In this document: piece by piece, positions 1 through 32,000 of the stretch
Layout of the letters: each line of letters starts with the position of its first letter
Position numbering within the stretch: the first letter of the stretch is position 1
DNA from: an uncultured Actinomycetes bacterium
Lineage (GTDB): Bacteria > Actinomycetota > Actinomycetes > S36-B12 > CAIYMF01
Length of the DNA stretch: 32,000 nt
NCBI GenBank assembly: GCA_963843975.1
Contig: CAWJMG010000003.1
Location: forward strand, 570,001-602,000
Reading direction: 5' to 3'
Program-made: the position numbers and the translations under genes
The notes under the pieces: generated by a model
What the model was told of the DNA's origin: nothing
Database searches by the model: none
What the model saw: the letters and a program-made list of their open reading frames with translations, nothing else

Positions 1-819
1 GACGTCGAGGCGCGGGTCAACGACGTCCTGGCCGAGGACCTCGCCGTCACGGCCGAGATCATGAGCCAGGAGCAGGCGCGCGCCGCCGGTGCGATGGCGC
101 TGTTCGGCGAGAAGTACGGCGACAAGGTCCGCGTCGTGTCCGTCGGCGACTGGGCGCGCGAGCTCTGTGGCGGCACGCACGCCCAGCGCTCGGGCCAGGT
201 CGGCCTCGTGAAGTTCCTGTCGGAGGGCTCGATCGGCACGGGTGTACGCCGCGTCGAGGCGCTCGTCGGCGTCGACGCCTACCGGTTCCTCGCGCGGGAG
301 CACCTGCTCGTGTCGCAGCTCGCCGAGATCGTGAAGGCGCGCCCGGAGGAGCTGCCCGAGCGCGTCGACGGCCTGCTGACCCGGCTGAAGGACGCCGAGC
401 GGGAGATCGCCAAGGTGCGCTCGGCCTCCCTGGTGGCCAATCTCGAGGGCATCCTCGGCGTCGCCCAGGAGGTCGGCGAGGTCCGGCTCTGGACCTTCGC
501 CGCGCCCGAGGGCACCGACGCCGGTGGCCTGCGCGAGCTCGTCACCAAGGGCCGCGACGCCGCGCGGCGCGAGCTCCCGTCCGTCGTGGTCGGCGCAGCC
601 GTCTCCGACGGCAAGGTGAGCATCGTCGTGGCGACCAACGAGGCGGGCCGCACCGCGGGCGCCTCGGCCAACTCCGTGCTGCAGGCCGCGCTCGGTGCGG
701 TCGGCGGCCGCGGCGGCGGCAAGGACGACATGGCCCAGGGCGGCGGCACCGACGTCACGGCCGTGGACGCGGCGTTCGAGGCTGCGGCGGGGGCCGTCCG
801 GGCCGCCGTCGGGGCGTGA
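1..819 (+). CDS. alaS: alanine--tRNA ligase, C-terminal portion (5' end lies outside window)
   Basis: Frame 1 is open from base 1. The translation ...AMALFGEKYGDKVRVVSVGDWARELCGGTH... matches the AlaRS editing-domain zinc motif region, followed by a Gly-rich C-terminal domain. GC3 is high. The stop overlaps the ruvX start (GTGA). Confidence 0.9.
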   Translation, partial: DVEARVNDVLAEDLAVTAEIMSQEQARAAGAMALFGEKYGDKVRVVSVGDWARELCGGTHAQRSGQVGLVKFLSEGSIGTGVRRVEALVGVDAYRFLAREHLLVSQLAEIVKARPEELPERVDGLLTRLKDAEREIAKVRSASLVANLEGILGVAQEVGEVRLWTFAAPEGTDAGGLRELVTKGRDAARRELPSVVVGAAVSDGKVSIVVATNEAGRTAGASANSVLQAALGAVGGRGGGKDDMAQGGGTDVTAVDAAFEAAAGAVRAAVGA

Positions 820-1337
820 CGTCGCCCACAGACGCCGGATTCCGTCGTGGGATCCGGATCGGCGTCGACGTCGGATCCGTCCGAGTCGGCGTGTCCCGCA
901 CCGACCCTGACGGCCTCATGGCCGTGCCCGTGGCGACCCTCGCGCGCCCGAAGGCCGTCGCGGCGCCGCGGACCGACCTCGACGGCGTCGCCGACCTGGT
1001 CACGGAGTACGAGCCCCTCGAGGTCGTCGTGGGCCTCCCGCTCACGCTCGAGGGCACCGAGGGGCCCGCCACCGAGGCAGTCCGGGCCTGGGTGGCCGAC
1101 CTGCACCGCGTGCTCGCCCGTCGTGGGGCGTCGGTTCCGGTGCGCCTCGTCGACGAGCGGCTGACCACCGCCGCCGTCACCAAGGGTCTGCGGTCGGCCG
1201 GCCGCGACTCGCGCAGCAGCCGTGCCGTGGTCGACCAGGCCGCGGCTGTCATGATCGTCCAGCACGCGCTCGACGCCGAGCGCGCCACAGGTGCCCCGCC
1301 GGGCACCCTCGCGGAGCCCCCGGAGGACCTCGCATGA
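816..1337 (+). CDS. ruvX: Holliday junction resolvase-like RuvX/YqgF
   Basis: 173 aa with N-terminal GIRIGVDVGSVRVGVSRTD, the RNase H-fold YqgF signature. Sits in the conserved alaS-ruvX-mltG order. GTG start overlaps the alaS stop. Confidence 0.85.
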   Translation: MTSPTDAGFRRGIRIGVDVGSVRVGVSRTDPDGLMAVPVATLARPKAVAAPRTDLDGVADLVTEYEPLEVVVGLPLTLEGTEGPATEAVRAWVADLHRVLARRGASVPVRLVDERLTTAAVTKGLRSAGRDSRSSRAVVDQAAAVMIVQHALDAERATGAPPGTLAEPPEDLA

Positions 1338-2416
1338 GCCAGCTCGGACTCGGCATGGACTACGACGAGCCCGGCACCCGTCGTCGGCGAAGCTCGGGGC
1401 CGGTCGCGGTGATCCTCGCCGTCGTCCTGCTCGGTGTGGTCGCGCTCGGTGCCTTCCTCGGCATCCGGTCGCTCACCGGCAGCGGCAGCGGCGACTTCCA
1501 GGGCGACGGCACCGGCGACGTCACGATCGTCGTGGCCAAGGGCGACTCGCTCACCGAGATCGGCCGCACCCTGGCCGACGCCGGCGTCGTCGCGACGTCC
1601 GACGCCTTCGTGGGCGCGGCCTCTGCCGACTCGCGGGCCGAGAGCATCGCGCCCGGCGCGTACCAGCTGCGCTCGGGCATGAGCGGCGCCGCGGCGCTCG
1701 ACCTCATGCTCGACCCCGCCTCGCGCCTCGTCCAGAAGGTCGTCGTGCCCGAGGGTCTGCGCTTCGAGAAGACCGTCGCCAAGATCGAGAAGGGCACCGA
1801 CCTCACCGCCGACCAGGTCAAGGACTCGCTCTCGCGGGCCGGCTCGCTGGGCCTGCCGTCGTACGCCGAGGGCAACGTCGAGGGCTTCCTGTTCCCTGCG
1901 ACGTACGAGTTCCAGCCCGGCGTCGAGGCCGACGCCGTCGTCAAGGCGATGCTCACCCGCTTCCGCCAGGCGGCCAAGGAGGTCGACCTCGCGACCGAGG
2001 CCAAGAAGGACGGCCTGACCGAGTACGAGGTCATGATCATCGCCAGCCTCGTCCAGGGCGAGAGCGCCCCCGAGGACTACGACAAGGTCGCACGGGTGAT
2101 CTTCAACCGCCTCGACCAGGGCATGCCGTTGCAGCTGGACTCCACGGTGAACTACGCCCTCGGCACGAGCAACATCCAACTGTCGGCCGACCAGCTGAAG
2201 ACCGACAGCCCGTACAACACCTACGTCAACAAGGGCCTGCCGCCGGGGCCGATCAACTCGCCCGGCGAGGCCGCGATGACGGCCGTGCTCAACCCGGCCA
2301 AGGGGAAGTGGCTGTACTTCGTCACGACCGACCCCAAGACGCTCACCACCGAGTTCGCGGTCACGTACGACGAGTTCCTCGTGCTGAAGCGCAAGTTCCA
2401 GGCGAATGTCGGCTGA
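1334..2416 (+). CDS. mltG: endolytic murein transglycosylase MltG (YceG-like)
   Basis: 360 aa with an N-terminal TM helix (VAVILAVVLLGVVALGAF). YceG motifs SLVQGE and NTYVNKGLPPGPINSPG are present. ATGA overlap with ruvX. Confidence 0.9.
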   Translation: MSQLGLGMDYDEPGTRRRRSSGPVAVILAVVLLGVVALGAFLGIRSLTGSGSGDFQGDGTGDVTIVVAKGDSLTEIGRTLADAGVVATSDAFVGAASADSRAESIAPGAYQLRSGMSGAAALDLMLDPASRLVQKVVVPEGLRFEKTVAKIEKGTDLTADQVKDSLSRAGSLGLPSYAEGNVEGFLFPATYEFQPGVEADAVVKAMLTRFRQAAKEVDLATEAKKDGLTEYEVMIIASLVQGESAPEDYDKVARVIFNRLDQGMPLQLDSTVNYALGTSNIQLSADQLKTDSPYNTYVNKGLPPGPINSPGEAAMTAVLNPAKGKWLYFVTTDPKTLTTEFAVTYDEFLVLKRKFQANVG

Positions 2417-3227
2417 TCGCCCCGTGCGTCGCCGTGCGGCCGTGCTGGGCCACCCCGTGGCCCACTCGCGGTCGCCCGTGCTGCACCGGGCGGCGTACTC
2501 CGCGCTCGGCCTCGACTGGGAGTACGGCCTGCACGACGTCACTGAGGAGACCCTCGCGACCTTCGTCGCCGGGCTCGACGCCACCTGGGCGGGCCTGTCG
2601 CTCACGATGCCGCTCAAGCAGGCCGTGATCCCCCTGCTCACGGACGTCGACCTCGTCGCACTGGCCACGGGGGCGGTCAACACCGTCGTGATCGACGACG
2701 ACGGCCTGCACGGATGGAACACCGACGTGCAGGGCATCGTCGCCGCCCTCGACGAGCGCGGGGCGCCGCGCGGCTCGGCGGCCGTGATCGGCGCCGGAGC
2801 CACCGCTCGCTCCGCCGTGGCCGCGCTGGCCCGCCGCGGTCACACCGAGATGGTCGTCGTCGCCCGCCGGCCCGAGGCTGCCGCTCAAGTGCTGGCCACG
2901 GCGCTGGAGGTCGGCGTCCTCGTGGAGGTGCTCGGCTGGGAGTCCCTGGTCGATGCGCTCGAGGCCGAGGTCGTCGTCTCCACCGTGCCCCGGGGAGCCC
3001 TCGACGACGTGGCCGCCGAGGTGGCCGCGGCCCCCGGGCCCCGGGGCTGCCTGCTCGACGTCGTCTACGACCCCTGGCCCACGCCGCTGGGCGCCGCCTG
3101 GTCCCGCGCCGGGGGCGAGGTGGCCTCCGGGCTGGACATGCTCCTGCACCAGGCCGTCCGCCAGGTCGAGCTCATGACCGGCCTGACACCGCCCGTCGAG
3201 GCCATGCGGAGCGCGCTCTACTCCTAG
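2406..3227 (+). CDS. aroE: shikimate dehydrogenase
   Basis: 273 aa. Contains LGHPVAHSRSPVLHRAAYSALGLDWEY and NTD motifs plus the GAGATARSA Rossmann loop. Confidence 0.9.
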   Translation: MSADRPVRRRAAVLGHPVAHSRSPVLHRAAYSALGLDWEYGLHDVTEETLATFVAGLDATWAGLSLTMPLKQAVIPLLTDVDLVALATGAVNTVVIDDDGLHGWNTDVQGIVAALDERGAPRGSAAVIGAGATARSAVAALARRGHTEMVVVARRPEAAAQVLATALEVGVLVEVLGWESLVDALEAEVVVSTVPRGALDDVAAEVAAAPGPRGCLLDVVYDPWPTPLGAAWSRAGGEVASGLDMLLHQAVRQVELMTGLTPPVEAMRSALYS

Positions 3228-3263
3228 GGCGCGCCGCCGTATGCCGGGGTTATCGCCCGCGCC

Positions 3264-3293
3264 GCTCAAGGCGGGGGTCTGGGGCGCCGATGG
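3264..3293 (+). promoter_or_regulatory. sigma-28 (FliA/WhiG)-like promoter candidate S1: GCTCAAG-N15-GCCGATGG
   Basis: Read directly in the aroE/Roadblock intergenic region, ending 52 nt before ATG 3345. Same motif and spacing as sites at 6213, 8040, 13608 and 18292. Confidence 0.5.
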
Positions 3294-3344
3294 CATGCAC
3301 GGAGGGTCGTCTGACCTCCGTCCTGCGACTCGTCGAGGTGTCCC

Positions 3345-3923
3345 ATGTCCGGCCAGCCATCCTCCACCGGTCGCGCAGCCCGTCTCGACCGTGCCCTCGC
3401 CGACCTGCTCGCGCAGGCCCCTGAGCTCGAGGCGGCTGCGGTCGTGTCCTTCGACGGCCTCGCCATGGCCTCCCGCCTGCCCTCGGGCATGGACGAGGAC
3501 CGCGTGGCGGCGATGAGCGCCGCGCTCCTCAGCCTGGGCGAGAAGGCGGCCCAGGGCCTCGGCCGGGGCGACCTGTCCCAGGTCTACGTCGAGGGCGAGT
3601 CCGGCACCGTCTTCCTGATCTCCGCCGACGACGAGGCCGTCCTGGTCGCCGTCGCCGCAGCCGGCGCCAAGGCGGGCCTCATGCTGTACGAGGTCCGCCG
3701 CTCGGCCGCCGCCGTGGGCGAGGTGCTCCGCGAGGCCGCGCCCGTCGTCGAGGCCCCGAACGTCGACGACCAGGCGCTCGCCGACGCCGAGGCGGCGTAC
3801 GAGGCCTACCGCGCGTCCCAGGCGGTGCCCGCCGCCGCCCCGGTCCCGGAGGTCGTGGCCCCGGCCGCGTCCTGGGACCCGTACGCCACGGCTCCCGTGG
3901 CGTCCGCCCCGTCCTGGTCCTGA
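3345..3923 (+). CDS. Roadblock/LC7 (MglB-like) domain protein with Ala/Pro-rich tail
   Basis: 192 aa. Residues 1-125 (...LEAAAVVSFDGLAMASRLPSGMDEDRVAAMSAALLSLGEKAA...GTVFLISADDEAVLVAVA...) fit the Roadblock/LC7 fold family. The C-terminal third is low complexity. Confidence 0.8.
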   Translation: MSGQPSSTGRAARLDRALADLLAQAPELEAAAVVSFDGLAMASRLPSGMDEDRVAAMSAALLSLGEKAAQGLGRGDLSQVYVEGESGTVFLISADDEAVLVAVAAAGAKAGLMLYEVRRSAAAVGEVLREAAPVVEAPNVDDQALADAEAAYEAYRASQAVPAAAPVPEVVAPAASWDPYATAPVASAPSWS

Positions 3924-3957
3924 CCGTCCCGCCACCACCTGAAGGAGGGGCGCACCC

Positions 3958-5263
3958 GTGAACCTCGAGGGCTCCCTCGACGCGTTCGGACTTCCCGACG
4001 TCCTGACGCTGCTCGCCGCCACCGGCAAGTCCGGTGGCCTGCTGCTGCGCCGTGACACGGACGGGGAGGACGGTCGGGTCGACCGGCTCGAGGGCGCGGT
4101 GTGGTTCCGCGAGGGCCGTGTCTGCGGCGCCACGTCGGACCGCTCCCGCGCGTCCCTCGTACGCCGGGTGGTCGGCTCCGGCGCCGTGGACGACAACGCC
4201 CTGCGCCAGGCCGTCGCCCGTGCGGTGTCCGCCGGCGGGGGAGTGGCCCGTGCGCTGCTCGAGTCCGGTGCCGTCGACCCCGACCTGCTCCGCCAGGCGG
4301 CGGACGACCAGACCGTGGACGCCGTGTTCGACCTGCTCCGCTGGTCCGACGGGGAGTTCGCCTTCGACCCAGCAGCCTCCGACCCGGACGACGTAGGGCT
4401 CGCCATCGAGCACGAGCGGCTGCTGGCCGAGGCCCGGGCCCGGGTCGAGGCATGGGGCGCGCTCGTCGTCGTCATCCCTACGCGCGACGCCGTGCTGACG
4501 GTGCCGACCGTGCTCGCGCAGGACCCCGAGGTCTCCCGGGACGAGTGGGCGCTGCTGTCCCTCGTGGACGGCCACCGCCGCGTGCGCGACCTTGTCGAGC
4601 TGCACCGGGGCCGGCGAGTTCGCCGTCACCACGATCCTGGCGCGCCTCGTCCAGCGCGGCCTCCTGCACGTGAAGGACGCCTCCGCGCCCGACCACGTGA
4701 CGGTCGTCGAGCGCCGACTCGGCATGCTCGCCTCCGTCGAGGGTGCGGCGCCGACCGCCCCGTCCGACGAGCCGGCGCAGCCGGTCCAGGCGGTCGAGGA
4801 GCCCACGGCAGGGCCTGGTGCGCTCGGGATGTCGGCCGCTGCAGCACTCGCCGCAGCCCGTGCGGCACAAGGGCTTCCGCAGCCCGGCGTCCCCGGGTCG
4901 GCAGGCCGTGCACCGCGGCACGAGGTCGTCCCGCCCCGCCCGGAGCCGTTCCTGCCCGGACGGCGCCCCGAGCACCCGGAACCCGCACCCGAGCGCGTTG
5001 CCGGGGCGTCCGCGTTCGCCGCCGCTCCTGCTCCTGCCCACGGGATGCCGTCCGCGCCCGCGGCCCCGCACCCGACCACGTCGTCCGGCTACGCGCCCAT
5101 GGCCGAGAGCTCGGGGTCGGTGGACGGCGCCACGGCGCGCTCGCTCGCCGCGCCCGCGCCGCTGGCGGCCCCCGACCCGCGCCACGACGCCACGATCGAG
5201 CGCGATCCGTCCGTCAACCGCAGCCTGCTGCTGCGCCTCATCGCCGGTGTCAGGGGGCTCTGA
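3958..5263 (+). pseudogene. PATAN/DUF4388 domain protein, reading frame broken by +1 shift near 4612
   Basis: GAAGGAGG RBS precedes GTG 3958. The N-terminus MNLEGSLDAFGLPDVLTLLAATGKSGGLLL is the DUF4388/PATAN signature. Frame 1 loses sense after ...DLVELHRG, and the protein continues sensibly in frame 2 (GEFAVTTILARLVQRGLLHV..., wHTH-like) to TGA 5261-5263. One extra C in CGGGGCCGGC explains the shift. Confidence 0.75.
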
Positions 5264-5838
5264 TGGCAGCGCGCAGGCATCGCCGCCAGGGAGGGCAGGC
5301 CGTCAAGATCGTGGTCACCGGCCCCTTCGCGGCCGGCAAGACCACGCTCATCCGGACGATCAGCGAGATCACCGTGCTCTCGACCGAGCGCGGGATCACG
5401 GACGAGACCCGGAGCCGCAAGGCCGAGACGACGGTGGCCATGGACTTCGGCCGCATCACGATCGATCGCGACCTCGTGCTCTACCTGTTCGGCACGCCCG
5501 GCCAGGAGCGGTTCGACTTCATGTGGGAGATCCTCGGCGAGGGGATGCTCGGCTACGTCCTGCTCGTGGACGCCGCGCGCCCGGAGACCCTGGACGAGGC
5601 GGCCGGGATCCTCGCGGCCTTCCGCCGCATGGCTCACGTGCCGTTCGTCGTCGCGCTGAACCGCACGACCGAGCTCGACCCTCGGGCCGAGGACCGGGTC
5701 CGCGAGGCCCTGGAGCTCTCGCCGTCGACGCCGGTCGTCCCGTGCGACGCGACCGACAAGGACTCCGTGAAGGCCGTCCTGCTCGCCCTGCTGTACAGCG
5801 TGCTGGACGACATCGAGGCCACCGCGGCCCACGCCTAG
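5263..5838 (+). CDS. small Ras-like ATP/GTP-binding protein (MglA/CvnD family)
   Basis: 191 aa. P-loop GPFAAGKTT, switch II FGTPGQERF, and ALNR in place of NKxD. The TGATG overlap with the PATAN gene suggests translational coupling. Confidence 0.85.
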   Translation: MAARRHRRQGGQAVKIVVTGPFAAGKTTLIRTISEITVLSTERGITDETRSRKAETTVAMDFGRITIDRDLVLYLFGTPGQERFDFMWEILGEGMLGYVLLVDAARPETLDEAAGILAAFRRMAHVPFVVALNRTTELDPRAEDRVREALELSPSTPVVPCDATDKDSVKAVLLALLYSVLDDIEATAAHA

Positions 5839-5847
5839 GAGCATCCC

Positions 5848-6183
5848 GTGCGACTGCTGCGCTGGCCCGCCCGCCGACCCGAACCGGTCGGTCGGCACTC
5901 GCGCGTCATGACGGGCGTGAGCATGCCGGGTGCCGCGGCGTCCCTCGTGGCCTCCACCGTGACCGCCGAGAGCGTCGTCGCCGAGTCGGTCGCCGGCGCA
6001 GCCGAGGCGGCTCTCGAGGCGCAGGAGACCGCGGAGCTGTCACGCAGCGTGACCACGGACGCCGGTCGTGCCGTCACCCTCGGCTTCTCCGACGGTGCCA
6101 GCGTCGCCCTGCAGGACGACGACCCGCGCGTGCGCACCTTCCGGGCCGCGGCCGCCGCCCTCCTGGATGCGCCCGGTCGATGA
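5848..6183 (+). CDS. hypothetical protein (111 aa, no recognisable domain)
   Basis: An AGGAG lies 6 nt upstream of GTG 5848. GC3 is high throughout. It is the last gene of the Roadblock-PATAN-GTPase unit. The start could instead be ATG 5908. Confidence 0.45.
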   Translation: MRLLRWPARRPEPVGRHSRVMTGVSMPGAAASLVASTVTAESVVAESVAGAAEAALEAQETAELSRSVTTDAGRAVTLGFSDGASVALQDDDPRVRTFRAAAAALLDAPGR

Positions 6184-6212
6184 CACGGCGTCCCTCGTGG
6201 ACGCCCGTACGG

Positions 6213-6242
6213 GCTACAGACGAGGCGCGGCTGTGCCGAACA
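6213..6242 (+). promoter_or_regulatory. sigma-28-like promoter candidate S2 (diverged): GCTACAG-N15-GCCGAACA
   Basis: Lies in the intergenic region upstream of pilB with the same spacing as S1 and S3. Weaker match in both halves. Confidence 0.3.
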
Positions 6243-6274
6243 GGTGATGAGGGGCCTTCCAGCGGAGGGTCCTG

Positions 6275-7984
6275 ATGGCACCGGCGCACGCCGGGCGGTC
6301 CGATGCGGGAGGGCGCGACGTGAAGCAGCTGGGGGACATCCTCCTCGAGGGCGGTCTGGTCACCCACGACCAGCTCGCGGTCGCCGTCGACGAGCAGAAC
6401 CGGCTCGGCCGCAGCCTGGGCCGTGTCCTCGTCGACCAGGGCGTGCTCACGGAGTCCCAGCTCGTCGCCTCGCTCGCCGCCCAGATCGGCATGCGGTTCG
6501 TCGACCTCAGCGACATCCAGATCGACGGCTCGGCCCTCGGCCGCGTGCCGGGCCACGTCGCCCGGCGCCACACCGCGATCCCGATCGGCTACGAGGAGGG
6601 CAAGCTCCTCGTCGCGATGGCCGACCCGGCCAACGTCTTCGCGATCGACGACATCCGCTCCGCGGCCGGGATCGACGTCAAGCCCGTCGTCGCCACGCGC
6701 AACGACGTGGCCGCGGCCATCGACCGGTTCTACCGCGCCGGCGACGAGCTCAACGACCTCACCTCCGAGCTGGACACGGGGGAGGACGAGGAGGACCTGT
6801 CCAAGGTCAAGGAGATCACCGAGGACGCCCCGATCGTCCGCTACGTGAACCTCCTGATCACCCAGGCCATCCAGGACCGTGCGTCCGACATCCACCTCGA
6901 GCCGACCGAGCACGACCTCCGCGTGCGCTACCGCATCGACGGCGTGCTGCACGAGGTCATGCGCTCTCCTCGGGCGATCCAGTCCGGCGTCATCAGCCGC
7001 CTGAAGATCATGGCCGACATCAACATCGCCGAGCGCCGCATCCCGCAGGACGGCCGACTGTCGGTTGCCGCGCACGGCAAGAAGGTCGACCTCCGCGTCG
7101 CGACCCTCCCCACCGTCTGGGGCGAGAAGGTCGTCATGCGTATCCTCGACAACTCAACGGCGCGAATGGATCTCGCCGATCTCGGCTTCAGCCCGCACAA
7201 CTTCGGCATCTTCGAGAAGTCGTACGTGAAGCCGTACGGGATGATCCTGGTCACCGGTCCGACCGGTTCGGGTAAGTCGACCACGCTGTACGCCACGCTC
7301 AACGTGGTGAACAAGCCCGAGGTCAACATCATCACGGTCGAGGACCCGGTCGAGTACCGCCTCCCCGGCGTCAACCAGGTGCAGGTCAACAACAAGGCCG
7401 GCCTCAACTTCGCCGCAGCCCTGCGCTCGATCCTGCGCTCGGACCCCGACATCGTCCTCATCGGTGAGATCCGCGACCACGAGACGGCGCAGATCGCCGT
7501 CGAGGCCTCGCTCACCGGTCACCTGGTGCTCTCGACCCTGCACACCAACGACGCCCCCAGCGCGATCGTGCGACTGACCGAGATGGGCATCGAGCCCTTC
7601 CTGGTCGGGTCCGCCGTCGACGCGGTGCTCGCCCAGCGTCTCGCCCGCAGGCTCTGCAGCAAGTGCAAGGAGCCGTACGTGCCGGACGCCGAGCAGCTCG
7701 AGCACATCCGGTTCAAGCCGTACCCGGGGGACCCGGAGCCCAACTTCTTCCGGCCGGTGGGCTGCGCGAGCTGCGCCAAGACCGGCTACAAGGGCCGCGT
7801 CGCGATCCACGAGGTCATGGCGATCAGCGACGAGATCGAGCGCCTCACCGTCGAGCGCGCGTCGTCCACGCGGATCATGGCCGTCGCTATCGAGCAGGGC
7901 ATGCGCACGCTCCGCGAGGACGGTCTGCTCAAGGCCTCCCAGGGCATCACCACGATCGACGAGGTCTTCCGCGTCGTCGCCTGA
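6275..7984 (+). CDS. pilB: type IV pilus assembly ATPase PilB (GspE family)
   Basis: 569 aa. N-terminal MshEN/T2SSE_N repeats (LLEGGLVTHDQLAVAVDEQ.., LVDQGVLTESQLVASLAAQ). Walker A GPTGSGKST, the Asp/His boxes, and a tetracysteine motif CSKC...CASC. Both the ATG 6275 and the alternative GTG 6320 start have a GGAGGG-type RBS. Confidence 0.92.
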   Translation: MAPAHAGRSDAGGRDVKQLGDILLEGGLVTHDQLAVAVDEQNRLGRSLGRVLVDQGVLTESQLVASLAAQIGMRFVDLSDIQIDGSALGRVPGHVARRHTAIPIGYEEGKLLVAMADPANVFAIDDIRSAAGIDVKPVVATRNDVAAAIDRFYRAGDELNDLTSELDTGEDEEDLSKVKEITEDAPIVRYVNLLITQAIQDRASDIHLEPTEHDLRVRYRIDGVLHEVMRSPRAIQSGVISRLKIMADINIAERRIPQDGRLSVAAHGKKVDLRVATLPTVWGEKVVMRILDNSTARMDLADLGFSPHNFGIFEKSYVKPYGMILVTGPTGSGKSTTLYATLNVVNKPEVNIITVEDPVEYRLPGVNQVQVNNKAGLNFAAALRSILRSDPDIVLIGEIRDHETAQIAVEASLTGHLVLSTLHTNDAPSAIVRLTEMGIEPFLVGSAVDAVLAQRLARRLCSKCKEPYVPDAEQLEHIRFKPYPGDPEPNFFRPVGCASCAKTGYKGRVAIHEVMAISDEIERLTVERASSTRIMAVAIEQGMRTLREDGLLKASQGITTIDEVFRVVA

Positions 7985-8039
7985 CGGCGCCGCGCACGCT
8001 GTGCAACCCCCGGCTCTGCGCCGAGCGGGTGCCCCGAAG

Positions 8040-8069
8040 GCTCAAGCAAGGCTCTCGGGCGGCCGATGG
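8040..8069 (+). promoter_or_regulatory. sigma-28-like promoter candidate S3: GCTCAAG-N15-GCCGATGG
   Basis: Both half-sites are identical to S1. About 50 nt upstream of the pilT start. Confidence 0.5.
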
Positions 8070-8118
8070 TCAGCAAGGACGCCGGCACGCGAGGTGCCGG
8101 CCCGAACGAGGAGTGGCC

Positions 8119-9498
8119 GTGGAGTCCATGCCGTACGCCGGACAGACGTCCGTGCAGCCGGGCGCCTCGCCGTACCCGTCGGGCGCGATCCCCGAGGCTG
8201 CGGCACCCGTGGCCGCCCCGGTGGGATACCCGGCGCCCGCCCTGGCCACGGCCACGGTTGCGCCCGTCGCGCCGATGCCGATGCCTGCCGCCCCGGCCGC
8301 GGCCCCGCCGGTCCTGTCGGCACCTGAGCCCGCGCCGGCCGGCGTGGTGAACAACCCGCTGAACGACCACGGCACGGGCGTCGCCCAGGTGGTCCCCACG
8401 CGCCAGTCCACCGAGCAGACCATCCGCGAGGACGACTTCAGCCTCGTCGACGCCCTGCTGACCATGCTCGACCGAGGTGCCTCCGACCTCCACCTGACCT
8501 CGGGCGCACGCCCGACCATCCGTGTCAGCGGATCGCTCGTGGGCCTCGAGGAGTTCGAGGTCCTCACGCCTCCGGTGCTGCAGCGCGTCATCTACTCCGT
8601 CCTCACCCAGGGCCAGCGCCTGAAGTTCGAGGAGGAGCTCGAGCTCGACTTCGCGTACTCGCTGCCCGGGCGCGCCCGCTTCCGCGTGAACGTCTACAAG
8701 CAGCGCGACAGCCTCGGCGCGGCCTTCCGCATCATCCCGTTCGAGATCAAGAGCCTCGAGAGCCTCGGCGTCCCGCCGTCGGTCGCGAACTTCGCCAGCC
8801 TGCCGCGCGGCTTCGTGCTCGTCACGGGACCCACCGGCTCGGGCAAGTCGACCACGCTCGCCGCGCTGGTCGATCTGGCGAACCGCACGCGGCACGACCA
8901 CATCATGACCGTCGAGGACCCGATCGAGTTCCTCCACCGGCACAAGAGCTGCATCATCAACCAGCGCGAGGTCGGCGAGGACACCTGGTCGTTCGCCAAC
9001 GCCCTCAAGCACGTGCTGCGCCAGGACCCCGACATCATCCTGGTCGGCGAGATGCGCGACCTCGAGACGATCTCGGTCGCGCTCACCGCCGCCGAGACCG
9101 GTCACCTCGTCTTCGCGACGCTGCACACGCAGGATGCCGCGCAGACCATCGACCGCGTCATCGACGTCTTCCCGCCGCACCAGCAGCAGCAGGTCCGCCA
9201 GCAGCTGGCGATGTCGCTCCAGGGCGTCGTCTGCCAGACGCTGTGCAAGACGGCCGACGGCCACGGTCGCGTCGTCGCGACCGAGGTCCTCGTCGTCACC
9301 CCCGCCGTCCGGAACCTGATCCGCGAGGGCAAGACCCACCAGATCTACTCGGTCATGCAGGCGGGTGCGCAGTTCGGCATGCACACCCTCGACCAGCACC
9401 TCGCCGAGCTCGTCCGCACCCGCCGGGTGACGTACGAGCACGGTGTGGAGAAGTGCCACCACATCGAGGACTTCAACCGGCTCGTCGGCCGGGCCTGA
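8119..9498 (+). CDS. pilT: twitching-motility retraction ATPase PilT with ~100-aa Pro/Ala-rich N-terminal extension
   Basis: The core begins at FSLVDALLTMLDRGASDLHL. Walker A GPTGSGKST, GEMRDLETI and ATLHT motifs are present. GAGGAG sits 5 nt before GTG 8119 (alternative ATG 8128). The upstream part of track ORF 7663.. overlaps pilB and is not used. Confidence 0.9.
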   Translation: MESMPYAGQTSVQPGASPYPSGAIPEAAAPVAAPVGYPAPALATATVAPVAPMPMPAAPAAAPPVLSAPEPAPAGVVNNPLNDHGTGVAQVVPTRQSTEQTIREDDFSLVDALLTMLDRGASDLHLTSGARPTIRVSGSLVGLEEFEVLTPPVLQRVIYSVLTQGQRLKFEEELELDFAYSLPGRARFRVNVYKQRDSLGAAFRIIPFEIKSLESLGVPPSVANFASLPRGFVLVTGPTGSGKSTTLAALVDLANRTRHDHIMTVEDPIEFLHRHKSCIINQREVGEDTWSFANALKHVLRQDPDIILVGEMRDLETISVALTAAETGHLVFATLHTQDAAQTIDRVIDVFPPHQQQQVRQQLAMSLQGVVCQTLCKTADGHGRVVATEVLVVTPAVRNLIREGKTHQIYSVMQAGAQFGMHTLDQHLAELVRTRRVTYEHGVEKCHHIEDFNRLVGRA

Positions 9499-9521
9499 GC
9501 GGCGAGGAGAGGCATCAAGCC

Positions 9522-10757
9522 ATGGCAGCCACAGCGACCTTCCAGTACGCGGTTCGTGACCGCAGCGGCAAGGTAGTCACCGGAAAGATCGAGGCGGACT
9601 CGCCCGCCCAGGTCGCGTCCAAGCTCAAGAGCATGGGCTACGCCCCGCTCAAGATCAGCTCGGTCGAGAAGGGTGGCCTGAAGACCGACATCACCCTGCC
9701 GACCCTGGGCAACAAGGTGAAGCTGAAGGAGATCGCGGTCTTCAGCCGGCAGTTCGCCACGATGATCAACTCGGGCCTGTCGATGCTGCGCTCGCTCTCG
9801 ATCCTCGAGGAGCAGCAGCCGAACAAGAAGTTCGCCACCGTCATCGGCGAGATCCGCGGCGAGGTCGAGAGCGGCTCTGCGCTGTCGACCTCGATGGCCA
9901 AGCACCCCGACATCTTCCAGCCGCTCATGATCAACATGATCAAGGCCGGCGAGGTCGGCGGCTTCCTGGACGCGGTGCTGGTGCAGATCGCCGACAACTA
10001 CGAGGCCGAGGTCAAGCTCCGCGGCAAGGTGAAGTCGGCCATGACCTACCCGGTCGCGGTCCTCGTCATGGCCGTGCTGCTCACGATCGGCATGCTGCTG
10101 TTCGTCGTCCCGACGTTCGCGAAGCTGTTCGAGGACCTCGGCGGCGAGCTGCCGGCGCCGACGCAGATGCTGGTGAACCTCTCCAACTTCCTCAAGGTCG
10201 GGATCATCCCGATCGTGATCCTGTCGATCGTGTGGTTCATCGTCTGGATCCGCATCAAGAACACCGACCGCGTCCGCAACTTCGTCGACCCGATCAAGCT
10301 GAAGGTGCCCATCTTCGGCGGCATGTTCCAGAAGATCGCCCTCGCCCGCTTCTGCCGCAACCTCGGAACGATGCTGCAGTCCGGCGTCCCGATCCTGCAG
10401 TCGCTCGACATCGTCGCGGACACCTCGGGCAACAAGGTCATCACGCATGCTGTGCACGACATCGAGGAGAGCGTGCGCCGGGGCGAGAGTCTCACCCAGC
10501 CGCTGTCCCAGCACGCGGTCTTCCCGGCCATGGTCGTGCAGATGCTGGCGGTCGGCGAGGACACCGGTGCCCTGGACTCGATGCTCGCGAAGATCGCCGA
10601 CTTCTACGACGCCGAGGTCGAGGCGACCACCGAGCAGATGACCGCGCTCATCGAGCCGCTCATGATCGCCGTGCTGGGCGGCATCGTCGGGTCGATGATC
10701 ATCGCCCTGTACATGCCCATCTTCAAGATCTTCGACCTCATCGGCGGCAGCAAGTAG
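9522..10757 (+). CDS. pilC: type IV pilus platform protein PilC (GspF family)
   Basis: 411 aa starting at ATG 9522 after a GAGGAGAGG RBS. Two T2SSF repeats (FSRQFATMINSGLSMLRSL.., FCRNLGTMLQSGVPILQSL..) and three TM segments. Confidence 0.92.
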   Translation: MAATATFQYAVRDRSGKVVTGKIEADSPAQVASKLKSMGYAPLKISSVEKGGLKTDITLPTLGNKVKLKEIAVFSRQFATMINSGLSMLRSLSILEEQQPNKKFATVIGEIRGEVESGSALSTSMAKHPDIFQPLMINMIKAGEVGGFLDAVLVQIADNYEAEVKLRGKVKSAMTYPVAVLVMAVLLTIGMLLFVVPTFAKLFEDLGGELPAPTQMLVNLSNFLKVGIIPIVILSIVWFIVWIRIKNTDRVRNFVDPIKLKVPIFGGMFQKIALARFCRNLGTMLQSGVPILQSLDIVADTSGNKVITHAVHDIEESVRRGESLTQPLSQHAVFPAMVVQMLAVGEDTGALDSMLAKIADFYDAEVEATTEQMTALIEPLMIAVLGGIVGSMIIALYMPIFKIFDLIGGSK

Positions 10758-10779
10758 CCGCAGGGGTGATCAGCACGGT

Positions 10780-10803
10780 CGGGCGGGCCCTCGGGCCCGC
10801 CCG
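10780..10803 (+). terminator. GC-rich hairpin after pilC
   Basis: GGGCGGGCC-cucg-GGCCCGCCC, a 9-bp perfect stem, 24 nt after the pilC stop. There is no clear U-tract, as is common in high-GC actinobacteria. Confidence 0.5.
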
Positions 10804-10919
10804 TCCTGCGTCCACGGGCCGGTGGCGCTGCTCGGGATTGATCCCCCGACCGGGTGATGTGGGCGGAAAGTTCTCGGGAACCTTAAGGACCGGGGTCCGG
10901 AGCGACCGACACCGTCTCT

Positions 10920-11057
10920 GTCATGGAAATCCATGACCGCCGGACACCAGAACGGGCACACCCACCGCGAGGTGGGGCCGCAGAGCCAGGGGACCCACGT
11001 GGTCAGCCCAGCAGCCTCGGTCAGGCCGGACGGCGGTCGCTTCGCAGGAGGAACACA
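10920..11057 (+). promoter_or_regulatory. structured 5' leader of pilin 1; candidate c-di-GMP-I (GEMM-I)-like riboswitch
   Basis: P1 is GACCGCCG (10935-42) paired with CGGCGGTC (11031-38). GGGCACA follows at 10954-60. P2 is CCCACC-GCGA-GGTGGG at 10961-76 (GNRA loop). GCCGCAGAGCC follows at 10977-87. P3 is GGGGACC-cacgt-GGTCagCCC at 10989-11009. The RBS AGGAGG is at 11046-51. Copy 2 shows compensatory changes. Confidence 0.45.
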
Positions 11058-11480
11058 ATGTTCTCTCGCATCCGCACGTCGATCTCCGACAAGGACTCGG
11101 GCTTCACCCTCATCGAGCTCCTCGTCGTCATGATCATCATCGGCATCCTTGCCGCCATCGCGATCCCGACCTTCCTCAACCAGCGCAAGAACGGCTACCG
11201 CTCCGCGCTGAAGAGCGACCTCAAGAACGCCGCCACCGCGCTCGAGTCGGCAGCCGTCGACAAGCAGGGCGACTTCACCCTCGGCGGCACCGTCGCCGCC
11301 AACACGGTGCTCCCGGGCGCCACCACGGTCGAGTTCACCCCGACCGCCGGCGACACCGTCACCGTCAAGACCGTCACCTCGACGACCTACTGCCTGCAGG
11401 CCACGAACGACTCCCTCGGCGTCGCCGAGCCGTGGAAGTTCGACAAGACCTCTGGCGCACCGATCGCCGGCACCTGCTGA
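11058..11480 (+). CDS. pilA: type IV major pilin paralog 1 (prepilin)
   Basis: 140 aa. Leader MFSRIRTSISDKDSG, then cleavage/methylation motif G|FTLIELLVVMIIIGILAAIAIP (F+1, E+5). C-terminal Cys pair (TYC...AGTC-stop). AGGAGG RBS. Confidence 0.92.
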   Translation: MFSRIRTSISDKDSGFTLIELLVVMIIIGILAAIAIPTFLNQRKNGYRSALKSDLKNAATALESAAVDKQGDFTLGGTVAANTVLPGATTVEFTPTAGDTVTVKTVTSTTYCLQATNDSLGVAEPWKFDKTSGAPIAGTC

Positions 11481-11494
11481 CCCCAGCACCCCGG

Positions 11495-11524
11495 GACGGG
11501 GCGGACCGACCGGTCCGCCCCGTC
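11495..11524 (+). terminator. hairpin after pilin 1
   Basis: GACGGGGCGGAC-cgaccg-GTCCGCCCCGTC, a 12-bp perfect stem. Confidence 0.55.
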
Positions 11525-11569
11525 TCGCTGCGCCGAGAGGGTGACGCTCCGTGATCGTGGACGTCGAAG

Positions 11570-11598
11570 GCTCAAGCCCGCCTCACAGGCGTCGAAGA
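11570..11598 (+). promoter_or_regulatory. sigma-28-like promoter candidate S4: GCTCAAG-N14-GTCGAAGA (weak -10)
   Basis: The -35-like half is exact, the -10-like half matches GCCGATAA at 5/8. It ends 7 nt before the leader palindrome at 11606. Confidence 0.3.
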
Positions 11599-11605
11599 AG
11601 CATCT

Positions 11606-11747
11606 GTCATGGAAATCCATGACCGCCAGAGACCAGAACGGGCACACCCGCCGCGAGGCGGGGTCGCAAAGCCAGGGGACCCTCCGGGTCGGCCCAGCTA
11701 CCTCGGTCCATCCGGTCGACGGCGGTCGTCCTTCAGGAGGAACACCA
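11606..11747 (+). promoter_or_regulatory. structured 5' leader of pilin 2; candidate c-di-GMP-I (GEMM-I)-like riboswitch
   Basis: Same architecture as 10920-11057. P2 is CCCGCC-GCGA-GGCGGG (an A:U pair replaced by G:C). The core segment GTCGCAAAGCC is at 11663-73. P1 is GACCGCC paired with GGCGGTC at 11621-27 and 11721-27. Confidence 0.45.
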
Positions 11748-12170
11748 ATGTTCTCTCGTATCCGCACGTCGATCTCGGACAAGGACTCGGGCTTCACGCT
11801 CATCGAGCTCCTCGTCGTCATGATCATCATCGGCATCCTTGCCGCCATCGCGATCCCGACCTTCCTCAACCAGCGCAAGAACGGCTACCGCTCGGCCCTC
11901 AAGGCCGACCTGAAGAACGCCGCCACCGCGCTCGAGTCGGCCGCTGTCGACAAGCAGGGTGACTTCACCCTCGGTGGCACCCTGGCCGCGAACACGGTCA
12001 TCCCCGCTGCCGGTGTCGAGTTCACCGCCACCAGCGGCAACACCGTGACCGTCAAGTCCGTCACGGCGACGACCTACTGCATCGAGGCCACCAACGCCTC
12101 GCTCGGTGCGGCTGAGCCGTGGAAGTTCAACAAGGCGACCGGTGCGCCGGTTGCGGGCGCCTGCCCGTGA
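11748..12170 (+). CDS. pilA: type IV major pilin paralog 2
   Basis: 140 aa. The N-terminal 60 aa are nearly identical to paralog 1, with the same G|FTLIELLVV motif. Carries the TYC...AGAC Cys pair. Confidence 0.92.
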   Translation: MFSRIRTSISDKDSGFTLIELLVVMIIIGILAAIAIPTFLNQRKNGYRSALKADLKNAATALESAAVDKQGDFTLGGTLAANTVIPAAGVEFTATSGNTVTVKSVTATTYCIEATNASLGAAEPWKFNKATGAPVAGACP

Positions 12171-12206
12171 TGAACTGACCGACGGCCTGGCCGTCGGAGC
12201 ACGAAG

Positions 12207-12236
12207 CGAGGGGCGGGCCTGCGGGCCCGCCCCTCG
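12207..12236 (+). terminator. hairpin after pilin 2 (preceded by a second small hairpin 12179-12197)
   Basis: CGAGGGGCGGGCC-tgcg-GGCCCGCCCCTCG, a 13-bp perfect stem, followed by GCGCGTTTCGCC. Confidence 0.55.
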
Positions 12237-12301
12237 CGCGTTTCGCCTAGGCCCTCCGGGTGAGATCCAGGCGTGAGGCAGACCCGTACGGGTCACACGC
12301 T

Positions 12302-12330
12302 CTCAAGCGTCCGGATGTCGGGCCGATCCC
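12302..12330 (+). promoter_or_regulatory. sigma-28-like promoter candidate S5: TCTCAAG-N14-GCCGATCC
   Basis: Intergenic, upstream of pilin 3. The -10-like half matches GCCGATAA at 6/8. Confidence 0.4.
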
Positions 12331-12467
12331 CGAAGGGTCATCGAATTTCATGTCCGTCGCGATCGACGCCCACCCAGCACCACCTTCATCCGGCTGGGCG
12401 CCCGGTGGGTCACCCGTGCGCGGGAGCCTGCTGGTCGAGCGTCGACGGTCGTCCTAGGAGGAACGTC

Positions 12468-12887
12468 ATGTTCTCTCGTATCCGCACGTCGATCGAGGAG
12501 GAGGACTCGGGCTTCACGCTCATCGAGCTCCTCGTCGTCATGATCATCATCGGCATCCTCGCCGCGATCGCCATCCCGACCTTCCTCAACCAGAGGAAGA
12601 ACGGCCACCGCTCGGCACTCAAGAGCGACCTGAAGAACGCCGCCACCGCACTCGAGTCGGCGGCGGTCGACAAGTTCGGCGACTTCACCCTCGGCGGCAC
12701 CCTGGCGGCCAACTCGATCCTGCCAGCCGCAGGAGTCGAGTTCGTGGCCACCACCGGGGACACCATCAGGGTGATCTCGTCCAGCTCGACCACGTACTGC
12801 CTCCAGGGCGTCAACGACGTCCTGACAGCGGCCGAGACCTGGAAGTTCGACAAGGCCGTCGGCGCCCCGGTCGCCGGCACCTGCTGA
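12468..12887 (+). CDS. pilA: type IV major pilin paralog 3
   Basis: 139 aa. MFSRIRTSIEEEDSG|FTLIELLVV... with TYC...AGTC. TAGGAGG RBS. Confidence 0.92.
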   Translation: MFSRIRTSIEEEDSGFTLIELLVVMIIIGILAAIAIPTFLNQRKNGHRSALKSDLKNAATALESAAVDKFGDFTLGGTLAANSILPAAGVEFVATTGDTIRVISSSSTTYCLQGVNDVLTAAETWKFDKAVGAPVAGTC

Positions 12888-12901
12888 ACGCACCAGCACC
12901 T

Positions 12902-12949
12902 CGAAGGGCCCGGCTGGGCGACGGAGACGTCGACCGGTCGGGCCCTTCG
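12902..12949 (+). terminator. compound hairpin after pilin 3
   Basis: The outer stem is CGAAGGGCCCG/CGGGCCCTTCG (11 bp). It encloses an inner hairpin CGACG-gaga-CGTCG. Confidence 0.4.
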
Positions 12950-13013
12950 CGCTGCCGGGGCAGATGTCATCCGACTGGCGGACCCTGAACGGCTCAGCAG
13001 AGACGAACCTCCG

Positions 13014-13042
13014 GCTCAAGTCCCGCTCCACAGCACCGATAA
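13014..13042 (+). promoter_or_regulatory. sigma-28-like promoter candidate S6: GCTCAAG-N14-ACCGATAA
   Basis: Best -10 match in the window (7/8 to GCCGATAA). About 50 nt upstream of pilin 4 ATG 13096. Confidence 0.5.
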
Positions 13043-13095
13043 CAGGACCTGAGAGAGCTGCTCGGTGCGGCTCGACACCGAAAGGATCCGCCGCC

Positions 13096-13515
13096 ATGCT
13101 CACGCGACTTCGCACCTCGATCCACGACAAGGACTCGGGCTTCACCCTCATCGAGCTCCTCGTCGTCATGATCATCATCGGCATCCTTGCCGCGATCGCG
13201 ATCCCGACCTTCCTCAACCAGCGCAAGAACGGCTACCGCTCGTCGCTGAAGGCCGACCTGAAGAACGCTGCCACCGGCCTCGAGTCCGCTGCTGTCGACA
13301 AGCAGGGCGACTTCACCCTCGGCGGCACCCTCGCCGCGAACACCGTCCTCCCGGCCGGCACGGTCGAGTTCACGCCCACCACGGGCAACACCGTCACCGT
13401 GAAGACCGTCACGGCCACCACGTACTGCATCGAGGCCAGCAACGCCTCGCTCGGCGCGGGCGAGCCGTGGAAGTTCGACAAGGCCACCGGTGCTCCCATC
13501 GCGGGTGCCTGCTGA
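13096..13515 (+). CDS. pilA: type IV major pilin paralog 4
   Basis: 139 aa. MLTRLRTSIHDKDSG|FTLIELLVV... with TYC...AGAC. The short leader has no riboswitch-like structure. Confidence 0.92.
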   Translation: MLTRLRTSIHDKDSGFTLIELLVVMIIIGILAAIAIPTFLNQRKNGYRSSLKADLKNAATGLESAAVDKQGDFTLGGTLAANTVLPAGTVEFTPTTGNTVTVKTVTATTYCIEASNASLGAGEPWKFDKATGAPIAGAC

Positions 13516-13530
13516 CCCGACTGAACCATC

Positions 13531-13570
13531 GCGACGAGGTGGCGCCCCGCACGGGGCGTCACCTCGTCGC
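13531..13570 (+). terminator. long hairpin after pilin 4
   Basis: GCGACGAGGTGGCGCCCC-gcac-GGGGCGTCACCTCGTCGC, an 18-bp stem with one G:U pair. Confidence 0.55.
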
Positions 13571-13607
13571 CGTTCAGCCCGCCGAGCGGGTTAACGGGCC
13601 GCCGAAG

Positions 13608-13637
13608 GCTCAAGCCCCGCTCACGATGGGCCGAGAA
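13608..13637 (+). promoter_or_regulatory. sigma-28-like promoter candidate S7: GCTCAAG-N15-GCCGAGAA
   Basis: Intergenic, about 34 nt upstream of the minor-pilin operon start at 13671. Confidence 0.45.
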
Positions 13638-13670
13638 CCTGGGTGGACCACTATCGGAAGGGACCGGCTC

Positions 13671-14972
13671 ATGCTCACGAGCATGCGAGACCTGCGCGTA
13701 CGACTGCGCGACGACGACGCGGGCTTCACCCTCGTCGAGCTCCTGGTCTCCCTCGTGGTCGCCAGCGTGATCCTGAGCGGTGTCGCCTACGGCGTCGCCC
13801 AGTCGCTCTGGAGCAGCCGGGACTCCAAGGACCGAGAGGTCGCGGCCAACCTCGCGGCTGGCGCGATCGACCAGGCCCGCGCCACGACCGACTACGTCGG
13901 ACTGTCGGGGAGCACCACGACCCAGACCGTGAACGGCGAGACGTTCACCGTGCTCCGGACCGTCACCGCCTACTCGAGCCTCGGCACCGCGTCGCCCTGC
14001 GACGGCACCGCCGGCAGCTTCATCAAGTACAAGAAGATCTCCATCCGCGTGACGTGGCCACGGATGAAGCGGGGGACGAGCTCCGTGCGCGCCGAGACGC
14101 TCCTCGCGCCCGGTGCCAGCAGCTTCGACCCCACCAAGGGCAACATCGGCGCCAAGGTGCTGAACGCGCTCGGCCAGCCCGTCGAGGGCATCGCGGTGCA
14201 GGTCACCGGTGCGGCGACCAACCGCACCAACTACACCGACGACCAGGGATGCGCCTTCTTCGAGGGACTCACGCCCGGGTCCTTCACGGTGGCAGCGAAC
14301 GCCTCCGGGTACGTGACCTCGGCCGGCGTCTTCAACCCGTCGCAGCCCGCGTCGGTCGCCACCGGAGCGACGACGCCGATCGTGTTCGACTACGACAAGG
14401 TCGGCACGCTGAGCGCCTCCCTGGGCGACGCCAGCTACCCGGCACCGGCCAACGTCCCGCTTGCGATCGGCCAGACGGCGCTCCTGCCCGACGGCACAGT
14501 GTCGAACATGGGCACCGGCACCCCGCGCTCGCTCACGAACCTGTTCCCCTTCGCCAGCGGCTACACGATGTGGGCGGGCTCCTGCCAGGACGCCGATCCG
14601 CAGGGTGCCGACAGCTCCGGCTCCTACTACCCCAGTGCGACCCGTGGCCCTGCGGTCCAGGCCGACACGAGCGGCTCCCCGACCACGGTGAACGTCGAGA
14701 TGGCCAGGCTCCGCGTCGCTGTCATCGAGGACGCCACGGGGAACGGGATCTCGGGCGCGTCGGTGCTCGCCACCCACGCCGGCACGGCCTTCTGCGACTT
14801 CCCGGGCGAGGCCTTCACGCTCCCGGCCACCGGAGGCGGAGGAGACGTGAAGGTGTCGATGCCTTGGGGCACGTGGGACTTCACGGTCCCCGGACGCACG
14901 GTGATCGCACCCGTCACACCGACCTTCTCGCCCACGACCTCGGAGATCTACGTGGAGGTGAGGGTCGCGTGA
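13671..14972 (+). CDS. large minor pilin (prepilin N-terminal methylation domain + two carboxypeptidase-regulatory-like beta domains)
   Basis: 433 aa. The motif ...RDDDAG|FTLVELLVSLVVASVIL is a prepilin signal. Later segments (GIAVQVTGAATNRTNYTDDQGCAFFEGLTPGSFTV and ISGASVLATHAG...) resemble CarboxypepD_reg/Ig-like folds. The alternative start is ATG 13683. Confidence 0.8.
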   Translation: MLTSMRDLRVRLRDDDAGFTLVELLVSLVVASVILSGVAYGVAQSLWSSRDSKDREVAANLAAGAIDQARATTDYVGLSGSTTTQTVNGETFTVLRTVTAYSSLGTASPCDGTAGSFIKYKKISIRVTWPRMKRGTSSVRAETLLAPGASSFDPTKGNIGAKVLNALGQPVEGIAVQVTGAATNRTNYTDDQGCAFFEGLTPGSFTVAANASGYVTSAGVFNPSQPASVATGATTPIVFDYDKVGTLSASLGDASYPAPANVPLAIGQTALLPDGTVSNMGTGTPRSLTNLFPFASGYTMWAGSCQDADPQGADSSGSYYPSATRGPAVQADTSGSPTTVNVEMARLRVAVIEDATGNGISGASVLATHAGTAFCDFPGEAFTLPATGGGGDVKVSMPWGTWDFTVPGRTVIAPVTPTFSPTTSEIYVEVRVA

Positions 14973-15637
14973 GCACCACCCGGCTCAGGGGGATCATCTC
15001 CCGCCTCCGCGCGGCGCGCGGCGACCAGGGCCTGACCCTGGCCGAGCTCATGGTGACGATGGTCCTGATGGGCGTCGTCGGCACCATCATGATCTCGACG
15101 GTCATCTCGGTGACCAACACCGTCACGCACAACCAGGCGAACGCGGACAGCCTCGACACCGCGCGCATCGGCATGAACCGCCTGACCATGAACATCCGGT
15201 CGGGCATGTCGATCCAGCGCAGCGGCCTCGCCGACGCGCCGGCCATGGCCGAGATCGCGCCCAACAAGGTGACGGTCTACGCCAGCCTCGGCGCCGTCCC
15301 GACGAAGATCACGTACTCCATCAACGCCAACCGCGAGCTGGTGGAGAACTGGTACGTCGGCAACGCGGCGAGCAACCCGTACTGGACCTTCTCGAACACG
15401 GCCCGCACGACGGTGATCGCCCGCAAGATCCCGACGACCGCCGCACCTCTGTTCACGTTCCTGGACTCCAACGGGGCGCCCATCACCAACCAGACGTCCA
15501 CCAACCTCAACGACCTCGCCCTCATCCGTAGCGTGGTCATCGCGCTCACGGTCGACGTCGACCCCGCCCGCGGCGGGGGTCCGGTCACGGTCAGCAACAC
15601 GGTCGTGTTGCCCAACATGGGGATCGCGAAGCGATGA
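14969..15637 (+). CDS. minor pilin, PilW-like
   Basis: 222 aa. Prepilin signal ARGDQG|LTLAELMVTMVLMGVVG with E+5. GTGA overlap with the upstream gene. Confidence 0.8.
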   Translation: MSTTRLRGIISRLRAARGDQGLTLAELMVTMVLMGVVGTIMISTVISVTNTVTHNQANADSLDTARIGMNRLTMNIRSGMSIQRSGLADAPAMAEIAPNKVTVYASLGAVPTKITYSINANRELVENWYVGNAASNPYWTFSNTARTTVIARKIPTTAAPLFTFLDSNGAPITNQTSTNLNDLALIRSVVIALTVDVDPARGGGPVTVSNTVVLPNMGIAKR

Positions 15638-17349
15638 ACGGAATCTTCCTCGGCCTGCGCAAGCGTCTGGATGCCGCACAGGGCGACAGTGGCATGGCGC
15701 TCATCACCGTGCTCGGCATCGGCACGATGCTCACGCTCATCATGTTCGCGAGCGCCGGCTTCGCGGTGAACCAGCTCAAGCAGGTGCGCGGCGACCAGGA
15801 CTGGAACGGCGCGCTCGCGGCGGCCCAGGCCGGTGTCGACGAGTACATCTCCCGACTGAACTCCGACGGCACCTATTGGCGCTACGGCAACCCCGCGAGC
15901 CCTTACTCGACCGGCTCGACCATGACGCTGCCCACCGGCGCGTCCGCGAACGCCGCCTTCACCGGCTGGGTGGGGACGCCGGGAACCACGACGCGCTCGT
16001 ACTTCCGGTACGACGTGAACAACTCGCTGTTCACCTCGCAGGGCATCCTGAAGCTCCGTGCCTCGGGCAAGGTCGGCAAGGAGATCCGCACGGTCGACGT
16101 CCAGATCCGCCGCCGCGGATTCATCGACTACCTCTACTTCACCGACTACGACACCAAGGACCCGGCCGCGTACGAGACGGTCGTCGGCGACGACTACAAC
16201 CCGACGCAGGCGCAGGCCAACTGCGCGAAGCACGTCTACGAGGGCCGCGTCGACGCCATCAACGGCGTGTCGACGGGCTGCACCACGATCCGCTTCATCG
16301 GATCGGGCGGCGTCAACGACGTCATCCAGGGCCCGCTGCACTCGAACGACGCGTTCTACACCTGCGGCTCCCCGCAGTTCCAGGGCGCGACGTCCACGTC
16401 GTGGAACGACCCGGCCAACGTCCGCTACAAGAGGGACACGGGCTGCTCGGGCAACCCCATCTTCTCGGTCGCCGGTGACCCGAAGTACGCGTCACCGCTG
16501 ACGATGCCGCCGAGCAACAACGCGATCCGCAAGGAGGTCGACCCGGTCTACTCGAACCCGGTGGGCTGCCTCTACGTGGGTCCGACCTCGATCGTCCTCA
16601 ACGCCGCGGGCACGATGAACGTCAACAGCCCGTGGACGAAGAACGGCGGTCCGGCCTGGTGCGGCGTGGGCAACAACCTGCCGCTACCGGCCAACGGCGT
16701 CATCTACGTCCAGTCCGTGCCGGCGGTCGCCGACGCGTACACCCGTGCGACCCCGACCACCGCCTGCATCAACGCCGGCGCGGGAAACCCGCTCGGCTAC
16801 CCGCAGACGAACGACATGACGGTGTACGGATGCCGTGCCGGTGACGTGTTCCTCGAGGGCAGCCTCAAGGGCCAGCTCACCATCGCCGCGGAGAACAACA
16901 TCGTGGCGACCTGGCACATCGACTACGCCGGCGGCTCGGCCGGCACGGACCTGCTGGGCCTCGTGGCGAACAACTACATCGAGGTCTACCACCCCGTCCG
17001 CTGCACCAGCACGAGCGGCGGCCAGTGCACGGCGGGCACCAACCTGGTTCCGACCGGCAAGGCGACAGTCTTCACGAACACCCGCATCAACGCCGCGCTG
17101 CTGTCGGTGAACCACTCGTTCCGCGTCCAGAACTACCGCTGGGGTACCACCCTCGGGACGCTGAACATCACCGGTGCGATCGCCCAGCGCTACCGCGGCA
17201 TCGTCGGTTCCGGCTCCGCCGGCTTCGCGAAGAACTACGTCTACGACGCCCGCCTGCGCTACGCGTCGCCGCCGAAGTTCCTCGACCCGATCCAGTCCGC
17301 GTACCAGCCGTCCCTCTGGTCCGAGCCGCAGCCGGCCTACACCAGCTGA
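15634..17349 (+). CDS. large PilX-like minor pilin / putative tip protein (571 aa)
   Basis: The N-terminus ...GDSGMALITVLGIGTMLTLIMF is PilX_N-like and lacks E+5. The large C-terminal region is Gly/Asn/Thr-rich and repeat-like (..LKGQLTIAAENNIVATWHIDYAG..LVANNYIEVYHPV..), suggestive of a beta-helix. ATGA overlap with the upstream gene. Confidence 0.75.
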   Translation: MNGIFLGLRKRLDAAQGDSGMALITVLGIGTMLTLIMFASAGFAVNQLKQVRGDQDWNGALAAAQAGVDEYISRLNSDGTYWRYGNPASPYSTGSTMTLPTGASANAAFTGWVGTPGTTTRSYFRYDVNNSLFTSQGILKLRASGKVGKEIRTVDVQIRRRGFIDYLYFTDYDTKDPAAYETVVGDDYNPTQAQANCAKHVYEGRVDAINGVSTGCTTIRFIGSGGVNDVIQGPLHSNDAFYTCGSPQFQGATSTSWNDPANVRYKRDTGCSGNPIFSVAGDPKYASPLTMPPSNNAIRKEVDPVYSNPVGCLYVGPTSIVLNAAGTMNVNSPWTKNGGPAWCGVGNNLPLPANGVIYVQSVPAVADAYTRATPTTACINAGAGNPLGYPQTNDMTVYGCRAGDVFLEGSLKGQLTIAAENNIVATWHIDYAGGSAGTDLLGLVANNYIEVYHPVRCTSTSGGQCTAGTNLVPTGKATVFTNTRINAALLSVNHSFRVQNYRWGTTLGTLNITGAIAQRYRGIVGSGSAGFAKNYVYDARLRYASPPKFLDPIQSAYQPSLWSEPQPAYTS

Positions 17350-17355
17350 CGCGAC

Positions 17356-17383
17356 GCGCGGCGGGGCTCACGCCCCGCCGCGC
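17356..17383 (+). terminator. hairpin after minor-pilin operon
   Basis: GCGCGGCGGGGC-tcac-GCCCCGCCGCGC, a 12-bp perfect stem, 7 nt after the stop. Confidence 0.55.
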
Positions 17384-17405
17384 GTGCGCTCGTTAGGGTC
17401 ACGAC

Positions 17406-18212
17406 GTGCTGACTGGATCCACCGAGACCGACACCGCCCTGCTCACGGCCGTGTGCGGCTTCCTGGGGCTGTTCATCGGCTCCTTCCTCAACGTGGTGAT
17501 CTACCGCGTCCCCGCAGGCCTCTCGGTGGTGTCCCCGCGCTCGCGCTGCCCCCGCTGCGAGACCGAGATCAAGGCGTACGACAACATCCCGGTCGTCTCG
17601 TGGCTGGTCCTGCGCGGGAAGTGCCGCAGCTGCGGTGAGCCCATCTCGGTGCGCTACCCCCTCGTGGAGCTCGCCACCGGCGTCCTGTTCGCGCTCACGG
17701 CGTGGTGGCTTGGGCCGGTCTGGGAGCTGCCCGCGTTCCTGTACCTCGCCGCGATCGCCGTGGCCCTGTCGATGATCGACTTCGACGTCAAGCGGCTCCC
17801 CGATGCGATCGTGCTGCCGTCGTACGGCGTGGCGCTCGTGCTCCTTCTGGTGCCCTCCTTCCTCGACTCCCGCTGGGACGACCTGCTGCGCGGCGTGCTC
17901 GCGGGGCTGGCGCTGTTCGCCTTCTACTTCCTCCTGCTCATCGTCTACCCGGCGGGCATGGGCTTCGGCGACGTCAAGCTCGGGGGAGTGATCGGCCTCT
18001 ATCTCGGCTGGGTGTCCTGGGGGCTCGTCGTCGTCGGCACCTTCGCCGGGTTCGTCATCGGCGCCGTCGTGGGGCTCGTCCTGATCGTTACCCGCCGGGG
18101 CGGCCGCAAGTCCAAGGTGCCGTTCGGGCCCTTCATGTTCATGGGCGTGTACGTCGCCTTCGCCGTCGGCCAGCCGATCGTGGACTGGTACGTCGGCAGC
18201 CTCGGGCTGTAG
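17406..18212 (+). CDS. pilD: prepilin peptidase / N-methyltransferase (A24 family) PilD
   Basis: 268 aa. N-terminal CPRC...CRSC zinc motif, polytopic TM profile, and catalytic-Asp motif GMGFGDVKLGG. TAGGGT lies 6 nt upstream of GTG 17406, a leaderless-type arrangement. Confidence 0.9.
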   Translation: MLTGSTETDTALLTAVCGFLGLFIGSFLNVVIYRVPAGLSVVSPRSRCPRCETEIKAYDNIPVVSWLVLRGKCRSCGEPISVRYPLVELATGVLFALTAWWLGPVWELPAFLYLAAIAVALSMIDFDVKRLPDAIVLPSYGVALVLLLVPSFLDSRWDDLLRGVLAGLALFAFYFLLLIVYPAGMGFGDVKLGGVIGLYLGWVSWGLVVVGTFAGFVIGAVVGLVLIVTRRGGRKSKVPFGPFMFMGVYVAFAVGQPIVDWYVGSLGL

Positions 18213-18291
18213 CCCGGAGGGTCCGCGCGGGCCGCCGTCACCCGTCCGGCGCCATGCCGCTCACGGCACTGGACCTTTTCCCTCCCGGTTT

Positions 18292-18321
18292 GCTCAAGGC
18301 GAGCCCCACCACCGCCGAAAC
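18292..18321 (+). promoter_or_regulatory. sigma-28-like promoter candidate S8: GCTCAAG-N15-GCCGAAAC
   Basis: Intergenic, about 40 nt upstream of the pilM start. Confidence 0.45.
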
Positions 18322-18361
18322 CCAGGGGGAAGACCACCGGAGCGGTGGTGACAGGTGAGAG

Positions 18362-19417
18362 GTGGGAACCGTGGCTGGTCGAACCGCCATCGGACTCGAC
18401 ATCGGCACGTCGAGCGTCCGTGCGGCGCAGGTCACTGTGTCGAAGGGTAAGGCGGTCCTGGACCGCTTCGGCCAGGTCGCCCTGCCTCCGGGTGTGGTGC
18501 GCGACGGTGAGGTCGTGGAGCCCGACGCAGTCGGCGACGCGATCAAGACGTTGTGGAGCCAGGCCAAGTTCACCAAGAAGGAGGTCGTGCTCGGCGTCTC
18601 GAACCAGAAGGTCGTCGTGCGTCTCGTCGACCTCCCGTGGCTGCCGGCCGACGAGCTCAAGACGAGCCTCAAGTTCCAGGTCGCCGACCTCGTGCCGATG
18701 CCGGTCGAGGAAGCGGTCCTGGACTTCGTGGCACTCGAGGAGGTCACCACGGACCAGTCGCGCATGGTGCGCGGTCTGCTCGTGGCGGCGTCCCAGGACG
18801 CGGTGCTCGACGCGATCCGCGCCGCGCAGCGCGCAGGCCTCCGGGTCTCGACCGTCGACCTCACGCCGTTCGCGGTGCTGCGGGTCGCCGGTGCGCAGGA
18901 CTCGCTGGGCCTGTCCGGCCCCGAGGCCGTCGTCGACATCGGCGCCAAGGTCACGAACATCGTCGTGCACGAGGGCGGTGTGCCGAAGTTCGTGCGCATC
19001 CTGCTCCTCGGCGGCGACGACGTCACCGCAGCGGTGGTCGAGCGCCTCGGCATCCCGACCGCCGAGGCCGAGCGCCTCAAGCGCGACCGCTACTCGCTGG
19101 CCGACCCGGCCTCCGCCGACGCCCGGCGCATCATCGACGCGGCCCTGGCCGAGTTCGTCGACGAGGTCCGCGGCTCGGTCGACTACTTCGTGGCGATGAG
19201 CGGCGGCCGACCGCTGTCGCGCGTCGTCCTCAGCGGCGGCGGCTCGCTCGCGGACGGCCTGGCCCAGCGCCTCGCCACCGCCGTGCGCACGCCCGTCGAG
19301 TACGGGCGGCCGTTCAGCCAGGTCACGGTCGGCAAGACCGGTCTGACGCCTGAGCAGCTGCAGTTCGTCGAGCCGCTCTCGGCAGTGCCGGTCGGCCTCG
19401 CGATGGGAGCCGTGTGA
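18362..19417 (+). CDS. pilM: type IV pilus assembly protein PilM (actin-like ATPase fold)
   Basis: 351 aa. AIGLDIGTSSVRAAQV phosphate-1 motif and VVDIGAKVTNIVV, in the conserved pilMNO order. Alternative start GTG 18371. Confidence 0.88.
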   Translation: MGTVAGRTAIGLDIGTSSVRAAQVTVSKGKAVLDRFGQVALPPGVVRDGEVVEPDAVGDAIKTLWSQAKFTKKEVVLGVSNQKVVVRLVDLPWLPADELKTSLKFQVADLVPMPVEEAVLDFVALEEVTTDQSRMVRGLLVAASQDAVLDAIRAAQRAGLRVSTVDLTPFAVLRVAGAQDSLGLSGPEAVVDIGAKVTNIVVHEGGVPKFVRILLLGGDDVTAAVVERLGIPTAEAERLKRDRYSLADPASADARRIIDAALAEFVDEVRGSVDYFVAMSGGRPLSRVVLSGGGSLADGLAQRLATAVRTPVEYGRPFSQVTVGKTGLTPEQLQFVEPLSAVPVGLAMGAV

Positions 19418-20214
19418 TGGGACTTCTCAACCGTGGATCGGCCGTCGTCGAGAGCGAGCCGCAGGCCGCTCCCGTCGTGGACGCGCCCTCCATCCCGACG
19501 AGCGCTGCCGCGTTCCCGCGCGTCAACCTCATGCCCGACGAGATCGCGGAGGAGGCCCGGATCCGTCGGGCCAAGCTCGTGCTCGCGGGTGCGGCCGTCG
19601 TGTCCGTCGGCGCCGTCGGCGCCCTGTTCATGATGGCCGGCGCCGAGGTCAGCTCCGCCCAGGAGTCGCTCGACCAGGCCGCCGCCCGGGGCACCGTGCT
19701 CTCTGCCGAGGTCGCGCAGTACTCCGACGTCCCTGCGGCCCGTGCCGACCTCGCCAGCGCCCAGGCGCAGCAGTACCTGGCGATGGGCGGCGAGGTGCGC
19801 TGGTCGTTCCTGCTCAACAACCTCTCGCTCACCCTCCCGCGCGGCACCTCGCTCACGGAGTTCAAGGGCCTGATCAACGGGCTCGCCCCGACGCCGGGCG
19901 CGGCAGGTGCCGCAACCGGCGCGACCGCTGCCGGCGGACAGGCGAGCATCCTCGGCAAGCCCGCGATCGGCGAGATCCAGTACGCCGGCGAGGCGCGCGG
20001 CTACACCGACGTCGCCGCCCTGCTCGACGTCCTCGCCAAGCAGAAGACGCTGGTCGACCCGTACCCGGGCACCGTGCAGTCGGCCGAGGCCGTCACGACC
20101 GGCGTCTCCGCCGGCACGACGGCGTCCCCCGGCAAGGGCTACACCTTCACGGCGACGTCCTCGGTGAGCGACAAGTCCCTCTCCCACCGCTACGACATCA
20201 AGGACGGTGGCTGA
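19414..20214 (+). CDS. pilN: PilN-like bitopic pilus alignment protein
   Basis: 266 aa. The motif RVNLMPDEIAEEARIRRAK, a single TM helix, then a coiled-coil segment. Start overlaps the pilM stop. Confidence 0.75.
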   Translation: MMGLLNRGSAVVESEPQAAPVVDAPSIPTSAAAFPRVNLMPDEIAEEARIRRAKLVLAGAAVVSVGAVGALFMMAGAEVSSAQESLDQAAARGTVLSAEVAQYSDVPAARADLASAQAQQYLAMGGEVRWSFLLNNLSLTLPRGTSLTEFKGLINGLAPTPGAAGAATGATAAGGQASILGKPAIGEIQYAGEARGYTDVAALLDVLAKQKTLVDPYPGTVQSAEAVTTGVSAGTTASPGKGYTFTATSSVSDKSLSHRYDIKDGG

Positions 20215-20215
20215 C

Positions 20216-20917
20216 ATGTCCTTCGGACGCGCCGCTCGCTGGTACATCGGTGCCGGCCTCTCCGCCGTGCTGGTCCTCGTCGCCGGCTGGTTCCTCCTGG
20301 TCGCGCCGCAGCGCGCGTCGGCCGAGGAGATCCAGGCGTCGGTGCAGGCCCAGGAGCAGACGAACCGGGCCACCGAGGCCCAGATCGCCACGCTCAAGGC
20401 CCAGTTCAAGGACCTCCCGGAGCTGCAGAAGCAGACGTCGGCGATCCGCACCAAGATCCCGACCACGCCGGGCATGGCCTCGCTGCTGCGCCAGCTCTCG
20501 ACCCTCGCCAAGACCTCGGGCGTCTCGCTCGTCTCGGTCACCCCGTCGCAGCCTGCTCCGATGGTGGCGCCGGGTTCGACCTCCGGCTCCGCCGCGCTCA
20601 GCACGCCGGGCCAGGTCAACGAGATCCCCGTCGGCATCGGCGTCACCGGCCGCTTCGCGAACGTGAAGCTGTTCCTCTCGGGACTCGAGAAGATGCAGCG
20701 CGCGATCCTCGTGACCGGCCTCAGCATCACGCGTGACGAGACCCCGAGCAGCACGACCCCGGGCAACCAGCTCAAGGTCGACCTGACGAGCAAGGTCTTC
20801 ATCGCGAACAAGGGCACTGCGCCCGCTCCCGCGAGCTCCACCGCCACCGGCACCACGGACGGCGCAGCCCCCGCCGGAGGTGCGGTCGGAACCTCGACCG
20901 GCACCGCGGCCAACTGA
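20216..20917 (+). CDS. pilO: PilO-like pilus alignment protein
   Basis: About 233 aa. TM helix (IGAGLSAVLVLVAGWFLLV), a coiled coil (EEIQASVQAQEQTNRATEAQIATLKAQ), then a ferredoxin-like C-terminal part. The track ORF starts at GTG 20207, but ATG 20216 has better AAGGA spacing. Confidence 0.75.
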   Translation: MSFGRAARWYIGAGLSAVLVLVAGWFLLVAPQRASAEEIQASVQAQEQTNRATEAQIATLKAQFKDLPELQKQTSAIRTKIPTTPGMASLLRQLSTLAKTSGVSLVSVTPSQPAPMVAPGSTSGSAALSTPGQVNEIPVGIGVTGRFANVKLFLSGLEKMQRAILVTGLSITRDETPSSTTPGNQLKVDLTSKVFIANKGTAPAPASSTATGTTDGAAPAGGAVGTSTGTAAN

Positions 20918-20938
20918 CGGCACACGGAGGCATCCACC

Positions 20939-21589
20939 ATGTCTGAGCCCCTCTTCCCGGCCTCGGGATCGACCATGACGGCGCCGGCACCCGCCGAGCC
21001 GCACGTGGACGAGTCGTCCGGCGGCAATCGCAAGGTGTTCCTCGCCCTCGCCGGCGTGGGCGCCGTCCTCGTGGCAGGAGCCGGAGCGTTCTTCCTGCTC
21101 TCGTCCGGCGGCGGTGACGAGGTCGAGGCGCCGATCGTGGCGCCGCCGAAGGCCTCGGCCCCGGCAGACCCGGGCGCCCAGCCCAGCTCGGCGGCCAAGC
21201 CGACCGTCGTGGTCAAGCCCGCCGCGGTCGCGGTGACGGCGCGCGATCCGTTCGCGCCGCTGTTCCCGGCCGACAAGCCCAGCACCACGACCGGCAGCAC
21301 CGACCCGACGACCTCGGGCACGGGCGCGACTCCGGCTCCGTCCGCCAGCTCCACGACGGGCACCCCGAGCACGACGACGTCGGTCACCCTCGGCGTCTCG
21401 GGCATCAAGCCCGCCACGCAGTCGGCGACGATCAGCGTGGACGGCAAGAAGTACGCCGCCGTCGTCGGTGAGACGTTCGGCAAGTACTACGTGCTGTACA
21501 GCGTCTTCAACGCCAAGTGCGTCGGCGTGCTCATGGGCGACCAGAGCGTCGCCGTCTGCTCCACCGCTCCCGTCACGGTGACCCCGTAA
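20939..21589 (+). CDS. hypothetical bitopic membrane protein, possible PilP analogue
   Basis: 216 aa. GGAGG RBS, one TM helix ([22 protein letters not shown]), a long Pro/Ser/Thr-rich linker, and a small C-terminal beta domain ([27 protein letters not shown]). Confidence 0.6.
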
Positions 21590-21611
21590 CGGACCGGCCG
21601 CACGAACCCTT

Positions 21612-21645
21612 CAGGAGGGCCGCACCCACGGGTGCGGCCCTCCTG
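21612..21645 (+). terminator. hairpin closing the T4P locus
   Basis: CAGGAGGGCCGCACC-cacg-GGTGCGGCCCTCCTG, a 15-bp perfect stem. Confidence 0.6.
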
Positions 21646-21710
21646 CCGTGCTGTGCCGGGCCGCGCCGCCCTGCTCGGGCGGCAGCAGCCGCTCATGGGA
21701 TGATCACCGC

Positions 21711-22889
21711 ATGCTTCGTTGGTTGACCGCCGGTGAGTCCCACGGTCCCGCGCTCGTCGCGATCCTCGAGGGCCTGCCTGCGGGTGTCGCCGTCACGACC
21801 GCCGACGTGGACCGCGACCTCGCCCGTCGACGCCTCGGCGTCGGCCGCGGGGCGCGCATGAAGTTCGAGAAGGACGCCGTGCGCATCCTCGGCGGTGTCC
21901 GCCACGGCTCGACGCTGGGCGGTCCGATCGCGATCGAGGTCGGCAACAGCGAGTGGCCCAAGTGGGAGACCGTCATGGCGGCCGACCCGGTCGACGCCGA
22001 CGTCCTCGACGCCCAGGCGCGCAACGCCCCGCTGACTCGCCCTCGCCCCGGTCACGCCGACCTGGTGGGCATGCAGAAGTACGGCTTCGACGACGCCCGG
22101 CCGATCCTGGAGCGTGCCAGCGCCCGCGAGACCGCAGCGCGGGTCGCGCTCGGTGCCGTGGCGAAGGCCTTCCTCGAGCAGGCCGTGGGCGCGCACGTGC
22201 TGTCGCACGTCGTCGAGCTCGGCACGGTCGTGGCGCCAGCCGGCCTCGTGCCGCTGCCGCGCGACCTCGACGCCATCGACGCCGACGAGGCCCGCTGCCT
22301 CGACGCGACGGCCGCGGCCGCGATGATCGACGAGGTCGACCAAGCCCGCAAGGACGGCGACACCCTGGGCGGCGTCGTCGAGGTCGTCGTCCACGGCCTC
22401 CCGCCGGGCCTGGGGAGCCACGTGCACTGGGACCGTCGTCTCGACGCGCGCCTCGCCGCAGCCCTCATGGGCATCCAGGCCATCAAGGGCGTGGAGGTGG
22501 GTGACGGGTTCGAGCTCGCCCGCACCCGCGGCTCCAAGGCCCACGACGAGATCCTTCCCGGCCCCGACGGCGTCGTCCGCGCGAGCGGCCGCAGCGGCGG
22601 CACCGAGGGCGGGATGTCCACCGGCGAGGTCCTGCGCGTGCGTGCGGCCATGAAGCCGATCTCGACCGTCCCGCGGGCCCTGCGCACGATCGACGTGGCC
22701 ACCGGTGAGCCGGCGCAGGCGATCAACCAGCGCAGCGACGTCTGCGCGGTGCCCGCCGCCGGCGTCGTGGCCGAGGCGATGGTCGCGCTCGTGCTGGCCG
22801 ACGCCGTGCTCGAGAAGTTCGGCGGCGACTCCGTCGCCGAGACGGCCCGGAACGCGGCTGCGTACCGTGCCGCCCTCGTGGTCCAGTAA
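21711..22889 (+). CDS. aroC: chorismate synthase
   Basis: 392 aa starting [21 protein letters not shown], with [13 protein letters not shown]-like and later motifs. The upstream part of the track ORF is not used. Confidence 0.93.
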
Positions 22890-22893
22890 GCGC

Positions 22894-23405
22894 GTGGCAC
22901 CTCGCGTCGTCCTCGTGGGCGTCCCCGGCTCGGGCAAGTCGACCGTCGGGGGCGTGCTCGCCGAGCGCCTCGGCGTCTCCCTGCGCGACACCGACCGGGA
23001 CATCGAGAGGGCAGCCGGCAAGCCGATCTCCGACATCTTCGTCGACGACGGCGAGGCGCACTTCCGAGCGCTCGAGCGCGCAGCGGTTGCCGCGGCGATC
23101 GCCGAGCACGACGGCGTCCTCGCCCTCGGCGGCGGCGCGGTCCTCGACGAGGGCTCGCGTGCACTTCTCATGGACCAGAGGACCGTGTGGCTGCAGGTGA
23201 GCGCGGCGGGTGGCGCCAAGCGCGTCGGGCTCGACGTGCCGCGGCCCGTGCTGCTCGGCAACGTCCGCGGTCAGCTGGCGGCGCTGGTCGCCGAGCGAAG
23301 CCCGCTGTACGCCGAGGTCGCCACGATCACGCTCGAGACCGACACCCGCACGCCGGCCGAGGTCGCCGAGCTCGTGATCGAGGAGCTCGGTCTGGAGGTC
23401 GCGTC

Positions 23406-23409
<4 letters not shown>
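22894..23409 (+). CDS. aroK: shikimate kinase
   Basis: 171 aa. VVLVGVPGSGKSTVG P-loop and the DTD..IE..AG..I..IF motif. GTG start. Confidence 0.9.
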
Positions 23410-24926
<1,517 letters not shown>

Positions 24927-24927
<1 letters not shown>

Positions 24928-26003
24928 TGTCCCTCGCGCGGCGGGACGCCGTCCGGGCGCAGCTCGAGGAGCGTGGCCTGGACGCCCTTCTGGTCACTTA
25001 CCTCACCAACGTGAGGTACCTGTCCGGGTTCAGCGGGTCGAACGGCGCGGTCGTCGTCGCCCGGGAGGCCAAGCACGACAGGCTGATCACCGACTTCCGG
25101 TACGTCACGCAGGCCGCCGCCGAGTGCCCCGGGATCGGCGTGGTCGTGGAGCGGGCGGTCGACGGCGGTGGAGCGGCGTACGCGGTGTCGCTCGGTTCGG
25201 CACGCCTGGGCATCGAGGCCGCGCATCTCACCGTGTCGTCGCACGACGGCCTGCGGTCGGCCCACCGCGACCTCGACCTCGTGGCCACCACGGGCGTCGT
25301 CGAGGGGCTGCGCTCGACCAAGGACGACGTCGAGCTGGCCCATCTGGCCGAGGCCTGCCGGATCTCCGACTCGGCCCTCGCGGCGCTGCTGCCGCAGGTT
25401 CGCGTCGGGATGACCGAGCGGCAGGTGGCCCGGCTGCTCGACGGCCTCATGCTCGACCACGGAGCCGAGGCGGTCTCGTTCGAGACGATCGTGGCGTCGG
25501 GCCCCCACTCGGCCATCCCGCACCACAGCCCGACCGGTCGCGCCATCGAGGCGGGCGACTTCCTCAAGATCGACTTCGGGGCCCTGTACGCCGGCTATCA
25601 CGCCGACGAGACCCGCACGTTCGTCGTCGGCGCCGACCCCGAGCCCTGGCAGGTCGAGATCCACGAGCTCGTGGCGAGGGCCCAGCAGGCCGGCGTGGAC
25701 GCGCTCGCCGTGGGCGCGGACGTGCGTGACGTCGACCACGCGGCCCGCTCGGTGATCGCTGCGGCGGGGCACGCCGAGCACTTCGGGCACGGCCTCGGGC
25801 ACGGCGTCGGGCTCGACATCCACGAAGCGCCGATGATCGGCTACTCCGCGACGGGTATCCTGGGGGACCGCACGCCGGTGACCGTCGAGCCTGGGGTCTA
25901 TCTCCCTGGGCGAGGCGGGGTACGCATCGAGGACACCCTCGTCGTACACGCCGACGGGCCCGTGTCGCTCACCACGACGGCACGCGAGCTGCTCGTCCTC
26001 TAG
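24927..26003 (+). CDS. M24 family Xaa-Pro aminopeptidase/dipeptidase
   Basis: 358 aa. Creatinase_N-like N-terminus and metal ligand motifs [16 protein letters not shown] and [18 protein letters not shown]. The TGATG overlap is with aroQ. Confidence 0.88.
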
Positions 26004-26026
26004 CGACCCTCCCAGGAGACCCTCCC

Positions 26027-26587
26027 GTGGCCACCACGAACGACCTCAAGAACGGCCTGGTCCTCAACATCGACGGCCAGCTCTGGTCCGTCGTCGAGTT
26101 CCAGCACGTCAAGCCCGGCAAGGGTCCGGCCTTCGTGCGCACCAAGCTCAAGGCCGTCCTGTCCGGCAAGGTCGTCGACAAGACGTTCAACGCCGGCGTG
26201 AAGGTCGAGACCGCCAACGTCGACCGCCGCGACTTCCAGTACCTCTACCGCGACGGCGACGACTGGGTGTTCATGGACACCTCGTCGTACGACCAGGTGC
26301 ACGTGCCGGACGCGGTCGTCGGCGACAACGCCAAGTGGATGCTCGAGGGCCAGGCCGCGATCCTCGCGACGCACGACGGCGTCCCGCTGTACATCGAGCT
26401 CCCGGCCTCGGTCGAGCTCATGATCACGTACACCGAGCCGGGCCTGCAGGGCGACCGCTCCACCGGCGGCACCAAGCCGGCGACGCTCGAGACCGGCGCC
26501 GAGATCGCCGTGCCCCTGTTCATCGAGAACGACACCAAGGTCAAGGTCGACACCCGCGACGGGTCGTACCTCGGCCGCGTCAACTAG
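26027..26587 (+). CDS. efp: elongation factor P
   Basis: 186 aa. [39 protein letters not shown] is canonical EF-P. Confidence 0.95.
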
Positions 26588-26589
26588 AG

Positions 26590-27000
26590 GTGTCGGCACG
26601 GAGCAAGGCCCGCAAGAAGGCGCTCGACGTCCTGTACGAGGCGGAGGCCCGCGGCGTGTCCGCGGCCGACGTCCTCGACGCCACCACGGAGGCGGCGGTG
26701 CAGGGGATGAACCCGTACACCGCCGAGCTGGTGTGGGGCGTCGTCGAGCACGCGGACCGCATCGACGACCTGCTGGCGACGTACAGCATGGGGTGGACCC
26801 TCGACCGCATGCCCGCGGTCGATCGCAACCTGCTGCGTATCGGCACGTACGAGATCCTCTGGGGCGACGACGTCCCGGACGCGGTGGCGATCAACGAGGC
26901 CGTCGAGCTCGCCCGGTCGCTCTCGACCGACGAGTCGCCGAGCTTCGTCAACGGCCTCCTCGCCCGCATCCTCACGGTCAAGCCCAGCCTGGCCCTCTAG
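26590..27000 (+). CDS. nusB: transcription antitermination factor NusB
   Basis: 136 aa from GTG 26590. Contains ARKKALDVLYEAEARG and RMPAVDRNLLRIGTYEIL...INEAVELA...FVNGLLA. Confidence 0.9.
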   Translation: MSARSKARKKALDVLYEAEARGVSAADVLDATTEAAVQGMNPYTAELVWGVVEHADRIDDLLATYSMGWTLDRMPAVDRNLLRIGTYEILWGDDVPDAVAINEAVELARSLSTDESPSFVNGLLARILTVKPSLAL

Positions 27001-27002
27001 CT

Positions 27003-27054
27003 GCCACTGGTAGTCGATTCGCACGCTATAGGCCGCGAATCGACTACCAGTGGC
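27003..27054. repeat. perfect 20-bp inverted repeat with 12-nt loop
   Basis: GCCACTGGTAGTCGATTCGC-acgctataggcc-GCGAATCGACTACCAGTGGC, starting 3 nt after the nusB stop. The arms are 55-60% G+C and look lower in GC than the flanking coding DNA. Confidence 0.8.
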
Positions 27055-27077
27055 GGCCCAGGCGCTACGGTCCGCGG

Positions 27078-28425
27078 GTGAGCAGCCGGCTGTCGACGTC
27101 GCACAAGATCGGGTACGCCGCGGGCTCGGTCGGCACGGGCGGCTTCTCGACCGTCCCCGGCCTGCTCCTGCTCTACTACCTGACCGACGAGCTCGGCGTC
27201 GCCGCCGCCGTCGCGGGCCTCGTGGTGCTGCTGCCCAAGGCGTGGGACGTGCTCCTCAACCCGCTCGTCGGCAGCTGGAGCGACCGCACGACCTCGCGCT
27301 GGGGTGCCCGCGTGCCCTGGATGATCCGTGGCGCGCTGCTGCTGCCGGTCGCCTTCGCCCTCATGTTCTGGGCACCCGGTGGGCTCACCGGCGGGGGCGC
27401 GGCGCTCTGGGTGGCCGGATGCTTCCTGCTGGCGGCCACCGGCTTCGCGTTCTTCCAGGTCCCGTACATCGCGCAGGCCGCCGAGCTGCACGGACGACTA
27501 CGCCGAGCGCACGTCGCTCATGACCTGGCGCATCGCGTTCCTCACGCTGGCGATCCTGGTCTTCGGGGCGGGTGCGCCCGAGCTCGTCAAGGCAGGCGGC
27601 GACGGGCTCGCCGGCTACCGGCTGATGGGCGTCGTGTGCGGCGCGCTGTTCCTGCTCGGGTTCGGCGTCGCCATCCTCGCCACCCGCAACCTGCCCACCG
27701 TGCTCCGCGCCGAGCCCTCCGGCGGCCTGCGCGAACAGCTGCGCGCCGTGGGGGAGAACCGCGACTTCCGCGTGCTCTTCGCGGCGTTCGTGATCCAGGC
27801 GCTCGGCACGTCGACCGCTCTCGCCGGCGCGGCGTACGTCGCGGAGTACCTGCTCGGCGCGAAGGGGATGACCACGGTCCTGTTCGTCGCGCTGGTGGCC
27901 CCGGCGATCCTGCTCGTGCCGGTGTGGCGGCTGTTCGCCGCCCGCCGCGGGAAGCAGGCGGGCTTCCGCCTGGCAACCCTGTTCTTCCTCGCCGGAGCCG
28001 TGGTGATGGCGCTCGCCGGCCGGGTGCCCACATGGTTCCTGCTCGTCGGCGTGGCCGTCGCCGGCACCGGCTACGCCGGCCAGCAGCTCTTCCCGCTGGC
28101 GATGCTGCCCGACACGATCCAGGCCGATGCGCTGCGGTCCGGCCGCCTGCGCTCGGGCGTCTTCACCGGAGTCTGGACCGCGGGGGAGACCCTCGGCTTC
28201 GCGCTCGGCCCGTTCCTGTTCGCCATGGTGCTGGCGGCGGGAGGCTTCGTCGCGACGACCTCAGGGGTCACCGCGGACCAGCCGCAGAGCGCCCTGACCG
28301 CGATCGCCCTGGGCTTCGGCGCCGTGCCCGCCGTGCTGATGCTCGTCAGCCTCCCGGTGCTGCGCCGCTACACCCTCACCGAGCAGACCCTGAAGACCCT
28401 GACCGACTCCCACGTCCAGGACTGA
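27078..28425 (+). pseudogene. GPH-family (MelB-like) glycoside/cation symporter, frame broken by +1 shift at 27489
   Basis: Frame 3 gives VSSRLSTSHKIGYAAGSVGTGGFSTVPGLLLLYYLTD...FFQVPYIAQAAEL. Frame 1 then gives TDDYAERTSLMTWRIAF... through 12 TM helices. The extra C lies in CTG-C-ACG. Confidence 0.8.
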
Positions 28426-28682
28426 CCCCACCCCCGACCAGCCAGCGCGAGCGAAAGTCAGAGTCTCGAGGTCAGATGCTCAGCGAGGCCGAGAGCGAGG
28501 AGGGGGCCCGCAGGGTCCCCGACGAGATCGAGCGCGCGAAGCGCGCCGCCGAGCCACCCAGCGCGAGCACGCCACGAACGGCCCGGCCCGAGGACCGGAG
28601 GGGGCGCGCAGCGTCCCCTCGCGGGCCGAGCACGAGCGCAGCGAGCCAGGCCGAGCCTGCCGCGCAGCGGCAAGCCATACGG

Positions 28683-28756
28683 TGCCCCGAGTGGGATTCG
28701 AACCCACACTGGATGGTGTTTGAGACCACTGCCTCTGCCGGTTGGGCTATCGGGGC
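28683..28756 (-). tRNA. 74-nt class I tRNA, anticodon read as CAA (isotype uncertain)
   Basis: The reverse complement is GCCCCGA-TA-GCCC-AACCGGCA-GAGGC-A-GTGGT-CTCAAAC-ACCAT-CCAGT-GTGGG-TTCGAAT-CCCAC-TCGGGGC-A. It has a 7-bp acceptor stem, G18G19, a canonical T-arm and A73. No CCA is encoded. Confidence 0.85.
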
Positions 28757-28813
28757 GACGGTCAGCCAGCGTACCGGGCAGGAGCCGCAGGCCCGGTTCC
28801 GTAGGGTGTACGC

Positions 28814-29416
28814 GTGACAGCGAACGAGAGCGCTCTGCGGATCGTGGTGGCCGAGGATGAGGCGCTCATCCGCCTCGACCTCGTGGAGATGCTGCGCGAG
28901 GAGGGCTACGAGGTCGTCGGCGAGGCCGGGGACGGCGAGAACGCCGTACGCCTGGCCGAGGAGCTGCGCCCCGACGTCGTGATGCTCGACGTGAAGATGC
29001 CGGTGCTCGACGGCATCAGCGCGGCCGAGCGGATCGCCACCGCACGGATCGCCCCGGTCGTGATGCTCACGGCGTTCGCCCAGCGCGAGCTCGTGGAGCG
29101 GGCGCGCGACGCGGGCGCGATGGCCTACCTCGTGAAGCCGTTCACGCAGGGCGACCTCGTGCCCGCCATCGAGCTCGCCGTCAGCCGGTACGCCGAGATC
29201 GTGACCCTCGAGGCAGAGATCGCCGACCTCGGCGAGCGGTTCGAGACCCGAAAGCGCGTGGAACGCGCCAAGTCGTTGCTGCAACAGGCGTACAAGCTCT
29301 CGGAGACCGACGCGTTCCGGTGGCTGCAGAAGTCCGCGATGGACCGCCGCCTCACGATGCGCGAGGTGGCCGACGTGGTCATCCGCGAGGTCGGGGCCAC
29401 CGGCAGCGAAGGGTGA
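28814..29416 (+). CDS. pdtaR: ANTAR-domain response regulator (PdtaR-like)
   Basis: 200 aa. REC domain (RIVVAEDEALIRLDLVEML...DVVMLDVKMP...YLVKPF) followed by ANTAR (KRVERAKSLLQQAYKLSETDAFRWLQKSAMDRRLTMREVA). TAGGGT lies 6 nt before GTG 28814. Confidence 0.9.
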   Translation: MTANESALRIVVAEDEALIRLDLVEMLREEGYEVVGEAGDGENAVRLAEELRPDVVMLDVKMPVLDGISAAERIATARIAPVVMLTAFAQRELVERARDAGAMAYLVKPFTQGDLVPAIELAVSRYAEIVTLEAEIADLGERFETRKRVERAKSLLQQAYKLSETDAFRWLQKSAMDRRLTMREVADVVIREVGATGSEG

Positions 29417-29597
29417 GGCGAATGGGGCCGATGAGTTGAGGCTTTCCGCCTGATTCGGTCCGTTAGGTCACGAATGAGCAACGAGCCAGCGACGGACCAG
29501 TCCCAGGTCATGCGCTCGTAACAGCCCTCCACTACGTTTCCCACACCCCCACACCCGTGCGGTCACGCGCGGGTGCCATGGAAGAAGGAGACACTTC

Positions 29598-30873
29598 ATG
29601 ACCCGACCCACCCTGGTGCGGTCGCTCGCGGTTGCTGGCGCCTCGGCGCTCCTGCTCGCCGCCTGTGGCAGCAGCAGCACCGGCTCCGGCGACAGCTCGA
29701 GCGCGGCCCCGACGGGCGCGACCGGCGACGGCACGCTGACCATCGGCACCGTTCTCCCGCAGACCGGCTCGCTCGCCTTCCTCGGCCCGCCCGAGTTCGC
29801 GGGCGTCGACCTGGCGCTCAAGGAGATCAACGACGCCGGCGGTGTGCTCGGCAAGCCCGTCGTGAAGATCGAGGGTGACTCGGGCGACACGTCGACCAAC
29901 ATCGCCTCGGCGACCGTCGACTCCGGCCTCGCCAAGGGCGTCGACGCCTTCGTCGGTGCCGCCTCGTCCTCGGTGTCACTCACGATCATCGACAAGATCA
30001 CGGCCGCTGGCGCGCTCCAGATCTCGCCCGCCAACACCTCGATCGCGCTGTCGACGTACGCCGACAAGGGCCTCTACTTCCGCACCGCGCCGCCGGACAC
30101 GTTCCAGGGCGCCGTCCTCGGCCAGCTGGCCAGCGCGGACCACAAGACCGCCGCTGTCCTCGCGCTGCAGGACGCCTACGGCGAAGGTCTCGCGAAGACC
30201 TTCGTCCAGGCGTTCACCGCTGCCGGTGGCACCATGGCGATCGACCCGATCATCTACGACCCGAAGGCCGCGTCCTACGAGGCCGAGGTCACCAAGGTGA
30301 AGGGTGCCAACCCGGAGGCTCTGGTCCTCATCGGCTTCGACGAGTCGAAGAAGATCCTCCAGGAGCTCATCAAGCAGGGCATCGGCCCGGACAAGCTGCC
30401 GCTGTTCCTCTGCGACGGCAACCTGGCCCAGTCCCTCGCCGAGGGCCTGCCCGCCGGCATCATGAACGGCAGCCAGGGCACGACCCCGGGCGCCAAGGCC
30501 TCCGACGCGTTCAAGGCCTCGCTCCTGTCGATCGACCCCAAGCCTCGAGGACTTCTCCTACGCTCCCGAGTCGTACGACGCCGTGAACCTCGTCGCCCTG
30601 GCCGCTGAGGCTGCCAAGTCCGACGCGGGCACCGCGATCGCGGCGAAGATGCAGGAGGTCTCCTCCGGTGGCGAGAAGTGCACCAACTTCAAGGACTGCA
30701 AGGCCCTTCTCGACGGTGGCAAGGACATCGACTACGAGGGCCAGTCGGGTCCGTGCGACCTCGACGCCAACGGCGACCCGTCCAAGGCCACCATGGGCGT
30801 CTACGCCTACGGCCCGGACAACAAGTACGCCGCTGTCGACTTCATCTCGGGCGACGTCCCGGCCGCGAGCTGA
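29598..30873 (+). pseudogene. branched-chain/amino-acid ABC transporter substrate-binding lipoprotein (Peripla_BP_6), frame broken by +1 shift at 30543
   Basis: Lipobox LLAAC|GSSS. The sequence GTVLPQTGSLAFLGPPEFAGVDLALKEINDAGG is LivK-like. Frame 3 reads to ...SIDPK, then frame 1 reads LEDFSYAPESYDAVNLVALAAE... The extra C lies in AAG-C-CTC. Confidence 0.85.
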
Positions 30874-30900
30874 TCTCAGCCCGCTGAAGTCCTAGCACCG

Positions 30901-30936
30901 GAAGACCCCCGCAGCCCCCGGGCTGCGGGGGTCTTC
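30901..30936 (+). terminator. hairpin after binding-protein gene
   Basis: GAAGACCCCCGCAGCC-cccg-GGCTGCGGGGGTCTTC, a 16-bp perfect stem, followed by TGCTGT. Confidence 0.6.
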
Positions 30937-31014
30937 TGCTGTCCCGGCCCAGGTGCCGAGCTCCGCCGTGCACCGACGCGCCTCGCGGCCCGTGCCCCAC
31001 GGCGCGAAAACCCG

Positions 31015-31105
31015 GAGAAGAGGTCACCAGAAGCCCCCTGAAGGGCGCTCTGTGACCCTGAGGGCCTGAAAGCGCCCGTGAAGGGCCTTCTGGTGACCAC
31101 TTCTC
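31015..31105. repeat. ~90-nt nested inverted-repeat element in convergent intergenic region
   Basis: The outer arms are GAGAAGAGGTCACCAGAAG.. and ..CTTCTGGTGACCACTTCTC (about 20 bp with 2 mismatches). They enclose the inner stem GGGCGCT/AGCGCCC and reiterated CTGARRG words. Confidence 0.6.
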
Positions 31106-31139
31106 GGCCCTGTGGGGCGCTTCGAGGGGGCTGGACGTG

Positions 31140-31174
31140 CGAGGAGCCCCGGACGGCGTGTCCGGGGCTCCTCG
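31140..31174 (-). terminator. hairpin downstream of the minus-strand ABC ATPase gene
   Basis: CGAGGAGCCCCGGAC-ggcgt-GTCCGGGGCTCCTCG, a 15-bp perfect stem, 36 nt past the stop on the - strand. Confidence 0.55.
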
Positions 31175-31209
31175 GTCGTTCTGAGCCGTTCTGGGTGGTT
31201 CTGGGCTGG

Positions 31210-32000
31210 CTAGGCCTTGGCGAGGGTGCCGAGGTAGAGCTGGATGACCTTGGGGTCGGTGGCCAGGTCGCGGCCGCTGCCCGTGTAGGCGTTGCGCCCC
31301 TGGTCGAGCACGTAGCCGCGGTCGCAGATCTGCAGGCAGCGGCGGGCGTTCTGCTCGACCATGATCACGGTGACGCCGGTCTTGTTGATCTCCCGGACGC
31401 GCACGAAGACCTCGTCGGTGAGCGCGGGGGACAGGCCCGCGGACGGCTCGTCGAGCAGGAGCACCGACGGGTTCATCATGAGCGCGCGGCCCATGGCGAC
31501 CATCTGGCGCTCGCCGCCCGAGAGCGAGCCCGCGCGCTGCTTGCGCCGGTCGCCGAGGGTGGGGAACAGGTTCGTGACGAAGTCGAAGCGCTCGGAGTAG
31601 CTCGCCGGCGCCTGGTAGGACCCCATCTGGAGGTTCTCCTCGATGGTGAGCGAGGGGAACACGTTGTTCGTCTGCGGGACGAACCCGATGCCGCGCTTGA
31701 CCAGCTGGTCGGCGCGCATGTTGGTGATCTCCTCGCCCCGCAGCGTCACCGCGCCCTCGCGGATGCGCACGAGGCCGAACAGCGCCTTGAGGAGCGTCGA
31801 CTTGCCGGCGCCGTTCGGGCCGATGATGCCGACCAGCTCGCCCTCGTGGGCGTAGAGGTCGGCGCCGTTGAGGATGTTGACCCCGGGCAGGTAGCCCGCG
31901 ATGACGTCGTCGACGCGGACGAGCGCGCCCTCGGCCTCGGACAGGTGCGAGGTGCGGTCCAGCGACTCCGAGCGCGCCGAGCCGTGCCCGTGGCCGTGCT
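31210..32000 (-). CDS. branched-chain amino-acid ABC transporter ATP-binding protein (LivF-like), 5' end outside window
   Basis: The minus-strand translation contains Walker A GPNGAGKST, signature LSGGERQM and Walker B LLLDEP. The frame stays open to base 32000, upstream of the track's GTG at 31770. Confidence 0.88.
   Translation of the reverse strand, partial: HGHGHGSARSESLDRTSHLSEAEGALVRVDDVIAGYLPGVNILNGADLYAHEGELVGIIGPNGAGKSTLLKALFGLVRIREGAVTLRGEEITNMRADQLVKRGIGFVPQTNNVFPSLTIEENLQMGSYQAPASYSERFDFVTNLFPTLGDRRKQRAGSLSGGERQMVAMGRALMMNPSVLLLDEPSAGLSPALTDEVFVRVREINKTGVTVIMVEQNARRCLQICDRGYVLDQGRNAYTGSGRDLATDPKVIQLYLGTLAKA

Follow-up and report, generated by a model that had tools for sequence, protein, structure and literature searches.

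Control of pilus genes by sigma factors of the WhiG/FliA clade has been described in several actinobacteria. Homologues of WhiG are widespread in the Actinomycetota, among them Cellulomonas, Rubrobacter and Thermoleophilia, and WhiG-like sigma factors transcribe type IV pilus (T4P) genes in Rubrobacter, where transcription starts have been mapped, and in Actinoplanes (PMC8325347). In Rubrobacter radiotolerans an (RsiG)2-(c-di-GMP)2-WhiG switch governs the T4P cluster, the promoters of which carry TAAA and GCCGATAA, the same -35 and -10 boxes as the classical flagellar consensus (PMC8325347). Work on Actinoplanes missouriensis gives CTCA-N16-17-GCCGAACT for promoters of the FliA family (WhiG1-type; Denis et al. 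2026, PMC12871210) and has such promoters driving flagellar, developmental and T4P genes (PMC12871210; PMC8325347). The WhiG2 consensus is T(A/C)AA-N16-GCCGATAA (Denis et al. 2026, PMC12871210), and WhiG/FliA control of T4P has been predicted for Cellulomonadaceae and other families (PMC12871210).

The window we analysed, a 32-kb stretch of DNA from an uncultured lineage, holds a T4P gene cluster with nine copies of a two-box motif, in its best form GCTCAAG-N14/15-GCCGA. These copies are very probably promoters for RNA polymerase carrying a sigma-28-family factor of the WhiG/FliA clade. The motif is an exact match to the published actinobacterial consensus, of which CTCA-N16-17-GCCGA and T(A/C)AA-N16-GCCGA are two registers of one sequence, CTCAAG-N15-GCCGA. 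It fits the classical flagellar consensus (-35 TAAA, -10 GCCGATAA; PMC8325347) as well. A sequence-only reading had taken the -35 half to be one base off consensus; given the exact match, the C of CTCAAG is the known actinobacterial form and no deviation. Because CTCAAG holds both -35 registers, promoters of this kind do not separate WhiG1 (flagellum-linked) from WhiG2 (c-di-GMP/RsiG-controlled).

The FliA promoters of A. missouriensis and the sites described here have in common the -35 core CTCA, the spacing (CTCA plus AG plus N14/15 equals N16/17), the -10 core GCCGA and a pil cluster as target; the -35 box here is longer, a strongly conserved (G)CTCAAG. A further difference is that in this uncultured lineage two pilin transcripts carry predicted c-di-GMP riboswitches. 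As in R. radiotolerans, several sigma-28-type promoters split the T4P cluster (three units there, nine here) and there is a link to c-di-GMP, although the -35 box is CTCAAG here and CTAAAG there, and the c-di-GMP input, judged from sequence, would be a riboswitch here and is an anti-sigma factor there. The two-box layout is also that of E. coli FliA and B. subtilis SigD promoters, TAAAG-N14-GCCGATAA (the E. coli form TAAAGTTT-N11-GCCGATAA is equivalent). T(C)AAG-N14/15-GCCGA(T/A) here is one base apart from it, the C in place of A at the -35 box being fixed and the last three -10 bases only loosely conserved; the targets are pilus rather than flagellar genes. Since other actinobacteria are already known to control pilus genes in this way, the locus is a good new example and not a new principle.

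Nine sites in a type IV pilus cluster

The cluster occupies 3345-21589 on the + strand, between aroE (2406-3227) and aroC, and its genes were delimited with Pfam and by frame analysis of third-codon-position GC. Its PilT is closest (88% identical) to that of a metagenome-assembled genome (MAG) labelled Candidatus Nanopelagicales. Direct reading of the sequence found all nine sites, eight and a weaker ninth, as the sequence-only reading had written them, with the spacers it had claimed; one coordinate shifts, TCTCAAG beginning at 12301 rather than 12302, where CTCAAG begins. The spacer is N15 at 3264, 6213, 8040, 13608 and 18292, N14 at 11570, 12301 and 13014, and N17 at 10881. All nine lie on the + strand.

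The first site, GCTCAAG-N15-GCCGATGG at 3264-3293, stands 51 nt ahead of the ATG at 3345 that opens an operon of Roadblock (3345-3923), DUF4388 (from 3958) and a small GTPase gene (about 5275-5838); the stretch up to pilB also has an open reading frame at 4592-5263 and orfX at 5848-6183. The second, GCTACAG-N15-GCCGAACA at 6213-6242, has a degenerate -35 box and lies 32 nt ahead of the pilB ATG at 6275 (gene 6275-7984). GCTCAAG-N15-GCCGATGG recurs at 8040-8069, 49 nt ahead of the pilT GTG at 8119, and would serve pilT (8119-9498) and pilC (about 9522-10757).

The four pilin genes each have a site of their own. The weak one, CCTTAAG-N17-ACCGACAC at 10881-10912, precedes the leader of pilin 1 (11059-11480); its -10 box is 7 nt from a conserved hairpin in the leader, the same distance as for pilin 2, while its -35 spacing is off. 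GCTCAAG-N14-GTCGAAGA at 11570-11598 precedes the leader of pilin 2 (11749-12170), and TCTCAAG-N14-GCCGATCC at 12301-12329 that of pilin 3 (ATG 12469; gene 12469-12887). GCTCAAG-N14-ACCGATAA at 13014-13042 lies 54 nt ahead of the pilin 4 ATG at 13097 (gene 13097-13515). The minor pilins (13671-14972, about 15002-15637 and 15634-17349) form an operon, 13671-17349, which probably also takes in pilD, the prepilin peptidase gene, at 17406-18212; GCTCAAG-N15-GCCGAGAA at 13608-13637 lies 33 nt ahead of it. The last site, GCTCAAG-N15-GCCGAAAC at 18292-18321, is 40 nt ahead of the pilM GTG at 18362 and would serve pilM (18362-19417), pilN (19414-20214), pilO (20207-20917) and orfY (20939-21589).

At sites without a long leader the start codon thus falls 32-54 nt past the -10 box, and at eight sites 14 or 15 nt follow the CTCAAG position. 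Seven sites agree in both boxes with the published sigma-28 search rule (CTCA-N16-17-GCCGA, with at most one mismatch in the first two -10 bases and CGA invariant); those of pilB (CTACAG) and pilin 1 (CTTAAG, N17) agree in the -10 part only. The claim that every T4P unit is covered therefore stands for nine units, with weaker -35 boxes at these two. Within 3000-22000 nothing resembling a sigma-70 promoter turned up.

How unusual is the motif in the window? Exact GCTCAAG-N13-16-GCCGA occurs four times against 0.06 expected, and none of 100 shuffles equalled this. The looser CTCAAG-N16-17-CGA has eight matches where 0.54 are expected (again 0 of 100 shuffles), every one of them on the + strand; seven are intergenic and ahead of T4P transcription units, and the odd one, at 11220, is within pilin 1 and has CT instead of GC before CGA. 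The published rule gives eight + strand matches, seven of them in non-coding bases and all seven within the T4P cluster, and three - strand matches, all coding. Non-coding DNA makes up 2,989 bases (9.3%) of the window, and by a binomial estimate the chance that at least seven of eight matches would lie in such a 9.3% share is about 4e-7. The intergenic regions of aroC, efp, the transporter, pdtaR and ABC in the window have no match to either the published rule or CTCAAG-N16-17-CGA, in keeping with the sequence-only reading.

The word GCTCAAG alone is in excess as well (17 copies in the window against 2.8 expected). Eleven of these are inside genes, where ten read in frame as Leu-Lys codons (G CTC AAG); all eleven lack a CGA partner at the right spacing, as had been claimed for the copies then checked. 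The four pilin promoters belong to paralogous, tandemly duplicated units, and the spacers of the pilin 2, pilin 4 and minor-pilin sites are alike. Because the pilin promoters are paralogous tandem copies, nine sites are not nine independent events, and the site count within the window overstates independence.

Conservation in related loci

In 81 related T4P loci, the gene strand has 66 copies of strict CTCAAG-N14-15-GCCGA and the opposite strand a single one. With both boxes relaxed to CT(A/C)AAG-N14-15-(G/A)(C/T)CGA the counts are 101 and 6, and 54 of the 81 loci have at least one match. Just as every site in the window precedes a T4P unit, the matches in relatives precede the same genes: pilT (20 cases), Roadblock genes (six loci singled out), pilB, pilins, minor pilins (in many loci) and pilM (ten loci singled out). 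In Cellulomonas cellasea the motif lies ahead of pilT, a pilin gene and pilM.

An alignment of the pilB-pilT spacer from 16 genomes has the two boxes as its main conserved island. The invariant or nearly invariant columns read CT(C/A)AAG and (G)CCGATG, the 15 nt between them are ungapped and variable, and further downstream come a ribosome-binding site, also conserved, and the GTG. The pilB site has counterparts in relatives, where the -35 box varies (CTTCAG in L003, L005 and L022, CTCCAG in L014, CTCAAG in L006 and L010) with GCCGA and the spacing conserved.

In other lineages, Rubrobacter included, the canonical CTAAAG...CCGATAA stands in for the motif at equivalent positions. A Rubrobacter MAG has CTAAAG...TCCGATAA ahead of pilB in the same hexamer register, and four further loci have CTAAAG...(G/A/C)CCGATA(A/G) ahead of a pilin riboswitch. 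Both forms can occur in one genome: in locus L015 one promoter has CTAAAG and four others have CTCAAG. Taken with the exact consensus match and the published precedent, this conservation and interchange support the sigma-28 (FliA/WhiG) assignment made by the sequence-only reading.

Which factor reads the motif?

The promoters could conceivably belong to another alternative sigma factor, whether a paralogue dedicated to the pilus but not of the sigma-28 clade, or an ECF or SigF/SigB-type factor with a specificity resembling that of sigma-28. A tblastn search with E. coli FliA found no sigma-28 gene in the window, and none within 10 kb of pilT in any of 80 related loci retrieved by means of PilT. 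Specialisation among sigma paralogues does occur: A. missouriensis has four WhiG/FliA paralogues, and their regulons overlap only in part. Even so, we regard a sigma factor of another family as improbable, since both boxes and their spacing fit sigma-28 consensus sequences and canonical CTAAAG...GCCGATAA replaces the motif at equivalent sites. The known actinobacterial ECF consensus (GGAAC...CGT or GTT) and that of SigF/SigB (GTTT...GGGTA) do not resemble it. A dedicated paralogue that belonged to the WhiG/FliA clade would itself be of sigma-28 type.

Recurrence ahead of co-regulated genes is also typical of operators, and the motif might be bound by a transcription factor, for instance a response regulator or PilR-like activator, without being the promoter itself. 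We think this very improbable. The two boxes are unlike each other, without dyad or direct-repeat symmetry, and are held at a fixed spacing of 14-15 nt; the motif is oriented with the downstream gene (the 101 against 6 above) and sits as far from start codons as a promoter would, or immediately 5' of riboswitch leaders. The search revealed no further promoter-like element in the spacers, where the boxes are the main conserved island.

That the recurrence is an artefact without regulatory meaning, a product of homologous leaders duplicated with the tandem pilin genes, of like spacers at the pilin 2, pilin 4 and minor-pilin sites and of Leu-Lys codons that make GCTCAAG common in coding DNA, is effectively refuted by the footprint across genomes whose spacers are otherwise unalignable and by the 66-to-1 bias towards the gene strand, quite apart from the unpartnered in-gene words and the lack of flanking similarity among the Roadblock, pilB, pilT and pilM sites.

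We return, then, to sigma-28 promoters. Region 4 of the sigma factor would touch the -35 box (G)CT(C/A)AAG and region 2 the -10 box GCCGA(T/A)nn, 14-15 nt downstream, with transcription expected to start about 6-8 nt past the -10 box. The promoters would divide the cluster into nine co-regulated transcription units: the Roadblock/small-GTPase module, pilB, pilT-pilC, four monocistronic pilin genes each flanked by terminator-like hairpins, the minor-pilin operon with the prepilin peptidase gene last, and pilMNO. A single sigma factor, its gene elsewhere in the genome, could in this way act as an on/off switch for the entire pilus; that the source organism has such a factor we infer from its relatives and from the literature.

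Predicted c-di-GMP riboswitches in the pilin leaders

Directly downstream of the motif, the leaders of pilins 1 and 2 have c-di-GMP-I-type aptamers on the + strand, an arrangement that recurs in 13 other loci. The pilin 2 aptamer (11626-11711, ahead of the ATG at 11749) scores 47.1 bits with Rfam RF01051, for which the gathering score is 35, and aptamers from three related loci exceed the gathering score too. The pilin 1 aptamer (10940-11025, ahead of the ATG at 11059) scores 37.9 bits (E 1.2e-6) with RF03167, under the gathering score of 59, and 86 bits with our own covariance model, of which it was itself one of five training sequences. No aptamer was recognisable in the leader of pilin 3, which keeps a 5' hairpin and the ribosome-binding region.

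Across 15 sequences, 12 of 25 base pairs in the aptamer helices show changes in both partners, and the share of paired cells is 90.8%, in an alignment that, being fitted to the model, is biased towards the structure. None of 500 shuffles reached these values, and slid controls gave 2-6 pairs. In 13 of 15 cases the aptamer starts 14-33 nt past the -10 box. Because the aptamer must be transcribed as part of the 5' leader, this distance is an independent positional check on the promoters.

For pilins 1 and 2 the riboswitch may act as a second checkpoint, after initiation. Only about 40 nt separate aptamer from start codon and a U-tract terminator is absent, and control is for these reasons probably translational. 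What has been described less often is the combination of a sigma-28 promoter and a c-di-GMP riboswitch in series on pilin genes. A similar case is pilA1 of Clostridioides difficile, also a monoderm bacterium, in which a c-di-GMP riboswitch controls a pilin gene from the 5' leader of the major pilin; that riboswitch is of class II, whereas the aptamers here are of class I (GEMM-I, Rfam RF01051/RF03167, clan CL00126).

The pilus cluster and its relatives

The window has a G+C content of 71%, and Pfam assignments give it an actinobacterial gene order: alaS, ruvX, mltG, aroE, the pilus cluster, aroC, shikimate-pathway genes, a peptidase, efp and others. The type IV pilus (T4P) cluster fills 18 kb between aroE (2406-3227) and aroC, every gene on the + strand. 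It opens with Roadblock and DUF4388 genes, an unassigned orf, a gene for a small Ras/MglA-like GTPase, and orfX; pilB, pilT and pilC come next, then four pilin genes in tandem, three minor-pilin-like genes and the prepilin peptidase gene (pilD), and lastly pilM, pilN, pilO and orfY. The first T4P-linked operon (3345-6183, + strand), which comprises Roadblock/LC7, DUF4388, the unassigned orf (4592-5263) and, at about 5275-5838, a small Ras/Arf-like GTPase, is reminiscent of the Myxococcus polarity module MglB/MglA as well as of parts of the actinobacterial 'conservons'. An apparent single long gene at 3958-5838 is an open-frame artefact; GC at third codon positions resolves three genes or more. 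Well beyond the cluster, Rfam places a tRNA gene (28683-28756, - strand; 57 bits) between the MFS transporter and ANTAR response-regulator genes.

The nearest relative is the MAG GCA_964269125.1 (L001), with about 86% DNA identity, found through its EF-P match; the only other such match was a short wastewater contig. The closest PilT (88% identity) belongs to a MAG labelled Candidatus Nanopelagicales, and further relatives by PilT carry the labels Kineococcus, Kineosporiaceae, Frankiales, Cellulomonas, Solirubrobacterales and Rubrobacter.

A two-box motif ahead of the pilus units

The sequence-only reading had listed copies of a two-box motif, GCTCAAG-N14/15-GCCGA or close to it, ahead of the Roadblock operon, pilB, pilT, each of the four pilin genes, the minor pilins and pilM. 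All exist with boxes and spacers as given, the sole slip being the TCTCAAG copy placed at 12302, which starts at 12301. It had also held that housekeeping intergenic regions lack the motif, and none carries a copy. The published search rule of Denis et al., which is independent of this work, is CTCA-N16-17-GCCGA and tolerates a single mismatch within the first two -10 bases. It finds eight + strand matches in the window, seven of them in the non-coding 9.3% and all seven of these within the T4P cluster; its three - strand matches are, every one, coding. The expected number is 0.06 for GCTCAAG-N13-16-GCCGA, which occurs four times, and 0.54 for CTCAAG-N16-17-CGA, which has eight copies, all on the + strand, a count that no shuffle reached; since the pilin promoters are paralogues, such within-window counts overstate independence, and our argument rests on cross-genome data rather than on them.

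Could the motif be a by-product of coding sequence? GCTCAAG is abundant within genes because it encodes in-frame Leu-Lys, as it does in 10 of the 11 in-gene copies. None of these copies has a CGA partner (the sequence-only reading had said that those it checked lack GCCGA), and this rules out a codon artefact as the source of the motif.

Conservation across related loci

For comparison we assembled 80 loci around PilT homologues from a scan of a genome collection with PilT. Across 81 related loci the strict form, CTCAAG-N14-15-GCCGA, occurs 66 times on the strand of the pil genes and once on the opposite strand. The relaxed form, CT(A/C)AAG...(G/A)(C/T)CGA, gives 101 matches versus 6 in 81 loci. 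At least one match occurs in 54 of the 81, and in 38 of the 48 that span 15 kb or more. Matches precede pilT (20 loci), Roadblock genes, pilB, pilins, minor pilins and pilM, and most of those initially unassigned lie upstream of pilin-like genes with a G-F-T/S-L-x-E signature. The Roadblock operon has the same promoter type in the window and in six relatives (L003, L005, L008, L015, L017 and L042). A loose seed, CTCA-N16-17-NNCGA, yields 322 + and 139 - strand matches across the loci, mostly coding background; AG directly follows CTCA in 129 of the + strand matches.

A footprint comes from the pilB-pilT spacer. In an alignment of 16 genomes its invariant or nearly invariant intergenic columns are CT(C/A)AAG and (G)CCGATG, 15 nt apart without a gap, the sequence between them variable and a ribosome-binding site and GTG following downstream. 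Conserved boxes around an ungapped, variable spacer are, as an alignment pattern, the signature of a sigma-factor promoter. (The pilD-pilM alignment has many gaps, which blur the -10 box, leaving pilB-pilT as the usable footprint.) This footprint and the strand bias across loci rule out a repeat or duplication artefact. A sigma-70 promoter is likewise ruled out, with no sigma-70-like promoters detected in 3000-22000.

The pilB site is weak in the window (CTACAG), and relatives have CTTCAG, CTCCAG or CTCAAG equally distant from GCCGA; by this comparison the weakness of the site is itself conserved. Elsewhere the first box takes the classical form. CTAAAG...TCCGATAA lies upstream of pilB in a Rubrobacter MAG, CTAAAG...(G/A/C)CCGATA(A/G) upstream of the pilin leader in L060, L062, L076 and L078, and within L015 four promoters have CTCAAG and a fifth has CTAAAG. 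Canonical sigma-28 boxes, to judge from these loci, take the place of CTCAAG at equivalent positions.

In four Solirubrobacterales-type loci the 3' end of aroE contains the pilB promoter. The same four carry CTCAAG...(G/T)(C/T)CGA (L068:944, L072:809, L076:629 and L079:512) ahead of a conserved membrane-protein gene with the N-terminus RKAINENPVVQ..., about 6.5 kb upstream of aroE and outside the T4P genes. This gene may belong to the regulon as well.

A probable sigma-28-type promoter

The sequence-only reading had noted a one-base difference between CTCAAG and the classical CTAAAG. CTCAAG is in fact the published actinobacterial form. As summarised in Denis et al. 2026 (PMC12871210), the reported consensus is CTCA-N16-17-GCCGAACT for the FliA/WhiG1 type of A. 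missouriensis and T(A/C)AA-N16-GCCGATAA for the WhiG2 type, WhiG1 and WhiG2 being two WhiG clades. CTCAAG-N15-GCCGA holds both, with CTCA+AG+N15 making N17 and TCAA+G+N15 making N16, so the published queries read one hexamer in two registers. That explains why the WhiG1 and WhiG2 motifs, in the words of the same preprint, 'overlapped extensively', and it follows that the promoter sequence cannot tell which clade reads the motif. With tblastn and E. coli FliA as query, a sigma-28 gene was found neither in the window nor near pilT in the related loci.

There is precedent. The Rubrobacter T4P cluster has WhiG-type promoters inside it, with mapped transcription starts (Schumacher et al. 2021, PMC8325347), and the same paper states that WhiG-like sigma factors transcribe the pilus genes of Actinoplanes as well as its flagellar genes. 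WhiG sites are predicted in T4P clusters of Cellulomonadaceae, Cryptosporangiaceae, Sanguibacteraceae, Rubrobacteraceae and Jonesiaceae, according to Denis et al. 2026 (PMC12871210). Given these earlier results, the present case is a new instance in a lineage outside those studies; it confirms and extends a known principle that is not itself new. Published consensus, cross-genome conservation, interchange with CTAAAG and T4P precedent all support the sigma-28-type reading, and we are confident, if short of certain, that the sites are promoters of a sigma-28-family sigma factor. A WhiG/FliA-clade factor encoded elsewhere in the genome would, with RNA polymerase, recognise the nine sites and give rise to nine transcribed units.

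Two of these units are probably operons, pilT-pilC and the minor pilins with pilD, because motif scans of the window found no site belonging to pilC and none in the 56-nt gap before pilD. Strong, G+C-rich hairpins that lack U-tracts lie on the + strand after pilC (10781-10802) and pilins 1 (11492-11525), 2 (12209-12236) and 3 (12889-12961). They are probably actinobacterial-style terminators separating the pilin genes; a terminator scan misses them because its consensus requires a T-run. Hairpins after pilC and each of the pilin genes are consistent with monocistronic pilin transcripts.

The locus would be a clean nine-promoter example of an entire T4P machine under one sigma-28-type sigma factor, including a Roadblock/small-GTPase module of the MglB/MglA kind. 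It extends the Actinoplanes and Rubrobacter picture, in that the T4P clusters of many uncultured Actinomycetota bear this promoter type, among them those of relatives labelled Kineosporiaceae, Cellulomonas, Solirubrobacterales and Nanopelagicales. Annotation of such clusters can use the motif as a guide to operon structure and to where transcription begins.

Riboswitch aptamers in the pilin leaders

The least-described element is what follows the promoter on the pilin genes. The pilin 2 leader holds a c-di-GMP-I aptamer (11626-11711, + strand; Rfam match 11631-11705, 47.1 bits against a gathering threshold of 35), and the pilin 1 leader a weaker paralogous copy (10940-11025, + strand; Rfam match 10947-11020). 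Rfam finds above-gathering aptamers at the same place in L006, L008 and L015. Our own covariance model, trained on five aptamer copies, brings the total to 15, all oriented like the genes and placed between pilC and the first pilin; besides the window, they come from 13 loci (L003, L006, L008, L012, L015, L017, L048, L053, L054, L060, L062, L076 and L078). Compensatory changes affect 12 of the 25 base pairs versus 2-6 in slid controls. In 13 of the 15, a CT(C/A)AAG-N14-15-NNCGA site lies ahead of the aptamer, its end 14-33 nt away. This is an independent check on position: since any aptamer has to be part of a transcribed leader, there must be a promoter exactly at the motif.

Pilins 1 and 2 would come under extra c-di-GMP control through their leader aptamers. 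Both aptamers end about 40 nt before the ATG with no U-tract terminator after them, from which we infer translational control; when folded (z-score -1.3), the pilin 2 leader showed neither a clear terminator nor a clearly masked ribosome-binding site. The pilin 3 leader (12336-12468, + strand) retains the hairpin at its 5' side (GTCATCGAATTTCATG) and, at its 3' side, the ribosome-binding segment of the riboswitch leaders, with no recognisable aptamer in between, and the pilin 4 leader is only about 50 nt long (13049-13096, + strand). These differences suggest, from sequence, that the paralogues differ in c-di-GMP sensitivity. Aptamers on pilins 1 and 2, a lost one on pilin 3 and a short leader on pilin 4 would permit pilin choice by c-di-GMP level.

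Tentatively, with rather less than even confidence, we propose that the major pilin gene is double-gated in series, by a sigma-28-type promoter and then directly by a c-di-GMP-I riboswitch, in this lineage and at least 12 other, mostly uncultured Actinomycetota. In the literature searched we found described neither c-di-GMP riboswitches on actinobacterial pilin genes nor a sigma-28-type promoter and riboswitch in series on pilin genes, and the Denis et al. 2026 preprint (PMC12871210) makes no mention of riboswitches. The pilin-leader riboswitches indicate c-di-GMP as a co-signal. If the sigma factor is a WhiG2 controlled by RsiG, its c-di-GMP-responsive anti-sigma factor, c-di-GMP would act on the same pilin gene at initiation and then on the leader RNA.

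The N-terminus of PilB

The WhiG2 reading, if true, might make room for a third c-di-GMP action, via the N-terminal domain of PilB (6275-7984, + strand). MshEN domains bind c-di-GMP through a tandem 24-residue motif, (R)LGxx(L/V/I)(L/V/I)xxG(L/V/I)(L/V/I)xxxxLxxxLxxQ, which we take PilB residues ~17-65 (KQLGDILLEGGLVTHDQLAVAVDEQ-NRLGR-SLGRVLVDQGVLTE) to resemble. On this likeness, c-di-GMP may also act on the pilus through the PilB N-terminus; Pfam places an MshEN domain at residues 72-157.

Follow-up and report, generated by a model that had tools for sequence, protein, structure and literature searches.

A Roadblock-PATAN-GTPase gene module preceding pilB in actinobacteria, a candidate G-protein regulator of a Gram-positive type IV pilus

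The window analyzed here is a stretch of 32,000 nts. On its forward strand, the segment 3345-6183 carries four genes encoding a Roadblock protein, a PATAN/DUF4388-wHTH protein that ends in a disordered tail, a 191 aa GTPase and a conserved 111 aa protein (Table 1). As the original prediction had it, these genes are co-oriented and tightly packed, and they lie at the pilus motor genes, with pilB, pilT and pilC directly downstream. Their GC3 is high. In gene order, the intergenic gaps within the module are 34, -1 and 9 nts. The predicted overlap and RBS-spaced junctions were also found: a TGATG at 5261-5265 combines the stop of the PATAN gene with the ATG of the GTPase gene, and GGAGG-like sites precede the starts at 3958 (PATAN) and 5848 (small protein). 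Pfam searches returned the expected Robl_LC7, DUF4388/PATAN and ATP_bind_1 families and none for the 111 aa protein; the three families, claimed earlier to be fused into one unit, belong to separate genes of one predicted operon.

Table 1. Features of the module and of the adjacent pilus genes (positions in the window)
Feature	Position	Strand	Evidence
WhiG (sigma-28 family)-type promoter motif, 52 nts 5' of the Roadblock start codon	3264..3293	+	
Roadblock/LC7 protein, 192 aa	3345..3923	+	Pfam PF03259, E=2.8e-18
PATAN/DUF4388-wHTH gene, 434 aa after repair	3958..5263	+	Pfam PF14332, E=4e-22
PATAN alpha-helical insertion, residues 66-118	4153..4311	+	Foldseek, hhalign
CvnD-like small GTPase, 191 aa	5263..5838	+	Pfam PF03029 (ATP_bind_1), E=5.5e-20
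Conserved small protein, 111 aa	5848..6183	+	iterative HMM, no family
pilB, extension ATPase with MshEN N-domain	6275..7984	+	T2SSE E=1e-143, MshEN E=1e-22
Second WhiG-type promoter motif, 50 nts 5' of pilT	8040..8069	+	
pilT, retraction ATPase	8119..9498	+	TIGR01420, E=5.8e-146
pilC, platform protein	9522..10757	+	Pfam T2SSF, E=7.7e-65

The downstream genes specify a type IVa pilus, PilB, PilT, PilC, PilM, PilO, a prepilin peptidase and N-methyl pilins being encoded in one cluster. Orthologues suggest GTG 6320 as the true start of pilB. PilT begins with VESMPY and carries a Pro/Ala-rich N-terminal extension of ~105 aa; both the extension and the N-terminal motif VE(T/S)xx(Y/F) are present in 53 orthologues.

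The Roadblock protein matches PF03259 with 65.9 bits (gathering cutoff 23). It begins with a Robl domain (residues ~1-130), continues in a disordered Pro/Ala-rich linker and ends with a conserved S-W-S. In 73 orthologues the motif SFDGL with its Asp-Gly pair is invariant and the terminal (S/T)W(S/T/R) is conserved; MglB proteins that partner GTPases of Groups 2-5 typically have such an Asp-Gly pair (PMC4316618). Similarity to a CvnB of conservons is marginal (E=0.007). Of the Mfp proteins, MfpD, a homologue of CvnB, is a GAP, and MfpC, a homologue of CvnC, is a GEF (PMC13343842); from MfpD and MglB we infer that the Roadblock protein would act as a GAP for the module GTPase.

The GTPase matches PF03029, the conservon GTPase family, with 72.6 bits (cutoff 27). 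It is 46-49% identical to Streptomyces conservon ATP/GTP-binding (CvnD) proteins, which are encoded in HK-Roadblock-DUF742-GTPase conservons. In 77 orthologues, little or no variation is seen in the motifs G1 GPFAAGKTT, G2 TT, G3 GTPGQ, G4 NRxx and G5 CDAT. Because G1-G3 are invariant in all 77, these motifs indicate that the protein is under selection as a working NTPase. The ALNR noticed at the place of NKxD is a family trait: G4 reads N-R-x-x, with N133 in 77/77 and R134 in 76/77 orthologues, and G5 reads D-A-T, with T164 in 76/77. G2 is E-T-T throughout and lacks an arginine finger. Group 1 MglA proteins (MglA/SofG) are marked by a TVPGQ G3 and an arginine finger of their own beside the G2 threonine, whereas those of Groups 2-5 have GTPGQ, carry a Thr where the arginine finger would be and are coupled to a Roadblock gene (PMC4316618). 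The module GTPase shows neither Group 1 feature and all those of Groups 2-5; it also lacks the G4 NxFD and G5 DAR of Group 2 (CvnD). The protein first proposed to be MglA-like is a CvnD relative and not an MglA proper. Among solved structures in the PDB none was close, the best being Arf (E=5e-5), and no MglA was found at E<0.01.

The PATAN protein matches PF14332 with 79 bits (cutoff 25), as do 70/70 family members. It had been described as a single ORF; in the window, an extra G at 4602 shifts the reading frame after residue 215, leaving 3958-4601 in frame 1 and 4603-5263 in frame 2. Without repair, the upstream frame runs stop-free into the GTPase frame and gives a 626 aa ORF. Alignment to homologues showed that the PATAN proteins of relatives are intact (400-445 aa), and DNA alignment with a 95%-identical relative revealed GAGCTGCACC here against GAGCT-CACC there. 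Programmed frameshifting at 4602 was ruled out, as no slippery motif is present and every relative is in frame. An independent short-read contig, 100% identical, breaks exactly at base G4602, which thus reflects an ambiguity of the assembly or else a polymorphism. The insertion raises the possibility, which we consider rather unlikely, that the module is decaying in this genome, with the PATAN gene a pseudogene and the unit non-functional here. The exact 626 aa read-through ORF is missing from the protein collection in which neighbouring proteins of the same 2.76-Mb contig are found, as such decay would have it. Against it, the other three module genes are intact and 94-100% identical to those of relatives, the PATAN gene carries no further damage, and the identical contig halts precisely at the inserted base; since de Bruijn graphs stop at variants or errors, an artefact or a minority allele is possible. 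Reads over 4590-4615 that are uniformly GAGCTCACC would mean an artefact, and uniformly GAGCTGCACC a true frameshift.

The AF2 model of the PATAN protein has a pLDDT>90 over residues 1-262, followed by a disordered tail that carries conserved motifs. Helices 66-127 are inserted in the beta domain, and residues 194-239 form a confident wHTH. No Response_reg match was detected, the C-terminal part consisting of the wHTH and the disordered tail without a REC receiver domain. Global Foldseek comparison of the model with the PDB returned nothing at E<0.1. The alpha-helical insertion gave local Foldseek matches to 8pdk, 7lko and 5htl (probability 0.84-0.98, rmsd 1.4-2.6 A) and aligned to the PilB N-terminal profile with hhalign (E=3e-4 to 7e-4; score 24.3, compared to a maximum of 18.2 in 200 column shuffles). 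Its 24+5+24 layout is that of the MshEN c-di-GMP-binding module, defined by two 24-residue motifs RLGxxhhxxGhhxxxxLxxxLxxQ with 5 residues between. Of this pattern the insertion keeps the layout, the glycines of the turns, the hydrophobic core and the second Gln, but it has SLV and GVA at the places of the two RLG triads and Ala at that of the first Gln. A relation to DUF742 received an hhalign probability of 0.1% when the PATAN family was compared with one Streptomyces DUF742 protein (CvnC) as a single-sequence target; Pfam DUF742 matches were weak and limited to 3/70 family members (best E=0.009).

The wHTH opens the alternative that the module is a transcriptional regulator, in which the PATAN-wHTH protein would bind DNA, the GTPase and the Roadblock protein would modulate it, and expression of pil or other genes would be controlled. 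Besides the modelled fold, weak MarR_2 matches in 40/70 family members and HTH_47 matches in 28/70 favour this reading, as does the effect of Streptomyces conservons on gene expression (PMC13343842). However, every one of these matches is below the Pfam thresholds, and DUF742/CvnC, which has the same conservon position, is a GEF of the GTPase and does not work on DNA (PMC13343842). Cyanobacterial PATAN is a motor-binding output for which DNA binding was judged unlikely (10.1101/2021.06.11.447907), MglA-type systems govern where protein complexes sit, and the conserved tail motifs and terminal peptides of the module proteins resemble protein-protein docking sites. Regulation of transcription by the module is improbable.

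The fourth gene encodes a small protein without a match in Pfam or NCBIfam. It consists of a basic N-terminus (RLLRW..GRHxR), a VPGAAA motif, a variable linker and a C-terminal beta-hairpin and helix (residues 73-108). Only the C-terminal 35 aa were modelled with confidence by AF2, and a fold search with this model yielded noise alone, such as chemokine-like beta-beta-alpha matches. An iterative HMM placed the gene 3' of the GTPase gene in 65/73 loci, and its homologues form 68 clusters annotated as hypothetical throughout. NCBIfam holds no family-level name for the Roadblock, PATAN or small protein.

A sigma-28-like promoter common to the module and pilT had been predicted, and the two sites (3264-3293 and 8040-8069) do match the published WhiG consensus. 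The published query, T(A/C)AA-N16-GCCGA no more than 200 bp from a start codon (PMC12871210), finds in the window the sites 3266-3293 and 8042-8069, both within that distance. A PWM matched at these two places only, and a loose sigma-28-like pattern had 5 matches in the window compared to 0.27 expected. The full motif is GCTCAAG-N15-GCCGATGG; GCTCAAG and GCCGATGG are invariant over 36 strict sites and the spacer is not conserved. Of the related loci, 63/77 have the motif in the interval from aroE to the Roadblock gene and 44/55 in that from pilB to pilT, but only 8/69 have it in that from the GTPase gene to pilB. Over 1.23 Mb of these loci, the WhiG query found 165 sites on the coding strand compared to 7 on the opposite strand: 63 coding-strand sites precede the Roadblock gene, 44 pilT and 8 pilB, ~35 are at pilin genes, and essentially none are at alaS, ruvX, mltG or aroE. 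That WhiG controls pilus clusters in actinobacteria was known before (PMC8325347, PMC12871210). Because the conserved motif precedes the Roadblock gene and pilT, only rarely pilB and almost never the housekeeping flanks alaS-ruvX-mltG-aroE, the distribution of sites implies that the four module genes and pilB form one operon within the pilus regulon, to which pilT and the pilin genes would also belong. pilB is probably the fifth gene of the module operon. The gap upstream of it (91-136 nts) has a moderately stable fold (z=-2.1) and no canonical terminator, and could hide an unrecognised promoter or attenuator. A scan of 3000-11200 for promoters and terminators found no sigma-70 promoter and no intrinsic terminator on the + strand, results that are uninformative at 70-75% GC, and one terminator match on the - strand that was not above shuffles.

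The species-representative genome set contains 241 matching stretches, and cultured carriers include Longivirga aurantiaca. Searching 72,556 plasmids with the PATAN-wHTH region (tblastn) gave no match. Across 80 species-level genomes the order Roadblock-PATAN-GTPase is invariant (70/70 and about 78 loci), the Roadblock gene being immediately 5' of the PATAN gene in 70/70. The upstream gene is aroE in 70 loci, and no cvnA kinase is present there. As to co-occurrence with pil genes, pilB follows the module in 67/69 informative species-level loci, within 800 nts in 56 of them; in the two others, minor-pilin genes or an inserted EPS block adjoin it. Several relatives carry EPS or O-antigen-ligase-like genes between the module and pilB. 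All 80 loci come from one broad clade (Sporichthyales, Nanopelagicales, Frankiales, Acidothermales-like) and alaS-ruvX-mltG-aroE are as syntenic as the module, so adjacency alone could reflect descent. With housekeeping divergence controlled, the evolutionary rates of the Roadblock, PATAN and GTPase proteins covary (partial r 0.58-0.74). The module showed either no rate covariation (mirror-tree) with PilB/PilC or a negative one (partial r -0.45 to +0.09), and that with PilT (0.15-0.28) was within the range of the housekeeping controls. The proposed tie of the G-protein unit to the pilus is supported by two independent lines, the near-invariant adjacency and the conserved WhiG-type promoter, and finds no echo in covariation with PilB. 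The equal synteny of the housekeeping genes, the missing covariation with PilB and PilC and the EPS insertions would suit a conservon-like regulator of general scope that targets something other than the pilus, such as polar growth, division, the envelope or EPS, and has pilB as a neighbour by inherited order. This reading is improbable, since the housekeeping neighbours lack the WhiG-type promoter common to the module, pilT and the pilin genes, pilB mostly has no such promoter of its own, the block from the Roadblock gene to pilO is a single insertion between aroE and aroC, and PATAN domains are tied to PilB by independent experiments.

Combined, these results favour, with a probability of roughly 60%, the four genes being a regulatory G-protein module dedicated to the type IV pilus, transcribed with pilB from a WhiG-type promoter and acting on the motor. 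WhiG would transcribe the four genes and pilB as one unit. The CvnD-like GTPase would be the switch and the CvnB-like Roadblock protein its GAP-type regulator, while the PATAN-wHTH protein, in the CvnC position, would make the motor (PilB and/or PilC, perhaps PilT) responsive to the nucleotide state of the GTPase via its PATAN domain and the short conserved motifs of its tail. The small fourth protein may be a co-regulator. The output would be the timing, place or strength of pilus extension rather than gene expression. Binding to PilB/PilC and the nature of this output are drawn from other systems: in Synechocystis, PATAN domains bind to PilB at its N-terminal region and to PilC at its N-terminus (10.1101/2021.06.11.447907). 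A further step, which we advance only tentatively, is that such modules make up a so far unnoticed class of kinase-less actinobacterial G-protein systems with a PATAN-wHTH adaptor that replaces CvnC, an additional mini-protein and the pilus motor as effector, in which the PATAN insertion would be a degenerate MshEN that pairs or competes with the c-di-GMP-binding MshEN N-domain of PilB.

The module resembles several known systems. With the conservon/AGPS systems (CvnA-CvnB-CvnC-CvnD; mycobacterial Mfp) it shares the phylum, its nearest GTPase relatives (PF03029, GTPGQ, TT in G2), a Roadblock gene that one other gene separates from the downstream GTPase gene (order B-x-D), and a CvnD-type GTPase as last core gene. 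In contrast to conservons, it has no CvnA histidine kinase, its middle gene encodes PATAN-wHTH instead of DUF742, its G4 and G5 are NRxx and DAT instead of NxFD and DAR, and it comes with an extra conserved small protein, a pilus cluster setting and a WhiG promoter. Like MglA-MglB of Myxococcus, Thermus and Bdellovibrio (Group 1), it combines a small Ras-superfamily GTPase with a Roadblock-fold partner and a type IV pilus link, and PATAN genes are neighbours of MglA/MglB genes at times, as recorded already in 2006 and 2014 (PMC4316618). However, the GTPase lacks the intrinsic arginine finger and the TVPGQ G3, and Myxococcus mglAB lie apart from pilB/pilT whereas this module is in the predicted pilB operon of a Gram-positive organism. 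The PatA-type PATAN-REC proteins of cyanobacteria (PixG, PixE, LsiR) likewise have a PATAN domain with an alpha-helical insertion; their PATAN domain is the output part, with the N-terminal region of PilB and the N-terminus of PilC as binding partners. The module protein differs from them in having no receiver domain and no chemosensory operon, in its wHTH and long disordered tail with conserved motifs, and in its presumed input, a GTPase rather than phosphorylation. Finally, the pilus clusters driven by WhiG in Rubrobacter and Actinoplanes (PMC8325347), under WhiG/RsiG (c-di-GMP), likewise carry T(A/C)AA-N16-GCCGA at several points of the pil cluster; their papers mention no Roadblock, PATAN or GTPase genes, and the clade studied here is outside the families predicted to have WhiG control of pili. 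Literature searches yielded no description of such G-protein control of Gram-positive pili and nothing that contradicts the earlier view of the module as uncharacterised. A small-GTPase module on pilus genes is apparently a so far undescribed variant of the conservon/AGPS and MglAB-PATAN kinds.

Conservon GTPases are widespread in Actinomycetota and their targets are mostly unknown; the module offers a testable effector of a CvnD-type GTPase, and surveys anchored on cvnA would overlook such a kinase-less module. The biochemistry of PATAN is known solely from cyanobacterial yeast two-hybrid assays, and the module is a natural system for PATAN-PilB signal coupling. If the tentative reading of such modules as a separate class holds, pilus extension would combine transcriptional control by WhiG/c-di-GMP with a GTPase switch that works post-translationally, and this would be the first conservon-type GTPase with a direct target readable from the genome, as well as the first Gram-positive pilus under G-protein control. 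How type IV pili are regulated in Gram-positive bacteria has barely been studied, and the module is a candidate explanation for pilus control (adhesion, motility, DNA uptake) in abundant freshwater and soil actinobacteria. In conclusion, our analysis suggests that the Gram-positive carriers of this module control their pili by a G-protein switch.

The genes of the window, whose G+C content is 66-76%, lie almost exclusively on the + strand, as indicated by the third-codon-position G+C signal. Pfam searches bore out the earlier family assignments (Roadblock, PATAN/DUF4388, GTPase and an unknown fourth protein), and the junctions of the four-gene module were as previously read: a 34-nt gap with GGAGG, a TGATG overlap at 5261-5265 and a 9-nt gap. 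The order aroE, then the block running from the Roadblock gene to the pilO region, then aroC indicates that this block is a single insertion in a conserved housekeeping backbone. The nearest named organism is Longivirga aurantiaca (Sporichthyaceae), and the relatives are mostly metagenome-assembled genomes labelled Nanopelagicales, Frankiales, Sporichthyaceae or Acidothermaceae. The ANTAR response regulator encoded further downstream has no relation to the GTPase-pilus finding.

Features of the window, and inserts found in related loci (L handles, each a locus fetched with its flanks)
Feature	Position	Strand	Remarks
alaS (partial), ruvX, mltG, aroE	aroE 2406-3227		5' of Roadblock gene
Roadblock gene	3345-3923	+	Pfam Robl_LC7
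PATAN gene	start 3958, stop 5263	+	Pfam DUF4388/PATAN
GTPase gene	5263-5838	+	Pfam ATP_bind_1 (PF03029, conservon GTPase family); Ras, Arf and EF-Tu matches sub-threshold
Small-protein gene	5848-6183	+	no Pfam match
pilB	6275 or 6320 to 7984	+	downstream of module
pilT	8119-9498	+	downstream of pilB
pilC	9522-10757	+	downstream of pilT
Four tandem pilin paralogues	11058-13515		followed by three minor pilins
pilD, pilM, pilN-like gene, pilO, one further gene			3' of minor pilins
aroC, aroK, aroB, aroQ, efp, nusB			3' of pilus genes
ANTAR response regulator (REC + ANTAR)	28814-29416		beside periplasmic-binding-protein gene, downstream of aro/efp/nusB block
Inserts between small ORF and pilB	L037 12415-14244; L044 12099-13985; L063 12040-13914; L055 11380-12867
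Inserts between small ORF and pilB	L076 12192-17817; L072 12097-21162

A scan of one genome per species identified 241 stretches encoding a PATAN relative, of which the best 80 were retrieved together with 10 kb of flanking sequence. In these, the Roadblock gene was directly 5' of the PATAN gene in 70 of the 70 loci with enough sequence, and the GTPase gene directly 3' of it in essentially all loci. The association of the trio with pilB, which the original prediction proposed to follow across relatives, was recovered: pilB follows the module in 67 of 69 informative loci; the distance is within 800 nt in 56 of them and 0.8-2.5 kb in another 10, and a single locus has pilB 7.3 kb away. Some relatives carry insertions between the module and pilB, consisting of either a gene for a polytopic membrane protein of ~500-630 aa resembling O-antigen ligase, possibly a pilin glycosylation enzyme, or an EPS/glycosyltransferase block. 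As to the two apparent exceptions, minor-pilin genes are inverted beside the module in L067, and the EPS-type genes of L072 are the same as those preceding pilB in L076, so that pilB of L072 may lie just past the fetched flank. Synteny alone is weak evidence for a tie between the module and pili because alaS-ruvX-mltG-aroE are equally conserved neighbours.

Promoter analysis, unlike synteny, separates the module from these housekeeping neighbours. A sigma-28-like motif, GCTCAAG-N15-GCCGATGG, is present at 3264-3293 and 8040-8069, 52 nt and 50 nt upstream of the start codons of the Roadblock gene and pilT, respectively. A matrix derived from the sites of relatives matched the window at these two positions only; the motif is the one described earlier as a promoter shared by module and pilT. 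It fits two WhiG queries from the literature, T(A/C)AA-N16-GCCGA (WhiG2; PMC12871210) and CTCA-N16-17-GCCGA. When the WhiG2 query was run over 1.23 Mb of related loci, 165 sites were found on the coding strand and 7 on the other. Sorted by position, 63 of the coding-strand sites fall between aroE and the Roadblock gene (which 77 loci have), 44 between pilB and pilT (55 loci have both), about 35 at pilin genes, 8 between the GTPase gene and pilB (which 69 loci have) and one upstream of alaS. The 36 strict sites show no variation in either hexamer region and the spacer is unconserved, a pattern that is a phylogenetic footprint. Most simply, this is read as WhiG-type transcription in three units, namely robl-patan-gtpase-small-pilB, pilT-pilC and the pilins; on that reading, the module belongs to the pilus regulon and pilB relies on the promoter of the module. 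WhiG control of pilus clusters is documented in Rubrobacter and in Actinoplanes, with predictions for a few further families, in papers that make no mention of Roadblock, PATAN or GTPase genes (PMC8325347, PMC12871210).

No canonical terminator was found in the gap between the small ORF and pilB (6184-6320), which adopts a moderately stable fold (-77.3 kcal/mol, z=-2.1) including a 10-bp GC-rich hairpin at about 6249-6272 devoid of a U-tract. Co-transcription of the module with pilB is what we infer, and it stays at that level because this gap, though terminator-less, folds moderately well. Orthologues of PilB begin at the GTG of VKQLGD, which suggests 6320 rather than 6275 as the start of pilB. 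Among the pilin genes, the N-terminal halves of the four tandem paralogues are near-identical, and a WhiG-like site whose spacer is shorter by one base, TCAAGCGTCCGGATGTCGGGCCGAT (12303-12327), lies 141 nt 5' of the third paralogue.

The PATAN protein had been taken as a single ORF, which missed a frame change: one frame covers residues 1-215, and the coding sequence from the wHTH through the tail to the stop (5263) uses the +1 frame. Eleven homologues are uninterrupted across this point, reading ...DLVELTGAGEFAV..., and a 95%-identical metagenome contig has GAGCT-CACC versus GAGCTGCACC in the window, the extra base being G4602. The resulting frameshift opens the upstream PATAN frame into the GTPase frame and generates a spurious 626-aa ORF (3958-5838). 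This exact read-through ORF is missing from the protein collection, where neighbour proteins from the same 2.76-Mb contig are found; a Logan short-read contig (L084, ERR12037365) that is 100% identical to the window stops exactly at ...GAGCT, and there is no slippery sequence at G4602. Programmed frameshifting was rejected on these grounds and G4602 is regarded as an assembly ambiguity or a polymorphism.

In an AlphaFold2 model built from 70 sequences, PATAN residues 1-262 are modelled confidently (pLDDT>90) as a beta domain with a helical insertion (66-127), a long helix (152-172), a winged helix (194-239) and a further helix (246-261). Residues 263-433 are disordered save for two short helices; both the wHTH-like segment and the long tail described earlier are thus present. 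The disordered tail keeps three strongly conserved motifs, GMSAAAALAAARAAQGL, VVPPRPEPFLPGRRPEHPEP and IERDPSVNRSLLLRLIAGVRGL, the last being the invariant C-terminus. The main rival to an action on the pilus motor is that the module acts in transcription via the winged helix, which gives weak MarR_2 matches in 40 of the 70 members.

The helical insertion (window 4153-4311, residues 66-118) follows the 24+5+24 layout known from the MshEN c-di-GMP-binding module. Foldseek repeatedly matched it locally to MshEN/GSPII-B domains from PilF, PilB and MshE (probability 0.84-0.98; ~50 residues at rmsd 1.4-2.6 A), though none of the matches is significant by E-value. In profile-profile alignment (hhalign), the insertion aligns in register with the neighbouring PilB N-terminus (E=7e-4). 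The score is 24.3, whereas 200 column shuffles averaged 10.4 (sd 2.1) and reached 18.2 at most. The RLG triads of MshEN, which contact guanine, are replaced by SLV and GVA, so that c-di-GMP binding by the insertion is doubtful. PilB itself carries two well-preserved MshEN 24-mers at its N-terminus (6320-6470), KQLGDILLEGGLVTHDQLAVAVDEQ and RSLGRVLVDQGVLTESQLVASLAAQ, and for this reason the extension ATPase is probably a c-di-GMP receptor. That an MshEN-like surface of the PATAN protein faces the MshEN domain of PilB is an attractive idea; no link between the PATAN insertion and MshEN was found in the literature.

A mirror-tree analysis of covariation covered 26 species whose gene sets were complete, with the divergence of the four housekeeping neighbours as control. 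Partial correlations were 0.58-0.74 within the trio, -0.45 to +0.09 between the trio and PilC or PilB (whole, N- or C-terminal part), and 0.15-0.28 between the trio and PilT, no better than housekeeping controls. The analysis gave no support for PATAN-PilB co-adaptation; the test is a weak one, as there is very little variation in PilB and PilT. PilT has an unusual Pro/Ala-rich N-terminal extension of ~105 aa (8119-8445), which in 53 orthologues spans roughly 50-390 aa (mostly 120-310) and usually includes, at its N-terminus or close to it, the conserved peptide VE(T/S)xx(Y/F). This extension could serve as a docking site for regulators.

In the Roadblock protein (164-318 aa in total), the conserved Robl domain carries an invariant SFDG; a variable linker of about 30 to 180 residues, rich in Pro/Ala, then leads to a conserved C-terminal (S/T)W(S/T/R) tripeptide (window 3912-3920; 73 orthologues). 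The small protein is a genuine conserved gene product: an iterative HMM placed its gene directly 3' of the GTPase gene in 65 of 73 loci, and 68 clusters in a large protein database are all annotated hypothetical. It comprises a basic N-terminus (RLLRW..GRHxR), a VPGAAAxLV motif, a variable linker and a C-terminal VxLGFADGxxVxLxxDDPRVRTFRAAAxALL, confidently modelled as a beta-hairpin plus helix; a structure search with the model gave no informative neighbours.

The GTPase is >80% identical across the 120 closest protein clusters listed. In 77 orthologues, G1 (GPFAAGKTT), G2 (T56-T57) and G3 (GTPGQ) are invariant, G5 is C-D-A-T-D-K, and G4 is N133-R134 lacking Asp at +3, in line with the noted departure from NKxD. 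By the criteria of Wuichet and Sogaard-Andersen (PMC4316618), its motifs place the protein, initially called MglA-like, in the MglA family as a Group 2-5 type; lacking the arginine finger, it is not a Group 1 MglA. The nearest annotated relatives are Streptomyces ATP/GTP-binding proteins (46-49% identity) that sit in kinase-Roadblock-DUF742-GTPase conservons, whereas the NxFD and DAR signatures of conservon Group 2 (CvnD) are absent here. No close solved structure was found.

Control of pili by MglA/MglB is known from Myxococcus, Thermus and Bdellovibrio. PATAN genes adjoin mglA/mglB genes (Makarova 2006; PMC4316618), and conservons are actinobacterial G-protein systems whose recent survey was anchored on cvnA (PMC13343842) and would consequently miss a kinase-less module. 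Each pairwise link (MglAB-pili, PATAN-mglAB, PATAN-PilB, conservon G-proteins, WhiG-pili) is already known. The literature search found no description of a kinase-less combination of CvnD-like GTPase, Roadblock, PATAN-wHTH and small protein in a Gram-positive pilB operon, in keeping with the original view that it had not been characterised.

In mycobacteria, the Mfp system has a CvnB homologue that works as a GAP and a CvnC homologue that works as a GEF (PMC13343842), and in cyanobacterial regulators the PATAN domain is sufficient by itself to bind the N-terminal region of PilB and the N-terminus of PilC (10.1101/2021.06.11.447907). We propose that the module may be a kinase-less switch derived from a conservon, in which the Roadblock protein would regulate hydrolysis by the GTPase, by analogy with Mfp. 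On the precedent of the cyanobacterial PATAN regulators, the PATAN-wHTH protein, in the CvnC position, would be the adaptor or effector that addresses the motor. The PATAN tail motifs, the C-terminal tryptophan peptide of the Roadblock protein, the small protein and the PilT N-terminal extension would provide the docking sites.

Follow-up and report, generated by a model that had tools for sequence, protein, structure and literature searches.

Predicted class I c-di-GMP riboswitches in the leaders of two type IV pilin genes of an uncultured actinomycete

The pilin locus and its promoters

The window, i.e. the whole stretch of 32,000 nucleotides of an uncultured Actinomycetes bacterium that was analysed, contains two paralogous pilin genes, each with its own leader. 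As the first-pass annotation had claimed, the leaders 10920-11057 and 11606-11747 can be aligned from end to end, and the features described for them were found in place. The genes and their expression signals are the following.

10883..10912, + strand: possible sigma-28-type promoter of pilin 1, TTAA/TAAG lying 17-18 nt 5' of ACCGACAC, a spacing 1-2 nt over the consensus
11046..11051, + strand: Shine-Dalgarno sequence AGGAGG of pilin 1, 6 nt 5' of the ATG at 11058
11058..11480, + strand: pilin paralogue 1, 140 aa, with a 14-aa leader peptide and the motif GFTLIELL (Pfam N_methyl, E = 4.7e-10)
11571..11598, + strand: sigma-28 (WhiG/FliA)-type promoter of pilin 2, CTCA-N16-GTCGAAGA
11735..11740, + strand: Shine-Dalgarno sequence AGGAGG of pilin 2, with the pyrimidine tract GUCCUUC on its 5' side
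11748..12170, + strand: pilin paralogue 2, 140 aa (translation and Pfam search)

The promoter consensus was taken from PMC12871210 and PMC8325347; that for sigma-28 consists of a -35 element CTCA or T(A/C)AA, a spacer of 16-17 nt and a -10 element GCCGA(A/T)nn in which CGA is invariant (PMC12871210). Leaders 2-4 showed an exact match to it. The pilin 1 promoter misses the strict pattern and is weaker than the other three, and the same N18 arrangement is found in the orthologous leader of the related locus L001. The pattern TCAAG-N16/17-CGAW has six occurrences in the window where 0.40 would be expected, each of them on the + strand and ahead of pilus genes, and a sigma-28-type motif lies at a fixed distance in 55 of the 58 related leaders described below. 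No sigma-70 promoter was found in 10700-13200. The probable transcription start is the G of GUCA (about 10920 and 11606), 7 nt 3' of the -10 element. The PilB protein contains an MshEN domain (E = 1.1e-22), both 24-aa c-di-GMP motifs of which are nearly intact compared to the consensus of PMC11731258. These surroundings fit a pilus system controlled by c-di-GMP.

Structure, conservation and class of the aptamer

Each of the two leaders contains an aptamer composed of a short helix P1 and two hairpins, the first with a GCGA loop, the whole being nested within an outer helix, P0.

10943..11024, + strand: GEMM-I aptamer copy 1, an A48G/U90A variant (G20 = 10955, A47 = 10982, G48 = 10983, A90 = 11013, C92 = 11015)
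11629..11710, + strand: GEMM-I aptamer copy 2, canonical (G20 = 11641, A47 = 11668, A48 = 11669, U90 = 11699, C92 = 11701)

Pairwise alignment of the cores showed 92% identity and no insertion or deletion. The segment GGGCACA is present in both copies, as is the second hairpin, GGGGACC-loop-GGTC-(AG/GG)-CCC, in which the 5-nt loops differ. In the first hairpin, CCCACC/GGTGGG of copy 1 corresponds to CCCGCC/GGCGGG of copy 2, a double change from A:U to G:C. The linker that follows it (GCCGCAGAGCC in copy 1, GTCGCAAAGCC in copy 2) had been described as single-stranded, but it is only partly unpaired, since G21-C46 and C22-G45 are paired and AGCC opens the second hairpin. Similarly, the 8-bp closing helix previously named P1 is present 7 nt 5' of AGGAGG; it is however 7 bp long in copy 2 and does not represent the canonical P1 of GEMM-I, which is the short helix at the junction, ACC/GGU in copy 1 and GACC/GGUC in copy 2.

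The likeness to the GEMM-I c-di-GMP core, proposed in the first-pass annotation, was borne out by the covariance model RF01051 for copy 2 and, in agreement with it, by the related loci and the covariation. Copy 2 (11631-11705) matched over the full model (1-87) with 47.1 bits, the gathering score being 35 (E = 2.3e-06 for the whole window), whereas copy 1 (10947-11020) fell below the gathering score of every Rfam family, both in the whole window and in 10900-11070 searched alone. The c-di-GMP-II family RF01786, named in the first-pass annotation as a second check, gave no match at E <= 10 within 10760-13110. By alignment to the Rfam consensus both copies have canonical G20, A47 and C92, and this favours c-di-GMP as the ligand over cGAMP or that of the GGC variant. 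C44 (in GGGG-U/C-C-GC) and the bulged G83 (the conserved G of the AG/GG bulge), which form the pair between the helices, are also present, and the GCGA loop of the first hairpin is of the GNRA type. The predicted folding energy was unremarkable (z = -0.5 and -1.1 for leaders 1 and 2); the support for the element therefore comes from the covariance models and the relatives and not from stability.

A covariance model, R1, was built from copies 1 and 2 and searched in 80 related PilC-anchored actinobacterial loci. It gave 58 strong matches in about 50 of these loci, all on the + strand and immediately 3' of pilC; where enough sequence follows (54 matches), the next gene is in every case a pilin whose leader peptide has 12-14 aa. 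Rfam, applied to 20 of the related loci, found in each of them a match at the same position that reaches a gathering score. After pilC of the cultured relatives Actinotalea, Pengzhenrongella and Kineococcus (L065, L078 and L079) no aptamer match was found, and leaders 3 and 4 of the window gave none with Rfam at E <= 10 or with R1 with the filters off.

The single compensatory change on which the covariation argument had originally been based is weak by itself, since it separates recent paralogues, but the 58 homologues support every helix. In these leaders 96% of the cells are paired and double changes occur in 16 of 21 pairs; these values were not attained in any of 500 shuffles, and pairing in slid controls was 17-45%. 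P1 is paired in 87.5-94.6% of the cells among the relatives, both hairpins were recovered from an independent alignment (MAFFT and RNAalifold), and the 3' junction CCUCGG is conserved inside the clade. These data show the identity of the aptamers, their conservation and covariation and their association with pilin genes. The reading as a whole, in which the leaders are 5' untranslated regions of separate pilin transcription units, each with a class I c-di-GMP (GEMM-I) riboswitch, is held with a probability of roughly 0.85; both leaders would bind c-di-GMP and be regulated by it.

The outer helix and the expression platform

The helix P0, which surrounds the aptamer, is real, conserved and covarying, and in leader 1 it is joined to a hairpin, H0, at the 5' end of the transcript.

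10920..10937, + strand: hairpin H0 of leader 1, GUCAUGG-AAAU-CCAUGAC, a predicted fold beginning at the predicted transcription start
10935..10942, + strand: 5' strand of P0 in copy 1, GACCGCCG, complementary to 11031-11038
11031..11038, + strand: 3' strand of P0 in copy 1, CGGCGGTC / CGGCGGUC, giving a helix of 8 bp
11606..11623, + strand: hairpin H0 of leader 2, a predicted fold, seen in the closest relatives
11621..11627, + strand: 5' strand of P0 in copy 2, GACCGCC
11721..11727, + strand: 3' strand of P0 in copy 2, GGCGGUC, giving a helix of 7 bp in which A11628 faces C11720

The last 3 nt of H0 in leader 1, a hairpin conserved in the closest relatives, are shared with P0. In P0, nucleotides close to the mRNA 5' end pair with a segment ending 18-20 nt 5' of the start codon. 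It was recovered by RNAalifold on the independent MAFFT alignment, and in the relatives it takes the forms GACCGCC/GGCGGUC, GAGCCGC/GCGGCUC, GAGCCAC/GUGGCUC, GAGCUGC/GCAGCUC, GAGUCGU/GCGACUC and AGCAGC/GCUGCU. Two further pairings of its 3' strand were considered as conserved mechanisms and rejected. Pairing with codons 6-11 is strong in the window but is absent beyond the closest relatives (z of -1.2 to -2.4 against shuffles in the latter, mean z of 0.06 elsewhere), and in a hairpin overlapping the 3' strand in the long platforms the 5' strand fails to covary when P0 changes.

No terminator-like site was found in 10700-13200 and the output of the riboswitch is therefore probably translational; translational platforms are favoured in Actinomycetota (PMC12452182). 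The elements of leader 2 that may connect the aptamer to translation are given below.

11701-11704, + strand: CCUC tract of copy 2
11705-11708, + strand: proximal 3' strand of P1, GGUC
11714..11717, + strand: distal GGUC, an alternative partner for the 5' strand of P1 (GACC, 11631-11634), adjoining the 3' strand of P0

In the proposed mechanism, binding of c-di-GMP would lock P1 and the conserved CCUC (C92-C93-U-C) in the aptamer, stacked on P0. In the ligand-free state the 5' strand of P1 could pair instead with the distal copy of its 3' strand beside P0, and this would free CCUC, which is complementary to the GGAGG of the Shine-Dalgarno sequence. Since an anti-Shine-Dalgarno segment would be released without ligand, an ON switch is predicted, in which c-di-GMP raises pilin translation. 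This direction is somewhat favoured and is the least secure part of the reading. The distal pairing is used in the minimum-free-energy fold of leader 2, and in 18 leaders with short platforms it is kept in 79.6% of the cells compared to 87.5% for the proximal P1. The platforms of distant relatives are longer and different in detail, so that the proposed relay is not demonstrably conserved. When the aptamer was enforced in the folding of 54 leaders, Shine-Dalgarno accessibility changed on average by 0.004 relative to the free folds, with 7 up and 4 down; as the difference is not systematic, the direction of the switch cannot be read from thermodynamics. For the window leaders, both states are predicted to have the Shine-Dalgarno sequence paired to the first codons.

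The same aptamer and ligand might also act as an OFF switch, c-di-GMP lowering pilin expression, a possibility of some weight which we nevertheless regard as the less probable direction. Here the GGGGAC of the second hairpin (11675-11680), which is complementary to GUCCUU (11728-11733), would pair with it in the ligand-free state and leave the Shine-Dalgarno sequence free, and the ligand would allow GUCCU to sequester it again. The release of the conserved CCUC in the alternative ligand-free fold argues for the ON direction instead, and so does the MshEN domain of PilB, a domain which in other bacteria couples high c-di-GMP to pilus extension. GEMM-I OFF switches do exist, Cd1 being an example (PMC9262584). 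Moreover, with pilin promoters of the sigma-28/WhiG type an OFF switch would be coherent if an anti-sigma factor of the RsiG type shut transcription at high c-di-GMP, as in Rubrobacter, in which c-di-GMP arms RsiG and thereby shuts off the WhiG-dependent pilus genes (PMC8325347). The -35 elements CTCA/TCAA, however, resemble the consensus of WhiG1, the members of which are not under RsiG (PMC12871210). Thermodynamic modelling favours neither direction.

The pocket variant of copy 1, alternative functions and known systems

Copy 1 remains below threshold because A48G and U90A alter both partners of a Hoogsteen pair in the ligand pocket: copy 2 has the linker AAA and U90, and copy 1 has AGA (G10983) and A90 (A11013). 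The A48-U90 Hoogsteen pair belongs to the GEMM-I pocket (PMC11705072), A48 is among the key nucleotides for ligand recognition (PMC3764141, PMC11705072), and the GEMM linker was described as 'virtually always AAA', with exceptions in 2 of 322 sequences (PMC1950547). Copy 1 scored 104.4 bits with R1, a model in the building of which it had itself been used. The AGA linker is found again in L003, in the leaders of the first copies in L001 and L035, and in 16 contigs from metagenomes, among them contexts other than pilin genes, and this recurrence indicates a maintained variant and not random decay. Read from the alignment by eye, the AGA variants for the most part have C (about 10 of them) or U (about 6) at position 90. 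Since G-C+ and A-U are isosteric as Hoogsteen pairs, the pocket is probably preserved in the variants with C90; the G48/A90 combination of the window breaks the isosteric rule, and nothing firm follows for copy 1.

The two copies may therefore be non-equivalent, copy 1 having an altered affinity or ligand or no binding, so that the tandem pilins would respond differently. The change of both partners of the Hoogsteen pair, the near constancy of the AAA linker elsewhere, the maintenance of its AGA form and the failure of copy 1 with all Rfam families speak for this. It is nonetheless considered unlikely, since copy 1 keeps G20, A47, A49, C92 and all the helices, RF01051 is passed by the copy 1 orthologue of L001, the closest relative (37.4 against 35 bits), and the prevalence of C or U at position 90 in the AGA variants is compatible with a preserved pocket. 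It is tempting to speculate further that the type IV pilus of this largely uncultured clade is under three c-di-GMP layers, namely a sigma-28-type regulon taking in all of the cluster, the GEMM-I aptamer nested in P0, a helix specific to the clade and closing around the full 5' untranslated region, and the MshEN domain of the extension ATPase, with non-equivalent pilin sensors by which the level or identity of the messenger would choose the pilin paralogue. Copy 2 would then be canonical, copy 1 a pocket variant, copy 3 a frame kept after loss of the aptamer, and copy 4 devoid of one. If this were true, which seems quite improbable at present, it would amount to riboswitch-programmed switching of pilus composition.

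That the aptamers sense another cyclic dinucleotide, either 3'3'-cGAMP as in Geobacter GEMM-Ib or a ligand of the GGC class, is very improbable. The best match of the clan ranked by E-value was in fact RF03167 (c-di-GMP-I-GGC), which belongs with RF01051 to clan CL00126, with 48.2 bits (E = 1e-09) for copy 2 and 37.9 bits (E = 9.5e-07) for copy 1 in an Rfam search at E <= 10 spanning 10760-13110. Both scores are, however, under its gathering score of 59, and copy 2 passes RF01051. Filing under RF03167 was rejected also because position 47 is A in both copies, which read GCAAAG or GCAGAG where the consensus of that family, with G47, reads GCGAAG; three relatives passing its threshold have A47 as well. 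The cGAMP type requires A20, which occurs in only two relatives (L018:1517 and L036:7392), and it was discarded since both window copies have G20.

Still less credible is the view that the leaders are merely structured 5' untranslated regions, stabilising the mRNA or binding a protein, with a coincidental or vestigial likeness to GEMM-I: a 5'-terminal hairpin and an outer helix hiding the 5' end are classic mRNA-stabilising features, the folding energies are unremarkable, and leader 3 (12337-12467) retains H0 and P0 without an aptamer, so that the frame can outlast the sensor, but the E-values of the covariance models are very low, the RF01051 match spans the full model, and the ligand-contacting nucleotides are near invariant in 58 diverged leaders while the helices covary.

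The prototype Vc2 of Vibrio cholerae and the RF01051 family share with the window aptamers the three-way junction, the short P1, a first hairpin (stem of 2 bp plus 6 bp, internal loop of 3 nt, GNRA loop), the bulged G of the second hairpin, the pocket residues G20, A47 and C92, the C44/G83 pair and the location in a 5' untranslated region, that of a gene for surface or motility functions. The window aptamers differ from the prototype in the GCGA loop (GYRA type) and the absence of the tetraloop receptor, a receptor-less GEMM subtype being described in PMC1950547; in a very short second hairpin, the nesting in a conserved P0, a high GC content (0.72-0.75) and the clade-conserved 3' junction CCUCGG; and, for copy 1, in the sub-threshold A48G/U90A pocket. 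The pilA1 leader of Clostridioides difficile (Cdi2_4) likewise senses c-di-GMP directly before the major type IV pilin of a monoderm and is an ON switch according to Bordeleau et al. 2015 as cited in PMC6916266; it belongs, however, to c-di-GMP-II, an unrelated aptamer class, and acts by transcription antitermination, whereas the window has no terminator. GEMM-Ib upstream of pilM in Geobacter, also an ON switch (PMC10118264, PMC9262584), has the GEMM-I fold and precedes type IV pilus genes, but has A20 instead of G20, senses 3'3'-cGAMP and controls the assembly genes pilMNOPQ through a terminator and not a pilin gene. The RsiG-(c-di-GMP)-WhiG system of Rubrobacter has in common with the window actinobacterial type IV pilus genes, sigma-28-type promoters and c-di-GMP control (PMC8325347), but it is a protein switch acting on transcription initiation, and the window has a predicted RNA sensor in the 5' untranslated region.

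Among the papers searched there was no account of GEMM-I in Actinobacteria or before actinobacterial pilins. The novelty is smaller than was implied in the first-pass annotation, as the class is known, since 2007-2008, and a public model detects it. An association of GEMM with pilus genes was noted already in the original description (PMC1950547). The leaders thus represent a known RNA class in a little-described setting and not a new kind of element, and knowledge of the riboswitch class itself is unaltered. The published c-di-GMP control of actinobacterial type IV pili is the RsiG-WhiG protein switch; the leaders indicate an RNA sensor wiring c-di-GMP to the major pilin, under the same type of promoter, in many uncultured freshwater and soil Actinomycetota. 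They also offer biochemical material, namely a GEMM-I subtype that is compact and rich in GC and whose outer helix is conserved, and a near-identical natural pair of aptamers differing at the A48-U90 pocket pair, handy for studies of affinity tuning.

Assignment of the pilin leaders to the c-di-GMP-I class

The leaders of pilin paralogues 1 and 2 extend from a conserved GUCAUGGAAAUCCAUGAC hairpin to the AGGAGG Shine-Dalgarno sequence and on direct reading align end to end, as the first-pass annotation had proposed. The aptamer cores of leader 1 (copy 1, 10943-11024) and leader 2 (copy 2, 11629-11710) are 82 nt each and show 92% identity with no gaps. The features described earlier were recognized again: the GGGCACA segment in both copies, a 6-bp hairpin capped by a GCGA loop and showing a single A:U to G:C double change between copies 1 and 2, the CGCA(G/A)AGCC linker, and a second hairpin whose stems are conserved and whose 5-nt loops diverge between the copies. 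The outer helix (P0) ends 7 nt before the Shine-Dalgarno sequence as claimed, its length of 8 bp holding for copy 1 only and being 7 bp in copy 2. Since predicted folding stability was ordinary for the composition (z = -0.5 for leader 1, -1.1 for leader 2), it was not counted as evidence.

The whole window was scanned with Rfam at gathering thresholds, and 10760-13110 also in E-value mode (E <= 10). The first scan returned only a tRNA and c-di-GMP-I (RF01051) at 11631-11705; copy 2 covered the full RF01051 model with 47.1 bits (threshold 35, E = 2.3e-06), so that the GEMM-I likeness suggested earlier passes a curated threshold in this copy. Copy 1 scanned alone stayed under every Rfam gathering score. 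In E-value mode the top model within the clan was the GGC variant RF03167 (48.2 bits for copy 2, 37.9 for copy 1, both short of its threshold of 59), and no class II c-di-GMP match was obtained. The cGAMP signature (A20, Vc2 numbering) is ruled out by G20, and that of the GGC variant (G47) by A47, in both copies. Alignment to the consensus placed G20, A47 and C92 in the pocket of both copies, a set that by sequence is the c-di-GMP signature; C44 and the bulged G83 are likewise present in both. These features place the element in the c-di-GMP-I class, whose mode of action it would share, copy 2 qualifying via the curated threshold and copy 1 via homology only.

A PilC-anchored scan with one genome per species gave 80 loci, almost all from metagenome-assembled Actinomycetota (Nanopelagicales, Frankiales/Mycobacteriales, Sporichthyaceae and Acidothermaceae), the top PilC match having 96% identity. 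A covariance model made from copies 1 and 2 (R1) found 58 strong matches clear of noise, several loci having two; all lie on the coding strand a short distance 3' of pilC, and 54/54 matches with enough 3' sequence are followed by a pilin whose leader peptide measures 12-14 aa. Pair counting, on an alignment fitted to R1 and hence biased towards structure, showed 96% of cells paired and changes on both sides in 16 of 21 pairs; these values were reached by 0/500 shuffles, and slid controls were 17-45% paired. The two hairpins and the outer helix emerged again when 18 full-length leaders were analysed independently with MAFFT and RNAalifold, and the conservation in relatives on which the earlier proposal hinged is borne out for these pairings. 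Every one of 20 related loci scanned had a gathering-level match, 17 to RF01051 (37.4-57.2 bits; 18 matches, two in L001) and three to RF03167, all three with A47 nonetheless. The matches, covariation and Rfam passes establish the element as a genuine GEMM-I lineage that is widespread and linked to the major pilin. An association of GEMM with pili was already noted in 2007 (PMC1950547), and in C. difficile control of a pilin by a c-di-GMP riboswitch is established, but that riboswitch is of class II and unrelated to GEMM-I; no description of an actinobacterial pilin-linked GEMM-I lineage was found in the literature searched. At position 20, two pilin-linked aptamers of relatives (L018:1517-1599 and L036:7392-7466, from Nocardioidaceae and Acidothermaceae MAGs) bear an A rather than a G; in Geobacter GEMM-I RNAs this substitution moves the preference towards 3'3'-cGAMP.

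Two changes next to the pocket, A48G (10983) and U90A (11013), set copy 1 apart. In Vc2, A48 and U90 are partners in a Hoogsteen pair (PMC11705072), and A48 ranks among the nucleotides that are key to recognition (PMC3764141); the original GEMM description gives the linker as "virtually always AAA" (PMC1950547). Scanning metagenomes for the A48G linker form yielded GEMM-I elements with an AGA linker on 16 contigs (L081-L096); some are copy 1-like pilin leaders, others precede unrelated genes, and one contig (L087) has a tandem pair. The same linker occurs in the relatives L001:7416-7497, L035:7383-7464 and L003:8669-8751. By our own reading of the alignment, about 10 of the AGA variants have C at position 90 and about 6 have U. 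This pattern fits a G-C+ Hoogsteen pair in place of A-U, in what may be an isosteric pocket variant; the AGA variant is thus probably a minority form of the class that still functions. The G48/A90 combination of copy 1 is unusual, L001 alone sharing it, and its competence is uncertain.

The outer helix and the paralogous leaders

The outer helix joins a segment just upstream of the aptamer to one 18-32 nt before the start codon. Complementary changes in relatives (GACCGCC/GGCGGUC, GAGCCGC/GCGGCUC, GAGCCAC/GUGGCUC, GAGCUGC/GCAGCUC, GAGUCGU/GCGACUC, AGCAGC/GCUGCU) come from a search that picked the best helix per leader, with some selection bias. The 3' strand lies 6-17 nt past the aptamer in close relatives, and in distant ones one or two additional hairpins intervene; the outer helix is therefore a conserved extension that encloses aptamer and platform, outside the Rfam model. 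The 3' strand can also pair with pilin codons 5-11 in a 12-bp helix interrupted by one bulge (11712-11728 / 11760-11779, with an equivalent in copy 1), enclosing the Shine-Dalgarno sequence and start codon; this helix was better than in shuffles only in the closest relatives.

The aptamers are confined to leaders 1 and 2 of the four pilin leaders, and an R1 search with filters off found no others in the window. What persists in leader 3 (12337-12467) is the hairpin at the 5' end, the outer helix, here GUCCGUCG/CGACGGUC after a compensatory C:G to U:A change, and a Shine-Dalgarno context like that of leaders 1 and 2. The interior of leader 3 lacked GEMM-I likeness in every search, and the closest relative preserves this derived form (L001:8800-8948). 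Tandem pilin paralogues (11058-13515 in the window) number 2-5 in many related loci (e.g. L007, L062, L014, L022), each with its own leader, and only some of these leaders bear a riboswitch, as in L007 with five paralogues and one detected aptamer.

Pilus cluster, promoters and predicted switching

The type IV pilus cluster is inserted between aroE and aroC, and each pilin gene has its own leader 5' and a GC-rich hairpin 3'.

Features of the pilus cluster
3266-3291, + strand: sigma-28-type motif before the Roadblock gene
3345-3923: Roadblock/LC7 protein
3958-5838: DUF4388/GTPase-like protein, C-terminal small-GTPase-like domain (ATP_bind_1)
6215-6240, + strand: sigma-28-type motif before pilB, TACA variant
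6275-7984: PilB with MshEN domain
8042-8067, + strand: sigma-28-type motif before pilT
8107-9498: PilT-like ATPase
9531-10757: PilC
11058, 11748, 12468, 13096: start codons of four tandem pilin paralogues
11571-11598, + strand: sigma-28-type motif before pilin 2
12302-12329, + strand: sigma-28-type motif before pilin 3
13015-13042, + strand: sigma-28-type motif before pilin 4
from 13683: minor pilins
17406-18212: prepilin peptidase
18294-18319, + strand: sigma-28-type motif before pilM
from 18362: PilM
20207-20917: PilO-like protein

The Roadblock/LC7 and DUF4388 pair, directly upstream of pilB and behind a sigma-28-type motif, is reminiscent of an MglB/MglA-type polarity module. PilB, the extension ATPase, has an MshEN domain (residues about 17-70, E = 1.1e-22) with two 24-residue c-di-GMP-binding motifs, QLGDILLEGGLVTHDQLAVAVDEQ and SLGRVLVDQGVLTESQLVASLAAQ, which are near the consensus (PMC11731258) and separated by the canonical 5-residue gap, position 1 of each departing from R/K/L.

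At a fixed distance 5' of 55/58 leaders there is a motif (-35 CTCA/TCAA/TAAA, 16-nt spacer, -10 nnCGA(A/T)nn) that matches the WhiG/FliA (sigma-28) consensus published for Actinomycetota (PMC12871210, PMC8325347). The form TCAAG-N16/17-CGAW occurs six times in the window against 0.40 expected, 6/6 on the + strand and none on the minus strand, the sites being those before the Roadblock gene, pilT, pilins 2-4 and pilM; the leader 1 motif has a spacer 1-2 nt over length. Going by these motifs, the pilus cluster as a whole has the look of a sigma-28 regulon. The -10 element stops 7 nt short of GUCA, the start chosen by the first-pass annotation, and the transcript therefore probably begins there; in relatives only a few nt separate the inferred 5' end from the beginning of the outer helix. 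Of moderate interest are the conserved enclosing helix, the pairing of the riboswitch with sigma-28-type promoters and an MshEN-PilB, and the graded series of sensors over four pilin paralogues.

No intrinsic terminator was found between 10700 and 13200, and translational platforms are favoured in Actinomycetota (PMC12452182). In 18 short-platform leaders the P1 5' strand, of the short junction-flanking helix, has two possible partners, the proximal 3' strand (87.5% of cells paired) and a distal copy of it adjoining the outer helix (79.6%, with two covarying pairs); the minimum-energy fold of the window leader uses the distal partner. The clade-conserved CCUC tract contains C92 and is complementary to GGAGG. 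Pairing of the P1 5' strand with the distal copy would free this tract and ligand binding would lock it, and in L002 the full relay is readable (CCUC, GAGGGA, UCCCU, then the AGGGAG Shine-Dalgarno sequence). This arrangement speaks for an ON switch, as does the near-intact MshEN motif pair of PilB. Confidence in the ON model is lowered by modelling in which Shine-Dalgarno accessibility did not change, by the predicted pairing of the Shine-Dalgarno sequence with the first codons whatever the aptamer state, and by the possibility that the sigma factor is under RsiG control, which would favour OFF. On balance we give ON somewhat better than even odds.

Unrelated to the riboswitch, a response regulator whose output domain is of the RNA-binding ANTAR type (28814-29416) adjoins a tRNA gene at 28683-28756 (minus strand) and lies upstream of a periplasmic-binding-protein/ABC transporter locus.

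Follow-up and report, generated by a model that had tools for sequence, protein, structure and literature searches.

A conserved type I tRNA-Leu(CAA) gene with a five-nucleotide variable loop in an uncultured Actinomycetes bacterium

We analysed a 32,000-nucleotide stretch of DNA from an uncultured Actinomycetes bacterium (hereafter the window). The only tRNA that ARAGORN called in the window lies at 28681-28756 of the minus strand and was assigned to leucine with the anticodon CAA. The Rfam model RF00005, whose gathering score is 29, aligned end to end with 28683-28756 of the same strand at 57.2 bits (E 5e-10). The gene and the elements within and around it are listed below in window coordinates.

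[quoted passage not shown]
28720..28722, minus strand: anticodon CAA at Sprinzl positions 34-36, within the 7-nt loop CUCAAAC (28718-28724); reads UUG
28708..28712, minus strand: 5-nt variable loop CCAGU, which replaces the 13-17-nt variable arm of type II tRNA-Leu
28731..28747, minus strand: Leu-like D-arm with a 3-bp stem (GCC/GGC), a C13.A22 mismatch and the loop AACCGGCAGA containing A14 and G18G19
28768..28773, minus strand: TACGCT, a -10-like TANNNT hexamer and candidate promoter element, 11 nt upstream of tRNA position 1
28656..28674, minus strand: G+C-rich hairpin CTTGCCGC-TGC-GCGGCAGG, which begins 9 nt (8 intervening nt) past A73 and carries no U-tract
28814..29416, plus strand: response regulator with an ANTAR RNA-binding domain, divergent from the tRNA (Pfam Response_reg 7.8e-27, ANTAR 9.2e-18)

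The cloverleaf has a 7-bp acceptor stem (GCCCCGA/TCGGGGC), a 5-bp anticodon stem with one G:U pair (GUGGU/ACCAU) and the T-arm GUGGG-UUCGAAU-CCCAC, and U8, A14 and G18G19 are present. At the 3' end the DNA encodes A73 and then CC; the final A of CCA is not encoded. The original prediction had described a 74-nt cloverleaf on the minus strand with a CAA anticodon, a 5-nt variable region and A73, and this description was upheld by ARAGORN, by the Rfam alignment and by covariation. It had also allowed that its own register might be wrong; ARAGORN, Infernal and covariation agree on the fold and on CAA, which removes that concern. Canonical type II tRNA-Leu is recognized by a long variable arm (>10 nt, with a stem-loop), and the variable loop of this tRNA is 5 nt.

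The remainder of the molecule resembles a leucine tRNA. Its D-stem has three pairs and the C13.A22 mismatch, with an 11-nt loop region, and the non-pair is marked in the Rfam alignment. The type II tRNA-Leu genes of the same genome have an identical 4+10+3 layout (GCGG-AAUAGGCAGA-CGC). Three pairs with C13.A22 represent the D-arm layout of bacterial tRNA-Leu. The Leu-type traits of tRNA-Leu(CAA) thus comprise the 3-bp D-stem, the unpaired 13/22, the placement of G18G19, A73 and A37. The original prediction regarded both A37 and C38 as unlike tRNA-Leu, which for A37 is incorrect in UUR readers. A37 is normal in UUR readers; E. coli tRNALeu(CAA) and tRNALeu(UAA) carry ms2i6A37 (PMC4615657). C38 does depart from the A36-A37-A38 motif needed by E. 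coli MiaA, but the type II genes of sister genomes have C38 as well.

The conservation of the gene was followed in 60 relatives. The 74-nt tRNA was 100% identical in 10 congeners and 99% identical in 15 more (25 of the 27 same-genus genomes), and its identity was 81-93% in other families of the order. When eight same-genus genomes were aligned, the tRNA was invariant while the flanks had diverged almost completely. Twenty-one distinct 74-nt homologues aligned in 74 columns with zero gaps. In this alignment 99% of the cells pair and double (compensatory) changes were found at 15 of the 20 pairs; none of 500 shuffles matched the observed pairing and covariation, and controls in which the partner was slid by one to three columns paired at only 38-54%. 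Across 44 aligned homologues position 34 was C or U, A35 and A36 were invariant, and so were T8, C12, C13, A14, A15, G18 and G19. All homologues have the same fold, with the anticodon CAA or, in a paralogous set, UAA. The near-identity of the tRNA in congeners, the diverged flanks and the compensatory changes together indicate strong purifying selection.

These data bear on the possibility that the gene is an artefact, either because sequencing or assembly went wrong in the anticodon loop or the variable region of another tRNA or because it is a decaying pseudogene. The adjacent MFS transporter gene is split over two frames, which would suit such a reading. However, the same 74 nt, or 74 nt with one base different, were recovered in 10 and 15 independently assembled genomes, respectively, the anticodon and the loop lengths are constant across families, and compensatory changes in every stem imply selection on the fold. 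We consider an artefact vanishingly improbable. The base-call error in the loop that was listed in the original prediction is contradicted by the identity with 10 other same-genus genomes and by the invariance of the anticodon in homologues.

We then considered the tRNA set in which the gene works. The genome (4.19 Mb, 71.6% G+C, 3 contigs, 92.9% complete) has 45 Rfam-supported tRNAs. Its leucine set consists of type II genes with anticodons CAG, GAG and UAG together with two type I genes, the CAA gene of the window and a UAA sibling:

C1:644164-644237: sibling type I tRNA-Leu with the anticodon UAA, 57.4 bits

The sibling and the CAA gene have in common the acceptor start GCCCC, the D-arm GCCC-AACYGGCAGA-GGC, the loop CUYAAAC and A73. 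The assembly, at its completeness of 92.9%, contained neither Leu-CAA nor Leu-UAA as a type II gene. A pattern combining the type II D-arm with the YAA loop gave zero matches in the 28 genomes of the genus (this one and its 27 congeners) and 26 matches in 22 other relatives. Thus tRNA-Leu(CAA) appears to be the only UUG reader of the genome. It is a real gene, conserved in sequence and supported by covariation, and no other UUG reader was found; the proposal that it is a mutated or pseudo tRNA of another isotype fails on these grounds.

If no other tRNA reads UUG, charging of tRNA-Leu(CAA) with any other amino acid would recode about 2,400 codons. Such a recoding or mistranslating tRNA, with a class I body that receives its amino acid from a synthetase other than that for leucine, so that UUG becomes wholly or partly another residue, was among the options raised at the outset, and a class I shape with a Leu anticodon is how such hybrids look. 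We therefore tallied the residues found opposite TTG in relatives. The tally covered 1.2 Mb of DNA of two congeners and 0.4 Mb of a sister genus (G030, which has a type I CAA tRNA); frames were chosen by GC3, ORFs were paired by BLASTP, and, in the manner of Codetta, the partner residue opposite each codon was counted while columns with TTG or TTA in the partner were ignored. At the genus level (612 ORF pairs, median identity 84%), TTG codons of our genome were aligned with Leu in 55%, Phe in 16% and Val in 6% of 237 columns, and in the reverse direction TTG was aligned with Leu in 62% and Phe in 11% of 245 columns. TTG codons of G030 were aligned with Leu in 68.7%, Val in 9.6% and Phe in 4.8% of 249 columns, as compared to Leu shares of 72% for CTG (2637 columns) and 70% for CTC (989 columns). 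TTT was aligned with Phe in 68-71% of columns. For TTA, with 72 codons in the ORF set, the tally yielded 2 informative columns.

The genus-level Leu share of TTG (55-62%) is lower than that of CTG and CTC (88-89%), and Phe, at 11-16%, is the second commonest partner of TTG in these columns, which would favour partial recoding. We attribute this difference to mutational neighbourhood, TTC being about 10 times commoner than TTG and lying one step away, and to the 257 columns with TTG in both genomes that were set aside in the genus-level tally. Leu is the clear plurality at TTG, and in G030 TTG goes to Leu at the rate of CTG; the alignments carry no signal of some 2,400 recoded codons. Because TTG aligns mainly with Leu, we conclude that the tRNA reads UUG as leucine without recoding, and TTG behaves as a leucine codon. 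With Leu as the plurality in every comparison (~1.6 Mb of relatives' DNA), reassignment of UUG is ruled out; a low level of dual charging of tRNA-Leu(CAA) could still occur. The acceptor stem (GCCCC...) with A73 also resembles the tRNA-Arg genes of the genome itself, a further point for a foreign charge. Against it are the D-arm layout and anticodon loop of tRNA-Leu, the single leucyl-tRNA synthetase (LeuRS) of the genome with no synthetase paralogue near the tRNA, the mutual replacement of type I and type II versions across relatives, and the finding that the Streptomyces coelicolor counterpart is charged with leucine (PMC6614811). A recoding or mistranslating tRNA is on this evidence very unlikely, and it is our confident view that 28683-28756 (minus strand) is a real and conserved leucine tRNA, unusual in appearance and ordinary in function.

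The gene lies between the frameshifted MFS_2 transporter gene and the ANTAR response-regulator gene. Upstream there are efp, aro genes and a gene for a prolidase, and downstream there is one for a periplasmic binding protein. This context is housekeeping and syntenic, and tRNA-Leu(CAA) is a single-copy core chromosomal gene and not the cargo of a mobile element. The ANTAR gene, which in this genome is divergent from the tRNA, adjoins it in 12 of the 12 same-genus loci checked, with a different relative orientation in two. Together with the unusual architecture, the constant company of an RNA-binding response regulator could suggest that the RNA acts outside translation, as an aminoacyl donor (for the cell wall or a peptide natural product) or as a regulatory tRNA-like RNA in signalling of the T-box or ANTAR type. 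We consider such a role extremely unlikely. As the only UUG decoder found in the genome, tRNA-Leu(CAA) must serve translation; it retains the full conserved tertiary set (U8, A14, G18G19 and the TΨC loop), and homologues in other orders and phyla have unrelated gene contexts. No synthetase paralogue, biosynthetic cluster, or Fem, MprF, cyclodipeptide-synthase or LanB-type gene was found in the neighbourhood of the tRNA. The suggestion of a genuinely non-canonical tRNA is thus borne out for the architecture only; recoding, mistranslation and a non-ribosomal donor role find no support, with TTG behaving as a leucine codon and neither a synthetase paralogue nor a biosynthetic cluster next to the gene.

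The TACGCT hexamer that had been noticed upstream was confirmed at 28773-28768 on the minus strand. Of the 7 same-genus genomes aligned, 5 have TACGCT, TACCCT or TACGAT at this place, while the other flanking bases diverge. Consensus scans for sigma-70 promoters and intrinsic terminators around the gene called nothing (the terminator scan needs a T-run), so that we treat the promoter element and the 3' hairpin as candidates. The conservation of the hexamer is consistent with a putative promoter function. The sequence of the hairpin is not conserved among congeners; it might conceivably be a processing or termination structure.

How would a single synthetase handle both architectures? One LeuRS gene, at C3:1427120-1429555 on the minus strand, scored above the cut-off of TIGR00396, with a product of 830 aa. 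The protein reads QGMV-GMNGAT-MSKS, with six residues where Thermus thermophilus LeuRS has its leucine-specific domain (LSD) of about 58 residues, and otherwise aligns with the T. thermophilus enzyme. We found the same linker in each of the eight relatives examined from the order, some of which have type II Leu-YAA genes, and a linker of 6-8 residues occurs in most other Actinomycetota sampled, with or without the type I signature described below. Conversely, LeuRS of the type I carriers Ca. Synechococcus spongiarum, Bdellovibrionota and Zavarzinella has inserts of 40-86 residues. A strict link between loss of the LSD and type I tRNA-Leu is ruled out, since the short linker occurs irrespective of the signature and carriers with an LSD or inserts exist. 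As LSD loss is not tied to type I tRNA-Leu, an LSD-dependent mechanism of recognition cannot be general.

We infer that tRNA-Leu(CAA) is expressed and, by analogy with S. coelicolor, that it is leucylated by the single LeuRS of the genome. It would probably be transcribed from its own promoter, with the conserved TANNNT 11 nt upstream, and matured by RNase P and 3' trimming. The CCA-adding enzyme would complete its 3' end, a step that would be needed because only CC is encoded. Charged with leucine by LeuRS, tRNA-Leu(CAA) would then decode UUG at ~2,400 codons, its type I UAA sibling would have the same role for the rare UUA codon, and CUN codons would be read by the three conventional type II tRNA-Leu genes. 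The type I tRNA-Leu(CAA) leaves the genetic code of the organism unchanged.

The distribution of the two architectures is strict. In the 60 relatives there was a type I or a type II gene for each anticodon (CAA or UAA), and never both. Type I genes for CAA and UAA were found in the genus of the window and in G030, G033, G036, G042, G050 and G057, and type I CAA with type II UAA, the arrangement of S. coelicolor, in G031, G038-G041, G047, G048, G051, G052, G055, G059 and G060. The opposite arrangement (type II CAA with type I UAA) was found in G045, and type II genes for both anticodons in G029, G037, G054 and G058. That no genome has both types for one anticodon is the pattern expected of functional equivalents.

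We searched 401 genomes, sampled evenly over the phylum, for the signature CCAA-N1-3-GG-N1-2-AGAG-N8-CTYAAA. It was present in 89 of the 401 Actinomycetota genomes (~22%) and in 61 of 249 genera, as compared to 5 hits with a reversed control pattern. Five of the 89 carriers are unpublished genomes (G071, G118, G218, G338 and G406), and without them the count is 84 of 396; none of our other statements depends on these five. Survey examples run through ARAGORN were type I Leu-CAA or Leu-UAA. A separate scan of named genomes picked up variants whose variable loop has 6 nt or whose anticodon loop has 8 nt, and no others, and it returned neither the genus of the window nor S. coelicolor; the actinobacterial carriers of such variants were Nocardioides, Pimelobacter, Nocardiopsis, Mycobacterium sp., Frankiales, Acidimicrobiales, Solirubrobacterales and Euzebyales. 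Carriers outside the phylum were Zavarzinella, Pyrinomonadaceae, Deinococcales, Bdellovibrionota, Ca. Synechococcus spongiarum and some Pseudomonadota MAGs.

We looked for the closest isotype, as the original prediction had proposed. The closest non-self sequences of tRNA-Leu(CAA) were the type II Leu-YAA genes of sister genomes (56-57 identities of 74), as compared to at most 52 for the other isotypes of its own genome. The type I genes share with the type II Leu-CAA and Leu-UAA of sister genomes the acceptor stem, the CUYAAAC loop, the GU before the T-stem and the T-arm. Pairwise identities did not single out any isotype clearly as nearest to the UAA sibling. Retention of the Leu-type D-arm layout, U8:A14, A73 and the CUYAAAC loop favours an origin from type II by loss of the arm. 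The type I form thus most likely arose from a type II tRNA-Leu(YAA) by variable-arm loss, although these resemblances are suggestive and not decisive.

A wider reading is that type I UUR tRNA-Leu is a major and old alternative architecture, which has been swapped repeatedly with type II across Actinomycetota and occurs sporadically in other phyla. We put this forward tentatively, as a possibility that we would not favour at present. If true, LeuRS would recognize type I substrates by a mechanism other than the published one, and recurrent exchange of the two forms would suggest that selection is at work, for instance by favouring evasion of arm-specific tRNA nucleases or a change in the kinetics with which rare UUR codons are decoded. 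For annotation, class-I-shaped CAA and UAA tRNAs in high-G+C Gram-positive bacteria should be called tRNA-Leu and not pseudogenes, suppressors or recoding tRNAs.

Several known systems can be compared with this tRNA. Mistranslating tRNAProX with ProRSx has reportedly been described in Streptomyces and Kitasatospora, by Vargas-Rodriguez and colleagues (2021) and by Schuntermann and colleagues (2023). These tRNAs have a proline-type body with Ala, Thr or Asn anticodons, usually have a ProRS paralogue of their own next to them and read codons for which the cell already has a decoder. Like tRNAProX, the tRNA described here is actinobacterial and has an anticodon seemingly at odds with its body. 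Unlike tRNAProX, its body is Leu-like, no synthetase paralogue lies nearby and no second UUG decoder was found.

[quoted passage not shown] In contrast to the tRNA here, it is organellar, A+U-rich and structurally fragile. S. coelicolor LeuRS (ScoLeuRS) does not charge mitochondrial tRNALeu(UUR), which means that the identity sets differ, and we found no evidence for common descent of the two.

[quoted passage not shown] The T-arm and the 3' acceptor strand are nearly identical to those of the type II Leu-YAA genes of sister genomes, and the gene fills the same slot in the tRNA set. It differs from them in that 5 nt replace the 13-17-nt variable arm, positions 9 and 26 are A instead of G, and position 13 is C instead of G.

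The closest known system is that of S. coelicolor, where four tRNA-Leu isoacceptors are type II and tRNALeu(CAA) is type I with the 5-nt loop ACAGC (Fan et al. 2019, Nucleic Acids Res 47:6369, PMC6614811). In the literature on type I bacterial tRNA-Leu this was the only study we found; a short-loop tRNALeu(UAG) is mentioned for an accessory tRNA cluster of mycobacteria (PMC6582537). The single S. coelicolor LeuRS leucylates both types, with a kcat/Km for type I about half of that for type II (PMC6614811). The premise of the original prediction that all bacterial tRNA-Leu are class II therefore does not hold, and the gene of the window is a type I tRNA-Leu(CAA), a kind already known and experimentally characterized. 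In S. coelicolor, U8:A14, C74 and the number of variable-loop nucleotides matter for charging of type I and A73 does not; deletion of the type I gene was not achieved (PMC6614811). The type I tRNALeu(CAA) of S. coelicolor is a substrate for human mitochondrial LeuRS but not for the E. coli enzyme (PMC6614811).

Our tRNA and that of S. coelicolor come from the same phylum and have the same anticodon, a 5-nt variable loop (CCAGU and ACAGC, respectively), U8:A14, G18G19, A73 and a CC-containing 3' end. A genus of the same class with 7-10-Mb genomes has a type I Leu-CAA gene with the loop ACAGU and the same CCAAC..GG..AGAG D-arm motif. In both systems the type I tRNA coexists with type II tRNA-Leu and a single LeuRS and is the sole reader of the fairly common UUG codon. 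However, the UAA isoacceptor is type I here and type II (bldA) in S. coelicolor, and the LeuRS here has 830 aa and no LSD, whereas ScoLeuRS has 967 aa and a 38-aa LSD. The last LSD residues (L732/G733 in ScoLeuRS) are required for the type I substrate (PMC6614811), so the published recognition mechanism cannot apply in detail to a LeuRS without the domain. LeuRS proteins lacking the LSD in type I lineages imply that the published LSD element is not the general basis of type I recognition. Three observations go beyond those of Fan et al. 2019: both UUR readers are type I, LeuRS is without an LSD, and the signature occurs in ~22% of the sampled Actinomycetota. The biochemistry of a single species is thereby extended to a phylum-wide pattern, with genera in which both UUR tRNAs are type I and a strict either/or replacement of type II.

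Besides the type I tRNA-Leu(CAA) of the window, the genome that holds it (G000) carries a second tRNA with a short variable loop, whose gene includes the CCA. In the genome-wide search this tRNA(UAA) was the sole reader of UUA codons found. The following loci of G000 bear on its tRNA set and on leucine charging; both tRNA entries lie outside the window.

C1:644164-644237, (-) strand, type I tRNA(UAA), 57.4 bits with Rfam
C3:1427120-1429555, (-) strand, LeuRS, the sole copy in G000
C1:587044-587120, (-) strand, weak tRNA-like sequence of 78 nt (ARAGORN Gln(UUG); Rfam 38.5 bits)

The LeuRS of G000 is devoid of the leucine-specific domain: 6 residues separate QGMV from MSKS. LeuRS of this form was found order-wide and in most Actinomycetota sampled (loci L231 and L234-L241), both in those carrying type I tRNA-Leu and in those not carrying it. 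The weak tRNA-like sequence ranks last by score among the 45 Rfam tRNA hits; it may represent a tRNA that is degenerate or otherwise atypical.

In two congeners (L007 of G021 and L011 of G025), the ANTAR regulator gene is co-directional with the tRNA and lies just downstream of it. Unlike these, G000 has the tRNA-Leu(CAA) and ANTAR genes in divergent orientation (window 28683-29416). The conserved tRNA-ANTAR neighbourhood has undergone a small local rearrangement. Three other features were identified inside the window.

11631-11705, (+) strand, c-di-GMP-I riboswitch aptamer (47.1 bits with Rfam RF01051, above its gathering score of 35)
23187-26003, (+) strand, single long open frame in the aro-pepQ-efp region
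26733-28425, (+) strand, MFS_2 sugar-type transporter broken across two reading frames

The N-terminal part of the transporter is in an ORF starting at 26733 and its C-terminal part in 27328-28425, a split that fits the single-base assembly errors seen elsewhere in G000. The frame at 23187-26003 has 3-dehydroquinate synthase and type II dehydroquinase fragments preceding a complete M24 prolidase domain, and probably represents overlapping genes or frame errors.

In three genomes (G181, G209 and G222) of a genus within the same class, with genome sizes of 5-6.5 Mb, the 5' half of a type I Leu(UAA) gene is present 2-3 times per genome, and one recurring half runs into unrelated sequence (L284, G222:C1:1314283-1317309). 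These halves look like attachment-site duplicates from integrated elements.

Type I Leu tRNAs were also found in the following two loci.

L134:2952-3026, (-) strand, Ca. Synechococcus spongiarum
L167:4336-4410, (-) strand, an Actinomycetota MAG

Their best folds have 8-nt anticodon loops (CUUAAAAA and CUCAAAAC), which could be homopolymer errors or belong to four-base readers. Look-alikes close to the actinobacterial type I Leu(YAA) form (anticodon CAA or UAA) occur in Zavarzinella formosa, Pyrinomonadaceae, Deinococcales and Bdellovibrionota (L165, L147/L208, L183, L211 and L161), and share with it the D-arm motif CCAAYNGGNAGAG. Their presence in non-actinobacterial genomes points to a range wider than one phylum, or to horizontal spread, for the type I Leu(YAA) tRNA.
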